Positions 1-64,000 of a DNA stretch of 64,000 bases are shown here, in pieces. The position numbers and the translations under genes were made by a program. The notes beneath the pieces are model-generated. The model searched no databases and was not told the origin of the DNA. It saw only the letters and a program-made list of their open reading frames with translations. This stretch comes from Anaeramoeba ignava BMAN (lineage: Eukaryota; Protista; Anaeramoebae): assembly GCA_028826165.1 (NCBI GenBank), contig JAPDFW010000098.1, positions 113,173-177,172 on the forward strand. Direction: 5' to 3'. How positions within the stretch are numbered: position 1 is the first letter of the stretch; each line of letters starts with the position of its first letter.

Positions 1-2026
1 CAACCCATAAATTAAGAGAACCAGCTAAATAACTTCTAGCTTCATTTGTATTATGAGTAATCCCATTAGGTAGATTATAACTATAACCAAAATTTGAATG
101 ACCAGGTTGTAAATTAGATTCTAACCAAAAATCATTTCCAAAAATTGGACCAAAACTTAATTTAGAATAAATTGCACGACCTTTGCCATTATGTGTAAAC
201 TTTGCAGGTATTCTATCCCCTTTATCATTTCTTAATGAAAAAATAAATGCATTTGAGTCATAAATGTCTCCTGGATTTCCAGATTTAAATCCAACTTGAG
301 TAAAACCTCCAAAAATAAAATTATCTTTTGTTTTGATAATAACTAATGTTTTTCCTTTCCCATCAACTGCTTTATGCCATTTTTTACAATTAAATCCATC
401 TTTTTTTGCTGAAAATCCTTTTTTCATTTTAGAAAAAAAATCATTATCATTTATCCATTCTTGTAATTTCTTAACATATTCAATTTCTTGAATAATTTCT
501 GAATCTGAAAAAATCTTTTGTAATTCCATTTCTTGTTTCATTTTCTTTTCATATTCCAAATCTTTTTGGTATTGATCTCGATATTTATCAAAAACTGGTT
601 TCATATCTTTATTTTCTTTATCTTTCTCTTCAAATTCTTTCTTCCATTTCTCTTCAATTTCTTTGTTTTTATCTTCAACTTCTTTCTTCCATTTCTCTTC
701 AATTTCAATTTTTATTTGTTGATTTTCTTTCTCTTTGTTTTCAATTTCTTTGTTTTTATCTTCAACTTCTTTCTTTTTCTCTTCAATTTCAATTTTCATT
801 TGTTGATTTTCCTTCTCTTTATTCTCAACTTCTTTCTTCCATTTCTCTTCAATTTCAATTTTTATTTGTTGATTTTCTTTCTCTTTGTTTTCAACTTCTT
901 TCTTCCATTTCTCTTCAATTTCTTTCTCTTTATCTTCAATTTCTTTCTTCCATTTCTCTTCAATTTCTTTGTTTTTATCTTCAATTTCCTTTTCTTTCTT
1001 CTTATTTTCAGATTTCAAATTTCGAATCTCTGATTCAAATGATTTGATTCTTTTATCTCTTTCTTTGATTCTTTTATCTCTTCTTTTAATTTTCTTTTCT
1101 TTCTCTTGAATTTTCTTTTCTTTCTCTTGAATTTTCTTTTCTTTCTCTTTATTTTCAATTTCTTGTTGATTATCTTGAATAATTTTGTTTTGAATATCAA
1201 CTAAAAAAGAATTTGGAAGAATAAAATGAAATTGTTTTAATTTATCAAAATCTTGTTTTGAAATTGAATCTTTATCAAATAATGAAAAAAAAGAATGAAA
1301 TAATCTTTTCTTTGAATTCATTTTCTTTTCATATTTCTTTAAATTTAGTGATTTATTTCTTTTTTTAATCCAATTATCCAAAAATTGAAAAAAATCAAAT
1401 TGAAAAATTTCTTTTTTTTCTTGTTTAAATTGAATAAATTTGATAATTTCTTCTTTAGTTAAATTGAATAAATTCTCATTATTCTGAATTTGGGAAAAAT
1501 TTTGATTTATTAATTCAAAACATTTTATTTCAATTTCATTTGAATTTAAATTTCGATTTTGGAAAAAAAATTGGAAAAAATTTGAATAATTAATTGAATT
1601 TGAAATTTTTTTTTGAATAATTTCTTTCAATAAATTTAATTTAAAATAAATTGAAATTTCCAATAATTGAATAAGATTTTCTTGATTCTCAAAAGAAATA
1701 TTTCCATAATAAATATAACTCAAAATTGATTCCATTTCTTTTTTATTAAATTGATTTAAAAAAATCTTATCAATATCGTTTTCTCCTCTTAATGACTCAT
1801 TAAAAAAAGGAGATCTTGAAGATAAAATTGATTTATGAACTTTAATTTCAAAAGGATTTGATTTATTCTCAACAAAAATTGAAAAATCTTTAAATGAATT
1901 TCCATTTAAAAGGTTTGAATAATCTTTAATTAAATTTTTTGTTACTTTTTTTTCTAAATTTTTCATTTCATTTTCATTTTCATTTTGATTTGCATTTTCA
2001 ATTTGGTTATTATTGTTATTATCCAT
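1..2026 (-). CDS. BTB/POZ - coiled-coil - TLDc domain protein (3' end runs off the window)
   Basis: Manual translation from ATG at 2026. BTB start FKDFSIFVENKSNPFEIKVHKSILSSRSPFF; central K/E-rich repeated coiled coil (~600-1200); TLDc motifs GFSAKKDGFNCKKWHKAVDGKGKTLVIIKTKDNFIFGGFT...AFIFSL...GPIFGND...YLAGS. Start and end are in the same frame; absent from the ORF track because no stop lies in the window. Confidence 0.88.
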   Translation of the reverse strand, partial: MDNNNNNQIENANQNENENEMKNLEKKVTKNLIKDYSNLLNGNSFKDFSIFVENKSNPFEIKVHKSILSSRSPFFNESLRGENDIDKIFLNQFNKKEMESILSYIYYGNISFENQENLIQLLEISIYFKLNLLKEIIQKKISNSINYSNFFQFFFQNRNLNSNEIEIKCFELINQNFSQIQNNENLFNLTKEEIIKFIQFKQEKKEIFQFDFFQFLDNWIKKRNKSLNLKKYEKKMNSKKRLFHSFFSLFDKDSISKQDFDKLKQFHFILPNSFLVDIQNKIIQDNQQEIENKEKEKKIQEKEKKIQEKEKKIKRRDKRIKERDKRIKSFESEIRNLKSENKKKEKEIEDKNKEIEEKWKKEIEDKEKEIEEKWKKEVENKEKENQQIKIEIEEKWKKEVENKEKENQQMKIEIEEKKKEVEDKNKEIENKEKENQQIKIEIEEKWKKEVEDKNKEIEEKWKKEFEEKDKENKDMKPVFDKYRDQYQKDLEYEKKMKQEMELQKIFSDSEIIQEIEYVKKLQEWINDNDFFSKMKKGFSAKKDGFNCKKWHKAVDGKGKTLVIIKTKDNFIFGGFTQVGFKSGNPGDIYDSNAFIFSLRNDKGDRIPAKFTHNGKGRAIYSKLSFGPIFGNDFWLESNLQPGHSNFGYSYNLPNGITHNTNEARSYLAGSLNLWV

Positions 2027-2434
2027 TTTGTGTTTTTGTTTTTGTGTTTTTTTTTTGTTTTTTGTTTTTTAAAAAAAGGAAAAAAATGAAAAAAAAAATT
2101 TAAAAAAAAAATGAATAAAAAAAGTGGATTTTGAAAATAAATAAAAATATAAAAAATAAGAATAAATTTAAATTAATAATTAATTTAATTTTCTTTTTAA
2201 TTTATTATTTTAAATTATTTTATTAATAAATTATTATTATTTTTTATTAATTTTTTTTATTAAAAAAAAAGGAAAATTATTTTAATTTATTTTTTAATTT
2301 AATTTTTTTTTTTGGAATTTAAAAATTATTAATAAATTTAAATTTAAAAACAAATTTCCAAATTAATATTAATTCAATTTAATTCAAAAAAAAGATAAAA
2401 TTTTAATTTCAAAAATCAATTTTCAAAATATTTT

Positions 2435-3305
2435 TAAATAATAAAATATTTAAATCCAAAACATTAAATTATTATTTTAAACATAAAATTAATTATTAAA
2501 TTATATTTTTTAAATTAATTTATAAATTAAATATTAAATTAAATCTATTTCCATTTTTATATTTTTATGTTAAATATTTAAATAACAAAATATTTAAATA
2601 TAAAACATTAAATTATTATTTTAATAATAAAATTAAATATTAAATTATATTTTTAAATTAATTTATAAATTAAATATTAAATTAAATTCTATTCTTATTT
2701 TTATATTTATATGTTAAATATTTAAATAATAAAATATTTAAATCTAAAAATTAAATTATTATTTTAATATGAAATTAAATATTAAATTATAATTTTAAAA
2801 TTAATTTATAAATTAAATATTAAATTAAATCTATTCTCATTTTTATATTTTTATGTTAAATATTTAAATAATAAAATATTTAAATCTAAAACAATAAATT
2901 ATTATTTTAATAATAAAATTAAATATTAAATTATATTTTTAAATTAATTTAAAATTAAATATTAAATTAAATCTATTCTTATTTTTTATATTTATATGTT
3001 AAAATATTTAAATAATAAAATATTTAAATTTAAAACATTAAATTATTATTTTAATAATAAAATTAAATATTAAATTATATTTTTAAATTAATTTATAAAT
3101 TAAATATTAAATTAAATCTATTTTCGTTTTCTATATTTATATGTTAAATATTTAAATAATAAAATATTTAAATCTAAAACATTAAATTATTATTTTAATA
3201 ATAAAATTAAATATTAAATTATATTTTTAAATTAATTTATAAATTAAATATTAAATTAAATCTATTCTCATTTTTTATATTTATTTGTTAAATATTTAAA
3301 TAATA
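2435..3305. repeat. Tandem minisatellite, ~144-bp unit, ~6 copies
   Basis: Anchor 'attaaattaaatctatt' recurs at about 2540, 2685, 2828, 2970, 3114 and 3258. Confidence 0.9.
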
Positions 3306-3459
3306 AATTTGTTTTTTAAAAAAAGAAAAAAGTGGAACAAAAGAAAAAAGAATTCCAAAAATAAAAAAATAAAAAATTGTTTTGATTTTGATTTTTCAAT
3401 AACAAGATATTTTATTAAAATTTTTGTTTTGTTTTTTGTTTTTAAAAAAAAAAAGAAAA

Positions 3460-4038
3460 TTATAAAATAGAGCATTTCTTTTTTGGTTTATCAGGTTTAA
3501 CAGGAGAAAGAACAGCACGAATAGATTCATCAAAAACAGTTTTCAAATTTTTCTGAGTCAAAGCAGAACATTCCAAATATTTAACCGCTTTAATTTCTTT
3601 AGCCATATCCATACCAGCTTGATAACTAATAGGAGATAAACCTTTTTCTTCAAGTTTCATGATAGTATCTTGGTCATCTCTCAAATCAAGCTTAGTACCA
3701 ACAAGAATCATAGGAACATTAGAACAATGATGATGAATTTCAGGAACCCATTTAGCTCTAACGTTTTCAAAAGAAGAAGGTGAAATCAATGAAAAGCAGA
3801 TCAAAAATACATCCGTTTGTGGATATGATAATGGTCTTAATCTATCGTAATCTTCTTGTCCTGCTGTATCCCATAATCCTAAATTGATTGGTTTTCCATC
3901 TACCATTACATTGGCTGAATAATTATCAAATACTGTTGGTATATATTCTCCTGGAAATGCATTTGTTGTATATGATATTAATAAACATGTTTTACCAACT
4001 GCTCCATCTCCAACAACTACACATTTAATTGATTGCAT
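3460..4038 (-). CDS. RAC1: Rac-family Rho GTPase, intronless
   Basis: [78 protein letters not shown]; polybasic tail with CaaX CSIL. Confidence 0.97.
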
Positions 4039-4247
4039 TTTTTTGTTTTTTGTTTTTAAAAAATTTAAATTTAAAAATAAAAAATTATTAAAAAAGAAAA
4101 AGAATGAAAATAAAATTAATTAAATTTTTTCTTTTTATTTTTATTTTATTTTTTAATTTAAATTTTTTGTTAAAATTTTTTTCATTCGAAAAAATTTCTT
4201 TTTTATTTTTTATTTAAATTTTTTCCATTTATTTATCCCATTTTTTA

Positions 4248-6070
4248 GTATTAATTTTATTTATAAATATAAAATAAAAATTAATTTCAAATTAATATTA
4301 AATTCAAATCTATTTCCATTCTATTTAAAAAATTAATTAAAATATTTTATTAATTAAATATCAAAAATTAATTAATAAAAATATATTTCTAATAATTAAT
4401 TTTATTTATAAATATAAAATAAAAATTAATTTCAAATTAATATTTAATTTAAATCTATTTCCATTCTTTTAAAAATTAATTAAAATATTTTATTAATTAA
4501 ATATCAAAAATTAATTAATAATAATATATTTCTTATAATTAATTTTATTTATAAATATAAAATAAAAATTAATTTCAAATTAATATTAAATTCAAATCTA
4601 TTTCCATTTTGTTTAAAAATGAATTAAAATATTTTATTAATTAAATATCAAAAATTAATTAATAATAATATATTTCTTATAATTAATTTTATTTATAAAT
4701 ATAAAATATAAAATTAATTTTAAATTAATATTAAATTTAAATCTATTTCCATTTTGTTTAAAAATTAATTAAAATATTTTATTAATTAAATATCAATAAA
4801 AATTAATTAATAAAAATATATTTTCTTGTATTAATTTTATTTATAAATATAAAATAAAAATTAATTTCAAATTAATATTTAATTTAAATCTATTCCCATT
4901 CTTTTTAAAAATTAATTAAAATATTTTATTAATTAAATATCAAAAATTAATTAATAAAAATATATTTTGTGTATTAATTTTATTTATAAATATAAAATAA
5001 AAATTAATTTCAAATTAATATTTAATTTAAATCTATTCCCATTCTGTTTAAAAAATTAATTAAAATATTTTATTAATTAAATATCAATAAATTAATTAAT
5101 AATAATATATTTTCTTGTATTAATTTTATTTATAAATATAAAATAAAAATTAATTTTAAATTAATATTAAATTTAAATCTATTTCCATTTTGTTTAAAAA
5201 ATTAATTAAAATATTTTATTAATTAAATATCAAGAAATTAATTAATAAAATATATTTTCTTGTATTAATTTTATTTATAAATATAAAATAAAAATTAATT
5301 TCAAATTAATATTTAATTTAAATCTATTCCCATTCTTTTTAAAAATTGATTAAAATATTTTATTAATTAAATATCAAAAATTAATTAATAAAAATATATT
5401 TTGTAATAATTAATTTTATTTATAAATATAAAATAAAAATTAATTTCAAATTAATATTTAATTTAAATCTATTCCCATTCTGTTTAAAAATTAATTAAAA
5501 TATTTTATTAATTAAATATCAAAAATTAATTAATAAAATATATTTTTAGTATTAATTTTATTTATAAATATAAAATATAAATTAATTTCAAATTAATATT
5601 TAATTTAAATCTATTTCTATTCTGTTTATAAAATTAATTAAAATATTTTATTAATTAAATATCAAAAATTAATTAATAATAATATATTTTGTGTTTTAAT
5701 TTTATTTATAAATATAAAATATAAATTAATTTCAAATTAATATTAAATTTAAATCTATTTCTATTTTGTTTAAAAAATTAATTAAAATATTTTATTAATT
5801 AAATATCAAAAAATTAATTAATAAAAATATATTTCTAATAATTAATTTTATTTATAAATATAAAATAAAAATTAATTTCAAATTAATATTTAATTTAAAT
5901 CTATTTCTATTCTGTTTAAAAAATTAATTAAAATATTTTATTAATTAAATATCAAAAAATTAATTAATAATAATATATTTCCTTGTTTTAATTTTATTTA
6001 TAAATATAAAATAAAAATTAATTTCAAATTAATATTAAATTTAAATCTATTCCCATTCTGTTTATAAAAT
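4248..6070. repeat. Tandem minisatellite, ~145-bp unit, ~13 copies
   Basis: Anchor 'aaatctatt' recurs at about 4306, 4451, 4595, 4739, 4886, 5030, 5176, 5321, 5465, 5608, 5751, 5897 and 6043. Confidence 0.93.
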
Positions 6071-6415
6071 TAAAAAAGAAAAAAATCGAAAAAAAAAATG
6101 TTGAATAAAATAAACATGAAAAAAAAAATTTTTTTGTTGATGTCAGTTTTCATTTTTTCTTTTTAATTTAAAAAAGAAACCATTTCCTTTACAATTTTCT
6201 TTTTATTATTATTTTACTTTCTTTGGATTTTTGATCTTTTAATTTTAAATGTAAATACTTTTGGACAAATTTCACAAAACAAAATTCAAAATTTACCCCT
6301 TTTCATTTTTTGATTTTGTTTATTTTTGTTTTTGTTTTTTTGTTGTTTTTGATTTTTATTTTGTTTTTGTTGTTGTTTTTGTTTTTGTTTTTGTTGTTTT
6401 TGTTTTTGTTTTTGT

Positions 6416-8775
6416 TTGGGAAAAATTAGGAAAATCAAGTTTTTTATTCTTTTATTTTGCTTTTCTTTCTTCATTTTAATTGTTCAAAATCAAACTTTGA
6501 AAAATTCTTTTATTTTCCCAACATCAATTTCAAATCCAACTTTATCTTTAATTGATGAAAACAATGGATTTCTTTATTATTTCAATTATGATGATTCTGT
6601 ACCAAGTGTTTATTTCAATACAATTTTTCAAATTGATTTCAATTCTTTCAAATTTCTTAATTCATCTTATTTAAGTGATCTTGATCAAAAATTTCAACAG
6701 GAGTAATTGATCCAAAAAATCAAATTGCATATTTGGCAACAAATCCATCCACAACGAGTAATGAAAATCCAAAAATAATTAAATTCAATTTATCAAGCTT
6801 TTCAATTATAGATTCTATTGAGTTACCTGAATCTTATTTCGAAATTGAATTTGTTTCTTCTCACATTGATTTAAATAATTCCAAAGCTTATTTTATTTTG
6901 AATTGTAATGGTATTTTTTCTTCTGACAATGATCAAATTTTCAAAATTGATTTAACAAATTTTTCAATCGAATTGAATACAAGTATTGATGCAGATTCTA
7001 TTTATGGTTCTCAAATTGATCTTTTTAATCAATATCTTTATATTTTCTCATCTAATCCATATCCTCAAATACAGAAAATTGATTTAGGAAATTTATCAGA
7101 AATTGGAACACTTACTTTAATTGAGATTTTCTCTGAATGGTCAAATATGTATGGAATTATTGATAATTCAACAAATTTAATGTATGTTGGCTTTTCTTAT
7201 TATCCATCTTTGATAATTGTGAAAGTAAATTTGACTGATTTTACAAAAATGGATAATATAACTGTGGAAGATAAAGATTACAATGATATTATTTCAGTAG
7301 GAATTGATACAGTGAATCATTTAGGTTATTTTGTGGTTGGTGTTTTATCATATTCATATACTTGGATTTCTAAAATTAATCTTACTTCTTTTGAAAGTAT
7401 TCAATCATATTCCTTTTCAAATTATGGAGCTGTAATATCTTTTGATTCATCAACAACTTATGCTTATATTGGATTCACTAATTCATCATTTATCAAGTTT
7501 GATTTATTAGAATTCCAAGAAAAGAATTCAGGATTGGGAAATTTTCAAGATCCATTCGTCATTTTAATTGATGAATTAAATCAAATGGCTTATGTTGGAT
7601 TTGATTATCTTTTTGGATTAGTTGCAAAAATTGATCTATCTTCTTTTCAATTAATAGATTACATAACAAATGATAATTCTTCTGATAAAATTAATTATGG
7701 AGAAATTGATTCTTCAAATGGATTTGCTTATTTTTTTATAAATTCTCAAACAAAAATTTCAAAAATTATGAAAGTTGAATTATCCAATTTTTCAATTTCA
7801 GAAATGAAAATTCTTGATTCAAATGGATCAATTCAATCAACTTGTTTTGATAACCAAAATCATTTCCTTTATGTTGGATTTTCAAATTTAACTGATGAAA
7901 ATGGAAAAATTTTTAAAATAAGTTCTCCAAATTTAGAAATTGTTGATTATTTTCCAATTTCTGATTTGAAACAATTCCAAAATTTATTTGTTGATTCTTC
8001 CAAAAATCCTTTATTCATTTATGGAAATTAACAATCCAATAGGTTTTTGGCTTGATTTAATTAAAATTGATCTTGATTCTTTTAATCAAACATCTTATTT
8101 GGATTTAACAAATTATTATCCAATTCAAACAATGTTATTTAATTCAATTCATCAATACATTTATTTTCTCTGGGAATCTGAAAATGATGGAATCCAAATT
8201 TGTGGAATTGAATTATCTGAAATGAGAGTTTTAGATGATTATGTTAAGATTGAATCAGATCAATTTTTTTCTTTTCTTTCCTCAGTTCATTTATTGATTC
8301 AAAATCCAGATATGGATATTTCTTATTTCAACAAAGTCAACAAAGTCAACAAATGAATAATAACATGAAAAACTTTGTAAACGTTTCAAACTCTCATCAA
8401 ATTATGATAGATCAAGCTATTTCTGAAACTTCCACAATCAAAATATTTCAAATTGATTTAAATTCATTTCAAATTCTTACAGAAACAAATTGGAATTATC
8501 CTTTTAGTATTTTTACAATTGATTCATCAACAAGATATCTTTATTCAACAGGTTATTCTTATTTTTATCATTATGATAATCCACAAATTTCATTTCATCA
8601 ATTTTCTCTTCCAACTCCAACTCCAACTCCAATCCCAAATCCTTCAAATCAAAAATCATCCAAATCAACTATTATTATTCTTTCAACAATTATTCCAATT
8701 TTAATAATAATTTCTTTAATTGTGATTTACTTAATTTTGAAAATTAAAAAGAAAAAGAAAAAGAAAAATTATTGA
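6416..8775 (+). CDS. Type I membrane surface protein with beta-propeller-like ~45-aa repeats, PT stalk and C-terminal TM; frameshifted (errors or pseudogene)
   Basis: Four abutting ORFs. Signal-like KIKFFILLFCFSFFILIV, repeated 'KIDLxxF...ID..N..LY' units, PTPTPTPIP stalk, TM TIIILSTIIPILIIISLIVIYLIL, then poly-K. Frame changes near 6700, 8020 and 8280-8350; no clear ATG. Confidence 0.65.
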
Positions 8776-8820
8776 AAGAAAAGAATCAAAAAAATATCAA
8801 AAAATCAAAAAACCAAGTAA

Positions 8821-11800
8821 ATGCTCTCTTTTCTTTAAACCAATTTTGAAATGGATTGGAAAACCAAATTTTCTTGATTTTGTTGGAGATGATGTTATTT
8901 GGAGATCTCTTACAGTTATTTTACTTTCTACTTTTTTCATTTTTACATTTGGAGTTGCAATTAGATATTTACTTGAATCAACAAAAATTAATGAAGATAA
9001 AATTGGGATAAAGTAATTATTTATTTATTAACTATTTAATATTTATTTATTTAATATTTAAAAAACAAAAAATTTAGTTTGGATTTCTTTAAATTCCCAA
9101 ATGAAACTGAACTTTATTATTTCCAAACTTTTAGTACTGAAGTAAATTAATTGATATTTATTTAATTCTTCTTTTATTTTTTTTGTAAATAATTTTAATT
9201 TAATTTATTCTTTTATTTTCTTATTTTCTTATTTTCTTATTAGTTAAGAGTTTCCAAAAAATTTAAAAGTGATGGAATTAAAAATTGTAAAGTAACTGCA
9301 AGTGCATATTCTTTAGATTCAAGTCAAAATTATGGAGGAAATGATTTAAGTTTAATGGAAATGAAAGAATATTTGAAAAATCAAATTACAATATCAGGAG
9401 ATACAATTCAATATTCTGATGAAGATGGATTTGTAAAATTTTCAAATCTTTCAATTAGTTCAGGAATAAGTCAAACAATTAATTTAACATTTTTTGCTGA
9501 ATGTGGAATTGAAAGTGAAAATGAATTTAAAAAGAATGGACCTTGTAAATATTATTTATTTAAAATTATTTCCAAAATAAATCCAATTATAATTTAATTT
9601 TAATTTAATTTTAATTTAATTTAGCTCAAAATATCTCTTTAAAATCAATTTATTCAAATTCAACAACAGCTCAAATTTCTTTTCCACTTTCAATGAAACC
9701 CACAAGTAATTAATTAATTAATTCAAATCAAAAATCAAAAATCAAAAATCTAAAAAATATTATTTTATTTCTTTGGTTTAGTTGATAAATTTTATTTTGC
9801 AAAAAATGAATCTTTTAATAATGAAATATTCAATTTTGGAAAAGAAATCCTTTTCATTTTTGGATTTAGTTTAAGTGAATCAAGTTTAAAAAATCAAGTT
9901 TATTTGAATAATATTTCAATATTTTCAATTCCAGCAAATAGAACTTGGATTTATCCTGAATATGAATCTTATTGTAAAAAAAAACAAAAATTAAATTAAA
10001 TTAAATTAAATCATTCTAATTTTAATTTTTAAATAGTTTTTGTCAATTTAACTTCATCTTCTTTTTTATCAAATGCTTTATTTCCATCAATTAAAATTTT
10101 TAATTTATTAAGTGGAGCAACTTCAACAAAAATGAATTTAACAAGTTTTTATGAAGGAAAACAAATGAAAATTTATGATCCTTCACAAAATTCTTATTTA
10201 TCTGAAAATTATTTTAATTTAAATTTTGAAACAAATGGTTTGAATTTTAAATTTGAATTTTAATTTTAATTTTAATTTGATTTTAATTTAAAAAAATAGT
10301 TTCCAAAATTGAAATTAATGAAAATGGATCTTTTATTGTGAAAGAAGGAGAAATATTTTCAAAACCTTGGGAAATTATTGTTAAAGATAATGAAAATAAA
10401 ACAATTCAAAATAAACCTGTTTTTGCAAAAATTTCTAAACAATGTAATTTTGAAATTTCAGAAAATCAATCTCCTATTGAAAATTCAAAAGTTCTTTTAA
10501 ATCCTATTTCTTTTACAAATGAATTTGGAATGTAAAACAAAATTTTAAAAACACAAAATTAACAAAATTAAATTTTTAATTCAAATTATTTTTTGGAATT
10601 ATTTTTTAGAGCAACTTTCTCAAATTTAAAATTTTCAATTTCAGGATTAACAAAGAATAATTGCCAATTTAAAATTAAATTTATTTCAGATGGATTTTTT
10701 ATTGAAACTGATAACATTCAAGTTAATTCTTCAATTAATAAAATTATTTGGATTGAAACAGTGAATTCAATCAATATTACAGAAGATTTTAAAATAATAA
10801 GTAATGACACTTGGCCTGTTATTCAAGTTCAAGATGAATTTGGAAAAGGAATTCCAAATAAATTAATTTCTTTTAATTGTTCAGATTTTACATTTCAACC
10901 TTATCAATTTATCACAAATCAAAATGGATTTGTTTCTTTATATTTAGATTTTGCTTTAATTCTTCCTAATAATTTTAATTATGATTATTATTCTTCTAAT
11001 CAAACTTGTTCAGTTATTATTGATGGAATTGAATCAGAAACAATTCAAATTAAAATTAATGCAAATGGTTGGAATAATCCTAATTCAAGTTCAATTTCCA
11101 AAATTGAAATAATAAATTGGAATGAAAATATAAAATCAGGAGAATTGATAAATTTGAATATTTCTATTGAAAATCATACAGGAATTGTTATTAATGAAAA
11201 TTATAATTTAACAGGATTTATTAATCCAGGAGATTTACCAATGGGATATTTAATTTATCCTGAAGAAGGATATTGGAATATTATAAATGGAACAGGAATA
11301 ATTTTCAACAAGAATTTATGGAATTTCAATGAGAACTGAATTATGTTTAGTAATTGGAAAAGATTATATTCCTGATTTTGAAAATTATGATTGGAAAGAA
11401 TGTTTTGGAATGAGTTTATCAAATGATATTGAAAAAGTTGAAATTTCTCATTTTCCAAATCCAAATCAAAATTTTATACCTGGTCAACCTTTTGGAAATG
11501 AATCAATTAAATTGAATATAACTGAGAATAACATTTCAGAAAATAATTTAACTGTTCATATTCTTTCTTTAAATTCAAATAATTATTATGGAAAACTTTT
11601 TGGAAGAAATTCAAGTGAAACAGTAAAAAATGAAACAAATAATTTATTCCAATCAAATTATACATTAAATGGAACAGGTTTTTATTTTTATTTTATTTTT
11701 TAATTTAAATTCAAATTAAATTTTTTATATTTATTTTTCTATTTGGATTAGAATTAATTTTGGATAATTTTATAATCAATCAACAATCAATTTATGATTC

Positions 11801-14800
11801 TTTCAATTTAATGATTTTTGTAAATGGAGTTCCTTCAAATTCAGAAGTTCCTGTTAAACTTTGTTTTCCTCATCAAGATTTGAATTTAAATTTAACTTGG
11901 AATACATCCATTCCATTTGTATCAGGATATAACAAAATTCCTTCTCAACCAATTTTACAAATTACAAATTCAACAGGAGAACCAATTCAAGGATATTATG
12001 CTTATTTTTCAATTTTGAATGATTCAGTTGAAGTAATAGATTTTAATACAGGAATAACTGGAGATATTTTAAGTACAGCTCCTTCAAATTCAAGTGGATA
12101 TGTAACTTGGAATATTTCTTTTCTTAAAATATTGTATAATGATAGAATTAATTCTTATTTTTGGATTCCAGATTGTCAAAATCCAACTCTTGATTATTAT
12201 AATACAAATAAGATAGAAAAGGATTTAAATGTTTCAATTGAAGAATTTAATTGGAAATTTTTTGATATTCCTTCTCAAATATTTTATAATCAACCTTTCC
12301 CAATTTCTCCAAAAGTTCTTGTTTCAAATCAAAATACAAATGAACCAATTTCTAATAAATATATTATTTTTCAAATGCAGAATAGTTCTGATAATACTCA
12401 ATATATTGATATCAAAACGGAAATTACAAATGAAAATGGAATTGCAACATTTTCAAATTTATTTTTGGATTTAGAAGAAGAAATTGAGGAAATAAATATT
12501 CAATTTATTTGTGATTATAAATCTTATTCACAAGATATCAAAATTATTTATGAACCAACTCATATTCAAATTTTAAGTTCTGCAAGAAATCATTCCCAAA
12601 TTGGAATCCCATTTATTTTCCCTAATCAATCAATAACATTTAATAACAAGAATTATTTAGGTTCATTTATTGTTCAACTTTTTTCTTTTTCAATTCCAAT
12701 TTCTGGAAAACCAATAACTGCTAAATTAATTTCACAAAATTCAGAAAATGGGAAATTAGATCCATCAACTTCACTTGAAATAACTGATGAAAATGGAATT
12801 GCAGTTTTCAATCTAAGAATGGAATCAGGAAATTTTGGATATTATCAAATTGAATTTTCTTATTTAAATTCAATTTCTATTACAAGTGATCCAATTTATG
12901 TTCAAATTCCAATTCAAAAAGTAAATCTTATTCCAACTTCAGATTTTCCAAATGAATTAGAAATTGGAAATACATTTTCAGCAACAATTAATATCACTTT
13001 TTTTGAATATTTTGAAAATTTTGAAAATATTTCTTTTCCAATTAATATTATTACAAAATGTTCAGATGCTTCTTTTTCTAATGATAATATTGTCAAAAAA
13101 CCAAATAATGAAATGGTTTTAAACAATTTGAAATTTGATTCAGTTTCAGGAAATTCAGAATGCTTGAATAAAGAAGGAAAAGTAAAAGCAGAAATTGCAT
13201 TTTCAGTTTTAGGAATTCAATCAAATTTCCAAACAATTTTAATTACATCACCTGATAAAATTGTTGTAACAAAAGCAATTGATTCACTTAAACAATCTTT
13301 TCTTTTTTGGGTTTTAGTTTATGTCTTATTTTCCCATTTGTTCTTAATTCAACAAAGAATCATAATATTATTACATTTCTTATTGTTATTGGATTAATTA
13401 TTGTTTTGATGGTTTATATTTCAAATTTAATTCCTAAAACAGATAAAATTGAAACAAGACAATTTGTTGCATTATCAATTTTTGAATCAATTCTTATTAG
13501 TCTTTCTCTTTTGATTTTATTGATTATTATTTTATCAAAATTTATTCCAAAATTTAGAAAATTAATTGAAAAAACATTTTTTATTCATGAAAGAATATCA
13601 AATTATTTTATTCTTTTCAAAAGATTACTTCCAATAGGTGCAAACAAATCATTAAAATTTATTGAAATTGAAAAAACATTAAATGAACAACATTTAAATT
13701 CAGAAACAGAAACAGAATCTAAAATAAGTGATTTTGAAATTATTGATGAAGATTCTGAAAATGAAAATGAAAATGAAAATGAAAATGAAAATGAAAATGA
13801 AAATGAAAATGAAAATGAAATAATTGAAGAAATTGAATTAGAATTAGATTCACAAGAAGAAAATCAAATCAAAACCAAAATTTAAAAAATGAGAAAATTA
13901 TTAACTCATTAGCATTTAAAAAAGAAAAAGAAAATCAAATCAAATCAAAAAATAAATGTTCAATTTTTTGGAATTGGATTATTGGATTATTTAAAAAATT
14001 AATCAAAAAAATCAAATCAAAATTTGAAGATAAATCAAATCCACATCAAGAATATGAAAGTTATTTTGATTTTTATTATCCACAAAGAATGATTGTTTCA
14101 TTTTGGCTTTGGATTGTATTAGTTATTTTATTGATTTTACTTATAACAAAATTAATAAGAAGTTCTTGTTTAATTACTGAATTATATCGACAACAAGTTA
14201 TTGGAAATGTTCAACAAAATCAATGTTTTGAAGATAAACCAAATATGAATGATTATTTAAACACAATTTCAATTTATGGAGTTGAATTAATTCAAGAAAT
14301 TGATTCAACTTATTCAAGTAATCCAAATCCATTTCCAAATTCATTTTCAAGATTTATTTATTCATTTTCAAGAACAAAAGTAAATCAAATTCTTAATGCA
14401 ATATCAATTACTTCAGGAATTTCAGGATTAATTGCATTTATTATTCTTCTTTTACTTTGGAGATCAATTTTCAAATTATATAAGAAAAGAATAATGCTTT
14501 TAAGACAAGGTAAAAAACCATTTCCAGGATTTGATACAGCAGATCCAGTTAAAGTAACTTCATATACAAATTTACAAGCTTGGTTAGGATTAGTTTCATT
14601 CTTTTTAGTTTGGATTTTTGTTTTCATCATTTTATTTATTATTCCAGCAATTTATTGGTTCATTTCAAAAGAATTTCTTTATGGAGTTTTTAAATATTTC
14701 TTATCTTTGATTATAATTATTATTGTTTATCAAATTATTTTTGGAATTATTGGTCAAAGAATTATGAGGAAATATTTCACTTATAAAAAGATAATAACTA

Positions 14801-15411
14801 ATCGAACAGCATTTTCAATTTATGATTTTATTAAATTTTTTATGACAATAGTTTCAGGAGCAACTTCATTAATTAAAAAATTATTAGGAATGGGAGGTGG
14901 ATCAATTTTATCAATTTTGAAACTTGATGATAAAAAATCATTTGATGAATCTTATGCAGCAATGATGTTAATTGATCATCAAATAAATAATCCAATTCTA
15001 AGAGTTTTTTCAAATTATTTAATTAATTTTGTTAATCAGAAAAAAATTATGTTTCAAAAAATATTTCCAAAAGGAATTAATCAAGATCTTTTAAACAAAG
15101 AAAAAAAAACACAACTTACTTTTATTGAATATCATCCAATTTCTCATGAACCAATTCAAAAAGAAAAAATTAGAAAAATATTTTTATTTCTTCTTACACT
15201 TTCAGCAAATAAAAATTTAAAAGAATTAAGAAAAAAAGCACTTAAAATTGAAAAAAGAAGAAAAGAATTAAAAAAAGAAAAAGAAGAAAAAGTTCAAAAA
15301 TTAATTGAAGAAAAATTGAAATCAAATTCAGAAGAAAAACAACAAGAAGAAATAATATTTGATAATCAATTAGAAATTCCATTAATTCCAAGAAACCGAA
15401 CAATTAATTAA
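8821..15411 (+). CDS. Large multi-exon membrane protein: N-terminal TM, tandem bacterial-Ig-like repeats, C-terminal STRA6/RBP-receptor-like polytopic domain
   Basis: About 8 short GT-AG introns (e.g. 9013-9077, ~9142-9243, 9545-9624, 10532-10609). Repeated T(D/N)ENG.A.F.L motifs. C-terminal AMMLIDHQINNPILRVF and IRKIFLFLLTLSANKNLKELRKK resemble STRA6-family motifs. Apparent 1-bp frameshifts near 8835, 11320, 13330 and 13880; exon boundaries approximate. Confidence 0.72.
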
Positions 15412-15576
15412 TTAATTCATTTCAAATTCCACTTTTTTTTTTATGATTTTGATTTTGATTTTGAAATAATTTTTTTAAATCATTTGAAAGTTTTTCTAAA
15501 TTTAAATAAGTTTTCATTTATAAAATAAAAATGAAAAAATGAAAAAATGAAAAATTCATTTTTTTTCTTTTTAAAA

Positions 15577-17331
15577 ATGAATGATTGTTTATTTTTTGGT
15601 TATAATTATTTTCCAATTCTTTTAATAAATAAACCATATAAAATAACAAAACCAATTCAATTTAAATTTGAAAATGAAAATGAAAATGAAAATGAAAATG
15701 AAAAACAAATTAAACAAATTTCATCAGGTTATTTTGGAACAATTTTCCTTTTTGAAAATGGAAAAGCAATAGAATATTTAAATGAAAATGATTCAAATCA
15801 AAATCCTGAAAAAATCCAAATTGAAAATATTCAAAAAATAACTGTTGGTGATCGAAGTGAATCTATTTTAACAAAAGAAGGAAATGTATTTGCCAAAGGA
15901 AGATATATTAATCCAAATAATTCAAAAGAATTTATCAATATTTCATTATTAATTGAAGATAAAAATGATAGAATAATTGAAGATATTGCTTCTGGAAGAT
16001 ATTCAATTTACTTATTAACTTTAAATCAAAATGCTTATGGAATTGGTTCAAATCAAGATGGTCAAATTGGTTTTGATTCTAAAACACTTTCAAAAACAGA
16101 AAAACCAATTTTAATGATGAAAAATGTTTCTAAAATATTTTCAGGAATTGCTTCAACTCATGTTTTTCTTTTAAATTCAAATCAAGAATTATTTGGATGT
16201 GGATTTAATCAATATAGTCAACTTGGATTAGGAGAATCAAGAGAAGAAAGAAAAATACAAAAATTAACCCAAATCCAAAATATTCCAAAAGGCAAAATAA
16301 TTGATATTCAATGTGGAGAATATCATTCAATAATGTTGATTGAAAATGAAGATGAAAATCAAAATCAAAATCAAAATCCAAAAAGAAAACTTTATTCATG
16401 TGGATCTTGGAAATATAATGGACTTGACCAAAATCAAAATACTTATGAATTTACTGAAATCGAATCACCTTTATTTGAAAATGATGAAGATATTCTTGAA
16501 ATTTCTGTTGGAAATTCTCATACTTTGATTTTAACATCTAATTCAAAATTAATTGGATTTGGATATAATAGATATGGTCAATTAGGAACTGGAAATACAG
16601 AAGAACAATTAATTCCAATTCAAATTGAACTTCCTAAATTAAGATTTAATGAAAATATTTCTAATTATCATATTTCTTGTGGAGTTTCTAAATCATTTCT
16701 TTATTATTCTCCTCTTTCTTTTTCAAATCTTGAAGAAGATTTGATAAAATTATTTGAAAGAAAAGAATTTTGTGATATTTCATTTAAAACAGAAAATGGA
16801 GAAATAATTGAAGCTCATAAATTAATATTAAAATATAGATTAAATCAAAATCAAAATGAAATTGAAAAACTTCAAGAAATTATTTCAAATAAATCAATTA
16901 AAGAATCAAATCAAATATTTGAAATGATTTATTCAAACAGAATAATAAATCCAAAATTATATTCTGAAATTAAAGAAATTATAAATTCCAATGAAAAAAT
17001 TGAAGAAACAATTAAAAGAATTTATTTAAATGAAAATGAAAAAGATTTTATAATTGAAAGAAAAGAAAAACAATATAAATTTCCTAAATTAATATTAATA
17101 ATGAGAAGTGAATTATATCGAGGAATGTTTTTATCTGTAATAAATGATACTTCTAATAAAGTTACAGATTATAGTGAATTAAGTAATAAATCATTTCAAT
17201 TATTAGAATATTGGATTTATTCAAATCAAATTAAAAATGGAATTCAAATTACACAAGAAATAATTGATGAAATTAAAATTGGAATTGATTATTTTCAATT
17301 AAATCAAAACAAAATCCAAAATTTATTTTGA
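15577..17331 (+). CDS. RCC1-repeat + BTB protein, paralog 1
   Basis: RCC1 motifs (G.N..GQLG, QCGEYHS, SVGNSHTL) followed by two BTB-like segments (FCDISFK...AHKLIL; KDFIIE...FPKLILIMRSELYRGMF). Intronless; last codons probably frameshifted. Confidence 0.92.
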   Translation: MNDCLFFGYNYFPILLINKPYKITKPIQFKFENENENENENEKQIKQISSGYFGTIFLFENGKAIEYLNENDSNQNPEKIQIENIQKITVGDRSESILTKEGNVFAKGRYINPNNSKEFINISLLIEDKNDRIIEDIASGRYSIYLLTLNQNAYGIGSNQDGQIGFDSKTLSKTEKPILMMKNVSKIFSGIASTHVFLLNSNQELFGCGFNQYSQLGLGESREERKIQKLTQIQNIPKGKIIDIQCGEYHSIMLIENEDENQNQNQNPKRKLYSCGSWKYNGLDQNQNTYEFTEIESPLFENDEDILEISVGNSHTLILTSNSKLIGFGYNRYGQLGTGNTEEQLIPIQIELPKLRFNENISNYHISCGVSKSFLYYSPLSFSNLEEDLIKLFERKEFCDISFKTENGEIIEAHKLILKYRLNQNQNEIEKLQEIISNKSIKESNQIFEMIYSNRIINPKLYSEIKEIINSNEKIEETIKRIYLNENEKDFIIERKEKQYKFPKLILIMRSELYRGMFLSVINDTSNKVTDYSELSNKSFQLLEYWIYSNQIKNGIQITQEIIDEIKIGIDYFQLNQNKIQNLF

Positions 17332-17494
17332 TTTATTCAAAATTAAAATTAAATTTAAAATTTCAAAATCAAAATTCAAAATTAAAATTAAATTTAAAAT
17401 TAAAATTAAAAATAAAAAAATTAAAATTAAAATTAAAATTAAAATTCCAAAAATTATTTTTAAAATTTTTCTTAAAATTTTAAAAAAAAATAAA

Positions 17495-19280
17495 ATGAAA
17501 TTTTTATTTTTCATTGCAGATTTCAAAAACCAAAATTTTTTCAAAAATAAACCAGAAAAAATAAGAAAGCCAATTCAATTTAAATTTGAAAATGAAAATG
17601 AAAATGAAAATAAAAATGAAAAACAAATTAAACAAATTTCATCAGGAAGTTATTCAATAATTTTCCTTTTTAAAAATGGAAAAGCAATAGAATATTTAAA
17701 AGAAAATGATTCAAAACAAAATCCTTCAAAAATCCAAATTGAAGAGAATATTCAAAAAGTAACTGTTGGTGATGATAATGTAGCTATTTTAACAAAAGAA
17801 GGAAATGTATTTGCCAAAGGAAAAGATATTAATCCAAATAATCCAGATCAATTTATCAATATTTCATTATTAATTGAAGATAAAAATGATAGAATAATTC
17901 AAGATATTGTTTCTGGAAGTAATTCAATTTATTTATTAACTTCAAATAAAAATGTTTATGGAATTGGTTCAAATCATTATGGTCAAATTGGTTTAGATTC
18001 TAAAACACTTAAAAAAACAGAAAAACCAATTTTAATGATGAAAAATGTTTCTAAAATATTTTCAGGAAATTCTTCATATCATGTTTTTCTTTTAAATTCA
18101 AATCAAGAATTATTTGGATGCGGATTTAATCAATATAGTCAAGTTGGATTAGGAAAATTAAAAGAAGAAAAAAAAATCCAAAAATTAACCAAAATACAAA
18201 ATATTCCAAAAGGCAAAATAATTGATATTCAATGTGGGTATAATTATTCAATAATGTTGATTGAAAATGAAAATCAAAATCAAAATCCAAAAAGAAAACT
18301 TTATTCATGTGGATCTTCTTATTATAATGGACTTGGCAAAAATGAAAATACTTATGAATTTACTGAAATCAAATCATCTTTATTTGAAAATGATGATAAT
18401 ATTATTGATTTTTCTGTTGGAAATGCTCATACTTTGATATTAACATCCAATTCAAAATTAATTGGATTTGGATGGAATGCTTGGGGTCAATTAGGAACTG
18501 GAGATACAACAGAATATCAATTTATTCCAATTCAAATTGAACTTCCTAAATTAAGATTTAATGAAAATATTTCTAATTATCATTTTTCTTGTGGAGTTTC
18601 TAAATCATTTCTTTATTATTCTCCTCTTTCTTTTTCCAATATTGAAGAAGATTTGATAAAATTATTTAGAAGAAAAGAATTTTGTGATATTTCATTTAAA
18701 ACCGAAAATGGAGAAATAATCTAAAGCTCATAAATTAATATTAAAATATAGATTAAATCAAAATCAAAATGAAATTGAAAAACTTCAAGAAATTATTTCA
18801 AAAAAATCAATTAAAGAATCAAATCAAATATTTGAAATGATTTATTCAAACAAAATAATAAATCCAAAATTATATTCTGAAATTAAAGAAATTATAAATT
18901 CAAATGAAAAAATTGAAGAAACAATGAAAAGAATTTATTTAATTGAAAATGAAAATGAAAAAGATTTTATAATTGAAAGAAAAGAAAAACAATATAAATT
19001 TCCAAAATTAATATTAATAATGAGAAGTGAATTATATCGAGGAATGTTTTTATCTGTAACAGAAGATACTTCTAATAAAGTTACAGATTATAGTGAATTA
19101 AGTAATAAATCATTTCAAATATTTGAATATTGGATTTATTCAAATCAAATTAAAGATGAAATTCAAATTACAAAAGAAATAATTGATGAAATTCAAATTG
19201 GAATTGATTATTTTCAATTAAATCAAACAAATCCAAATTTATTTGATTTATTAATTAAAAAATTTAATAATCAAAATTAA
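17495..19280 (+). CDS. RCC1-repeat + BTB protein, paralog 2 (aberrant 5' end, frameshift near 18721)
   Basis: ORFs 17495-18724 and 18837-19280 are colinear with the other paralogs; 'ataatctaaagctcat' has one extra base versus 'ataatcaaagctcat'. Confidence 0.85.
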
Positions 19281-19590
19281 AATCAAAATTAAAATTAAAA
19301 TCAAAATCAAAATCAAAATCTAAATCAAAATCAAAATCAAAATTAAAATCTAAAATCAAAATTAAAATTAAAATTCAAAATTAAAATTAAAATTAAAATT
19401 AAAATTAAAATTAAAAATTAAAATCAAAATTAAAATTAAAACCAAAATCAAAATTAAAATTAAAATTAAAATTAAAATTAAAATTAAAATTAAAATCAAA
19501 ATTAAAATTAAAATCAAAATTAAAATCAAAATTAAAATCAAAATTTAAATCAAAATCAAAATCAAAATCAAAATCAAAATCAAAATTAAA
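19281..19590. repeat. (AAAATY)n hexamer microsatellite
   Basis: aaaatt/aaaatc repeats begin directly at the RCC1-BTB stop codon. Confidence 0.95.
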
Positions 19591-19614
19591 AAAATTTTTT
19601 TTTCATTCCAAATT

Positions 19615-22600
19615 TTAATCTTCTTTATTTAAATACCAAATCTCATTAATTTTTCTACCATTTGGATCAAATCCAAAATTTAAATTTAAATTTAAATTCA
19701 AATCTAAATTTAAATAATTATCACTCAAAACATAATAAATCTTTCGAAAACCTGAAATCAAATCCATTAAATTTGAATCACCTAATTCTTTTGCATCTGG
19801 TAAAATATCATTCAAACCATTTTTTACAATCAACATTGCAATTTCGATTGTTTGTGAAGTAATCCAATCTTTTTGCATATCAAGTAATCTGCTTATAATT
19901 GAAACAAATTTTTGATTTTTGGATTGAAAATTTTTGTTTGAAATTTCATTCAATGATTTGTTTTCAACAGAAGAAAGAAGAAAAAGAAGTTTTCGTTTTG
20001 CAATTGAATAACAATCCAAAATGTAGAATAAATCAAACACATTTAATGGTTCAATCGATAAAAATAGTTTCTCAACAAAACCATCAACTTGGAAATTAAA
20101 AAATGTCAAAACCCGAATTGATTTAAATTCAAAACTCTTCAAATCATAACTAAATTTGAAATTCAAGTTTTTTAAATCATTTGAATATTTTTCCACATAT
20201 TTCAATGTTGGTTGAGAAACAAAAGGAGAAAGTAATTTTGATTGAAACAAAGAAAACCGAATATGAAATAATCGAGGATCATGCTGTGGGAACTCTATCT
20301 TTGTAAATTCATGGAAAAAAGTAATACAAGGAAAGAGTGGCTTTGATCTTGATAAATGCGAACAAACAACTCCATAATATTTTCCATCAATAATAACCTC
20401 CATTGAATCGCGAGAAGCGTTATAGATTATAAAAATACTTGATCGTGGTTTGGAAAACTGAGGACAGAATGGAATTGTTTTATTATATACTATTGAATGG
20501 CCATCGTCTCTAATTCCACAAGAACCTTTCATCTCACCAACTATATTTGGAGTCTTATTTTTTCGTGAAATTCCAATTGCAATATTGTGAGTGAATTGAT
20601 GATTTTGTGTTATATTCATTTCCCAAATATGAATTCCTTTGTCGGGAAAAGGAAACATTGAGTATATTGTCAGAAAGTTTGATCCAATGCTTTTTGGAAT
20701 TATTACAGTGTTTTTTTTCGTAAATTGAACCATAAAATCCTCCATTTCAAACTCAAATATTGGATTAAACACTTGAATCCCTTCATTTGATCTTTGCCAA
20801 ATATCAAATGGAATTTTGTTATCTGCATACATTTCCATTTGGCTTTTGTATAAACTTCCAACTACTTGATTGATGATTTTTGTTCTTTTTGATTGAATGA
20901 ATTGAATTTTTGATTTTTGTGTTGAATAAACAAATTTTTGATTTGGAAAGGCAATCCTTGATGAAATTCCTTCTTTCGCCTTTTTCTTCATTATTACTTC
21001 TGGTTTTAAAATGTGTGTCTTTCTTTTTTCTTCTCTTAAATGATCGTAATCAAACTCAAAATGAATTTGTTTAAAATTCTCATCTTCATCTTTTCCAAAA
21101 AAATCTCCATCTTTCATTTGATAATATTTAGGTCCTTTATCAAATGAAGGTTCTGGTTTTTTAACTTGAGCTTGATCTTCATCTTGATCTTCATCCAATA
21201 AATTATATTTTTTTTGAGAAACTTGATTTTTTGTTGTTTTTGGTTTTTTTTTTGATTGAAAAAAACTTTTCCCAATTTTTGTTCCCAATCTTTTTGTTTT
21301 GAGAGATCTGGATGATTTGCGGAAAAAATTTGCAGATTTTGCTAAATCTTCACTTTTATCAATTAAAACTTCCAATTTTTCTTCTCTTGATAAAGATTTC
21401 TAAATTTTGTTTTGTTTTCATTTTCATTTTCAATTAAAAATTTTTTTTCAAAATGAATTAAAAATATACTTCTATATTTCGATGAATAGTTGATTTAGCT
21501 TCATTCACTCTTCGTTGTGTCTATTAAAAAAAAAATGGAACAAAAAGAAAAAAAAAATTTTTTTTTTGGGAATAAATTTAATATTCTTACTTTTTTTGTT
21601 GAATTATCTATTGATAATATTTGGTCTCTTTGTGCTGCGAGTTCATTTAAAACAGATCTTCCAATCTCCTCAGTTTGTTCAGATAGAAGATATGAATGTT
21701 GAAGTGATTCTTCTGTAATTGATAAAGAGATTGATTTCATTCTAAGAATAGATTCTAAAAAATGATAAAATTAAATGAATAAATAAATTTTTTTTTTTTG
21801 ATTTGTTTTCAAACCATTTATCTTATCTAATTCTGCATCTTGATCTCGAATTAGTTTGTTTTGAGCTTCTAAAATTTTTGAAATGTCTGAAGTTGAAGAT
21901 AATTTTTCAGGAAATGAAATTGGAGAATCTGAAACATTATTGAAATTTTTTTTGAAATTAGAAAGACTTGAATCAATTTGTTTCTTTTTTTGGAAAATTT
22001 TTTGTAACAAATTAACAGAATTTCTTGCTTCTAACAACAAATTTTGATAGTTATTTTTATCGAAAAACTTTGTGATTAAAATGGGAAGAAAATTGTGGAC
22101 ATTTTTAAATAAAGAATTTGGATGAAGTAAATTAAAACTGAGCAAAGTATTGTGATTGTAAACTTGCTGATTAAGTTGAAAGAAGCAATTATTTAAAAGG
22201 TGGAAAGATAATTCTGGGTTGAATAAAGGACCTGTAGCAAGAAATAGCATTGAATATGAATCGTTTTGTTGGAACAAAGAATATTCAGTGCATTTCATAA
22301 ATTTTTGGAATCCTGGTTTATTACTGGATGATTTAACTTCATTTTGAATTACAATATCTATTGCCCATTGGTGAGGGTCGTTTTGAGCTGGAAATTTAGC
22401 GAGAATAGTTCGATCAAAAGATCTTGCAATTGCGAAATATTTAAAAGTATTAAGATCCACAATTTTGCCATCATTTGTCAACATTTCTGTTCTTGTTACT
22501 GGATGAAATGCTACATTAAGTATGAATCCTGCGAATGTGATAATTGCGGAAATATTCATTAAAAGAAATATTGCGAATATTGATTTATTTAAACTTGATT

Positions 22601-23514
22601 CTTGGTCCATTTTTTGGTATTGCAATTTTGAGAGAAAAGAAATGGCAACAATTGAGAGAATTAGCATTGCAATGAATAAAACAATGTAGCCAATCAGATA
22701 CCATTTCGAGTCTAATATCATGATCTTTGTGCCGTTTTTTGTTCTGAAGTAAATTCTTGAGCGTAATTGTTCTCTTAAATTTATTCCACAAATGCGGACC
22801 TCTTTTTTCATCATTACAGAATAAAAAATTGTCAAATAAAACAAGCAAACAAGCGCATAACCAACACAAGCACCAATTGTTATTTTTAAATCCACAGCTA
22901 GAATGATATCCAGTGTATACCACAAACTGAATACAAAACACAAATTTGCATGATTGTGATAATGATGTATATTATAAAGAAAGTGTATCTTGTTTCTTTC
23001 TATTTATTTTCAATCCAAAATTTTTAATTTTTAATTTTTAATTTATTTTTTCAATTTAAATTTTTTGGATACTTTTTGAGAAAATTCAACAAATCTTTTG
23101 AAAATATTCTCCTTTTTTAAAATTATTTGTTTTGTTGGAGTTAAAACTAAAAAAGGTCCAAATCCCATTGTTATTGCTCCAAATAAAAAACAAGAACGAA
23201 GAAAAATATCTAATGTTTGATTTCCTGAGTAATCTTTTGCTAATTTAAAAGTTGTTCCTGAAAAATAATAAGCAAGTGTAATAAATCCAACTGCAAGACT
23301 AAAAGGAATTTTGATTTTATTTCAAAAAATTTCAATTTAAAAATTCAAAATATCAAATTAAATTTAAATTTAAAAAAATTCACCTTTTTGGTGATTTGTT
23401 ACTAAGTTTATAAATTTCTTCAATATATTTCTTTCCTGTTGCAAAAATCGTTGAAATTATAACTAAAGATGTTGAAACTGCTAAATTATTTTGAATAGAT
23501 TCTAAATGAATCAT
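19615..23514 (-). CDS. Chimeric protein: ~7 TM segments - longin - Qc-like/Qb-like SNARE segments - R-SNARE - SPRY - helical C-terminus
   Basis: ATG at 23514; introns 23299-23383, ~23000-23072, 21755-21814, 21521-21590 and 21400-21469; the last three are GT-AG and phase-consistent. Spliced text: AQNKLIRDQDAELDKINESILRMKSISLSITEESLQHSYLLSEQTEEIGRSVLNELAAQRDQILSIDNSTKKTQRRVNEAKSTIHRNIEKSLSREEKLEVLIDKSEDLAKSANFFRKSSRSLK. One 1-bp shift near 22940 is needed to join exons 1-2 to the rest. Confidence 0.78.
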
Positions 23515-23676
23515 TTTCTAAATTTTGTAAAAAAAAAGAAAAATGAAAAAATTTTTTGAAAACGTTTTTTCTTCCACTTTTTTTTCTTTTTCAAAATTAC
23601 AATTAAAATTACAATTAAAATTAAAATTACAATTAAAATTCCAAAATTATTTTTTTCATTTTTTTCTTTTTCAAAA

Positions 23677-25455
23677 ATGAATGATTGTTTATTTTTTGGA
23701 AGAAATCAAAATCCAATTCTTATCAAAAATGAACCAAATTCAATGAAAAACCCAATTCAATTTAAATTTGAAAATGAAAATGAAAATGAAAAACAAATTA
23801 AACAAATTTCATCAGGAAGTTTTTCAACAATTTTCCTTTTTGAAAATGGAAAAGCAATAGAATATTTAAATGAAAATGATTCAAATCAAAATCCTGAAAA
23901 AATCCAAATTGAAGAAAATATTCAAAAAGTAACTGTTGGTTATCAAAACGAAGCTATTTTAACAATAGAAGGAAATGTATTTGCCAAAGGAAAAGATATT
24001 AATCCAAATAATCTAAAAGAATTTATCAATATTTCATTATTAATTGAAGATAAAAATGATAGAATAATTCAAGATATTGTTTCTGGAAGATTTTCAATTT
24101 ACTTATTAACTTTAAATCAAAATGCTTATGGAATTGGTTCAAATGAATATGGTCAACTTGGTTTAGATTCTAAAACACTTCCAAAAACAGAAAAACCAAT
24201 TTTAATGATGAAAAATGTTTCTAAAATATTTTCAGGAAATTCTTCATATCATGTTTTTCTTTTAAATTCAAATCAAGAATTATTTGGATGTGGTGCTAAT
24301 AGAGATGGTCAACTTGGATTAGGAAAATCAAGAAAAAGAGAAACAGAAATCCAAAAATTAACCAAAATCCAAAATATTCCAAAAGGTAAAACAATTGATA
24401 TTCAATGTGGAGATTCTCATTCAATAATGTTGATTGAAAATCAAAATCAAAATCAAAATCCAAAAAGAAAACTTTATTCATGTGGATATTGGATATATAA
24501 TGGACTTGGCAAAAGATTTGGAGAAGATACTTATGAATTTACTGAAATCAAATCATCTTTATTTGAAAATGATGATATTATTCTTGAAATTTCTGTTGGA
24601 AATGCTCATAGTTTGATTTTAACTTCTAATTCAAAATTAATTGGATTTGGATATAATTCATATGGTCAATTAGGAATTGGAGATATATATTTTTTTCGAT
24701 TAATTCCAATTCAAATTGAACTTCCTAAATTAAGATTTAATGAAAATATTTTCAATTATCATATTTCTTGTGGAGATTACAAATCATTTCTTTATTATTC
24801 TCCTTTTTCTTTTTCCAATCTTGAAGAAGATTTGATAAAATTATTTAGAAGAAAAGAATTTTGCAATATTTCATTTAAAACCAAAAATGGAGAAATAATT
24901 GAAGCTCATAAATTAATATTGAAATATAGATTAAATCAAAATCAAAATGAAATTGAAAAACTTCAAGAAATTATTTCAAAAAAATCAATTAAAGAATCAA
25001 ATCAAATATTTGAAATGATTTATTCAAATAATTCCATAATAAATCTAAAATTATATTCTGAAATTAAAGAAATTATAAATTCTAATGAAAAAATTGAAGA
25101 AACAATTAAAAGAATTTATTTAAATGAAAATGAAAAAGATTTTATAATTGAAAGAAAAGAAAAAGAATATAAATTTCCTAAATTAATATTAATAATGAGA
25201 AGTGAATTATATCGAGGAATGTTTTTATCTGTAACAGAAGATAAATCTAATAAAGTTACAGATTATAGTGAATTAAGTGATAAATCATTCCAAATATTTG
25301 AATATTGGATTTATTCAAATCAAATTAAAGATGAAATTCAAATTACACAAGAAATAATTGATGAAATTCAAATTGGAATTGATTATTTTCAATTAAATCA
25401 AACAAATCCAAATTTATTTGATTTATTAATTAATAAATTTAATAATCAAAATTAA
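23677..25455 (+). CDS. RCC1-repeat + BTB protein, paralog 3 (intact, 592 aa)
   Basis: Complete intronless ORF colinear with the other paralogs. Confidence 0.95.
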   Translation: MNDCLFFGRNQNPILIKNEPNSMKNPIQFKFENENENEKQIKQISSGSFSTIFLFENGKAIEYLNENDSNQNPEKIQIEENIQKVTVGYQNEAILTIEGNVFAKGKDINPNNLKEFINISLLIEDKNDRIIQDIVSGRFSIYLLTLNQNAYGIGSNEYGQLGLDSKTLPKTEKPILMMKNVSKIFSGNSSYHVFLLNSNQELFGCGANRDGQLGLGKSRKRETEIQKLTKIQNIPKGKTIDIQCGDSHSIMLIENQNQNQNPKRKLYSCGYWIYNGLGKRFGEDTYEFTEIKSSLFENDDIILEISVGNAHSLILTSNSKLIGFGYNSYGQLGIGDIYFFRLIPIQIELPKLRFNENIFNYHISCGDYKSFLYYSPFSFSNLEEDLIKLFRRKEFCNISFKTKNGEIIEAHKLILKYRLNQNQNEIEKLQEIISKKSIKESNQIFEMIYSNNSIINLKLYSEIKEIINSNEKIEETIKRIYLNENEKDFIIERKEKEYKFPKLILIMRSELYRGMFLSVTEDKSNKVTDYSELSDKSFQIFEYWIYSNQIKDEIQITQEIIDEIQIGIDYFQLNQTNPNLFDLLINKFNNQN

Positions 25456-25680
25456 AATTAAAATTAAAATTAAAATTAAAATCAAAATCAAAATTAAAAT
25501 TAAAATTAAAATTAAAATCAAAATCAAAATTAAAATTAAAATTAAAATTAAAATTAAAATTAAAATTAAAATTAAAATTAAAATTAAAATTAAAATTAAA
25601 ATTAAAATCAAAATTAAAATTAAAATCAAAATTAAAATTAAAATCAAAATCAAAATTAAAATTAAAATTAAAATTAAAAT
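25456..25680. repeat. (AAAATY)n microsatellite between tandem paralogs
   Basis: Nearly pure aaaatt/aaaatc repeats. Confidence 0.95.
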
Positions 25681-25715
25681 TCCAAAATCATTTTTTCATT
25701 TTTTTCTTTTCAAAA

Positions 25716-27518
25716 ATGAATGAAATTATATTTTTTGGTGAAAATCAATATCCAATTCTTATCAAAAATGAACCAAAAAAAATAACAAAACCAATTCAAT
25801 TTAAATTTGAAAATGAAAATGAAAATGAAAATGAAAAACAAATTAAACAAATTTCAACAGGTTATTATTCAACAATTTTCCTTTTTGAAAATGGAAAAGC
25901 AATAGAATATTTAAATTATTCAAATCAAAATGTTGAAAAAATCCAAATTGAAGAAAATATTCAAAAAGTAACTGTTGGTTATTTTAACGAAGCTATTTTA
26001 ACAATAGAAGGAAATGTATTTGCCAAAGGAAAAGATATCAATCCAAATAATCCAAATGAATTTATCAATATTTCATCATTAATTGAAGATAAAAAAGATA
26101 GAATAATTCAAGATATTGTTTCTGGACACAGTTCAATTTACTTATTAACTTCAAATCAAAATGTTTATGGAATTGGTTCAAATGAAGTTGGTCAACTTGG
26201 TTTTGATTCTGAAACACTTAAAATATCACAAAAACCAATTTTAATAATGAAAAATGTTTCTAAAATATTTTCAGGAAATTCTTCAACTTGTGTTTTTCTT
26301 TTAAATTCAAATCAAGAATTATTTGGATGCGGATTAAATATATATAGTCAACTTGGATTAGGAGAATCAAGAGAAGAAACAAGAATTGAAAAATTAACCA
26401 AAATCCAAAATATTCCAAAAGGTAAAATAATTGATATTCAATGTGGAGATTCTCATTCAATAATGTTGATTCAAAATGAAGATGAAAATCAAAATCAAAA
26501 TACAAAAAGAAAACTTTATTCATGTGGAAATTATCAATATAATGGACTTGGCAAAAGATTTGGAGAAAATACTTATGAATTTACTGAAATCAAATCATCT
26601 TTATTTGAAAATGATGATGATAATATTCTTGATTTTTCTGTTGGAAATGCTCATACTTTGATTTTAACTTCTAATTCAAAATTAATTGGATTTGGACATA
26701 ATGATGATGGTCAATTAGGAACTGGAAATACATATTGGTATCAATTAATTCCAATTCAAATTGAACTTCCTAAATTAAGATTTAATGAAAATATTTCCAA
26801 TTATCATATTTCTTGTGGTGATGACAAATCATTTATTTATTATTCTCTTTCTTCTTTTTCCAATCTTGAAGAAGATTTGATAAAATTATTTAGAAGAAAA
26901 GAATTTTGCAATATTTCATTTAAAACCGAAAATGGAGAAATAATTGAAGCTCATAAATTAATATTAAAATATAGATTAAATCAAAATCAAAATCAAAATC
27001 AAATTGAAAAACTTCAAGAAATTATTTCAAATAAATCAATTAAAGAATCAAATCAAATATTTGAAATGATTTATTCAAACAATTCCAAAATAAATCCAAA
27101 ACTATATTTTGAAATTAAAGAAATTATAAATTTAAATGAAAAAATTGAAGAAACAATTAAAAGAATTTATTTAAATGAAAATGAAAAAGATTTTATAATT
27201 GAAAGAAAAGAAAAACAATATAAATTTCCAAAATTAATATTAATAATGAGAAGTGAATTATATCGAGGAATGTTTTTATCTGTAACTGAAGATAAATCTA
27301 ATAAAGTTACAGATTATAGTGAATTAAGTAATGAATCATTTCAAATATTAGAATATTGGATTTATTCAAATCAAATTAAAGATGAAATTCAAATTACACA
27401 AGAAATTATTGATGAAATTCAAATTGGAATTGATTATTTTCAATTAAATCAAACAAATCCAAATTTATTTGATTTATTAATTAAAAAATTTAATAATCAA
27501 AATCAAAATTTAAATTAA
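25716..27518 (+). CDS. RCC1-repeat + BTB protein, paralog 4 (intact, 600 aa)
   Basis: Complete intronless ORF colinear with the other paralogs. Confidence 0.95.
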   Translation: MNEIIFFGENQYPILIKNEPKKITKPIQFKFENENENENEKQIKQISTGYYSTIFLFENGKAIEYLNYSNQNVEKIQIEENIQKVTVGYFNEAILTIEGNVFAKGKDINPNNPNEFINISSLIEDKKDRIIQDIVSGHSSIYLLTSNQNVYGIGSNEVGQLGFDSETLKISQKPILIMKNVSKIFSGNSSTCVFLLNSNQELFGCGLNIYSQLGLGESREETRIEKLTKIQNIPKGKIIDIQCGDSHSIMLIQNEDENQNQNTKRKLYSCGNYQYNGLGKRFGENTYEFTEIKSSLFENDDDNILDFSVGNAHTLILTSNSKLIGFGHNDDGQLGTGNTYWYQLIPIQIELPKLRFNENISNYHISCGDDKSFIYYSLSSFSNLEEDLIKLFRRKEFCNISFKTENGEIIEAHKLILKYRLNQNQNQNQIEKLQEIISNKSIKESNQIFEMIYSNNSKINPKLYFEIKEIINLNEKIEETIKRIYLNENEKDFIIERKEKQYKFPKLILIMRSELYRGMFLSVTEDKSNKVTDYSELSNESFQILEYWIYSNQIKDEIQITQEIIDEIQIGIDYFQLNQTNPNLFDLLIKKFNNQNQNLN

Positions 27519-27728
27519 AATCAAAATTAAAATCAAAATCAAAATTAAAATTATAATTAAAATTAAAATTAAAAATTTAAATTCTTTTTCAACTCTTCAT
27601 TTTTAAATTGGATTTTCTTTTTTTCTTTTTTTTTTAACAATTTAAAAACCTTAAAAAAAAATAAACAAAAATCAAATCTTTTTTCTAAATTTGATTTTCT
27701 TGATTTGTTCATTTTTTTTTCTTTTGTT

Positions 27729-29181
27729 TTAACAACAATTAGATTTAGAATTAGAATTAGAATTAGAATTAGATTTAGAATTAGATTTAGATTTAGATTT
27801 AAATTTAGAAGATTTTGGATCACAAAGATTTAAAGGAATTTTATGGATTGCATTATCAAAATTTTGAACAATAACGTTAGTTAAAGAAGCACCAGATTCT
27901 TGAATTTTAATTTGATTTTTTGCAGAAATTGAAAAATAAGCTAAAAAATCATTTTTTTGAGCGTATTCTTGAAGATCTACAAGGACTTTGTTCTTTAAAT
28001 CGCATTTATTTCCTAGTAAAACTGCTGGTATTTTTTCTCCGTTTAATTGAGTTTTTTCATCTAATTCATTTTTCCAAAATTTAACATTTTCGAATGTTTT
28101 TCTTTTGTTAACATCGAAAACAACAAATGCTCCTGATGCTCCTCTATAAAATTGTGAAGTAACTGATCTAAAATTTGGATTACCTGCAATATCTACAATT
28201 TTAATTTTAATATTAATTTTAATTTTAATTTTGATTTTAATTTAATTTTAAATTATAATTTAAATTTGATTTTTAATTTTAATTTTAATTTTGATTTTAA
28301 TTTTAATTTTAATTTTAATTTAAATTTTGATTTTGATTTTAATTTTAATTTTAATTTGAATTTTAATTTTAATTTAAATTTTGATTTTGATTTTAATTTT
28401 AATTTTAATTTGAATTTTAATTTTAATATTGATTTTGATTTTAATTTTAATATTAATTTTAATATTAATTTTAAATTTTGATTTTAATTTTAATTATAAT
28501 TTTAATTTTAATTTTAATTTTAATTTTGATTTTAAATTAATTTTAATTTTAATTTTGATTTTAATTTTGATTTTAATTTTAATTTTAATTTTAATTTTTA
28601 ATTTTAATTTTAATTTGATTTTTAATTTTAATTTTAATTTTAATATTGATTTTTAATATTAATTTTGATTTTTAATTTTGATTTTAATTTTGATTTTAAT
28701 TTTTGATTTTAATTTTAAATTAATTTTTGATTTTTAATTTTAATTTTAATTTTGATTTTAATTTTAATATTAATTTTGATTTTAATTTTAAATTAATTTT
28801 GATTTTAAATTGATTTTGATTTTAAATTGAATGTTATTTTTATTTTGTGGAATTTTTGATCTTTTATTTAATTTGAGAAATTTTTAAATAGATCTCTTTT
28901 ATAAATTTATTCTTAAAACAATTAAAAAATAAAAATAAAAATTTCTTATTTTTTTTTTGACTTTTTTTTTTTTCTTAATAATATTTTAATTTCTAAAAAA
29001 AAATACCCCAATATTGAATTTGAATTGTATTTTCATTAATTTGTGTTGTTTTCATTCTAAAATCAACACCAATAGTATTTTTTTCATGAATATCAAATTT
29101 TTCTCCAGTTAATCTTTTTACAAAACTTGTTTTTCCAACTCCTGGATCTCCAATAACGATTACTTTATAAAGAAATTCCAT
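27729..29181 (-). CDS. Rab GTPase, Rab32/38/29-like, two exons
   Basis: GDPGVGKTS, TIGVDF, W|DIAGNPNF, FYRGASGAFVVFDV, WKNELDEK, LLGNKCDL, SAK, terminal CC. Intron 28193-29006 (phase 1). Confidence 0.88.
28193..28830. repeat. Intronic (TTTRAT)n microsatellite
   Basis: tttaat/tttgat repeats fill most of the Rab intron. Confidence 0.9.
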
Positions 29182-29361
29182 TTTAAAATTTTAAAATTAA
29201 AATTTTTTAATTAAAATTTTTTAATTAAAATTTTTTAATTAAAATTTTTGTTCTTCTTTTTATTTAAAAAAAAAAATTAAAAAAGAAAAAAAATGAAAAA
29301 AAAATATAAAATAAATTTATTTAAACAAAAAAAATAAATAAGAAATTTTTTTTCCCTTTTT

Positions 29362-31116
29362 TTAATTCGAAAAAATAGATAATAAATCAGAACTTAAAAA
29401 AGAAAAATACAATTTGGATTGAATCTCAAATGTTTGCATATCTTGATTGGGTTGATTTTGAATTAAAGGTTTAATTGAGGAATTTTTGAAATCAATCAAT
29501 TTTTTTTTTGGAAATTTAATTTTTTCAAAAATAGAATTTGAATCAATATCATAAATTTCTATTAAGTTTTTATTTTGTTCTGAAATGGCAACTAATCGAC
29601 GATTATTCTTTAAAAAGATATGAGAACTTAAAACTGTAGAATTTTGATCGAGTTTTTTCATCCAAATATTTGAATTTTGCTGATAATTTTCATTCAGATC
29701 AAAAACTTGGAGTTGAGTTGAATTTTGAAAGTGAATTGTAGTTAAAAAAAGAGAAGAATTGGGAAGTGCCTTTATATTTGAGCACTCACCAGTTAATGGA
29801 AGAAGAATATTTTCGAATTGAAGATCTGGCTTTTTTCTAGAAAACAATAAACCTAATTTTGTTCCGATTAAAATTCCTTGATTTTCTTCATTTTGTTCTT
29901 GATTTAAGGAAATGCAAGAAAGAGAATGAACCGGCGAATTAAACCCTGTATGAATTGTAGTTAAAGGTTTTGCGAGGTTTCTGGTATCGAAGAGACTCAC
30001 ATCTCCATTTTCTTTTCCGCAATAAAAAACTGTCGAATTTGGATCGAAACAACATGAAAAAATTTTTTCATCACTTTCAAATCCAAAAATTTGTTGATTT
30101 GATTTTGCGCTTGTTAATTTAATCCATTTGTCTTGGGAAACAGTAAGAACGAGTTCGTTTTTGCATTTTAAATCCTCAATTTTGCAACTGTGAAGAGGAA
30201 TAAAGCGAATACTTTCAAGATTTTCTTGATCAATTTGAACAATTCCAAAATTTTGAAATCGTTGTTGAGCCACAAAGAAGGAATTATTGTATGAACAAAA
30301 GTCATGGATATTGGAAGATAATATTGTGCGTGAATCGATAAAGTTGAAATTATTGAAAAACGCATATGGATTTTTAGTTGGAGATTTGAGGTCATGAATG
30401 CATAAAAAATTTCTCTGGAAATTTTGGCTTGGTTGTTGGCTGCTCCGAATATTCCAAGGAGAAGCTGTGCAGAGCATGTTTGTGTTGTTGTTATTTCCTG
30501 CAAAAGATATATTTGATTTTAAATTGTTTAATGGCTTCAATATCCATTTTGATGGAGAATTAAATTTTTGGAAAATTCCGTTATTTTTTTCAAATTTTTT
30601 ATTTTTTCTATAATTTTCTAAAAATGAATCCAATTCTTTTTCCTTGTTTTCCAAATTGAGTTTTTCTTTTGTCAATTTTTCAATATTATTTTCCAGCTCC
30701 TTAATTTTAAGATCAAGATCCTTTAATTCATTTTGGAAATCAAGTTTAATTTTCTGATTTTTTTGGAAAATATTTTTATCGAAAGAGAAAGTTTGATTTG
30801 GATAAATTTTCCAAATTTCTCTTTGATTTGCTCTTTTATTGCACATGGGACATTTTTTTCTTCTGCTTGGACATTTCTGGAGATATTCTTTAATACATTT
30901 TCTGCCAAAAGAATGCCCACAACTCAAAGAACATAGTTCATGTTCACCTTTCATTGTGCAAACTTGAGAACATAAAGAACAATAAAAAGCGTTTTTTTGT
31001 TTTTGAGTTTGTGATAATGTTTGTTTATCAATTTCAATAACATTTTGATTTGAATCTTCAATAAGATCTTGGTCCATTTCTTTTTTACGTTTTTTATTAT
31101 TTTTTTTTGATTTCAT
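29362..31116 (-). CDS. RFWD3: RING finger - coiled coil - WD40 E3 ligase, RFWD3-like
   Basis: CSLC...GEHELCSLSCGHSFGRKCI...KCPMCNKRA...IWKIY fits the RFWD3 RING signature; followed by a coiled coil and WD40 (IPLH..KIEDL, SCCFD, VSLFDTR). Confidence 0.85.
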   Translation of the reverse strand: MKSKKNNKKRKKEMDQDLIEDSNQNVIEIDKQTLSQTQKQKNAFYCSLCSQVCTMKGEHELCSLSCGHSFGRKCIKEYLQKCPSRRKKCPMCNKRANQREIWKIYPNQTFSFDKNIFQKNQKIKLDFQNELKDLDLKIKELENNIEKLTKEKLNLENKEKELDSFLENYRKNKKFEKNNGIFQKFNSPSKWILKPLNNLKSNISFAGNNNNTNMLCTASPWNIRSSQQPSQNFQRNFLCIHDLKSPTKNPYAFFNNFNFIDSRTILSSNIHDFCSYNNSFFVAQQRFQNFGIVQIDQENLESIRFIPLHSCKIEDLKCKNELVLTVSQDKWIKLTSAKSNQQIFGFESDEKIFSCCFDPNSTVFYCGKENGDVSLFDTRNLAKPLTTIHTGFNSPVHSLSCISLNQEQNEENQGILIGTKLGLLFSRKKPDLQFENILLPLTGECSNIKALPNSSLFLTTIHFQNSTQLQVFDLNENYQQNSNIWMKKLDQNSTVLSSHIFLKNNRRLVAISEQNKNLIEIYDIDSNSIFEKIKFPKKKLIDFKNSSIKPLIQNQPNQDMQTFEIQSKLYFSFLSSDLLSIFSN

Positions 31117-31184
31117 ATTTACAAAAATAAAAGAAAAATAAAAGAAAAAGAAAAAAATGAATTTTAATTTTGGATTTTAATTTT

Positions 31185-31862
31185 GATTTAAAAAAGGAAA
31201 AATCGGACATTTCTCAATTTAATTTTAATTTTGGATTTTATTTTAAAAAGAAAAAATCGGATATTTCTCATTTTAATTTTAATTTTAATTTTGGATTTTG
31301 ATTTAAAAAAGGAAAAATCGGACATTTTTTAATTTTAATTTTTATTTTTATTTTTGATTTAAAAAAGAAAAAATCGGATATTTCTTATTTTTATTTTTAA
31401 TTTTAATTTAAAAAAGAAAAAATCGGATATTTCTCAATTTAATTTATTTTAATTTTGATTTAAAAAAGGAAAAATCGGATATTTCTCAATTTAATTTTAA
31501 TTTTAATTTTGGATTTTGATTTAAAAAAGGAAAAATCGGATATTTCTCATTTTAATTTTAATTTAAAAAAGAAAAAATCGGACATTTTTTAATTTAATTT
31601 TATTTTTAATTTTAATTTAAAAAAGGAAAAATTGGATATTTCTCAATTTAATTTTAATTTTGGATTTTAATTTAAAAAAGGAAAAATCGGATATTTCTCA
31701 TTTTTATTTTTAATTTTGGATTTTATTTTAAAAAAGGAAAAATTGGATATTTCTTATTTTATTTTAATTTTAATTTTAATTTAAAAAAGAAAAAATCGGA
31801 TATTTCTTATTTTAATTTTAATTTTAGTTTTAAAAAGAAAAAATCGGATATTTCTCAATTTA
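31185..31862. repeat. Array of ~13 copies of AAAAAG(G/A)AAAAATCGGATATTTCT separated by variable TTTAAT-like spacers
   Basis: Motif recurs about every 40-60 bp from ~31193 to ~31850. Confidence 0.9.
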
Positions 31863-31948
31863 ATTTTTGATTTGATTTTATTTTTATTTTAATTTTATTT
31901 TGATTTTATTTTTGATTTGAATTTGAATTTGAAAAAGAAAAATTTTGA

Positions 31949-34233
31949 TTAAAAATCTGCTTTTAATTTTTTTGGTGATTCTTGATTCCTTTTAACAATT
32001 CTTGATACTATAACAGTTATAAATCCTATTCCAATTAAAATTATTAAACCTCCTAATTCAGCATTAAAGCAATCCATATGTAAAAATTTGCAATCATCAT
32101 TTTCATAAGTAATTCCTTTTCCTGATTCACAAGCAGTTGGACAAACAATACAATCACAATTATCTTCACAATTTTGTATTTGATCCATTGGACAAAATGC
32201 ATTTGGATCATCATCATCTTTTATATATATATATATTTTTTGAAAAAGAAAAAAAGTGTCAAAAAAATTTCCCAAAAAGAAAAAAAATTTTTTTTTTACC
32301 ATCAGTATAAACAAATAAAACTTCATTAGGAATTGCTTGTTGTCCTTGTGTTATCCAAAATGCTTCGTATGTTGGCCACATTGATTGAACAAAATGAACC
32401 CATTTACATGAATCATAAACTGCTTTTGCCCAATCTCGGCAAACTGTAAAATTTGGTAAAATTAATGGTTCTCCATCTACTTGATTTTGAGTTGTAATAT
32501 AATTTCCTAATTTAAAACAATTTTTTAATATTAAATATTAAATATTAAATTGAATATTGAATTAAATTAAATAGAATTGAATTGAATTGAATTGAATATT
32601 GAATTGAATTGAATATTGAATTGAATTGAATTGAATATTAAATATTAAATATTAAATTCAATATTGAATTGAATTGAATTAAATTGAATTGAATTGAATT
32701 GAATATTGAATTGAATTGAATTAAATTGAATTGAATTGAATATTGAATTGAATGAATTGAAATTGAATTGAAATTAAATTGAATTGAAATTGAATTGGAA
32801 TGAATATGAATATTGAATTGAATTGAATTGAATTGAATTGGAATTGAATATTAAATATTAAAATTGAATATTGAATTGAATTGAATTGAATTGAATTGGA
32901 ATTGAAATTGAATTGAATATTGGTGAAATTGAATTGGAATTGAATTAAATAGTATTAAATATTAAAATTGAAATTAAATAATAAAATTAAATATTGAATG
33001 AATTGAATATTGAATATTGAATATTGAATTGAATAAATATGAAATATTGAATATTGAATTAAATATTAAAATTAAATTGAATTGAATTAAATTAAATTAA
33101 ATATTAAAATATTGAATTGAAATATTGAATATTAAATATTAAAATTGAATAATCAAATATTAAATGAATTGAAATGAATTGGAGTGAAAATTGGAGTGAA
33201 AATATTGAATATTGAATTGAATTGAAATGAATTGAATTGAAATGAATTGAATTGAATATTGAATTGAATATTAAATATTGAATTGAATTGAATTGAATAT
33301 TGAATTGAATATTGAATTGAAATATGAATAAAAATATTGGAATTGAATATTGAATTGAATGGTGAATTGAATTGAATTGAATTAAATTGAATTGAATTAA
33401 ATTGGAATTGAATTGGTGGGAATGGAATAAATTGAAATATTGGAATTGAATTGAATTGAATTGAATATTAAATATTGAAAAATATTGAATATGAATTGAA
33501 TATTGAATATTGATTGAATTGAAATTGAAATGATTGAATGGAATTGAATTGAATTGAATTGAATTGAATTGAATTAAATTTAAATTAAAAATTAAATTAA
33601 AATTGAATTGAAATTGAATTGAATTGAATTAAATTGAATTAAATTGAATTGAGTTGAATATTGAATTGAATTAAATATTGAATTAAATTGAATTGAGTTG
33701 AATTAAATATTAAATTAAATTGAATTGAGTTGAATATTGAATTGAATTAAATTGAATTAAATATTGAATTGAATTGAATATTGAATATTAAATATTAAAT
33801 TGAATTAAATTGAATATTGAATTGAATTATTGAATATTTATTGATTTAAAAATTAAATTATTGAATATTGAATTAAATTAAATTGAGTTATTGAAAGTTA
33901 AATACCTTGTTCAGGAGAGCAAGTATATCCACACCAAGTGAAATATAAGTTATTAATACAAGCAGGACAAGAACCAAAAAAATTAACAGCAGTTTGGAAA
34001 TTATTTTTAAAGAAAGCTGCTTGAGAATCATTACAACAAGCTGTATGATTATATAAATCTTGATAAGGTTCACAAGCTAAACCAGTTAAATTGATATTAA
34101 TTGGAGGATGTTTCCATACAACTGGTGGATGACCTTGAAGTGCACAAATATCTTCTACTCCTAAAACCTTATTATTCTCATTTATAATTACTATTATTAT
34201 TAACGTAAATATTATTTTTGTATAATTTTTCAT
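31949..34233 (-). CDS. Stand-alone NPC1 N-terminal (sterol-binding) domain protein with signal peptide and one C-terminal TM
   Basis: ACCNDSQ...FGSCPACINNLYFTWCGYTCSPEQG|NYI...WAKAVYDSCKWV...CDCIVCPTAC follows the NPC1-NTD cysteine pattern. Introns 32507-33905 and 32218-32299 (both phase 1). TM LGGLIILIGIGFITVIV, short tail, stop. Confidence 0.85.
32525..33895. repeat. Intronic (TTGAA/TTGAATA)n satellite, ~1.4 kb
   Basis: Degenerate attga pentamer repeats fill the intron. Confidence 0.9.
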
Positions 34234-34419
34234 TTCTTTCTTATTTCTTATTTATTCTTTATTAAAAAATTTGAAAAGAAATTAAAAATTAAAAATTAAA
34301 AATCAAATTTTTATTTTTATTTTTTTTTTTAGATTAAATTTTTTGTCAATTTTATGATCTTTTTGTCTTATTAATTTTTTTTTTATTTATTTCTTTATTA
34401 AATTTTTTATTTAATTTTT

Positions 34420-35380
34420 CAATTAAATTTAATTAAGATTTATTTATAATTTTTTAATTAAGATTAATTTTATAATTTATTTATAATTTATTTATAATTT
34501 TTCAATTAAATTTAATTTATAATTTTTATCCGATTTATTTATAATTAATTTTATATTAAATTTATAATTTATTTCAATTAATTAAATTTAATTTATAATT
34601 TTTATCCGATTTTTTATATTAAATTTTAATTTATAATTTTTTATAATTTTTATATTAAATTTAATTTATAATTAATTTATAATTTTTATCCGATTTTTAT
34701 ATTAAATTTAATTTATAATTTTTATATAATTTTTATATTAAATTTAATTTATATTTAATTTACAATTTTTTATAATTTTTATTTAAATTTAATTATAATT
34801 TATTTATAATTTTTATCCGATTTTTATATTAAATTATAAGAAATTAAATTTAATTTATAATTTAAATTTATAATTTTTATCCGATTTTAAATTAAATTTA
34901 ATTTATAATTTATTTTATAATTTTTTATATTAAATTTAATTTATAATTTTTATAATTTTTATCCGATTTTTATATTAAATTTATATTTTTATTTAAATTT
35001 TTATTTATAATTTTTATATTAAATTTAATTTATAATTTATTTAATTAATTTAATTTTTATATTTTTATATATAATTTTTTATATTAAATTTTATTTATAA
35101 TTTTTATATATTTAATTTATAATTTTTTATCCGATTTTATATTAAATTTAATTTATAATTTTTAAATTTTTATATTAAATTTAATTTATAATTTTTTATA
35201 ATTTATAATTTTTATCCGATTTTTATATTAAATTTAATTTATAATTTTTATATAATTTATTTATAATTTTATATTAAATTTAATTTATAATTTATTTATA
35301 ATTTTTATCCGATTTTTATATTAAATTTTATATATAATTTTATATATAATTTTTATATAATTTTTATATTAAATTTAATT
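34420..35380. repeat. AT-only repeat array punctuated by ~9 copies of TATCCGATTT
   Basis: Motif at about 34527, 34604, 34687, 34814, 34878, 34960, 35128, 35213 and 35306. Confidence 0.85.
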
Positions 35381-35493
35381 GAAATTATTATTTCGAATTG
35401 TGTTTAATTCCTTTCATCAAATTTTGTTGAAAAAAAGAAAATTATTTAAAAAAAAAAATCTTTTTTTGAAAATTCCTTTTTTTGAAAAGTAAA

Positions 35494-37740
35494 TTAAAGT
35501 AAAATAAAATCATCATCATCATCATCATCCTTCTTTGAATCAATATTCTCATTATTCTTACTCTGATCTTTCTCCTTCAAATTCTCCTCGTGAATGGTCA
35601 TTTCATTAACATAATTCTCAAGCATCTTCTCAACATTTTTATGCAAAAGATCCAAACCAGTCAAATTTTCCAAAAAAGAAGGTTCATTAAAAACTTTCAG
35701 CAAAAAATCAAATCCACCTTCATGATAAGCATTTCTAACAATAGAAGAGCAAGCAACACACTTAGAAAAAGGGGAGCTCGAAACAAGAAAATTATCGAAA
35801 GAAGAAAGATACCCCCTAATTTGATGGGGGACATAACCAAGTGGTGATTTAACTTCTTGGGGGGACTCTTTTGTATCTGATAAAGCAAACCATTTTTGAG
35901 GATGATGCAGAATGCTCACAAGCAGCTCAACACCAAGAGAACCAGCAATGGGACTTAGCGCAGGACGCGTGACAGTGCACTGCATATCGAGAGTGCGGTC
36001 TGATATCGAATCAATGGGCGCAACAACGTCCTGACAGAAATAACAAGCATGGGTCATCGGCGATTTGGGATGCACTCCGCCATCAGACTCGCCTTCAGGA
36101 ACGCCATGGCGCATGACAAAGTAATTTGCAAACCCAAGCGCGATGTCGATGACAGGCTTCCCATGATACGCACAGAGCATTGAGGGCAACCAGCGGGATT
36201 CGCGGGTGTCTGTCATCAAAAACACAACATCGTGATCCTTAATCAAATTTTCGATCTCTTCAACAGACTTTTTTGTGGCTTCAATCTCGCGGGAAGTAAC
36301 AACATGACCGGGCATAGGGATCATAATAACATGACCCGAAGACTTAACACTTGGGAAAATTCGGGACAATTGTTCCCCGGCAACGGTCGCTTTATAACGG
36401 CCGTTGGAAACATGAGAATCCTCAAAAGTATACAACCACTGGCGCACTGGATTTGAATAGGAAACACGCCCGCCATCTACAAAGGTAATGTGCCGAAATC
36501 CCCAGCCGAGCAGAGCGCGACCCACAACACACCCAAGAGTTCCTGCCCCGATCAAAAGACATTTTGTGCGCGAAATGATCTCAAGGTCGAGCTCAGGAAG
36601 CAGCCGCCATCTCATCAACTGGAGATTCAAATTGACTGCAGACTCGGCAAGTTTCTCAGGAGACATCAGTCCGCTCAGATCCACAAGTCGCGGCGCTAAC
36701 TTTCCTTTCGTGTTTTTTTCCCAGCCACTTGACTCAAACACGCATTCTTGTCCCTCCTTCAGATTTTTTCCAGAAACATCCTCGACAACAGGCACTTGCA
36801 AATCAAGCACAAAGCTGTTCTTGATGTCCGAGTTCGATGGGTCTTCCCTTATACACACAACCTTCAGTCGCGAAACAGCAAAGCGCACCGAGATTAAGGC
36901 CAAAATATTTCTCAACGGCCATCCCGGCACAAAAGATACCCCCGAAGGGTCAATAAACCCCACAATATACTCAATATCCTCACTCTCCTCTTTCTTATTC
37001 TCCTCTTTTTCTTTCCCCCAAAAAGTATTCCATTCACTTAATTTTCCAACGGAAATTGCGTCCTCTTCTTTTTCCTTTGTTTTCTTAATCAAAAACACGT
37101 TCAAATTGCCTGTTTTGCCAGTCGAAATTTTATCTTCATCACTCTCCAAATCCGGCTCTCTTAGCCTGAGCAGGGATCCATAAAGCGCTTCAATTTGCTT
37201 TTCGGAAAAAAACTTGTCAATCATAACTGGGGGTTCTTTATGGGAAATAAGATCGCCGTTTTTGCTTTTCAAAATAAGCGCTGGGAACGCGAACCAATAG
37301 TAAAAAATATACTTCTTCAGATCAGCATAAGTCAGCAAAAGAAACCTTCCGAGGCGAGAGGTATCCTCAAGAGCCTCACCGTTTACTATGTCTTGCCAAA
37401 TCAAATTTGCAGTGTTTTTGAACAGTTGGATTTTATCGAGATTTTTGTATTCTTTCATTGTATTCGTGTTCAATATTGTTCCTGGCGCCATAAAAGAAAA
37501 CGGCGCAAGATGTTTGTATTCTTTTTGGCTGTAATCTGCATACTCAAAAGAGTTCATGTTCAGCCAGAACTGTGTCGGGAAATCTGGTTCATATTTTGCT
37601 CGATAAGTTCCAAATATTGTTTTTTCTGAATTGTCAAGTTTCCATTCGTTTAGTTTCGTTTTTGTTAGTGTAGACCAGAATATTGGCTCAACAATCGATG
37701 AGAATGGTTGATATACAACAAGGTTTTTTTTTGATGTCAT
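35494..37740 (-). CDS. ATG7: Autophagy E1-like enzyme ATG7, intronless
   Basis: ADLKKY.FYYWFAFPAL, FIDPS...PGWPLRN, AVNLNLQLMRWRLLP, LLIGAGTLGC, VSYSNPVRQ, DTRESRWLP, ACYFCQD, catalytic DRTLDMQCTVTRP, VPHQIRG. Confidence 0.98.
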   Translation of the reverse strand: MTSKKNLVVYQPFSSIVEPIFWSTLTKTKLNEWKLDNSEKTIFGTYRAKYEPDFPTQFWLNMNSFEYADYSQKEYKHLAPFSFMAPGTILNTNTMKEYKNLDKIQLFKNTANLIWQDIVNGEALEDTSRLGRFLLLTYADLKKYIFYYWFAFPALILKSKNGDLISHKEPPVMIDKFFSEKQIEALYGSLLRLREPDLESDEDKISTGKTGNLNVFLIKKTKEKEEDAISVGKLSEWNTFWGKEKEENKKEESEDIEYIVGFIDPSGVSFVPGWPLRNILALISVRFAVSRLKVVCIREDPSNSDIKNSFVLDLQVPVVEDVSGKNLKEGQECVFESSGWEKNTKGKLAPRLVDLSGLMSPEKLAESAVNLNLQLMRWRLLPELDLEIISRTKCLLIGAGTLGCVVGRALLGWGFRHITFVDGGRVSYSNPVRQWLYTFEDSHVSNGRYKATVAGEQLSRIFPSVKSSGHVIMIPMPGHVVTSREIEATKKSVEEIENLIKDHDVVFLMTDTRESRWLPSMLCAYHGKPVIDIALGFANYFVMRHGVPEGESDGGVHPKSPMTHACYFCQDVVAPIDSISDRTLDMQCTVTRPALSPIAGSLGVELLVSILHHPQKWFALSDTKESPQEVKSPLGYVPHQIRGYLSSFDNFLVSSSPFSKCVACSSIVRNAYHEGGFDFLLKVFNEPSFLENLTGLDLLHKNVEKMLENYVNEMTIHEENLKEKDQSKNNENIDSKKDDDDDDDFILL

Positions 37741-37779
37741 TTAATTGAGTGAGAAAAAAAATGAAAAATGAAAAAAATA

Positions 37780-38608
37780 ATTTTAATTTTGATTTTAATT
37801 TTAATTTTAATTTTAATTTTAATTTTAATTTTCAATTTTAATTTTAATTTTAATTTTAATTTTAATTTTAATTTTAATTTTAATTTTAATTTTAATTTTA
37901 ATTTTTAATTTTAATTTTAATTTTAATTTTAATTTTAATTTTAATTTTAATTTTAATTTTAATTTTAATTTTAATTTTAATTTTAATTTTAATTTTTGAT
38001 TTTAATTTTAATTTTTAATTTTAATTTTAATTTTGATTTTAATTTTAATTTTAATTTTAATTTTGATTTTAATTTTAATTTTAATTTTAATTTTAATTTT
38101 GATTTTAATTTTAATTTTTAATTTTTAATTTTGATTTTAATTTTAATTTTAATTTTGATTTTAATTTTGATTTTAATTTTTAATTTTAATTTTAATTTTA
38201 ATTTTAATTTTAATTTTAATTTTAATTTTAATTTTAATTTTAATTTTAATTTTAATTTTTAATTTTAATTTTAATTTTAATTTTAATTTTAAATTTTAAT
38301 TTTAATTTTAATTTTAATTTTAATTTTGATTTTAATTTTAATTTTAATTTTAATTTTAATTTTAATTTTAATTTTAATTTTAATTTTGATTTTAATTTTA
38401 ATTTTAATTTTAATTTTAATTTTAATTTTAATTTTAATTTTGATTTTAATTTTAATTTTAATTTTAATTTTGATTTTGATTTTAATTTTAATTTTAATTT
38501 TAATTTTGATTTTGATTTTAATTTTAATTTTGATTTTAATTTTAATTTTAATTTTGATTTTGATTTTGATTTTTAATTTGAAATTGATTTTAATTTTGAT
38601 TTTTAAAT
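37780..38608. repeat. (TTTRAT)n microsatellite, ~830 bp
   Basis: Reverse complement of (AAAATY)n, starting at the 3' end of the minus-strand RCC1-BTB gene. Confidence 0.95.
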
Positions 38609-40407
38609 TTAATTTTCATTTTGATTATTAAATTTATTAATTAATAAATCAAATAAATTTGGATTTGTTTGATTTAATTGAAAATAATCAATTCCAATTT
38701 GAATTTCATCAATCATTTCTTGTGTAATTTGAATTTCATCTTTAATTTGATTTGAATAAATCCAATATTCAAATATTTGAAATGATTTATTACTTAATTC
38801 ACTATAATCTGTAACTTTATTTGATTTATCTTCAGTTACAGATAAAAACATTCCTCGATATAATTCACTTCTCATTATTAATATTAATTTAGGAAATTTA
38901 TATTGTTTTTCTTTTCTTTCAATTATAAAATCTTTTTCATTTTCATTTTCATTTTCATTTAAATAAATTCTTTTCATTGTTTCTTCAATTTTTTCATTTG
39001 AATTTATAATTTCTTTAATTTCAAAATATAATTTTGGATTTATTATTCTGTTTGAATAAATCATTTCAAATATTTGATTTGATTCTTTAATTGATTTTTT
39101 TGAAATAATTTCTTTAAGTTTTTCAATTTCATTTTCATTTTGATTTTGATTTAATCTATATTTCAATATTAATTTATGAGCTTTGATTATTTCTCCATTT
39201 TTGGTTTTAAATGAAATATCACAAAATTCTTTTCTTCTAAATAGTTTTATCAAATCTTCTTCAAGATTGGAAAAAGAAGGAGAATAATAAAGAAATGATT
39301 TAGAAACTCCACAAGAAATATGATAATTATAAATATTTTCATTAAATCTTAATTTAGGAAGTTCAATTTGAAATGGAATTAATTGATACCAAGATGTATC
39401 TTCAGTTCCTAATTGACCATAACCATTATCTCCAAATCCAATTAATTTTGAATTAGAAGTTAAAATCAAAGTATGAGCATTTCCAACAGAAATTTCAAGA
39501 ATATTATCATCATTTTCAAATAAAGATGATTTGATTTCAGTAAATTCATTTGTATATTTATCTCCTTTGCCAAGTCCATTATATATCCAATATCCACATG
39601 AATAAAGTTTTCTTTTTGGATTTTGATTTTCATTTTCATTTCAACCAACATTATTGAATGATAATTTCCACATTGAATATCAATTATTTTACCTTTTGGA
39701 ATATTTTGGATTTTGGTTAATTTTTGGATTTTTGTTTCTTCTTCTCTTGATTCTCCTAATCCAAGTTGACCAGATATATTATCACCACATCCAAATAATT
39801 CTTGATTTGAATTTAAAAGAAAAACATGTTTTGAAGAATTTCCTGAAAATATTTTAGAAACATTTTTCATCATTAAAATTGGTTTTTCTGTTTTTTTAAG
39901 TGTTTCAGAATCAAAACCAAGTTGACCATATTCATTTGAACCAATTCCATAAGCATTTTGATTTGAAGTTAATAAGTAAATTAAATTATTTCCAGAAACA
40001 ATATCTTCAATTATTCTATCATTTGTATCTTCAATTAATGATGAAATATTGATAAATTCATTTGTATTTTTTGGATTAATATCTTTTCCTTTGGCAAATA
40101 CATTTCCTTCTATTGTTAAAATAGCTTCATTATTATAACCAACAGTTACTTTTTGAATATTTTTAATTTGGATTTTTGAAGGATTTTGATTTGAATCATT
40201 TTCATTTAAATATTCTATTGCTTTTCCATTTTCAAAAAGGAAAATTGTTCCAAAATTTGATGATGAAATTTGTTTAATTTGTTTTTCATTTTCATTTTCA
40301 TTTTCATTTTCAAATTTAAATTTAATTGTTTTTGTTATTATTTTATTTGTTTCATTTTTGATAAGAATTGGATATTGATTTTGACCAAAAAATAAACAAT
40401 CATTCAT
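38609..40407 (-). CDS. RCC1-repeat + BTB protein, paralog 5 (frameshift near 39640)
   Basis: ORFs 39466-40458 and 38609-39469 join through a 1-bp shift in the EN repeat; ATG of MNDCLFFG at 40407. Confidence 0.88.
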
Positions 40408-40520
40408 TTTTGAAAAGAAAAAAAATGAAAAAAATGAAAAAAATAAAAAAAAGAACAAAAAAATTTTTTTTCATTTTTCATTTTATTTTTCAATTTAATT
40501 TTAATTTTAATTTTTAAAAA

Positions 40521-42309
40521 ATGAGTTTTAAAGATTTTGAACAAACAAATCAACAAGAACAAAATCAACAATCACAAACAGATATAATTTACAATCAAAT
40601 TTTTACTAATTTAGAAAAAATTGGGAAGAATAATAAAACACTTGATGAATTTGTTAAGAAAATTGGGACACCAAAAGATACAGAAACACATCGTTCAAGA
40701 ATTATGCAACTTTCACAACAAACAGCAGATATTATTAAACAAACATCAAAGATGATCAAACAAGCATCTTCTCAATCAAATCAAAAAGTAAAAAATTTAT
40801 TTCAATTAAATTTATTTCAATTAAATTTATTTCAATTAAATTTATTTCATTTAAATTTATTTCAATTAAATTTATTTCATTTAAATTTATTTCATTTAAA
40901 TTTATTCAATTAAATTTATTTCATTTAAATTTATTCAATTAAATTTATTCATTTAAATTTATTTTAATTAAATTTATTTTAATTAAATTTATTTCAATTA
41001 AATTTATTTTAATTAAATTTATTTCATTTAAATTTATTTAAATTAAATTTATTTCATTTAAATTTATTTCAATTAAATTTATTTCAATTAAATTTATTTC
41101 AATTAAATTTATTTCTATTAAATTTATTTCAATTAAATTTATTTCATTTAAATTTATTTCATTTAAATTTATTTCAATTAAATTTATTTCAATTAAATTT
41201 ATTTCTATTAAATTTATTTCAATTAAATTTATTTCAATTAAATTTATTTTAATTAAATTTATTTCAATTAAATTTATTTCAATTAAATTTATTTCAATTA
41301 AATTTATTTCTATTAAATTTATTTCAATTAAATTTATTTCAATTAAATTTATTTCTATTAAATTTATTTCAATTAAATTTATTTCAATTAAATTTATTTC
41401 ATTTAAATTTATTTTAATTAAATTTATTTCAATTAAATTTATTAAATTAAATTTATTCAATTAAATTTATTTCATTAAATTTATTTCTATTAAATTTATT
41501 TCATTTAAATTTATTCAATTAAATTTATTTCCAATTAAATTTATTTCAATTAAATTTATTTCAATTAAATTAAAATTTAGGATGATTTTCGTTTAGAAAA
41601 AATTATGAAAGATTTTCAATTAATTTTCGAAACATTTAAAAAAGTTGAAAAAAATTCTAAACTTGCACAAATGAAATATGAACCAAAACAAAATTCTCAA
41701 CAAAAACCAAAAAACATATTTAAGTAAAATTTATCAATTCTTTGCAAGTTTCCAACAAAAAAAGAAAAAGAAAAAGAAAAAAACGTTTTCTTTGAATTCA
41801 AAATCAAAATCAAAATCAAAATTAAAATTAAAATTAAAATCAAAATTAAAAATTAAAATTAAAATTCATTTATAAAATTAAAATCAAAATTCATTTATAA
41901 AATTAAAATCAAAATTAGTGATAATGTAGAAGAAGATGAAACTTCAAAATTAATAAATGATCAAAGAAGAGAAGAATTAAGACAACAACAAATGTTCACT
42001 GAAGAAGTACAATTTCATAATGAAATTATCAAAGAAAGAGATGAACAAATCCAAGAAATTGAACAAACAATTAATGAAGTAAATGAAATGTTTATGGATT
42101 TAGCAAAAACAGTTCAAGTTCAAGGAATCCAAATCATAACAATTGATGAAAACATTGATAAAACTGAAATGAATACAGAAGAAGCCGTTGAGGAATTGCA
42201 TAAAGCAAGTAGATTTCAACAAGCTGCTCGTAAAAAATCTTGTTGGTTACTTTGTTGCATTGTTGTTGCTGCAATTATTATTGCTGTTGTTTTGGGTGTT
42301 AAGCTTTAA
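40521..42309 (+). CDS. Endosomal Qa-SNARE, syntaxin-7/12 (Pep12/SYP2)-like
   Basis: KIGTPKDTETHR Habc motif; IIKERDEQIQEIEQTINEVNEMFMDLAKTVQVQGIQIITIDENI SNARE motif; C-terminal TM. Introns 40788-41580 and 41724-41918 are phase-consistent. Confidence 0.92.
40795..41570. repeat. Intronic 15-bp tandem repeat (TTTCAATTAAATTTA)n
   Basis: About 50 copies fill syntaxin intron 1. Confidence 0.95.
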
Positions 42310-42507
42310 ATCATCCAAAAAAAAAAAAAACAAAAAAACAAAAAAACAAAAAAAACAAAAAACAAAAAACAAAAACAAAAAACAAAATATTTTCAAAAAT
42401 CTTTTTAATTTTTCTTTTTAATTTTTAGAAGAAAAAAGTAAAAAGCAAAAAAATTTTTTTTGTTCCACTTTTTTTGTTCCAATTTTTTTTATTCTTTTTT
42501 TTATTCT

Positions 42508-45500
42508 TTAATTTGAAATGGGAATAAGTTCTAAACCATGTCCAATAACAAGAACAAAAGAATTATCAGAATTAACAACCAAATTATTAATAGAAGGAAT
42601 ATCAACGAACTTTGTTTGATCTGAAAAATTCAATTTCAATTCTTTATCAAAATCAATAAACCATTGATTCAATCTCTTTTAAAAATAAATATTTTTTAAT
42701 TTTTTAATTTTTGTATTTTTATTATTTTTTAAATTGTTTTTTAATTACCATATCGTTTCCTGAACTAAAAATTCTATCATTAATAACTTGAATACCTCTT
42801 ATTCCTGCTGAATGAACATTCCAAATCACTTGAGAATCAATTAATTCAACACTTTTTCCATCAATTATGCTAATTAGATCCACACAAATACTTTGGTCAT
42901 CTCCTCCAGAAACAAGAATTCTATAATTTTGGGAAAATCTAAATTGACTCAAAAAATTCTTGTTTGAAAAATTTGCCACACTGACACAATTTGCACCACA
43001 AGAATGTCTTTTCCGCTGGATTTGGATTGGTTGAATATGAAGATGATTTTCGCAATTCCAACAAATAACAGATCCATCTGTTGAGGAAGTCCAAATAATG
43101 GGAATTTTTCTTTGATCCAAATTTTGGTTGGAGTTAATTAATGTTTGGGTGATTGATAAAATTGGTCCAAAATGATAATCTTTTAAAACCTCAACCAAAG
43201 AAAACGATTTCTTTTTACGATCAAATATAAATGTTTTGATTGAGGAATCCGAATATCCAGCAACAATAAAATATTGATTCGAAGAAACAGCATTTTCAGA
43301 ATTATTGGTGTTGGCATTAGTAATTGATTTATGCTTGAAAACTGCCAATCCATTGATGCGATTTCGATAGTCATTTACATCCTTATCAAAACTAACTAAA
43401 GTACTTAAAGGTTGAACAAACAATTCCAATCTGTTCATATTTGTAGTTAATAGCACTTCCCAGCAAATTATCTTATCTAATCCACCTGCTGAGAAGAGAA
43501 GCCAACAATCCTCCTCTTCGTTGCTGATTAAAGCAAATGTTTTTATTGAACTGGAATGATCCTCAAGTGTTTGAATGCAAGTGAGTTTATTGGTTTCCTT
43601 CTCAAATTTCCATATTTTGATTGTTTTGACTAAAGATCCTGTACAGAAAAATATTGTGTTTTGCAAAGTATATTCGATTTGTTTTCTTTCCAAATCACTT
43701 CTTGCATTTTCAAACAGTTTTTTCCTTTTCCAATTAGGAACTGTGAGGAAAATTGATCCAAAACATTCCTCTTCATGAAAAGAAGTTCCCAATGATCTAT
43801 ACATAAAAGGATAACGATATAAAACTTGGATGTTTCCTCTGCTTGAGAAGGTAAGCGTCATTTGGGACAAATCGGGTGTTGCTTTATAATCCATTGGGCG
43901 AAAACCGCCTCCATAATAACATCTGAAAATCTCAGTGTTTTGCGACAAATCCCAAACAACAACATCATCCTGAAGAAGTGCAACAATGATTTGTTGCTCT
44001 TGATTTGGTGACACAAACATCCCAACTAATCTCTCAAGACTCTCGGGCATTTTTGCCACTGAGAGTCTGACAAAATCATATCCTATTTTATTTCCGTTGG
44101 ATTTTTGTTCTTGGTTCTTTTGGATTTCATATTTCCCAATTTTCCCATCGCTTCCTAAAGAATAATAATACTTCCCAAATCTGCGGATTTTATTAATAAC
44201 ACTTCTTCCATGTGTTCTTATTGAAAATTGATCCGAATTTTCGAATTCTGCAATTCCTATTCCAAAACAAAAAACTGCTCCTCTTGCATCTCCGCAGATG
44301 AAAAAATTACCATCTTCTGACATTATTGCTGAAAATATCATTTTCTTTGAGTTGATTTGGAATGTTTTCCACAATTCCACTTTTTTTTCTTTTGCTTCTT
44401 TTAAAATTTCCTTAACATTCCAAAAATAAATTTCTCCATCAAATGTTGTTATCACAACAATTTCTTCTTGAAGCCAAAACACTTTCCATGCCTTATTAAC
44501 TTGCCATTGATAAATAAATTTGTGATCTTTTATTGAGACAATCAAAGCATTATCATTAAAATCAAGTGCAACTGCATATTCTTTACTTGGTGAAGTTTGA
44601 ATTTGTCGAATTCCATTTTTTTCGCCTTCATTTTTGTGGATATGATTGAATATTCCTGTTGTATAATCAAGGAAATAAATATTTCCTTCTGATGTTCCAA
44701 AAACTACTGAATCAAGTGAAATTAATTTGATTGATCTTAAATTATCATAAAAAGCTTTCTGAACGATTTTTGTAATCAAATTATCAACATCCATATTATT
44801 TCCATTTTCTTCAATTTTTTCATTTTCATTTTCTTTTAATTTCTTTTTCTTTTTCATTCTCTTTTTCTTTGGTTTTTCTTTTACTTCAATTTCTTTGACA
44901 GTTTTATAATTTGGAATTTGAAATGAAGATAATTTCAATGATTTATTTTCCAAAAGAGACCATAATTTAATTGAGCCATCTTGTCCACCAGAAGCAAGTT
45001 CAGTTTCATCATAATTTACATCAATACACCAAATATTTTTTCCTGCATGACCTCGAAATATTTTCTGTTGTTTTCCTTGGAAATCCCAAACTATACAAGT
45101 TGAATCTTCACCACAAGAAACAACAGAATCATGTAAAGTTTTACAATCCCAAATACGTGAATAATGACCATAAGCTTGAAATATCATTTTATATTGATTT
45201 TGAACAATATTTTGATTTTCAATTTCGATTTCATTTTGAATTTCAATTTGATTTTCAATTTTATTTTCAATTTTATTTTCATTTTCAATTTTATTTTGAT
45301 TTTCAATTTGATTTTCAATTTTATTTTCAATTTGAATTTCATTTTCAATTTGATTTTCAATTTGATTTTGATTTTCATTTTGATTTTGATTTTCATTTTG
45401 AATTTCAATTTTATTTTGATTTTCAATTTGATTTTCATTTTCAATTTGATTTTGATTTTCAATTTCGATTTCATTTTGAATTTCAATTTGATTTTCAATT

Positions 45501-46433
45501 TCAATTTTATTTTGATTTTCAATTTGATTTTCAATTTGATTTTGATTTTCAATTTCGATTTCATTTTCATTTTGATTTTCAATTTGATTTTGATTTTCAT
45601 TTTGATTTGAATTAAAATCAAAAAGGAAATGTTTAACTGTTCTATTTTGATGTTCTATCATCTGAAACTGAGCTTAATGAATTACCATTTTTTGACCAAG
45701 ATAATTTAAAAATACTTCCATCATGTTCTGTTATTCTGAATAATTCTTTTATAATTTGAATTTGATTTTGATTTTGAATTTGAATTTGATTTTGAATTTG
45801 ATATTGAATTTGATATTGAATTTGATTTTGATTTTGATTTTGATTTTCATTTTCATTTTCAATTTGAATTTGATTTTGATTTTCATTTTGATTCTGATAT
45901 CCTTTGAATACTTCCTCTAAAAATCCAATTTTCCAAATAATAATATGTCCAAATACTGTTCCAGAAGCAACAAATAAATCATCAAAATTTCCATTTTGAA
46001 AAAACGCTAAAGAATAAAGTAAACAATTCTCAGTTCCCTTAAGACTTATAATAAGCTTCTCGCAAGAAAAATCCCAGAGCTCAATATAATTATGAGAAAA
46101 TCCAAACGCAACTAGAGAATCAACTTGATTTAAAGAAATTATATCTAGTATCCAATCAGTACACATTTCATATTTGGAAATAACTTTAAACGAACCATCT
46201 TTAATATTGAATCCCACATAAAAAGCTTTTCTTTGACCAAACACAAAAATGTTACTGTCTTTATTTCCAAGTTTTATTCCATGAATTCTTAGATTTGTTG
46301 TGAGCTTAATTCTGCATATTTCATTTGATGTTTTTGTATTAAATGCAATTAAATAAGGTCCAGAGCCACAGAAAATTAAATCCGGATTCACAATAGAATA
46401 TCTTAATGCTGTAATATGTCCAATAAAAGCCAT
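42508..46433 (-). CDS. WDR6: WD repeat protein 6 (Trm734/Rtt10), tRNA 2'-O-methyltransferase partner
   Basis: RIHGI, DWILD, CLLYS, VASGTVFG, HDGSIF...SVSDDRT, YGHYSRIWDC, SCGEDST, GHAGKNIW, SGGDDQ. 13-nt insertion at ~45638-45658 shifts the frame; short terminal intron (~42677-42748); stop at 42508. Confidence 0.88.
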
Positions 46434-46542
46434 TGAAAAAAAACGAAAGAATTTCTTCAAGAAAAAAAATGATTTTTTTTTTAAAATTTTTTTTTTTCAA
46501 TTTTTTTTTTCATTTTTTTCTTTCAAAAAAAAATAATTTATC
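46434..46542. promoter_or_regulatory. Putative compact bidirectional promoter (WDR6/WDR4)
   Basis: 109 bp between divergent ATGs, with TCATTTT Inr-like motifs on both strands (aaaaatga near 46465-46472; tcatttt near 46510). Confidence 0.6.
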
Positions 46543-49500
46543 ATGAATTTATCAATTAATTCGTTAGCATTTAACGAAAATAAATCTTGGGTCAGTTTTT
46601 CAGTTGGAAAAATTGCTTTAATTATTGATATTAATCAAAAAAGTTTGGTGACAAAAATTGAACATCCAGATTCAGTTTCCACAATGGCTTTTAATAAAAC
46701 GGGAACGTGGTTTGTTTCCGGATGTGAAGATAAGAAAGTTTATTTGTGGAAGTGCGAAGATTGGAAGCTTTACGAAATGAGGTTTGAAAAGAAGAAGAAA
46801 TTTCCATTTAATTTCCGAAATTTCTTAAGAAAACATCACTTTATATTAAACAGTTTTTTCCTTCTTATATTCTCCTTTTATTGTCTTTGATATTATATTT
46901 TTAGACAAGCAGAAAAGGGAGGAATTTCTCATGTGATGTTTTCTCCAAATGATGATGGAATTATTTATACAGATCAGATCAATTGCTATTTTTTACCTTT
47001 CGATCCAGAAGCAAAAAGAGAAGTTAAAACAATTGATGAATGGATTGCAATTCTTAAGAAGGAAAAAAAGGATAATTCAAGTCCTAGTAAAATCCTACTT
47101 GGTCATCTTTCTATTATTACAGATATTTGTTTATCTTTTGATAATAATTTTTTGATTACTTCAGATGTAGCTCGAAGGATAAGAGTTGCTCATTATCCAA
47201 ATACCTATGAAATTGAGAGTTTTTGTTTTGGTCATCTTGAGTATAATATTTAATTCAAATTCAAATTCAAATTCAAATCTAATTTTAAATCTAATTTTAA
47301 ATTTATTTTTAAATCTAATTTTATATCAATTTTAAATCAATTTTAAATCAATTTTATATCAATTTTATATCAAATTTATATTAATTTTATATCAATTTTA
47401 AATCAATTTTAAATCAATTTTATATCAATTTTATATCAATTTTATATCAAATTTATATTAATTTTATATCAATTTTATATCAATTTTAAATCAATTTTAA
47501 ATCAATTTTAAAACAATTTTAAATCAATTTTAAATCAATTTTAAATCAATTTTAAATCAATTTTTATATCAATTTTATATTAATTTTAAATCAATTTTAA
47601 ATTAATTTTATATCAATTTTATATCAATTTTAAATCAATTTTATATCAATTTTAAATCAATTTTATATTAATTTTAAATTAATTTTAAATCAATTTTATA
47701 TCAATTTTAAATCAATTTTATATCAATTTTATATTAATTTTATATCAATTTTATATCAATTTTATATCAATTTTATATCAATTTTTATATCAATTTTAAA
47801 TCAATTTTAAATCAATTTTAAAACAATTTTATATCAATTTTAAATCAATTTTAAATCAATTTTAAATCAATTTTAAATCAATTTTAAATCAATTTTAAAT
47901 CAATTTTTATATCAATTTTATCAATTTTAAATTAATTTTAAATCAATTTTATATCAATTTTATATCAATTTTATATTTATTTTATATCAATTTTTATATC
48001 AATTTTAAATCAATTTTATATCAATTTTATATCAATTTTTAAATCAATTTTATATCAAATTTATATTAATTTTAAATCATTTTATATCAATTTTATATCA
48101 ATTTTAAATTAATTTTAAATCAATTTTAAATCAATTTTAAATCAATTTTAAATCAATTTTATATCAATTTTAAATCAATTTTAAATCAATTTTATATTAA
48201 TTTTATATCAATTTTATATCAATTTTAAATCAATTTTATATCAATTTTATATCAATTTTAAATCAATTTTATATTAATTTTTATATCAATTTTATATCAA
48301 TTTTATATCAATTTTTAAATTAATTTTAAATCAATTTTAAATCAATTTTTATCAATTTTATATCAAATTTTATATCAATTTTATATCAATTTTAAATCAA
48401 TTTTATATCAATTTTAAATCAATTTTATATCAATTTTTATATCAATTTTATATCAATTTTAAATCAATTTTAAATCAATTTTAAATCAAATTTAAATCAA
48501 TTTTAAATCAATTTTATATTAATTTTATATCAATTTTAAATCAATTTTATATCAATTTTATATCAATTTTATATCAATTTTAAATCAATTTTATATCAAT
48601 TTTATATCAATTTTAAATCAATTTTTAAATCAATTTTAAATCAATTTTAAATCAAATTTATATTAATTTTATATTAATTTTAAATCAATTTTATATCAAA
48701 TTTATATCAATTTTAAATCAAATTTTAAATCAATTTTTATATCAATTTTATATTAATTTTATATTAATTTTATATCAAATTTATATTTATTTTATATTTA
48801 TTTTAAATCTAAATTTAAATTTATTTTTAAATCTAATTTTATATCAATTTTATATCAATTTTATATTAATTTTAAATCAATTTTAAATCAATTTTTATAT
48901 CAATTTTAAATCAATTTTTATATCAATTTTAAATCAATTTTATATCAATTTTTATATCAATTTTATATCAATTTTATATCAATTTTATATCAATTTTATA
49001 TCAATTTTAAATCAATTTTATATCAATTTTAAATCAATTTTAAATCAATTTTTATTCAATTTTATATCAATTTTAAATCAATTTTATATCAATTTTATAT
49101 TAATTTTATATCAATTTTAAATCAATTTTATATCAATTTTATATCAATTTTATATCAATTTTAAATCAATTTTATATTAATTTTAAATCAATTTTATATC
49201 AATTTTATATCAATTTTATATCAATTTTATATCAATTTTATATCAATTTTAAATCAATTTTATATTAATTTTATATCAATTTTATATTAATTATTAGTTC
49301 AGTTACTTGTCTTGGAATTCCATTTTCAGAAAAAAAACCTTTATTACTTTCTGGAGGTGGTCAATTTGATTCTTGTATTAATTTATGGAATTATGAAACT
49401 GGAAAACCTTTATTTCATTTTCCTCTTGTTGGTCCTTTAGAAAAGAATGTAATTTCTCTTTCTTGTTGTCCAGTTAATCCAAATTTATTTGCTTTTATTC

Positions 49501-49898
49501 TTGAAGAGTAAATATTTCTAAATTTAAAATTAAAACTAAAATTAATTTTTATTTATTTATTCCTTTTATTCCTTTTATTTAATTTATTTCATTTATTTCA
49601 TTTATTTCATTTATTTCATTTATTCCATTTATTTCATTTATTTCATTTATTTCATTTATTTCATTTATTTCCTTTTATTCCATTTATTCCTTTTATTCCT
49701 TTTATTTCTTTTATTTCTTTTATTCCATTTATTTTATTTATTCCATTTATTTTATTTATTTATTTATTTCTTTTTTTTTTTTATTCCTTTTCTTTTATTC
49801 CATTTATTCCATTTATTCCTTTTATTCCATTTATTCCATTTATTTATTTATTTATTTATTTATTTATTTGTTTTTTTATTTATTTATTTATTTATTTT

Positions 49899-49942
<44 letters not shown>

Positions 49943-50556
49943 TTTATTTCTTTTATTTTTTTTTCTTTTTACTTCATTTATTTACTTTATTTATTTATTT
50001 ATTTATTTATTCATTCATTTATTTATTTATTTATTTATTTATTTACTTCATTTATTTTATTTATTTTATTTATTATTGTTAGTTTCACTAAGGTTGTTAT
50101 CAAAAAAAAAATAATCTATTTTTAATTTAAATCTTAATTAAATCCAAATTTAAAAATTATTAGATTTTCCTTTTCCAAATTACAGAAAATTTTGAAATCA
50201 AACCTTTTAAAGATATTGAACTAGAAAAAAATCAAGAAAAACAAATACTTGAAAAAATTTCATTTGATTCAAAAGGAAATTTATGGATTATTGGAAAAAA
50301 CCCATCTGTTAGAGTTTTTAATTATCCAGATTTTAAAGAAGATTTAGATTTTCAAAAAGAAACATCAAAATTTTTTGAAATTTCTTTTGAAGAAGAATAT
50401 GAAGCCAAAGAAAATAAAAGAAGAGAAAGGAAAAAAAAAACTAAAAGTATTATTCAACCAGGTGTTGATTATACTCAAGAAGAAATTCAAAATGAAATCA
50501 AAAGGAAAAGAACTCAAAAATCAAGACAAAATAGAAACGCAAAAGATTATATTTAA
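46543..50556 (+). CDS. WDR4: WD repeat protein 4 (Trm82), tRNA m7G46 methyltransferase subunit
   Basis: LLGHLSIITDICLSFDNNFLITSD...IRVAHYPNTYEIESFCFGH, LLSGGG..DSCINLWNYETG. Exons about 46543-46781, 46905-47241, 49298-49507, 50083-50092, 50164-50556. Confidence 0.85.
47315..49290. repeat. Intronic 10-bp tandem repeat (ATCAATTTTW)n, ~2 kb
   Basis: atcaatttta(t/a) units fill WDR4 intron 2. Confidence 0.95.
49550..50075. repeat. Intronic (TTTATTTCA)n / (TTTA)n repeats
   Basis: Fill WDR4 intron 3. Confidence 0.85.
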
Positions 50557-50767
50557 ATTATTAAATTTTTTTTAAAGAAATTAAATTCAAAAAAAAAGAA
50601 AAAATTTAAAGAAAGCAAAATTAAATTTTTAAAAAAAAGCAAAATTTCCAAATAAAATCAATTTTCCTTAATTTAAAAATTTTTATTTTGACAAAATTCC
50701 CATCAAATTAAAAAAAAAATTTATTTTTCATTTTTTCATTTTTTTTCATTTTTTTCTTTTTAAAATA

Positions 50768-52892
50768 ATGAAAATTATTTGTTTAATTGTTTTCCTTTCA
50801 TTTTTTCTTTTTTCTTTTTCAAAAAAACCTTCTCTTTGGCCTGAACCTCAAAATATTGTTTATGGAGATGAAAATTTTCAAATTGATTCTTCATCTTTTG
50901 ATTTTAAACTTGAAGGAAGTGGATCAACAAGTCAAATTCTTCAAGATAAAGTTGAATTTTATAAAAAATTATTATTTCCTTTTCCTATAAAAAAAGAGTT
51001 TAAAAAATTTTCTTTTAATTCCTTGTTATCAACTGTTGTAATAAATGTTAAAAGTGCAGATGAAACATTACAACTTGGTGTTAATGAAAATTATACAATT
51101 TCAATAACAAATCAAGAATCAATAATTTCTTCACAAACAAGTTTGTTTTATAAATTGAATTTTATAAATGAATTTTATAAATGAATTTTATAAATGAATT
51201 TTAAATTAAATTTTATAAATGAATTTTATAAATGATTTTAAATGAATTTTATAAATTAATTTTATAAATGATTTTAAATGAATTATAAATGAATTATAAA
51301 TGAATTTTAAATGAATTTTATAAATGAATTTTAAATTAAATTTTATAAATGATTTTAAATTAAATTTTATAAATGATTTATAAATGATTTTAAATTAAAT
51401 TTTATAAATGAATTTTAAATGAATTTATAAATGAATTTTAAATTAAATTTTATAAATGAATTTTATAAATTAAATTTTATAAATGAATTAATTTATAAAT
51501 GAATTATAAATGATTTTAAATTAAATTTTATAAATGAATTTTAAATTAAATTATAAATGAATTTTAAATTAAATTTTATAAATGAATTTTATAATTAAAT
51601 TTTATAAATAAATTATAAATAAATTATAAATGAATTATAAATTAAATTTTATAAATGATTTTTATAAATGAATTTATAAATGAATTTTAATTTAAGTTTA
51701 TGGAGCAATTAGAGGATTAGAAACATTTTCACAATTAATTTACTTTAATTACACATCATCAACTTATTGGATTAAAAACGGTCCACTTTTAATAATTGAT
51801 TACCCACGATTTAAATGGAGAGGAATATTAATTGACACATCAAGACATTACATCCCAACAGAATCAATGAAACTTATGATTGAAGCAATGGCATTTAACA
51901 AGATGAATACTTTACATTGGCATGCAACAGACGCCCAATCATTCCCACTATTTATCAACAAATATCCTGAATTAAGTCAAAAAGGCGCATATTTTGACGG
52001 AGATTATTCATACTCAAATGAGGAAGTCAACGATATTGTTAGTTATGCCAAAAGCTTTGGTATTCGTGTTGTGATAGAAATTGATGGACCTGGTCATTCT
52101 GCTAGTTTTGGAAAAGGAATTCCTTCAATGATTTCTAATTGTCCCAAATTTTTAGATAACATCAACTCCATTTCATTGAATCCAACACAAAATTTTACTT
52201 ACCAAGTTCTCACAGATATTTGGAAAGAAATGTCAACTCTTTTTATTGATAATTTTATTCATTTTGGTGGTGATGAAGTTTATTATGAATGTTGGAAAGA
52301 AGATCCACAAATAAATCAATGGATGCAAGAGCACAATATGACAACAACACAATTAGAAGAATACTACTTCACAAACATGAATATTATCAAATCAACAATT
52401 AGCAAAAAAACAATTTTTTGGGAATCAGTTTATGATCTAAAAAACTTCGACATTTTAAAAGATTCGATAGTTCAACTTTGGACTGATATTACAAAAGCAC
52501 AAGAGGTTATTAACAGCGGAATTCAAGTGATTAATTCATTCGGTTGGTATTTGGATCGTCAAGTTCCTGGTCCTGATATTCATTATGAGTTTTTGGATAC
52601 TTGGAAAGATTTTTATTCTTTAGAACCTTTTGATTATGTTTCTCAAAATCAAGAAATGTTTTTGGGTGGTGAAGCTTGTTCTTGGTCTGAACAAGTTAAT
52701 TGGTCGTCTATTTCTAATAGAATTTGGCCAAGAGCTTCTGCTGTTGCTGAACGTTTGTGGAGTTCTAGAAATGTTAATGATATTTCTGATGCTACTTTGA
52801 GATTGAATGATTTTAGTTGTCGGTTAATTAATCGTGGAATTCCTTCTGCTCCTTTAGTTCCTGGTGCTTGTTATATTGGGAAAATGCATTAA
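50768..52892 (+). CDS. Beta-N-acetylhexosaminidase (GH20), two exons
   Basis: Signal peptide, LWPEPQ, LQLGVNENYTI, YGAIRGLETFSQL, DYPRFKWRGILIDTSRHY, LHWHATDAQSFP, catalytic HFGGDE, GGEACSWSEQV, IWPRASAVAERLWS. Intron 51141-51696. Confidence 0.96.
51150..51690. repeat. Intronic (ATAAATGAATTTT)n-like repeat
   Basis: 11-13-bp units fill the hexosaminidase intron. Confidence 0.88.
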
Positions 52893-53124
52893 ATTTCTTT
52901 TCAAAAACAATTAAAACAATTAAACAACAAAAACAATTACAATAAAAAAAGTGGAACAAATTAAAAAACAATTAAAAAACAATTAAAACAATTACAATAA
53001 AAAAAGTGGAACAAATTAAAAAAGTGGAACAAATTAAAACAATTAAAACAATTAAAACAATTAAAACAATTAAACAATAAAAACAATAAAAAAAGTGGAA
53101 CAAATTAAAAAACAATAAAAAAAT

Positions 53125-53790
53125 TTCTTTTTAAATTTTATTTTGAATTTGATTAAATTTGATTTTAAATTTGATTTTAAATTTGATTTTAAATTTTATT
53201 TTGAATTTCATTTTGAATTTCTTTTTAAATTTTATTAAATTTTATTTTAAATTTCTTTTTGAATTTGATTTTAAATTTTCATTTTGAATTTGATTTTGAA
53301 TTTGATTTTAAATTTCTTTTTGAATTTCTTTTTAAATTTGATTTTAAATTTGATTTTGAATTTCTTTTTAAATTTGATTTTAAATTTCATTTTAAATTTT
53401 ATTTTGAATTTGATTAAATTTGATTTTAAATTTGATTTTAAATTTGATTTTGAATTTGATTTTAAATTTGATTTTAAATTTGATTTGAAATTTCATTTTA
53501 AATTTGATTTTAAATTTGATTTTAAATTTGATTTTAAATTTGATTTTAAATTTGATTTTAAATTTGATTTTAAATTTGATTTTAAATTTGATTTTAAATT
53601 TGATTTTAAATTTCTTTTTGAATTTGATTTTAAATTTTATTTTGAATTTGATTTTAAATTTGATTTTAAATTTCTTTTTGAATTTCATTTTAAATTTCTT
53701 TTTAAATTTCATTTTAAATTTGATTTTAAATTTCTTTTTAAATTTCATTTTGAATTTCTTTTTAAAATTTGATTTTAAATTTCTTTTTGA
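53125..53790. repeat. 12-bp tandem repeat (TTTAAATTTGAT)n
   Basis: Intergenic array between convergent genes. Confidence 0.92.
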
Positions 53791-53796
53791 AAATTT

Positions 53797-55729
53797 TTAA
53801 AGGAAAAATACTTCAATCTCAGAAATTTCCCAATCATCATAAGAACCAGTTAATAATTCATGTGCATCTTTTGTTCGAGGTTGTATATCTTCTGGAAGTT
53901 GATATGAAAATCCAGGATTTGTTGAACCAGTTTTAAGAGTTGGATCAATTGCTAAATCATTTCCAGTTCCAAAAGTAGGACCATAAATATTAAATGAAAA
54001 TAAAGCTTTATCTTCTTGTCCTTCTAAAATTGGGAGTTTTAATGATAAATTTAAAGAGTTTTTCAAAGTGAATAAAAATGCTAATTCATCTCGAATGAAA
54101 ATTCCACTTTTTTCTTTAGGAAATCCTTTTGAAGTAAATGCTCCAAAAATATAATCTTCTGTTGTTTGAACAATCATTAATGTTTTTCCTTTTTCATCAC
54201 ATTTCTTATGGAAATTTTCAAGAGAAAATCCATCTATTGAAGCTTTAAATCCTAATTTCATCATATGAAAGAAAGCATCATCATTCATAAATTCTTTTAT
54301 TAATTGAACATAATGGAAATTTTTCCCGATAATTATTGAGTTTGAAAGTGTTAATCTTGAAATGAACATTTTTTCTTCAAATTGCTCATTTATTAATTGT
54401 TCATCAAATTCTTGACTTTTACTAAAATCATAACTTTGTTCTAATTCTTGATCTTCATTTAATTCTTGGCTTTCATTAAATTCTTGATTTTCATTTAATT
54501 CTTGATTTTCATTTAATTCTTGATTTTCATTTAATTCTTGATTTTCATTTAAATTCTTGATTTAATTCTTGTTTTAATTCTTGATTTTCATTTAATTCTT
54601 GATTTTCATTAAATTCTTGACTTTCATTTAATTCTTGTTTTAATTCTTGATTTTCATTTAATTCTTGATTTTCATTTAATTCTTGATTTAATTCTTGATT
54701 TAATTCTTGATTTTCATTTAATTCTTGATTTAATTCTTGATTTTCATTTAATTCTTGATTTTCTTGATTTTCATTTAATTCTTGTTTTTCATTTAATTGA
54801 CTTTCATTTAATTGATTTTCATTTAATTGACTTTCATTTAATTGATTTAATTCTTTATATTGTTTTTCCTCTAATTTTCTTGATTTATGAAATTCCAAAA
54901 TTTTATTCAATAATTCTTCAGGAATAACTTTATAATCTTTTAAAGAATCAATATTATCATCTGTAAAATCACAAAATCTAATAAACTTCAATAATTTCAA
55001 AAAGAAAGGATTTTTTGAAAGTAAAATCTGATCATTTAATTGATTTTCATTTTTTAATTGATTTTCTAATTGATTTTCTAATTGATTTTCATTCATTTTG
55101 GAATCAATTAAATTTATTTTTCCCCATTTAATCAATTCCAAAAACAAATCAAATTCTGAAGAAATACTTAAAGAATCTAATTGTAATAATAAATGAATAG
55201 CTTGTTGAGAAATATGAGAAAATTGTGGAGATTTAATAATTTTCTGGGTATTTTTTGAGATGAAATTCAAACAATGATGAATAGCATGATTGCAACCATA
55301 AGTAATAGAGATATCAAGAATATCAATAACAGTTTCAACATCAAGTTTATCTTTCATATATTCTTGAGAAAAGACACTTATATCATCAAAAAGTAATTTT
55401 GTTGAGAAAATCATAATTTCAAGTGCATTTTCTAAAGTGATGTATAAATTTCCTGTATAAATATATTCTAAAATAGTATCAACTACTTTGCTTGAAACAT
55501 TTTCAAATTCAACTCTTCCTTCTTGTGATTCTTTCATATTTGATTCAAATAATGCTTCAAAATATTTACTTCTTGTTGATAAAATATCTCGATGACATTT
55601 GAATATTTTTTCTTCTTTATCTTTTTCTTTTTCTTTGATAATAATTTCGAAATCGGGAAATTTAGATTGAAGATAAAGAGTTTTAAAATCTTGTGAAAGT
55701 TTTGTTAAATTAGTAAATTTTGTACTCAT
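53797..55729 (-). CDS. BTB-BACK - ELNENQ repeat linker - TLDc protein (frameshift near 54545)
   Basis: FPDFEII...FKCHRDILSTRSKYFEALFESNMKESQEG; BACK LLQLDSLSISSEFDLF..LIKW...IRF; TLDc FKASIDGFSLENFHKKCDEKGKTL...FGAFT...YGPTFGTGNDL...EIEVF. The shift lies in the 18-bp coding repeat. Confidence 0.88.
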
Positions 55730-56026
55730 TTTAAAAAAAAAAAAATGAAAAAAAATGAAAAAATGAAAAATTAAAAAAAAAAAGCAAAAAATTTTTTTAA
55801 TTTAGAAGATTGTTTTTAAAAATAGTTTTTTTTTTTTGAAATTCATTGCTTTTTTTTGCGTAAACATTAAGAAAAAAAAAGAAATTAAATTTCGGAAAAA
55901 AAAAAAAGTGAATGAATTAAAAAAAAGAAAAGAAAAGAAATGAAACGAAATGAAACGGAAAAAAAAAGAGAAAAACATGATGAAAAATTAAAATTAAAAT
56001 TAAAATTAAAATTAAAATGAATTTGG

Positions 56027-59012
56027 TCACTTTTTCTTAAAAAAAGGTAAATCAATTTGTAAGTTATTCAATATCTGTGGATGTTTATTAACCATATCTC
56101 TGTATTCATCTATATCAATTTCTCCATTTCCATCAATATCTGCTTCTTGGAAAGTTTGATCAACTAATTGTCTTAATTGTTCTTCACTTAATTGTGCTAA
56201 AAATGTATCTGATAATGATGATTTCAATAATGTGTATAATTCTTCTTTATCAATTCCTCCATTTCCATCAATATCAAATACTTTGAAAGAGACTATTTAT
56301 ATTTATTTAAATATTTATATTATATTTATATTTATATTTATATTTATATTTATATTTATATTTATATTTATATTTATATTTATATTTATATTTATATTTA
56401 TATTTATATTTATATTTATATTTATATTTATATTTATATTTATATTTATATTTATATTTATATTTATATTTTTATATTTTATATTTAATTTATATTTATA
56501 TTTATATTTATATTTATATTTATATTTATATTTATATTTATATTTATATTTATATTTATATTTATATTTTATATTTATATTTATATTTATATTTATGTTA
56601 TATTTATTTATATTTATATTTTATAATTATATTTATTTTGTATTTATATTTATATTTATATTTATATTTATATTTATATTTATATTTATATTTATTTTAT
56701 ATTTATATTTATATTTATATTTATATTTATATTTATATTTATATTTATATTTATATTTATTTTATTTTATATTTATTTTATATTTTATGTTTATATTTTA
56801 TATTTATATTTATATTTTATTTATATTTTATATTTATATTTATTTTATATTTTATATTTATATTTATATTTATATTTATATTTATATATTTATATTTTAT
56901 ATTTATTTATATTTTTATATTTTATATTTATATTTATATTTATATTTTATGTTTATATTTTATGTTTATGTTTATGTTTATGTTTATATTTTTTTATATT
57001 TATATATTTATATTTTATATTCCATATATTTATATTTTATGTTTATATTTATATTTATATTTATTTATATTTATATTTATATTTATATTTATGTTTTTTA
57101 TATTTATATTTTTATTTATATTTTATATTTATTTATATTTATATTTATATTTATATTTATATTTATATTTATGTTTATTTTTATATTTATATTTTATATT
57201 TATATTTATATTTTATATTTATATTTTATGTTTATATTTATATTTATGTATTTATATTTATATTTATATTTATATTTATATTTATATTTATATTTATATT
57301 TATATTTATATTTATATTTATATTTATATTTATATTTATATTTATATTTATATTTATATTTATATTTATATTTATATTTATATTTATATTTATTTTTATT
57401 TTATTTTTTTTATTTTATTTTATATTTATATTTATATTTAGTATTTATATTTTATATTTATATTTATATTTATATTTATATTTATATTTATATTTATATT
57501 TATATTTATATTTATATTTATATTTATTTAATTATTATTATATTGTTGGTTAAATTGCTTTTTATATTGCTTTTTAAATTGTTGGTTAAATTGTTTATAA
57601 AATTTATTATTAAATTTACAATTTAGTTTTTGGTCAATTGTTCCTTTATGAGAGAAAGGAGCTAATCCAAGTAAAAACTCTTCGAAATTAACAACACCAT
57701 CACCATTATCATCAAAAACTTGGAAAAGTCTCTTTGCAAATTCACTTTGAGTTAAACCTAAAGCTTGAGTAAACTCTTGATCATCAATTACACCATCATC
57801 ATCAATACTGGCACTAATTTTTTGATAATGTTCATAAAGTTCTCTAACTTCTTCTTCCGAAACTAAATTCAAAATCAAAATTAAAATTAAAATTAAAATT
57901 AAAATTAAAATTAAAATTAAAATTAAAATTAAAATTAAAATTGATATTAAAATTATAATTAAAATTAAAATCAATTTATAAAATTAAAATTAAAATTAAA
58001 ATTATAATCAAAATTAAAATTAAAATTAAAATTAAAATTATAATTAAAATTAAAATTGAAATTAAAAATAAAATTATAATTATATCAAAAACTTAAAAAA
58101 AATCAAAAATAAAAATTAAAATTAAAATTAAAATTGAAAATTAAAATCAAAATTAAAATTAAAATTCAAAATCAAAACTGAAATTATAATTTTAAATTAA
58201 AATTAAAATTAAAATTAAAAGAAAATTAAAATTAAAATTAAAATTAAAATTAAAATTAAAATTAAAATTAAAATTAAAATTAAAATTAAAATAAAATTAA
58301 AATTAAAATTAAAATTAAAATTAAAATTAAAATTAAAATTAAAATTAAAATTAAAATTAATATTAAAATTAAAATTAAAATTAAAATTAAAATTAAAATT
58401 AAAATTAAAATTAAAAATTAAAATTAATATTAAAATTAAAATTAAAATTAAAATTAAAATTAAAAATTAAAAATTAAAATTAAAAATTAAAATTAAAATT
58501 AAAATTAAAATTTATAAAATTAAAATTAAAATTAAAATTAAAATTAAAATTAAAATTAAAATTAAAATTAAAATTAAAATTAAAATTAAAATTAAAATCA
58601 AAATTAAAATTAAAATCAAAATTAAAATTAAAATTAAAATTAAAATTAAAATTAAAATTAGGAATTATAATGAGAATTATAATAAAAATAAAAATTAATC
58701 AAAAAGAAAAAAATAAATAAATAAATCGTTAATTTATAAATTTAAATTAAAAATTTTTTTTTTCAAGAAGTAAAAAAATCAAAAAAAAAATTAAAAAAAA
58801 ATTTCCAAATTAAAATTACAATTCGATCTTTGAGCTAAACTTGTAACTTCTTCTTGTGGAAGTGATTTTGAATTTGAATTTGTTTCTGTTTCTTTTGGTT
58901 TTTCATCTTTTGTAGTTTTAGTTGGTTCTTTTTTAACTTCTGGAATTGAATTTTCTGTTTTTGGTTTTACTTTCTTTGTATCAACTTTTGGTTTAGAATC
59001 TCCGCATCCCAT
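56027..59012 (-). CDS. Calcineurin B-like (CBL-type) EF-hand calcium sensor with MGC N-terminus
   Basis: MGCGDSK...; FSEEEVRELYEHYQKISASIDDDGVIDDQEF; FAKRLFQVFDDNGDGVVNFEEF; FSFKVFDIDGNGGIDKEEL; TFQEADIDGNGEIDIDEY. Introns 57863-58819 and 56293-57619 (both phase 1). Confidence 0.9.
56295..57530. repeat. Intronic (TATATT)n microsatellite
   Basis: Fills CBL intron 2. Confidence 0.95.
57870..58660. repeat. Intronic (AAAATT)n microsatellite
   Basis: Fills CBL intron 1. Confidence 0.95.
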
Positions 59013-59144
59013 TTTTGTTTTTTTTGTATTGAAAAAAAATTTAAAAAAAAGCAAAAAAAAATGAAAAAAAAAATTAAAAAAAAATAATTTTTTTATTTAA
59101 AAAAAAAAAACAATTATTCATTTTTTCTAATAATTATTCATCTT

Positions 59145-60680
59145 TTTATTTTTTTATTTTAAATTAAAAAAAAGTGGAATAACATATTTCATCATAAATT
59201 TCAACATAATTTATCAATAATTTATTTAATAATCAATTTAATAATCAATTTAATAATCAATTTAATAATTAATTAATAATCAATTTAATAATCAATTTTT
59301 ATTTTTTATTTTAAATTAAAAAAAAGTGGAATAAAATATTTTATCATAAATTTCAACATAATTTATCAATAATTTATTTAATAATCAATTTAATAATTAA
59401 TTTAATAATTTATTTAATAATTTATTAATTAATTTAATAATAAATTTTTATTTTTATTTTAAATTAAAAATAATCATATTTATCATAATCTAATTTAATA
59501 ATAATTTTTAATAATTAATTTAACAAATAATTTAATAATTAATTTATCAATCAATTTAATAATTAATTTAATAATTAATTTAATAATTTATTTAATAATC
59601 AATTTAATAATTAATTTAATAATTAATTTTAATAATTAATTTAATAATTAATTTTTAATCAATTTTTATTTTTATTTTAAATTAAAAATTGGAATAAAAT
59701 ATTTTATTAAATAATCATAATTTATTTAATTTAATAATCAATTTAATAATTAATTTAATAATTAATTTAATAATCAATTTAATAATCAATTTAATAAATA
59801 ATTTAATAATCAATTTAATAATTAATTTAATAATTAATTTTTATTTTTATTTTAAATTAAAAAGTGGAATAAAATATTTTAATAAATTTCAACATAATTT
59901 ATCAATAATTTATTTAATAATTAATTTAATAATCAATTTAATAATCTATTTAATAATCAATTTAATAATTAATTTAATAATAAATTTTTATTTTATTTTA
60001 AATTAAAAAGTGGAATAAAAATATTTTATCATAAATTTCAACATAATTTATCAATAATTTATTTTATTTAATAATCAATTTAATAATTTATTTTTATTTT
60101 TTAATAAAAATTTTAATAATTAATTTAATAATTAATTTAATAATTAATTTAATAATCAATTTATAATCAATTTAATAATCAATTTAATAATCAATTTTTA
60201 TTTTTATTTTAAATTAAAAAGTGGAATAACATATTTTATCATAAATTTCAACATAATTTATCAATAATTTATTTAATAATCAATTTAACAAATAATTTAA
60301 TAATCAATTTATCAATAAATTATTAATCAATTTTTATTTTTTATTTTAAATTAAAAAGTGGAATAACATATTTTATCATAAATTTCAACATAATTTATCA
60401 ATAATTTATCAATAATTTATTTAATAATCAATTTAATAATTAATTTAATAATCAATTTATCAATAATTTAATAATCAATTTAATAATCTATTTAATAATC
60501 AATTTAATAATTAATTTAATAATCAATTTAATAATTAATTTATCATCAATTTAATAATTAATTTAATAATCAATTTATCAATAATTTAATAATTAATTTA
60601 TCAATAATTTAATAATTAATTTAATAATCAATTTATAATCAATTTAATAATCAATTTGATAATCAATTTTTATTTCATTG
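59145..60680. repeat. Compound minisatellite: conserved ~70-bp block plus variable numbers of an 11-bp subrepeat
   Basis: Block 'ttttaaattaaaaagtggaataa...aaatttcaacataatttatcaataattt' at about 59160, 59315, 59850, 60000, 60210 and 60350 (degenerate at 59460, 59680), interleaved with (AATTTAATAAT[C/T])n. Confidence 0.85.
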
Positions 60681-61006
60681 TTTATTTTAAAAAAATTTGA
60701 TGAAAGAAAATAAATTGATAAAATGAAAAATTAATAAAAATTTATAAATAATAAAAATAAAAAAATTTAAAATAAGATCTTTATGCCAATTGGAATTTTT
60801 TTTGTAATTAAAAATAATTTAAAGACAAATTTCCCATTTTTTATTTAATTAAAATTAAATTAAAAATTAAAAATAAAATGGCAAAAAAAAAAAAAGAAAA
60901 AAATTTTCATAAATAATCATTTCAAAGAAAAAAAAAATTTTTAAAATAAAAAAAAAATGATTTTTCAATTCTTTCTTTTCATAGTTTATTTTTGGATAAA
61001 ATAAAA

Positions 61007-63557
61007 ATGAATAAAATTAAATTTGAAGGAAAACTTTTAGATGAAAAATTAAAACCAAAAGAAAATGTAAAAATAATAATTGAACACAAAACATTAACGT
61101 TATTGACAAAACGAGAAGAGTTAAATTGTGAAATAGACAAAGAATTTCATATTGCTGAAAATCAAAACAAAAAAGGCATGTTTAGATTTAAATTTCCTGA
61201 AGGAGATATTCGAAGTATTAAATTTATAAAATTTGGTGATAGAGAAAAATTTCTTGAAATTTATCAAAAATTTAAAGAAAATGAAAAGAAAATTGAAAAT
61301 GCAAAAAAAAATAAATCAAAACAAAAAGAAAAACAAAAAGAAAGTGAAACAGAAAGTGAAACAGAAAGTGAAAAAGAAAATCAAAATCAAAATCAAAGTC
61401 AAAATCAAAATCAAAGTCAAAATAATAATAATAATAATCAAACTAATATCCAATATGACAATGATAGTGACAGTGATACAGATTTAATTTTAGGAAAAAA
61501 ATCAAATAAAAAACTTCTTAAACAAAAAAAAGAAGAAAAAAAACAACAGAAAAAACTTGATAAAATTAGGATAAAAGAAGAAAAACAAAGACAAAAAGAA
61601 GAGAAACAAAAACAGAAACAAAAACAAAAAGAAGAAAAGCAAAAACAAAAACAAAAAGAAAATCAAAAACAAAATCAAAAGGAAAATCCAAAAGGAAAAT
61701 CCAAAAGAAAATTTAAATAAAAATAATGAACCTAAATTTAAAGTTTCAATTCTTAATTCTCGTTACTTAACACTTTATCCCGCACTTTTAGTTTTTAAAC
61801 CAAATGAATTTAATGTTGTAACTCCAAAAGAAATTACACGTTCAAGATATGATAATAAACTTAATATACTTTATGATGCAAAATCTAAACTTCGTTTAAC
61901 AATTGATTTCAAAAAACATCATTATCTTGTTCAATTTATTGATCGAAATTCACTCAAAGAATTTCTTGTTGCTTATAATTCTTCAATAATTGATCATGTA
62001 AAAGAATCACGTGAGAAAGAAAAGAAAGAAATTGAGAATTTCGCAGCAAATGCTATTTTTGTTTCAGGAAATAAGGATAAAGATGAAAATGAAATTAAAA
62101 TTGAAGATGAAGATGAAGATGAAGATGAAGATGAAAATAAAATTGAAAATAAAATTGAAAATCAAAATCAAAATAAAATTGAAAATCAAATTGAAAATCA
62201 AAATAAAATTGAAGATGAAAATCAAAAAAATAATCAAATCAAAATTCGAATTCCAATTCCTATTAAAAATCAAAATCAAAACCAAAATGAAAATGAATAT
62301 AAAATTCATTATCAAAATCAAAATCAATATAAATATCAAAACAAATACCAAAAACCAACAATAATTGATGATGAATCTCCCGTTTTTGAACCAGAAATTG
62401 AATATCATTCTGAACAAAATCCCAATCCTTCTTATTCAAAAAAAACTTCAGAAGCAAAAGAAATATCAAGTGATTCAGATTTCGAATCAAAATTCCAAAA
62501 ACCAAAAGTCATTGATTCATCAAGTGAATCTGAAGACACAGAATCAGATCAAGAAAAATTGCCAAAAAAACCCATCAATTCACATGAGGAATGGAGCTTT
62601 GGTATTGTGAATAAAAAACTTGAAATATTGGATTCAGGAATAATTAAGATTGAAAATGATATTTTGTTCTTTAATCCAAAAAAATCAAAAGAAATCAAAA
62701 AACCAATAATAGAAATTAAATTTTTTACTCATCCAAAACAAGATCAACTCGCAAGAATTCAATTTGATTCTTCAAATTCAGTTTTCATTATTCTTGAATC
62801 TAAGCAAGAAAGATTAACTCTGATGAAATCTATTGAAGCTTCAAAAAGAAGACAAAGAAAACTTTTGAAAAACTCAAAATTGTTCCCAAAAAATAAATCA
62901 AATGAAAAAATTATGAGAAATTTAAACTCAAATCTCAATCCCAAAAAATTCAAAATTGAAATTCTCAATTCAAAATTTGAAAAAACATCAAACGGAACAA
63001 TTGAACTTCGTGACATGAAATATATTCTTCAATATTCTTCAAGAACAATAACTGGATTTTGTGATGAAACATTGAAATTCAAAAAAAGTACTTCAAATCC
63101 GTTGATACTTTTATTGGAACAAACTGGAAATCCTTCAACAAAATTCCAATTTTTATCATCAAGTGATCGCAATGAATTTTTTGAAATGAAAAGAGCTCAA
63201 AAAAAGCTCATTTCAAGTATAAAAAGACAAAATATCCAAAAATCAAAGAAATCACTCAAATTAAATTCACCAAAATTAAATTCACCAGTTGTTTATAACA
63301 TTCAAATTCTTGATAATCAATTCAACTTCTTAAAAGATGGAAAAGTTGTAATTCGTTCTTCTTCTTTTGTTTTTTATTATGGAACTGAAAAGCAAATTTA
63401 TTCAGCTGAAAATGATTCAATCAAAACATTTCTTCATCCAAATCGCTCTAAAATTATGAGATTGGATTTAAATTCAAAACGTTTTTTTATTAGTTTTCAA
63501 TCTGAAAAAGAAAGACATGATTTTTTAACAAATTGGGAAAAAGTTTATTTGAATTAA
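61007..63557 (+). CDS. Protein with five ~85-aa PH-like repeats and low-complexity linkers (frameshift near 61690)
   Basis: Repeats begin F.(V/I).ILN/D and end F....(D/E)R..F in a helix. Frame is open from ~61695 to 63557 by manual reading. Confidence 0.65.
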
Positions 63558-63791
63558 AAACAAAAAAAAATAAATCAATTCAAATTAAGAAATGAAAAGA
63601 AAAAGAAACAAAAAAAAAATTTGGTTTTTATTTTTTTTATTTTTTTTTTTTGAATGAATTATTGAGAAGAATTGATCTCAATCAATATCAAAAAAATTTT
63701 TTTTTGAGTTGAAAAAGTAAAAAAAAAATCAAGAACTTTTTTTTTTGAAACGGTAAACTCATTAACTAAAAAAAAAAAAGAAAAAAAAAAT

Positions 63792-64000
63792 TTAGCAACA
63801 TTTCTTTTTCTTTTTTGATTTTGGATTTTTCTCAGTATCTTCTGGAATAACTAAAGCAGAAGTTGGAACAAATTCTGCATTAGCAGTATTTTCAAGGAAA
63901 TTACTATCTTTATCTTTAGCAACATCATAAATTCTTTTTAATAAATCAGTAAAGCATTCTTCAACATTAGTTGAATCCAAAGCAGATGTTTCAATAAAAG
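63792..64000 (-). CDS. C-terminal part of a Rab GTPase (Rab11-like); 5' part outside the window
   Basis: FIETSALDSTNVEECFTDLLKRIY...KKKKKCC. Confidence 0.85.
   Translation of the reverse strand, partial: FIETSALDSTNVEECFTDLLKRIYDVAKDKDSNFLENTANAEFVPTSALVIPEDTEKNPKSKKKKKCC

What the first reader, a model, noticed from the sequence alone, without database searches (positions are those of the whole stretch)
15577..40407. RCC1-BTB family with antibody-like variable loops on a constant scaffold
Seen: five paralogs have almost invariant frameworks and BTB halves but differ at the same short loop positions in each blade (paralogs 1-5). IS(S/T)x[YFG/SYS/SFS/YYS/NFG]; TVG[DRS/DDN/YQN/YFN/YNN]; SG[RY/SN/RF/HS/NN]; GSN[QD/HY/EY/EV/EY]GQ; GCG[FNQYS/FNQYS/ANRDG/LNIYS/DNISG]; QCG[EY/YN/DS/DS/NY]; SCG[SWK/SSY/YWI/NYQ/YWI]Y; GFG[YNRY/WNAW/YNSY/HNDD/DNGY]GQ; [NTEE/DTTEY/DIYFF/NTYWY/DTSWY]; SCG[VS/VS/DY/DD/VS]K. 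Variable residues are rich in Y/W/D/N/S/R, as in paratopes, and variants are shared in patchwork fashion. Known: BTB proteins are Cullin-3 substrate adaptors, and RCC1 propellers bind ligands through face loops. Inference: a diversified intracellular recognition and ubiquitination repertoire (cell-autonomous immunity or symbiont control) under positive selection and gene conversion.
Basis: partly seen in the sequence, partly recalled or inferred. Interest (0 to 1): 0.85.

Follow-up and report, generated by a model that had tools for sequence, protein, structure and literature searches.

The report
Hypervariable RCC1-BTB gene repertoire in Anaeramoeba
The anaerobic amoeba Anaeramoeba ignava carries over a thousand near-identical genes for an RCC1 propeller fused to two BTB domains that differ almost only in loops on one propeller face, so it looks like a very large inherited set of binding proteins whose targets and output are still unknown.

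Summary
The window is Anaeramoeba ignava BMAN nuclear DNA. It holds five RCC1-propeller + BTB-BTB genes: three intact, two with one frame break each.

- **Family size:** family-specific 24-mers hit the 42.8 Mb genome 1,150 (propeller) and 1,336 (BTB) times, against 0 in controls. The published proteome has 15,022 proteins.
- **Where the variation lies:** in 70 intact copies (84% protein identity), all strongly variable residues sit in the propeller. 32 of 37 are in loops on one face, 5 at adjoining strand ends, and 0 of 74 in loops on the opposite face. The profile repeats in 56 further copies (r = 0.96).
- **Selection:** hypervariable sites have dN about 0.87. Framework dS is 0.087, and about 0.25 right beside the patches. 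The whole one-face loop class has omega 1.8; the BTB half has 0.39.
- **Mosaic structure:** framework polymorphisms lose linkage within about 30 nt, which fits gene conversion between paralogs.
- **Untested:** Cul3 binding, expression and an immune or symbiont role. A Cul3 ortholog with a conserved BTB-binding helix exists.

The genome paper's main text does not mention the family. The scan's first readers had already flagged the same family in many other windows of this genome.

The parts
15577..17331 (+). Paralog 1: intact RCC1-propeller + BTB-BTB gene. The longest ORF starts at 15547; the family's conserved start, MNDCLFFG, is at 15577.
   Evidence: ORF. Pfam finds RCC1, RCC1_2, the RCC1-like domain and BTB. 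No frame-breaking indels relative to P3.
17495..19280 (+). Paralog 2: the same gene with a diverged N-terminus and one frame break (a 1-nt insertion relative to P3 plus an in-frame TAA at about 18721-18724). Probably a pseudogene.
   Evidence: Split ORFs 17495-18724 and 18837-19280. Alignment to P3 and the sequence at the break.
23677..24801 (+). Paralog 3, seven-bladed RCC1-like propeller (residues 1-375). Hypervariable loop residues: 9-12, 21-22, 48, 65, 89-90, 106, 138-139, 157-158, 169, 189-191, 207-210, 223-224, 246-247, 271-274, 282-284, 309-310, 326-329, 338-342, 367-369. Residue r lies at nt 23677+3(r-1).
   Evidence: AlphaFold2 model, pLDDT 89.3. Foldseek matches RPGR, HERC2, RCC1 and UVR8 propellers, target-normalised TM 0.7-0.8. 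Entropy; face assignment.
24802..25455 (+). Paralog 3, constant tail (residues 376-592): BTB1 (about 381-463, shortened) and BTB2 (about 473-591, canonical, with V-T-E after helix alpha3), predicted to pack as a pseudo-dimer within one chain. The stop codon is included.
   Evidence: Pfam BTB hits. Model pLDDT 91.4. The best PDB match is the single-chain Miz1-BCL6 BTB heterodimer 4u2m, followed by the SPOP BTB domain bound to Cul3, KBTBD2/4 and BCL6. dN 0.034, omega 0.39.
25716..27518 (+). Paralog 4: intact gene, in tandem 260 bp downstream of paralog 3 and 86% identical to it in protein.
38609..40410 (-). Paralog 5: the same gene with a single 1-nt deletion in an A-run at about 39641, otherwise open. 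Either a homopolymer assembly error or a very recent pseudogene.
   Evidence: Split ORFs, alignment, sequence at the break, translation in the downstream frame.
37778..38636 (.). (TAATTT)n microsatellite, 141 units, abutting the 3' end of paralog 5. The same hexamer motif fills the spacers around family members across the genome and is a possible substrate for unequal exchange.
   Evidence: Tandem Repeats Finder. Consensus of 250-bp flanks of 40 copies.

Best explanation
These five genes belong to a family of roughly 1,150-1,340 copies, specific to Anaeramoeba ignava. They sit mostly in tandem arrays on nearly every contig.

Each copy encodes a cytosolic protein with two parts. The first is a seven-bladed RCC1-like propeller. 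Three loops per blade, all on one face, are hypervariable and rich in Tyr, Trp, Asp, Asn, Ser and Arg. The second is a nearly invariant tail of two BTB domains that probably pack against each other within one chain.

My reading is a germline-encoded repertoire of binding proteins. The variable face binds diverse ligands. The constant BTB tail connects every member to one shared partner, most likely the Cullin-3 RING ligase, so that bound targets are ubiquitinated.

The repertoire appears to be made and kept by three processes: tandem duplication, frequent short-tract gene conversion between paralogs (which homogenises the framework even at synonymous sites), and diversifying selection that keeps the face loops different.

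Shown here: family size, constant versus variable partition, one-face location, dN above dS at the loops, purifying selection on the rest, and mosaic framework structure. Inferred: ligand binding by the variable face, Cul3 as the partner, and foreign proteins (virus, prey, pathogen or symbiont) as targets.
For: - **Size and lineage:** at least 74 full-length copies at 83-87% identity. 24-mer counts are 1,336 (BTB2) and 1,150 (propeller), with 0 in reversed controls. At least 700 annotated A. ignava proteins match at E <= 1e-50.
- **Lineage specificity:** all closer full-architecture relatives are A. ignava. The nearest A. flamelloides protein is a 1,590-aa multi-propeller protein at 34% identity.
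- **Partition:** 36 hypervariable columns, all in the propeller, replicated in 56 other copies.
- **One face:** by strand topology of the AlphaFold2 model, 32 of 37 hypervariable residues are in face-X loops, 5 at adjoining strand ends, and 0 of 74 in face-Y loops (Fisher p = 5e-9).
- **Same positions as a known contact face:** these positions align with UVR8 W233/R234, W285/R286, W337/R338, W94/D96, E43/D44 and D107. Those residues form the UVR8 dimer interface (PMC8748919).
- **Selection, split-sample:** dN at hypervariable sites is 0.84-0.90 against framework dS of 0.086-0.090.
- **Selection, local:** variation at four-fold synonymous sites beside the patches is 0.21, which gives dS of about 0.25 and omega of about 3.
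- **Selection, by structural class:** face-X loops omega 1.83, face-Y loops 0.48, strands 0.80, BTB half 0.39.
- **Loop composition is not neutral:** Ile is 2.5% against 16-24% expected from base composition. Tyr, Asp, Glu and Trp are 2- to 4-fold or more above expectation.
- **Diversity:** 36-57 distinct variants per main loop among 70 copies, and all 70 loop signatures are unique.
- **Concerted evolution:** median four-fold diversity is 0, with a few sites near 0.5. r2 falls to background beyond 10-30 nt, and all four gametes occur in about 92% of site pairs. Pairwise identity is 0.844 +/- 0.013.
- **Partner:** the genome has a Cul3 ortholog (best PDB hit Cullin-3, 4e-119). Its first exon keeps the H2 residues F, Y, Y that contact BTB adaptors (PMC3616122).
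- **BTB2:** it resembles the SPOP BTB domain solved with Cul3 (target-normalised TM 0.77).
Against: - No evidence of expression was obtained. None of the 120 best database matches comes from the EukProt transcriptome, although two more distant subfamily members do.
- Cul3 binding is unsupported. The complex test gave no verdict, score 0.00. Pfam finds no BACK/3-box domain. The candidate phi-x-E (V-T-E) lies one residue closer to helix alpha3 than in KLHL3, and in sister subfamilies the acid is Asp.
- A tandem-BTB pseudo-dimer within one chain is not the usual adaptor geometry.
- Two of the five window copies, and 7 of the 74 best genomic matches, carry a frame break or stop.
- Synonymous change is also raised right beside the hypervariable patches. 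Part of the excess could therefore reflect old or conversion-resistant islands rather than selection alone.
- The assembly was polished with 150-bp reads placed by bowtie2 (PMC11550330). In so repetitive a family this could scramble framework polymorphisms and exaggerate the loss of linkage.
Confidence: 0.6

Rival explanations
1. Same variable-binder repertoire, but the constant BTB-BTB tail does not recruit Cul3. It might oligomerise or dock to another machine, or the propellers might act as regulators or exchange factors for the greatly expanded small GTPases of Anaeramoeba.
For: RCC1-like domains include GTPase exchange factors, and the source annotation names many copies 'claret' or 'RCC1-like G exchanging factor-like'. 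The genome paper reports large Rab and TBC expansions (PMC11550330). There is no BACK/3-box hit, and the Cul3 complex test gave no verdict. The best fold match of the tail is a BTB-BTB dimer of the transcription-factor type.
Against: More than 1,000 members with omega above 1 on the binding face is not what matched housekeeping partners predict. The BTB2 fold also matches SPOP and KBTBD adaptors solved with Cul3, a V-T-E motif is present, and Cul3 keeps its BTB-binding helix.
Confidence: 0.2
2. The repertoire serves recognition of conspecific non-self (cell-fusion or mating incompatibility) or reflects conflict within the genome, rather than defence or symbiont control.
For: The closest evolutionary analogue is an allorecognition system: the Podospora HNWD/het-d/het-e propellers, which combine concerted evolution with diversifying selection on face residues (PMC1805685).
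Against: Nothing is known of fusion incompatibility in Anaeramoeba. More than 1,000 loci is far beyond known allorecognition systems (10 HNWD genes). No death or effector domain other than BTB was found.
Confidence: 0.12
3. Neutral explanation: a recently amplified, conversion-homogenised repeat family in which exposed loops are simply unconstrained, or have diverged enough to escape conversion, with no diversifying selection.
For: Synonymous diversity is raised next to the patches (0.21 against 0.05-0.07). Loop variants are shared only about twice as often as chance. No expression data were obtained.
Against: dN at the loops is about 10 times the framework dS and about 3 times the local dS, including in the split-sample test. 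The whole face-X class, defined by structure alone, has omega 1.83. Loop composition is far from the mutational expectation of an 80% A+T genome. The framework and BTB half are under purifying selection (omega 0.35-0.39), and about 90% of the best copies are open.
Confidence: 0.06
4. Artefact: the mosaic structure, or part of the variability, was created by assembling and polishing a 1,000-copy family from noisy long reads and multi-mapping short reads.
For: R9.4 Nanopore reads, ABruijn assembly, Racon, Nanopolish and two Pilon rounds with bowtie2-mapped 150-bp reads (PMC11550330). The paralog 5 break lies in an A-run.
Against: Mis-polishing pulls sites toward the majority base. It cannot create 36-57 distinct in-frame loop variants confined to one structural face, a dN/dS contrast between domains, or a profile that repeats in independent copies. 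Linkage is just as low in the propeller half, where closely spaced loop patches should make most 150-bp reads unique (an inference), as in the BTB half.
Confidence: 0.05

Closest known systems
Adaptively evolving Cullin-adaptor families: MATH-BTB and F-box genes of nematodes and grasses (Thomas 2006, Genome Res 16:1017, as cited in PMC12951971 and PMC4091423)
   Same: Lineage-specific, tandemly clustered expansions of proteins with a conserved cullin-docking domain and a fast-evolving substrate-binding domain, proposed to act in innate immunity.
   Different: The variable domain here is an RCC1 propeller, not MATH or FTH. The family has two BTB domains in tandem. It is much larger (about 1,150-1,340 copies, against 15,022 predicted proteins) and far more uniform (84% identity, framework homogenised). 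The host is a free-living anaerobic protist. Cul3 docking is not shown.
Podospora anserina HNWD (het-d/het-e/het-r) WD40 recognition genes (PMC1805685)
   Same: A beta-propeller scaffold under concerted evolution, with positive diversifying selection confined to a few positions per repeat on the interaction face.
   Different: There, exchange is between WD repeats within and between about 10 NLR-type genes carrying NACHT and HET domains. Here whole genes are the units, the fold is RCC1, the constant part is BTB-BTB, and no NACHT or HET domain is present.
RCBTB1/RCBTB2 and IBTK (RCC1 + BTB proteins of animals; PANTHER 'BTK-binding protein-related')
   Same: The same domain order, RCC1 repeats then BTB. 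IBTK has two BTB domains (my knowledge). The source annotation uses these names for many copies.
   Different: In animals these are single-copy conserved genes. Orthology was not tested, because no reference sequence was available to the tools.
UVR8 and RCC1 propellers (PDB 4dnw, 4d9s, 1a12, 1i2m)
   Same: The best sequence and fold matches. The hypervariable positions correspond to the loop residues that form the UVR8 dimer interface.
   Different: In UVR8 those positions are conserved for one function. Here they are the most variable in the protein, and a BTB-BTB tail is attached.
Antibody and VLR-type repertoires (analogy only)
   Same: Constant framework, variable loops clustered on one surface, Tyr/Trp/Asp/Asn/Ser-rich composition.
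   Different: Diversity is encoded in the germline as separate genes. There is no evidence of somatic rearrangement or targeted mutagenesis.

Membership tests
RCC1-like seven-bladed beta-propeller | RCC1 repeat signatures above Pfam cut-offs | tested here: met
   PF00415 (E about 1e-25) and PF13540 (E about 1e-24) in all three intact copies.
RCC1-like seven-bladed beta-propeller | Seven four-stranded blades, with a fold match to solved RCC1-like domains | tested here: met
   AlphaFold2 pLDDT 89.3, with seven s1-s2 hairpins. Foldseek matches RPGR, HERC2, RCC1 and UVR8 at E 1e-21 to 5e-26, target-normalised TM 0.7-0.8.
BTB/POZ domain | BTB sequence signature and fold | tested here: met
   PF00651 hits at residues 401-469 (P1) and 487-575 (P3). 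The tail model has pLDDT 91.4 and matches SPOP, BCL6, KBTBD2/4 and myoneurin BTB domains. The whole tail matches the single-chain BTB heterodimer 4u2m.
Cul3 substrate adaptor | phi-x-E motif after helix alpha3 of the BTB domain | tested here: inconclusive
   BTB2 has an invariant MFLSVTED. V-T-E fits the motif only with a loop one residue shorter than in KLHL3 (M83-S84-E85; PMC3616122). Sister subfamilies have V-x-D. BTB1 lacks the motif.
Cul3 substrate adaptor | 3-box/BACK helical hairpin following the BTB domain | tested here: inconclusive
   No Pfam BACK hit. The last predicted elements of the tail are two helices (tail-model residues 183-195 and 205-216), and their equivalence to a 3-box was not established.
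Cul3 substrate adaptor | A Cul3 with an intact BTB-binding surface in the same genome | tested here: met
   The gene on contig C58 has Cullin-3 as its best PDB hit (4e-119, against 2e-101 for Cul4). Exon 1 encodes SFEELYRSSY, which keeps F54, Y58 and Y62 of helix H2.
Cul3 substrate adaptor | Physical binding to the Cul3 N-terminal domain | not testable with these tools
   The complex prediction of the tail (376-592) with the Cul3 exon-1 product gave no verdict. It counts neither for nor against.
Adaptively evolving ubiquitin-ligase adaptor families (MATH-BTB / F-box type) | Lineage-specific tandem expansion with a conserved docking domain and positive selection confined to the binding domain | tested here: met
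   expansion specific to A. ignava; omega above 1 only on the propeller face; BTB omega 0.39.
Fungal HNWD / NLR-type propeller receptors | NACHT (STAND) nucleotide-binding domain plus an N-terminal effector such as HET | tested here: not met
   No such Pfam domain in any copy. The resemblance is evolutionary, not membership.
Diversity-generating retroelement-type targeted mutagenesis | Variation limited to adenine-templated positions (NNY-type codons), with a template repeat and a reverse transcriptase | tested here: not met
   All three codon positions vary, and TGG (Trp), AAA, GAA and CAA codons are common at hypervariable sites. Neither a template repeat nor a reverse transcriptase was searched for.

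The most novel reading that the evidence does not exclude
A free-living protist has evolved an immune-receptor-like system inside the cell. More than 1,000 germline RCC1 propellers would each carry a different paratope-like face, all wired through one constant BTB-BTB module to ubiquitination. Diversity would be renewed continuously by gene conversion between paralogs. The system would be used to recognise viral, prey, pathogen or symbiont proteins, possibly to police the sulfate-reducing symbionts held in the symbiosome.
Probability: 0.3. Interest if true: 0.92.

Novelty: new variant of a known kind. Interest (0 to 1): 0.8.

Why it matters
If the reading holds, copies of one hypervariable recognition family number about 8-9% of this protist's predicted protein count. 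That would make it among the largest single recognition families known to me in a microbial eukaryote.

- It would add the RCC1 propeller to the short list of natural scaffolds used for diversified binding.
- It would give a protist counterpart to the nematode and plant adaptor expansions and to fungal propeller receptors.
- It would offer a tractable handle on how an amoeba with obligate bacterial partners tells friend, food and foe apart.
- The family is also a clean natural case of concerted evolution and diversifying selection acting side by side within one gene.

The genome paper's main text does not mention BTB, RCC1 or ubiquitin. GenBank labels the copies with at least eight unrelated names.

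Tried and rejected
- **Complex prediction:** the BTB-BTB tail against the Cul3 exon-1 product gave no verdict (score 0.00, controls not run). It is not evidence either way.
- **Unbiased sample of copies:** The intact fraction is therefore known only for the best-scoring copies and for the window.
- **Earlier-findings search for the organism's name:** nothing.
- **Thomas 2006:** the paper itself is not held and is cited through papers that cite it.
- **DGR-like targeted mutagenesis:** rejected on codon patterns.
- **Transposon carriage:** the 250-bp flanks share only simple (AAAATT)n repeats and a T-rich stretch before the ATG. Terminal repeats and transposase genes were not searched for.
- **Star-like burst with recurrent mutation as the cause of low linkage:** rejected. 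Four-fold sites are mostly invariant, with a few near 0.5, instead of uniformly about 0.09.
- **Cullin candidates:** four are Cul4-like and one is Cul1/2-like, so they are not the partner sought.
- **Tree-based site models:** not run. Linkage is lost within about 30 nt, so no single tree applies, and no codon-model software was available.

Full report
**What the window is.** The window is 20% G+C eukaryotic DNA. It maps to contig C99 of a 42.8 Mb, 147-contig assembly. Exact look-ups show that proteins encoded at other family loci of this assembly, and all closer relatives, are GenBank entries of Anaeramoeba ignava, on contigs whose lengths match this assembly. [quoted passage not shown] It was published with 80.65% A+T and 15,022 predicted proteins. 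The organism is an anaerobic amoeba that keeps sulfate-reducing Desulfobacteraceae in a symbiosome (PMC11550330).

**Check of the observation.** There are five copies of one gene in the window.
- Three are intact: 15577-17331 (+), 23677-25455 (+) and 25716-27518 (+).
- Two have one frame break each: 17495-19280 (+) and 40410-38609 (-).

In paralog 2 the break is a 1-nt insertion plus an in-frame TAA at about 18721. In paralog 5 it is a 1-nt deletion in an A-run at about 39641, and downstream of it the copy reads open in the shifted frame. Pfam finds RCC1 repeats and BTB in each intact copy. The genes between the copies are unrelated: SPRY, a membrane protein, an RFWD3-like RING-WD40 protein and ATG7.

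**Size of the family.** A six-frame search of the genome scored 74 candidates, the scoring limit. All full-length ones are 83-87% identical to paralog 3, and 7 carry one in-frame TAA. A BTB2 24-mer (up to 2 mismatches) occurs 1,336 times and a propeller 24-mer 1,150 times. The reversed control patterns occur 0 times. Hits lie about 2 kb apart in arrays on nearly every contig. At least 700 annotated A. ignava proteins match at E <= 1e-50. They carry at least eight unrelated names, including 'claret isoform a', 'btk-binding protein-related', 'regulator of chromosome condensation' and 'hypothetical'.

Against the 1.84-billion-protein representative library, every closer relative with the same architecture is from A. 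ignava. These include ARM-repeat + RCC1 + BTB versions at 52-74% identity. The nearest A. flamelloides protein is a 1,590-aa multi-propeller + BTB protein at 34% identity. The expansion therefore post-dates the split of the two species.

**Constant and variable parts.** I aligned 70 intact copies (protein identity 0.844 +/- 0.013, nucleotide identity 91.5%). Thirty-six columns have at least 2 bits of entropy, and all lie in residues 9-368. The BTB half has none. The main loops have 36-57 different variants among the 70 copies, and all 70 combined loop signatures are unique. Fifty-six further copies, taken as annotated proteins, give the same profile (r = 0.958).

**Structure and the one-face test.** The AlphaFold2 model (pLDDT 89.3) is a seven-bladed propeller followed by a helical/BTB tail. 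Foldseek matches the propeller to RPGR, HERC2, RCC1 and UVR8. Model coordinates are not returned, so I used strand topology instead.

In the antiparallel meander s1-s2-s3-s4, three loops must lie on one face, which I call X: the s1-s2 hairpin, the loop leaving s3 and the loop entering s4. The s2-s3 and s4-s1 turns lie on the other face, Y. Of 37 residues with at least 2 bits, 32 are in X loops, 5 are the strand residues adjoining X loops, and none of 74 Y-loop residues qualifies (Fisher p = 5e-9).

The same positions align with UVR8 G-[W233 R234]-H, G-[W285 R286]-H, G-[W337 R338]-H, W94/D96, E43/D44 and D107. These are the residues that make the UVR8 dimer interface (PMC8748919). So the variable loops correspond to a face that a related propeller uses for protein contact.

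**Selection.** All estimates use pairwise Nei-Gojobori counting, which does not need a tree.
- Hypervariable columns: dN 0.85. Low-entropy columns: dN 0.031, dS 0.087, omega 0.35.
- To remove ascertainment bias, I chose columns on 35 copies and measured them on the other 35. This gave dN 0.84-0.90 against framework dS 0.086-0.090.
- By classes defined from structure alone: X loops (all 102 residues, including invariant glycines) omega 1.83, Y loops 0.48, strands 0.80, BTB half 0.39.
- One qualification: four-fold sites in the codon next to a hypervariable patch are more diverse (0.21) than elsewhere (0.05-0.07). Against that local rate, omega is about 3 rather than about 10.
- Loop composition is far from what an 80% A+T genome gives neutrally. 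Ile is 2.5% against 16-24% expected, and Tyr, Asp, Glu and Trp are in excess.

**Concerted evolution.** Most four-fold sites are invariant across all 70 copies, and a few sit near 0.5. This is not what independent divergence at dS of about 0.09 would give. Among 122 common biallelic framework sites, r2 is 0.18 below 10 nt and 0.015-0.018 beyond. All four gametes occur in 90-95% of pairs, equally in the propeller and BTB halves. Tandem neighbours are only slightly more alike (0.85-0.91) than random pairs. The family behaves like a recombining population, which fits frequent short conversion tracts.

Two cautions apply. Short-read polishing of this assembly could scramble framework polymorphisms. 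The spacers consist of (AAAATT)n arrays.

**The constant tail and Cul3.** The tail model (pLDDT 91.4) best matches a single-chain Miz1-BCL6 BTB heterodimer, then single BTB domains of SPOP (solved with Cul3), KBTBD2/4 and BCL6. So the two BTB domains probably form a pseudo-dimer within one chain. BTB2 carries an invariant V-T-E where adaptors have phi-x-E, but with a loop one residue shorter, and Pfam sees no BACK domain.

The genome has four Cul4-like cullins, one Cul1/2-like cullin and one Cul3 ortholog. The Cul3 gene is spliced. I used only its first exon, by reference, and did not join exons. That exon keeps the H2 residues that contact BTB adaptors. The complex prediction with this fragment returned no verdict.

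**Comparison with what is known, and verdict.** The closest known kinds are two.
- The adaptively evolving MATH-BTB and F-box adaptor families of nematodes and grasses.
- The Podospora HNWD propeller genes, which combine concerted evolution with diversifying selection on face residues.

This case differs in scaffold (RCC1), in the tandem-BTB tail, in scale and uniformity, and in host. The genome paper's main text mentions neither BTB, RCC1 nor ubiquitin, and the supplements held give no count for this family. First readers of this scan flagged the same family in many other windows of this genome: 160 of 800 notes.

I judge the observation confirmed. Diversifying selection on a one-face repertoire is well supported. 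Gene conversion is probable. The Cul3 and immunity parts are plausible but untested.

Noticed in passing
Other genomic copies (proteins); none in the window: 16 of 126 family members end in a CaaX-like box (for example CLIF), which suggests a prenylated, membrane-attached subset. The five window copies end in N/Q-rich tails without it.
   Followed up: partly
window 35494-37740 (-): The ATG7 gene region has 38% G+C in a 20% G+C neighbourhood (bin 36001-38000). The high G+C also produces long antisense ORFs (36488-37183, 37195-37629).
   Followed up: no
window 28197-28846 and 37778-38636: Long hexamer microsatellites: (AATTTT)108 and (TAATTT)141. The same motif fills the spacers flanking family members across the genome.
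   Followed up: partly
window 40793-41571: A 15-bp tandem repeat, 52 copies at 93% identity. It reads as open frames on both strands ('NLFQL...' and 'EINLI...' repeats).
   Followed up: no
window 31163-31867, 32530-33890, 34379-35377: Several complex A+T-rich minisatellites (periods 54, 5/74 and 36/237) lie between the RFWD3-like gene and ATG7.
   Followed up: no
window 19615-21375 (-) and 29362-31116 (-): A SPRY-domain protein and an RFWD3-like RING + WD40 E3 ligase lie among the RCC1-BTB copies. No link to the family was tested.
   Followed up: no
P0003, P0005, P0007, P0009 (A. ignava proteins elsewhere in the genome): Longer relatives carry an N-terminal armadillo-repeat domain in front of an RCC1 propeller. 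In P0005, P0007 and P0009 a BTB domain follows, with 52-60% identity to the window family. P0003 (74% identity) had no BTB hit at this cut-off.
   Followed up: partly
G000 contigs C64, C71, C74, C109 (loci L071, L072, L076, L075): Four separate Cul4-like cullin genes, plus a tandem pair of unclassified cullin-like genes on C57, in one protist genome.
   Followed up: partly

Follow-up and report, generated by a model that had tools for sequence, protein, structure and literature searches.

The minus strand of the window, that is, the whole 64,000-nucleotide stretch of Anaeramoeba ignava DNA that was analysed, contains a gene at positions 19615–23514. Its six-exon model (exons 23514–23384, 23298–23073, 22988–21815, 21754–21591, 21520–21470 and 21399–19615) encodes a protein of 1176 amino acids and is identical to GenBank KAJ5070166.1 (P0026). 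Exon 1 (23384–23514) begins with the ATG at 23514, encodes the first transmembrane helix (TM1) and can be aligned with the N-termini of the paralogs. It is followed by intron 1 (23299–23383; 85 nt, GT-AG, 12% GC) and by exon 2 (23073–23298), which encodes TM2 and TM3 and contains a conserved GPF-x-V-L-x-PT motif. Intron 2 (23000–23072) is drawn with acceptor 23000, which is favoured by homology; the GenBank model uses acceptor 22989. Introns 3 (21755–21814; 60 nt), 4 (21521–21590; 70 nt) and 5 (21400–21469; 70 nt) are GT-AG introns with a GC content of 12–14%. Intron 3 splits a Qc-like half motif, intron 4 lies near the boundary of the Qb and R motifs, and the 51-nt exon 5 (21470–21520) codes for the N-terminal half of the R motif. 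When all GT/AG pairs located 40–150 nt apart around introns 3–5 were combined, 36 open-frame models were obtained, and the model described here came first, having the top SNARE HMM score as well as the lowest intron GC. The three introns and the 51-nt exon with which an earlier note on this DNA had built one open frame are thereby confirmed. An arrangement as separate genes was rejected in view of the single open frame and of homologs that are single chains in transcript-derived sets.

The earlier gene model overlooked a frame break in TM4, which emerged from comparison with the paralogs and with the transcript-derived protein P0001. The homologous frame breaks at a T-run (22935–22938), through either an assembly error or a real lesion. 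The paralogs and P0001, which passes the T-run in frame, point to acceptor 23000 and, upstream of that run, to another frame. The GenBank model sidesteps the break via acceptor 22989, and the resulting 17-residue stretch fits poorly. P0001 provides evidence that exon 3 is transcribed; it leaves the frame at an A7 run (21985–21991) and then stops just after the longin domain. A search of transcript-derived proteins of up to 1040 amino acids with the last exon gave no match. Because both runs are homopolymers and the A. ignava assembly is a polished Nanopore assembly (PMC11550330), the simplest account of both discrepancies would be one error in each data set, at the T-run in the assembly and at the A-run in P0001. 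The full-length single chain including the SNARE cassette is a prediction that the T-run break and the P0001 stop leave unproven.

Membrane, longin and C-terminal domains

The fold of the N-terminal half was analysed using a two-domain AlphaFold model of the paralog P0002 (49% identical; pLDDT 83), in which seven long helices are followed by a longin topology. The seven-TM domain (22497–23514), in agreement with the approximately seven TM helices noted before, has loops that are short on the outer side and basic on the inner side; the basic loops, as the one indicator of orientation, suggest an N-out/C-in topology. A PDB fold search with the two-domain model retrieved nothing above Z 8.2 for the seven-TM part, and no Pfam family matches it. 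A relationship to seven-TM proteins of the GPCR or TOM1/GPR137 type was considered on the basis of an Atlas lead of 0.85–0.89. It gained no support from HHalign (0.2% against the partial TOM1-like exons of the same genome) or from Pfam, and the two-domain model retrieved no seven-TM structure from the PDB.

The longin domain (22011–22451) is of the VAMP7/Sec22 type and coincides with the longin-like region previously placed at ~22060–22445. The four best matches in a longin profile search of the PDB are all VAMP7 longins. In the P0002 model, which is 42% identical in the longin, the domain superimposes on VAMP7 with a VIA Z of 16.9 (rmsd of 1.8 over 125 residues) and on Sec22 with a Z of 16.4, ahead of Ykt6 (12.8) and the non-SNARE longins, and the Foldseek match has an E of 1e-4. 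At the sequence level, the window protein gives no match to the Pfam longin.

The SPRY domain (20284–20631) was detected by Pfam PF00622 above the cut-off (28.6 bits, E 1.6e-6) downstream of the R motif, where it had been expected (~20310–20720). The earlier domain list stopped at this point and missed the last 190 residues, which are confidently folded in the AF2 model (pLDDT 86) into a helical bundle (19696–20274) similar to the N-terminal helical-folded domain of CAP/Srv2. Comparison with the CAP/Srv2 helical domain yields VIA Z values of 13.5 and 13.3, with the runner-up at 8.8; the match at 13.5 has an rmsd of 3.1 over 153 residues, which for helical bundles is close to noise. Foldseek retrieves several CAP entries with probabilities of up to 0.96 but an E of 0.3, and no sequence signal for CAP/Srv2 is found in the domain. 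Given a structural likeness that is accompanied by a poor Foldseek E and no sequence signal, homology to the CAP/Srv2 helical domain is likely, not proven. The proposed order of TM region, longin, Qc, Qb, R and SPRY is thus upheld by profiles and folds, with a folded C-terminal domain added.

A cassette of overlapping SNARE motifs

Layer positions in the SNARE cassette were set with profiles (PSSMs) derived from the genome's own SNAREs, including its two Qc SNAREs. The VAMP7-like R-SNARE motif (21301–21602; residues 562–615) is complete, as had been claimed. It exceeds the cut-off of Pfam Synaptobrevin (48.5 bits), matches Nyv1 and VAMP7 (E 7e-7 and 5e-6, respectively) and gives z values of 5.3 and 11.3 for its two halves against the own-genome profile. 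All 16 layers are plausible with R587 retained at layer 0, and the motif is 38–39% identical to three VAMP7-type motifs of the same genome. No TM segment follows it; indeed, the protein contains no hydrophobic segment beyond residue 280, consistent with the reported lack of a C-terminal anchor.

The Vti1-like Qb motif (21591–21707) covers layers −7 to about +3, with Q552 (21630–21632) at layer 0. Its assignment is borne out by a z of 8.8 against the own-genome profile and by a V-SNARE_C score of 24.6 bits that falls slightly below the Pfam cut-off, but its C-terminal layers are shared with the R motif. The Qc-like segment (21693–21851), formerly described as syntaxin-6/8-like, has H530 (21696–21698) at layer 0, a histidine that is also found at layer 0 in one of the two Qc SNAREs that the genome encodes. 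It scores a z of 5.9 against these two SNAREs, a value reached by none of 1000 shuffles, but it is an N-terminal half motif and has no match in the PDB search or in pairwise BLAST. Qc is the weakest motif call, with the PSSM as its sole support. As judged from these profiles, R is the only complete SNARE motif, Qb is partial and Qc is an N-terminal half.

The layer-0 residues are separated by 22 (Qc–Qb) and 35 (Qb–R) residues, compared with a motif length of ~53 residues, and the motifs therefore overlap instead of abutting without linkers, as the earlier note had it. The residues of Qb layers +3 to +8 are those of R layers −7 to −2, so that the helix face allows a Qb or an R reading, never both together. 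An intramolecular parallel bundle is impossible, in line with the previous conclusion. The term 'poly-SNARE' overstates a cassette in which R alone is complete and Qb and R are mutually exclusive.

A family with exchangeable linker cargo

A search with exon 3 as the query identified 25 proteins. The relatives come from A. ignava, Anaeramoeba flamelloides, Diphylleia, Mantamonas, Rigifila and metagenomes, and in the choanoflagellate Hartaetosiga the similarity covers the seven-TM domain alone. Viral and prokaryotic contigs yielded no relatives with the sequence patterns used. Five loci of the family are present in A. ignava, a low copy number as in a housekeeping regulator. Across the family, the seven-TM domain is followed by a longin, a linker whose cargo varies, SPRY in one or two copies and the helical domain. 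The family is apparently shared by Anaeramoeba (Metamonada) and three CRuMs protists and apparently undescribed. In the openly available literature searched, no description of the seven-TM–longin–cassette–SPRY architecture was found, in keeping with the novelty suggested earlier, and the main text of the Anaeramoeba genome paper mentions neither SNAREs, longins nor SPRY (PMC11550330). The architecture and the exchangeable slot are apparently new within that literature; there are precedents for each module and for both of the working principles discussed below.

The linker of A. flamelloides P0003 contains an R motif and a full Qa motif (E 4e-10 to syntaxin 1A), and that of Diphylleia P0011 contains a C-A motif, an R motif and polyproline. 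In P0002 and P0039, the cargo comprises WH2, polyproline and C-A together with an isolated 8-residue peptide of Ras switch I. C-A was found in Anaeramoeba, Diphylleia, Rigifila and one further eukaryote. One Mantamonas Trinity gene has two isoforms with 404 N-terminal and 379 C-terminal residues in common, and the same slot is filled by half an R motif in one and by a permuted Ras in the other, which has the cpRAS order G3-G4-G5-G1-G2 (PMC2430557). The two isoforms are possibly assembly chimeras. The choanoflagellate relative has a seven-TM domain, a Qc-like piece and a SAM domain without a longin; 21 of the 22 weak PDB matches of its Qc-like piece are Qc SNAREs (best E 0.03). Other relatives end in domains that, judged by eye, are SAM-like or kinase-like.

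Three A. flamelloides paralogs are 85–89% identical in the core and 26–36% in the linker. In the core tree, the A. ignava SNARE-cargo gene is sister to P0002 (96/94) on a long branch (0.82 vs 0.25 for its sister), and P0003 groups with the actin/Ras-cargo copies of A. flamelloides (100/99). This placement indicates that, barring gene conversion, the SNARE-cargo copies in A. ignava and A. flamelloides are non-orthologous; they also differ in their Q motifs. A leftover N-terminal half of an R motif directly after the longin scores in two relatives only, and the tree of R motifs is poorly resolved and compatible with one capture or with repeated capture. On the strength of these sequence comparisons, the SNARE pieces represent one kind of cargo among several that are exchanged in a wider seven-TM–longin–linker–SPRY–CAP-like family, which shifts the question from one chimera to the purpose of the slot.

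Candidate functions

By the usual count, there are three families of longin R-SNAREs, namely VAMP7, Sec22 and Ykt6. Like them, the A. ignava protein has a longin fold of the R-SNARE type and, after it, an R motif whose layer-0 residue is arginine. It differs in its N-terminal seven-TM domain, in ~115 residues, bearing the Qc and Qb pieces, that separate the longin from R, in the SPRY and helical domains after R in place of a tail anchor or CAAX, and in having sister paralogs without an R motif. In tomosyn and amisyn, the R motif is likewise not followed by an anchor and is expected to be non-fusogenic. In contrast to these, the A. ignava protein is an integral membrane protein with an internal R motif, no WD40 propellers or PH domain were found in it by Pfam or fold searches, and the genome also encodes its own tomosyn. 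More than one Q motif per chain is a property of the SNAP-25 (Qbc) family, but SNAP-25 has two complete motifs in the order Qb–Qc with a long linker between them, whereas here Qc precedes Qb without a linker and the motifs are truncated and overlapping. The polyproline, WH2 and C-A motifs of the paralogs recall WASP/WAVE/WASH; however, the A. ignava copy is devoid of actin-nucleating motifs, and C-A is internal. The likeness to CAP/Srv2 is confined to the structure of the C-terminal helical domain, after which the protein ends without a CARP domain. Integrated decoys and bait regions, as in plant NLR-ID proteins, NLRP1/CARD8 tripwires and alpha-2-macroglobulin, likewise have a variable slot that is occupied by pieces of host proteins, but the family has no NB-ARC, FIIND, thioester or VWA domain. 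The permuted Ras of one relative resembles cpRAS proteins (PMC2430557) in a new domain context. A defining feature is therefore absent for longin R-SNAREs, tomosyn/amisyn, SNAP-25, CAP and NLR-type receptors, and by analogy the protein may act in the manner of tomosyn or of an integrated decoy. The seven-TM–longin family is real, and its mechanism is probably one of these two, a SNARE trap or a panel of baits. As a longin/R-type family with a seven-helix anchor in Metamonada and CRuMs and a seven-TM domain also in a choanoflagellate, it could represent old trafficking machinery that was lost from model organisms.

The favoured explanation, with a probability of roughly 45%, is that the protein is a non-fusogenic SNARE trap, anchored in the membrane and belonging to a family of actin/trafficking scaffolds. 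Its cytosolic part would descend from a longin R-SNARE of the VAMP7/Sec22 kind, with longin and SPRY flanking an exchangeable cassette, and its C-terminus would be cytosolic. The longin would sort the protein to the endosomal or phagosomal membrane or fold back on the cassette, and the intact R motif would zipper onto a Qa/Qb/Qc acceptor complex, take the place of VAMP7 and trap or delay fusion. The reading that follows most directly is a trap or gate, because an R motif with its anchor on the N-terminal side and ~560 soluble residues after it may zipper but would not draw two membranes together; by analogy with tomosyn, a non-fusogenic role of the intact R motif is plausible. One helix that is alternatively read as Qb or half-Qc, in mutually exclusive fashion, may seed dead-end complexes. 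Since the sister paralogs fill the slot with polyproline/WH2/C-A and Ras pieces, the family may link the control of fusion to actin assembly on a single compartment in protists that eat bacteria. The nearness of the longin to R-SNARE longins and the intact R motif support the trap, and the longin, SNARE pieces, C-A, WH2, polyproline and CAP-like domain are all trafficking and actin parts. As working modules, half motifs, motifs that overlap and an isolated peptide of 8 residues are awkward, and the non-orthology of the SNARE-cargo copies with their different Q motifs, the existing tomosyn, the frame break and the P0001 stop also speak against it. Phagosome-maturation regulators are reportedly expanded in Anaeramoeba (PMC11550330), which also favours the trap; nothing in the analysis connects the protein with phagolysosomal fusion in particular, the step proposed in the earlier note. 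As a clamp or scaffold, the protein would be a candidate for how Anaeramoeba retains bacteria within phagosome-like compartments that have stalled; the paralogs would be candidate transmembrane Arp2/3 activators.

The linker might instead display pieces of host hub proteins that are attacked by bacterial effectors (SNAREs, Ras switch I and Arp2/3 activators), a tentative alternative that is less probable than a SNARE trap. Cleavage or modification of a bait would release or activate the terminal domain (SPRY and helical bundle in the A. ignava gene, SAM or kinase-like in relatives) or gate the seven-TM domain and elicit a defence response. With similar reserve, the family can be pictured as ancient seven-TM-anchored protist sensors of bacterial effectors, of NLR-independent origin and with swappable baits, of which the A. 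ignava gene would be the SNARE-bait version. The different cargos of paralogs and of the Mantamonas isoforms fit this proposal, but the latter are possibly chimeric; similarly, the contrast between divergent linkers and conserved cores in A. flamelloides is in its favour, but low-complexity linkers evolve fast regardless. The choanoflagellate protein, with its seven-TM domain, Qc-like piece and SAM domain, and the by-eye SAM-like or kinase-like termini elsewhere point in the same direction, although Pfam and fold searches detected no NB-ARC/NACHT or known executioner domain. Alpha-2-macroglobulin-type proteins have bait regions. The permuted Ras order of Mantamonas recurs as an insertion in a Dictyostelium alpha-2-macroglobulin-like protein (PMC2430557). 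The isolated switch-I peptide covers known toxin sites, as RRSP cuts Ras at Y32/D33 and TcsL modifies T35 (PMC4468845), but polyproline and C-A are mainly host-binding motifs, and a total of five loci is small for a set of baits. If the slot does hold baits, the family would extend integrated-decoy immunity to unicellular eukaryotes and supply a list of bacterial attack targets.

It is unlikely that the gene is a decaying duplicate, either a pseudogene or one whose product is limited to the seven-TM and longin domains with the SNARE pieces as relics. The frame break in the assembly, the P0001 stop, the long branch and the last exon's lack of a transcript-derived protein in the size range searched would agree with decay. 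However, more than 1000 codons have stayed open despite a genome of ~80% AT, the SNARE layers, SPRY and C-terminal fold are intact, exon 3 is transcribed, and the two discrepancies fall at homopolymers in separate data sets, the assembly being polished Nanopore. A single-chain multi-SNARE that drives fusion by providing Qb, Qc and R together, to be completed by the genome-encoded Qa as the missing fourth class, is largely refuted by the motif overlap, also has no C-terminal anchor and is highly improbable even with three SNARE classes in one chain; other roles take the remaining probability. The 19-kb proximity of a Qa gene is no evidence for a partnership with the SNARE cassette; the syntaxin at about 40520–42306 is itself a real Qa gene.

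Linker cargo in related family members

The paralog sister to the gene at 19615-23514, P0002 (L007; G000:C61), contains WH2, C-A and polyproline motifs in its interior together with an isolated Ras switch-I peptide, and is a candidate transmembrane Arp2/3 activator. In the Mantamonas plastica family protein, a circularly permuted Ras (cpRAS) domain is swapped with a half R-SNARE between isoforms (P0041 versus P0040 and P0017). The protein is a new context for the cpRAS domain; the isoform differences could reflect alternative splicing or assembly chimeras. The C-terminal domain of P0017 is a different version. Two metagenomic members were read by eye as containing small-GTPase-like sequence in the linker (L046:1442-2110 and L037:5112-6284), and L037 additionally carries polyproline and a C-A-like motif.

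Domain variants outside the linker

The near-identical family loci L008 and L009 (G000:C4 and C65) encode two SPRY domains. Both contain frame changes within low-complexity runs, which are probably assembly errors. At L044:5597-7842 and L045:6001-9437 and in P0023, the family 7TM is followed by a disordered linker and then by a pair of SAM-like domains, by a kinase-like domain or by SAM.

SNARE-type genes and genomic surroundings

A tail-anchored Qa syntaxin gene (L032) is located at about 40520-42306 of the window (+ strand), and its intron is long and repetitive. Within the A. ignava genome, the L032 syntaxin best matches (38%) the Qa motif that lies inside P0003 of A. flamelloides. A tomosyn-like gene at L019:1486-3000 (− strand) has a terminal R motif. 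L035 is a canonical Qc SNARE with His replacing Gln at layer 0.

The gene at 19615-23514 is flanked on both sides by RCC1-repeat/BTB-like paralogs, read by eye, in a tandem array (window 15547-19280 and 23677-31116). The array copy at window 17495-19280 is split into two ORFs.
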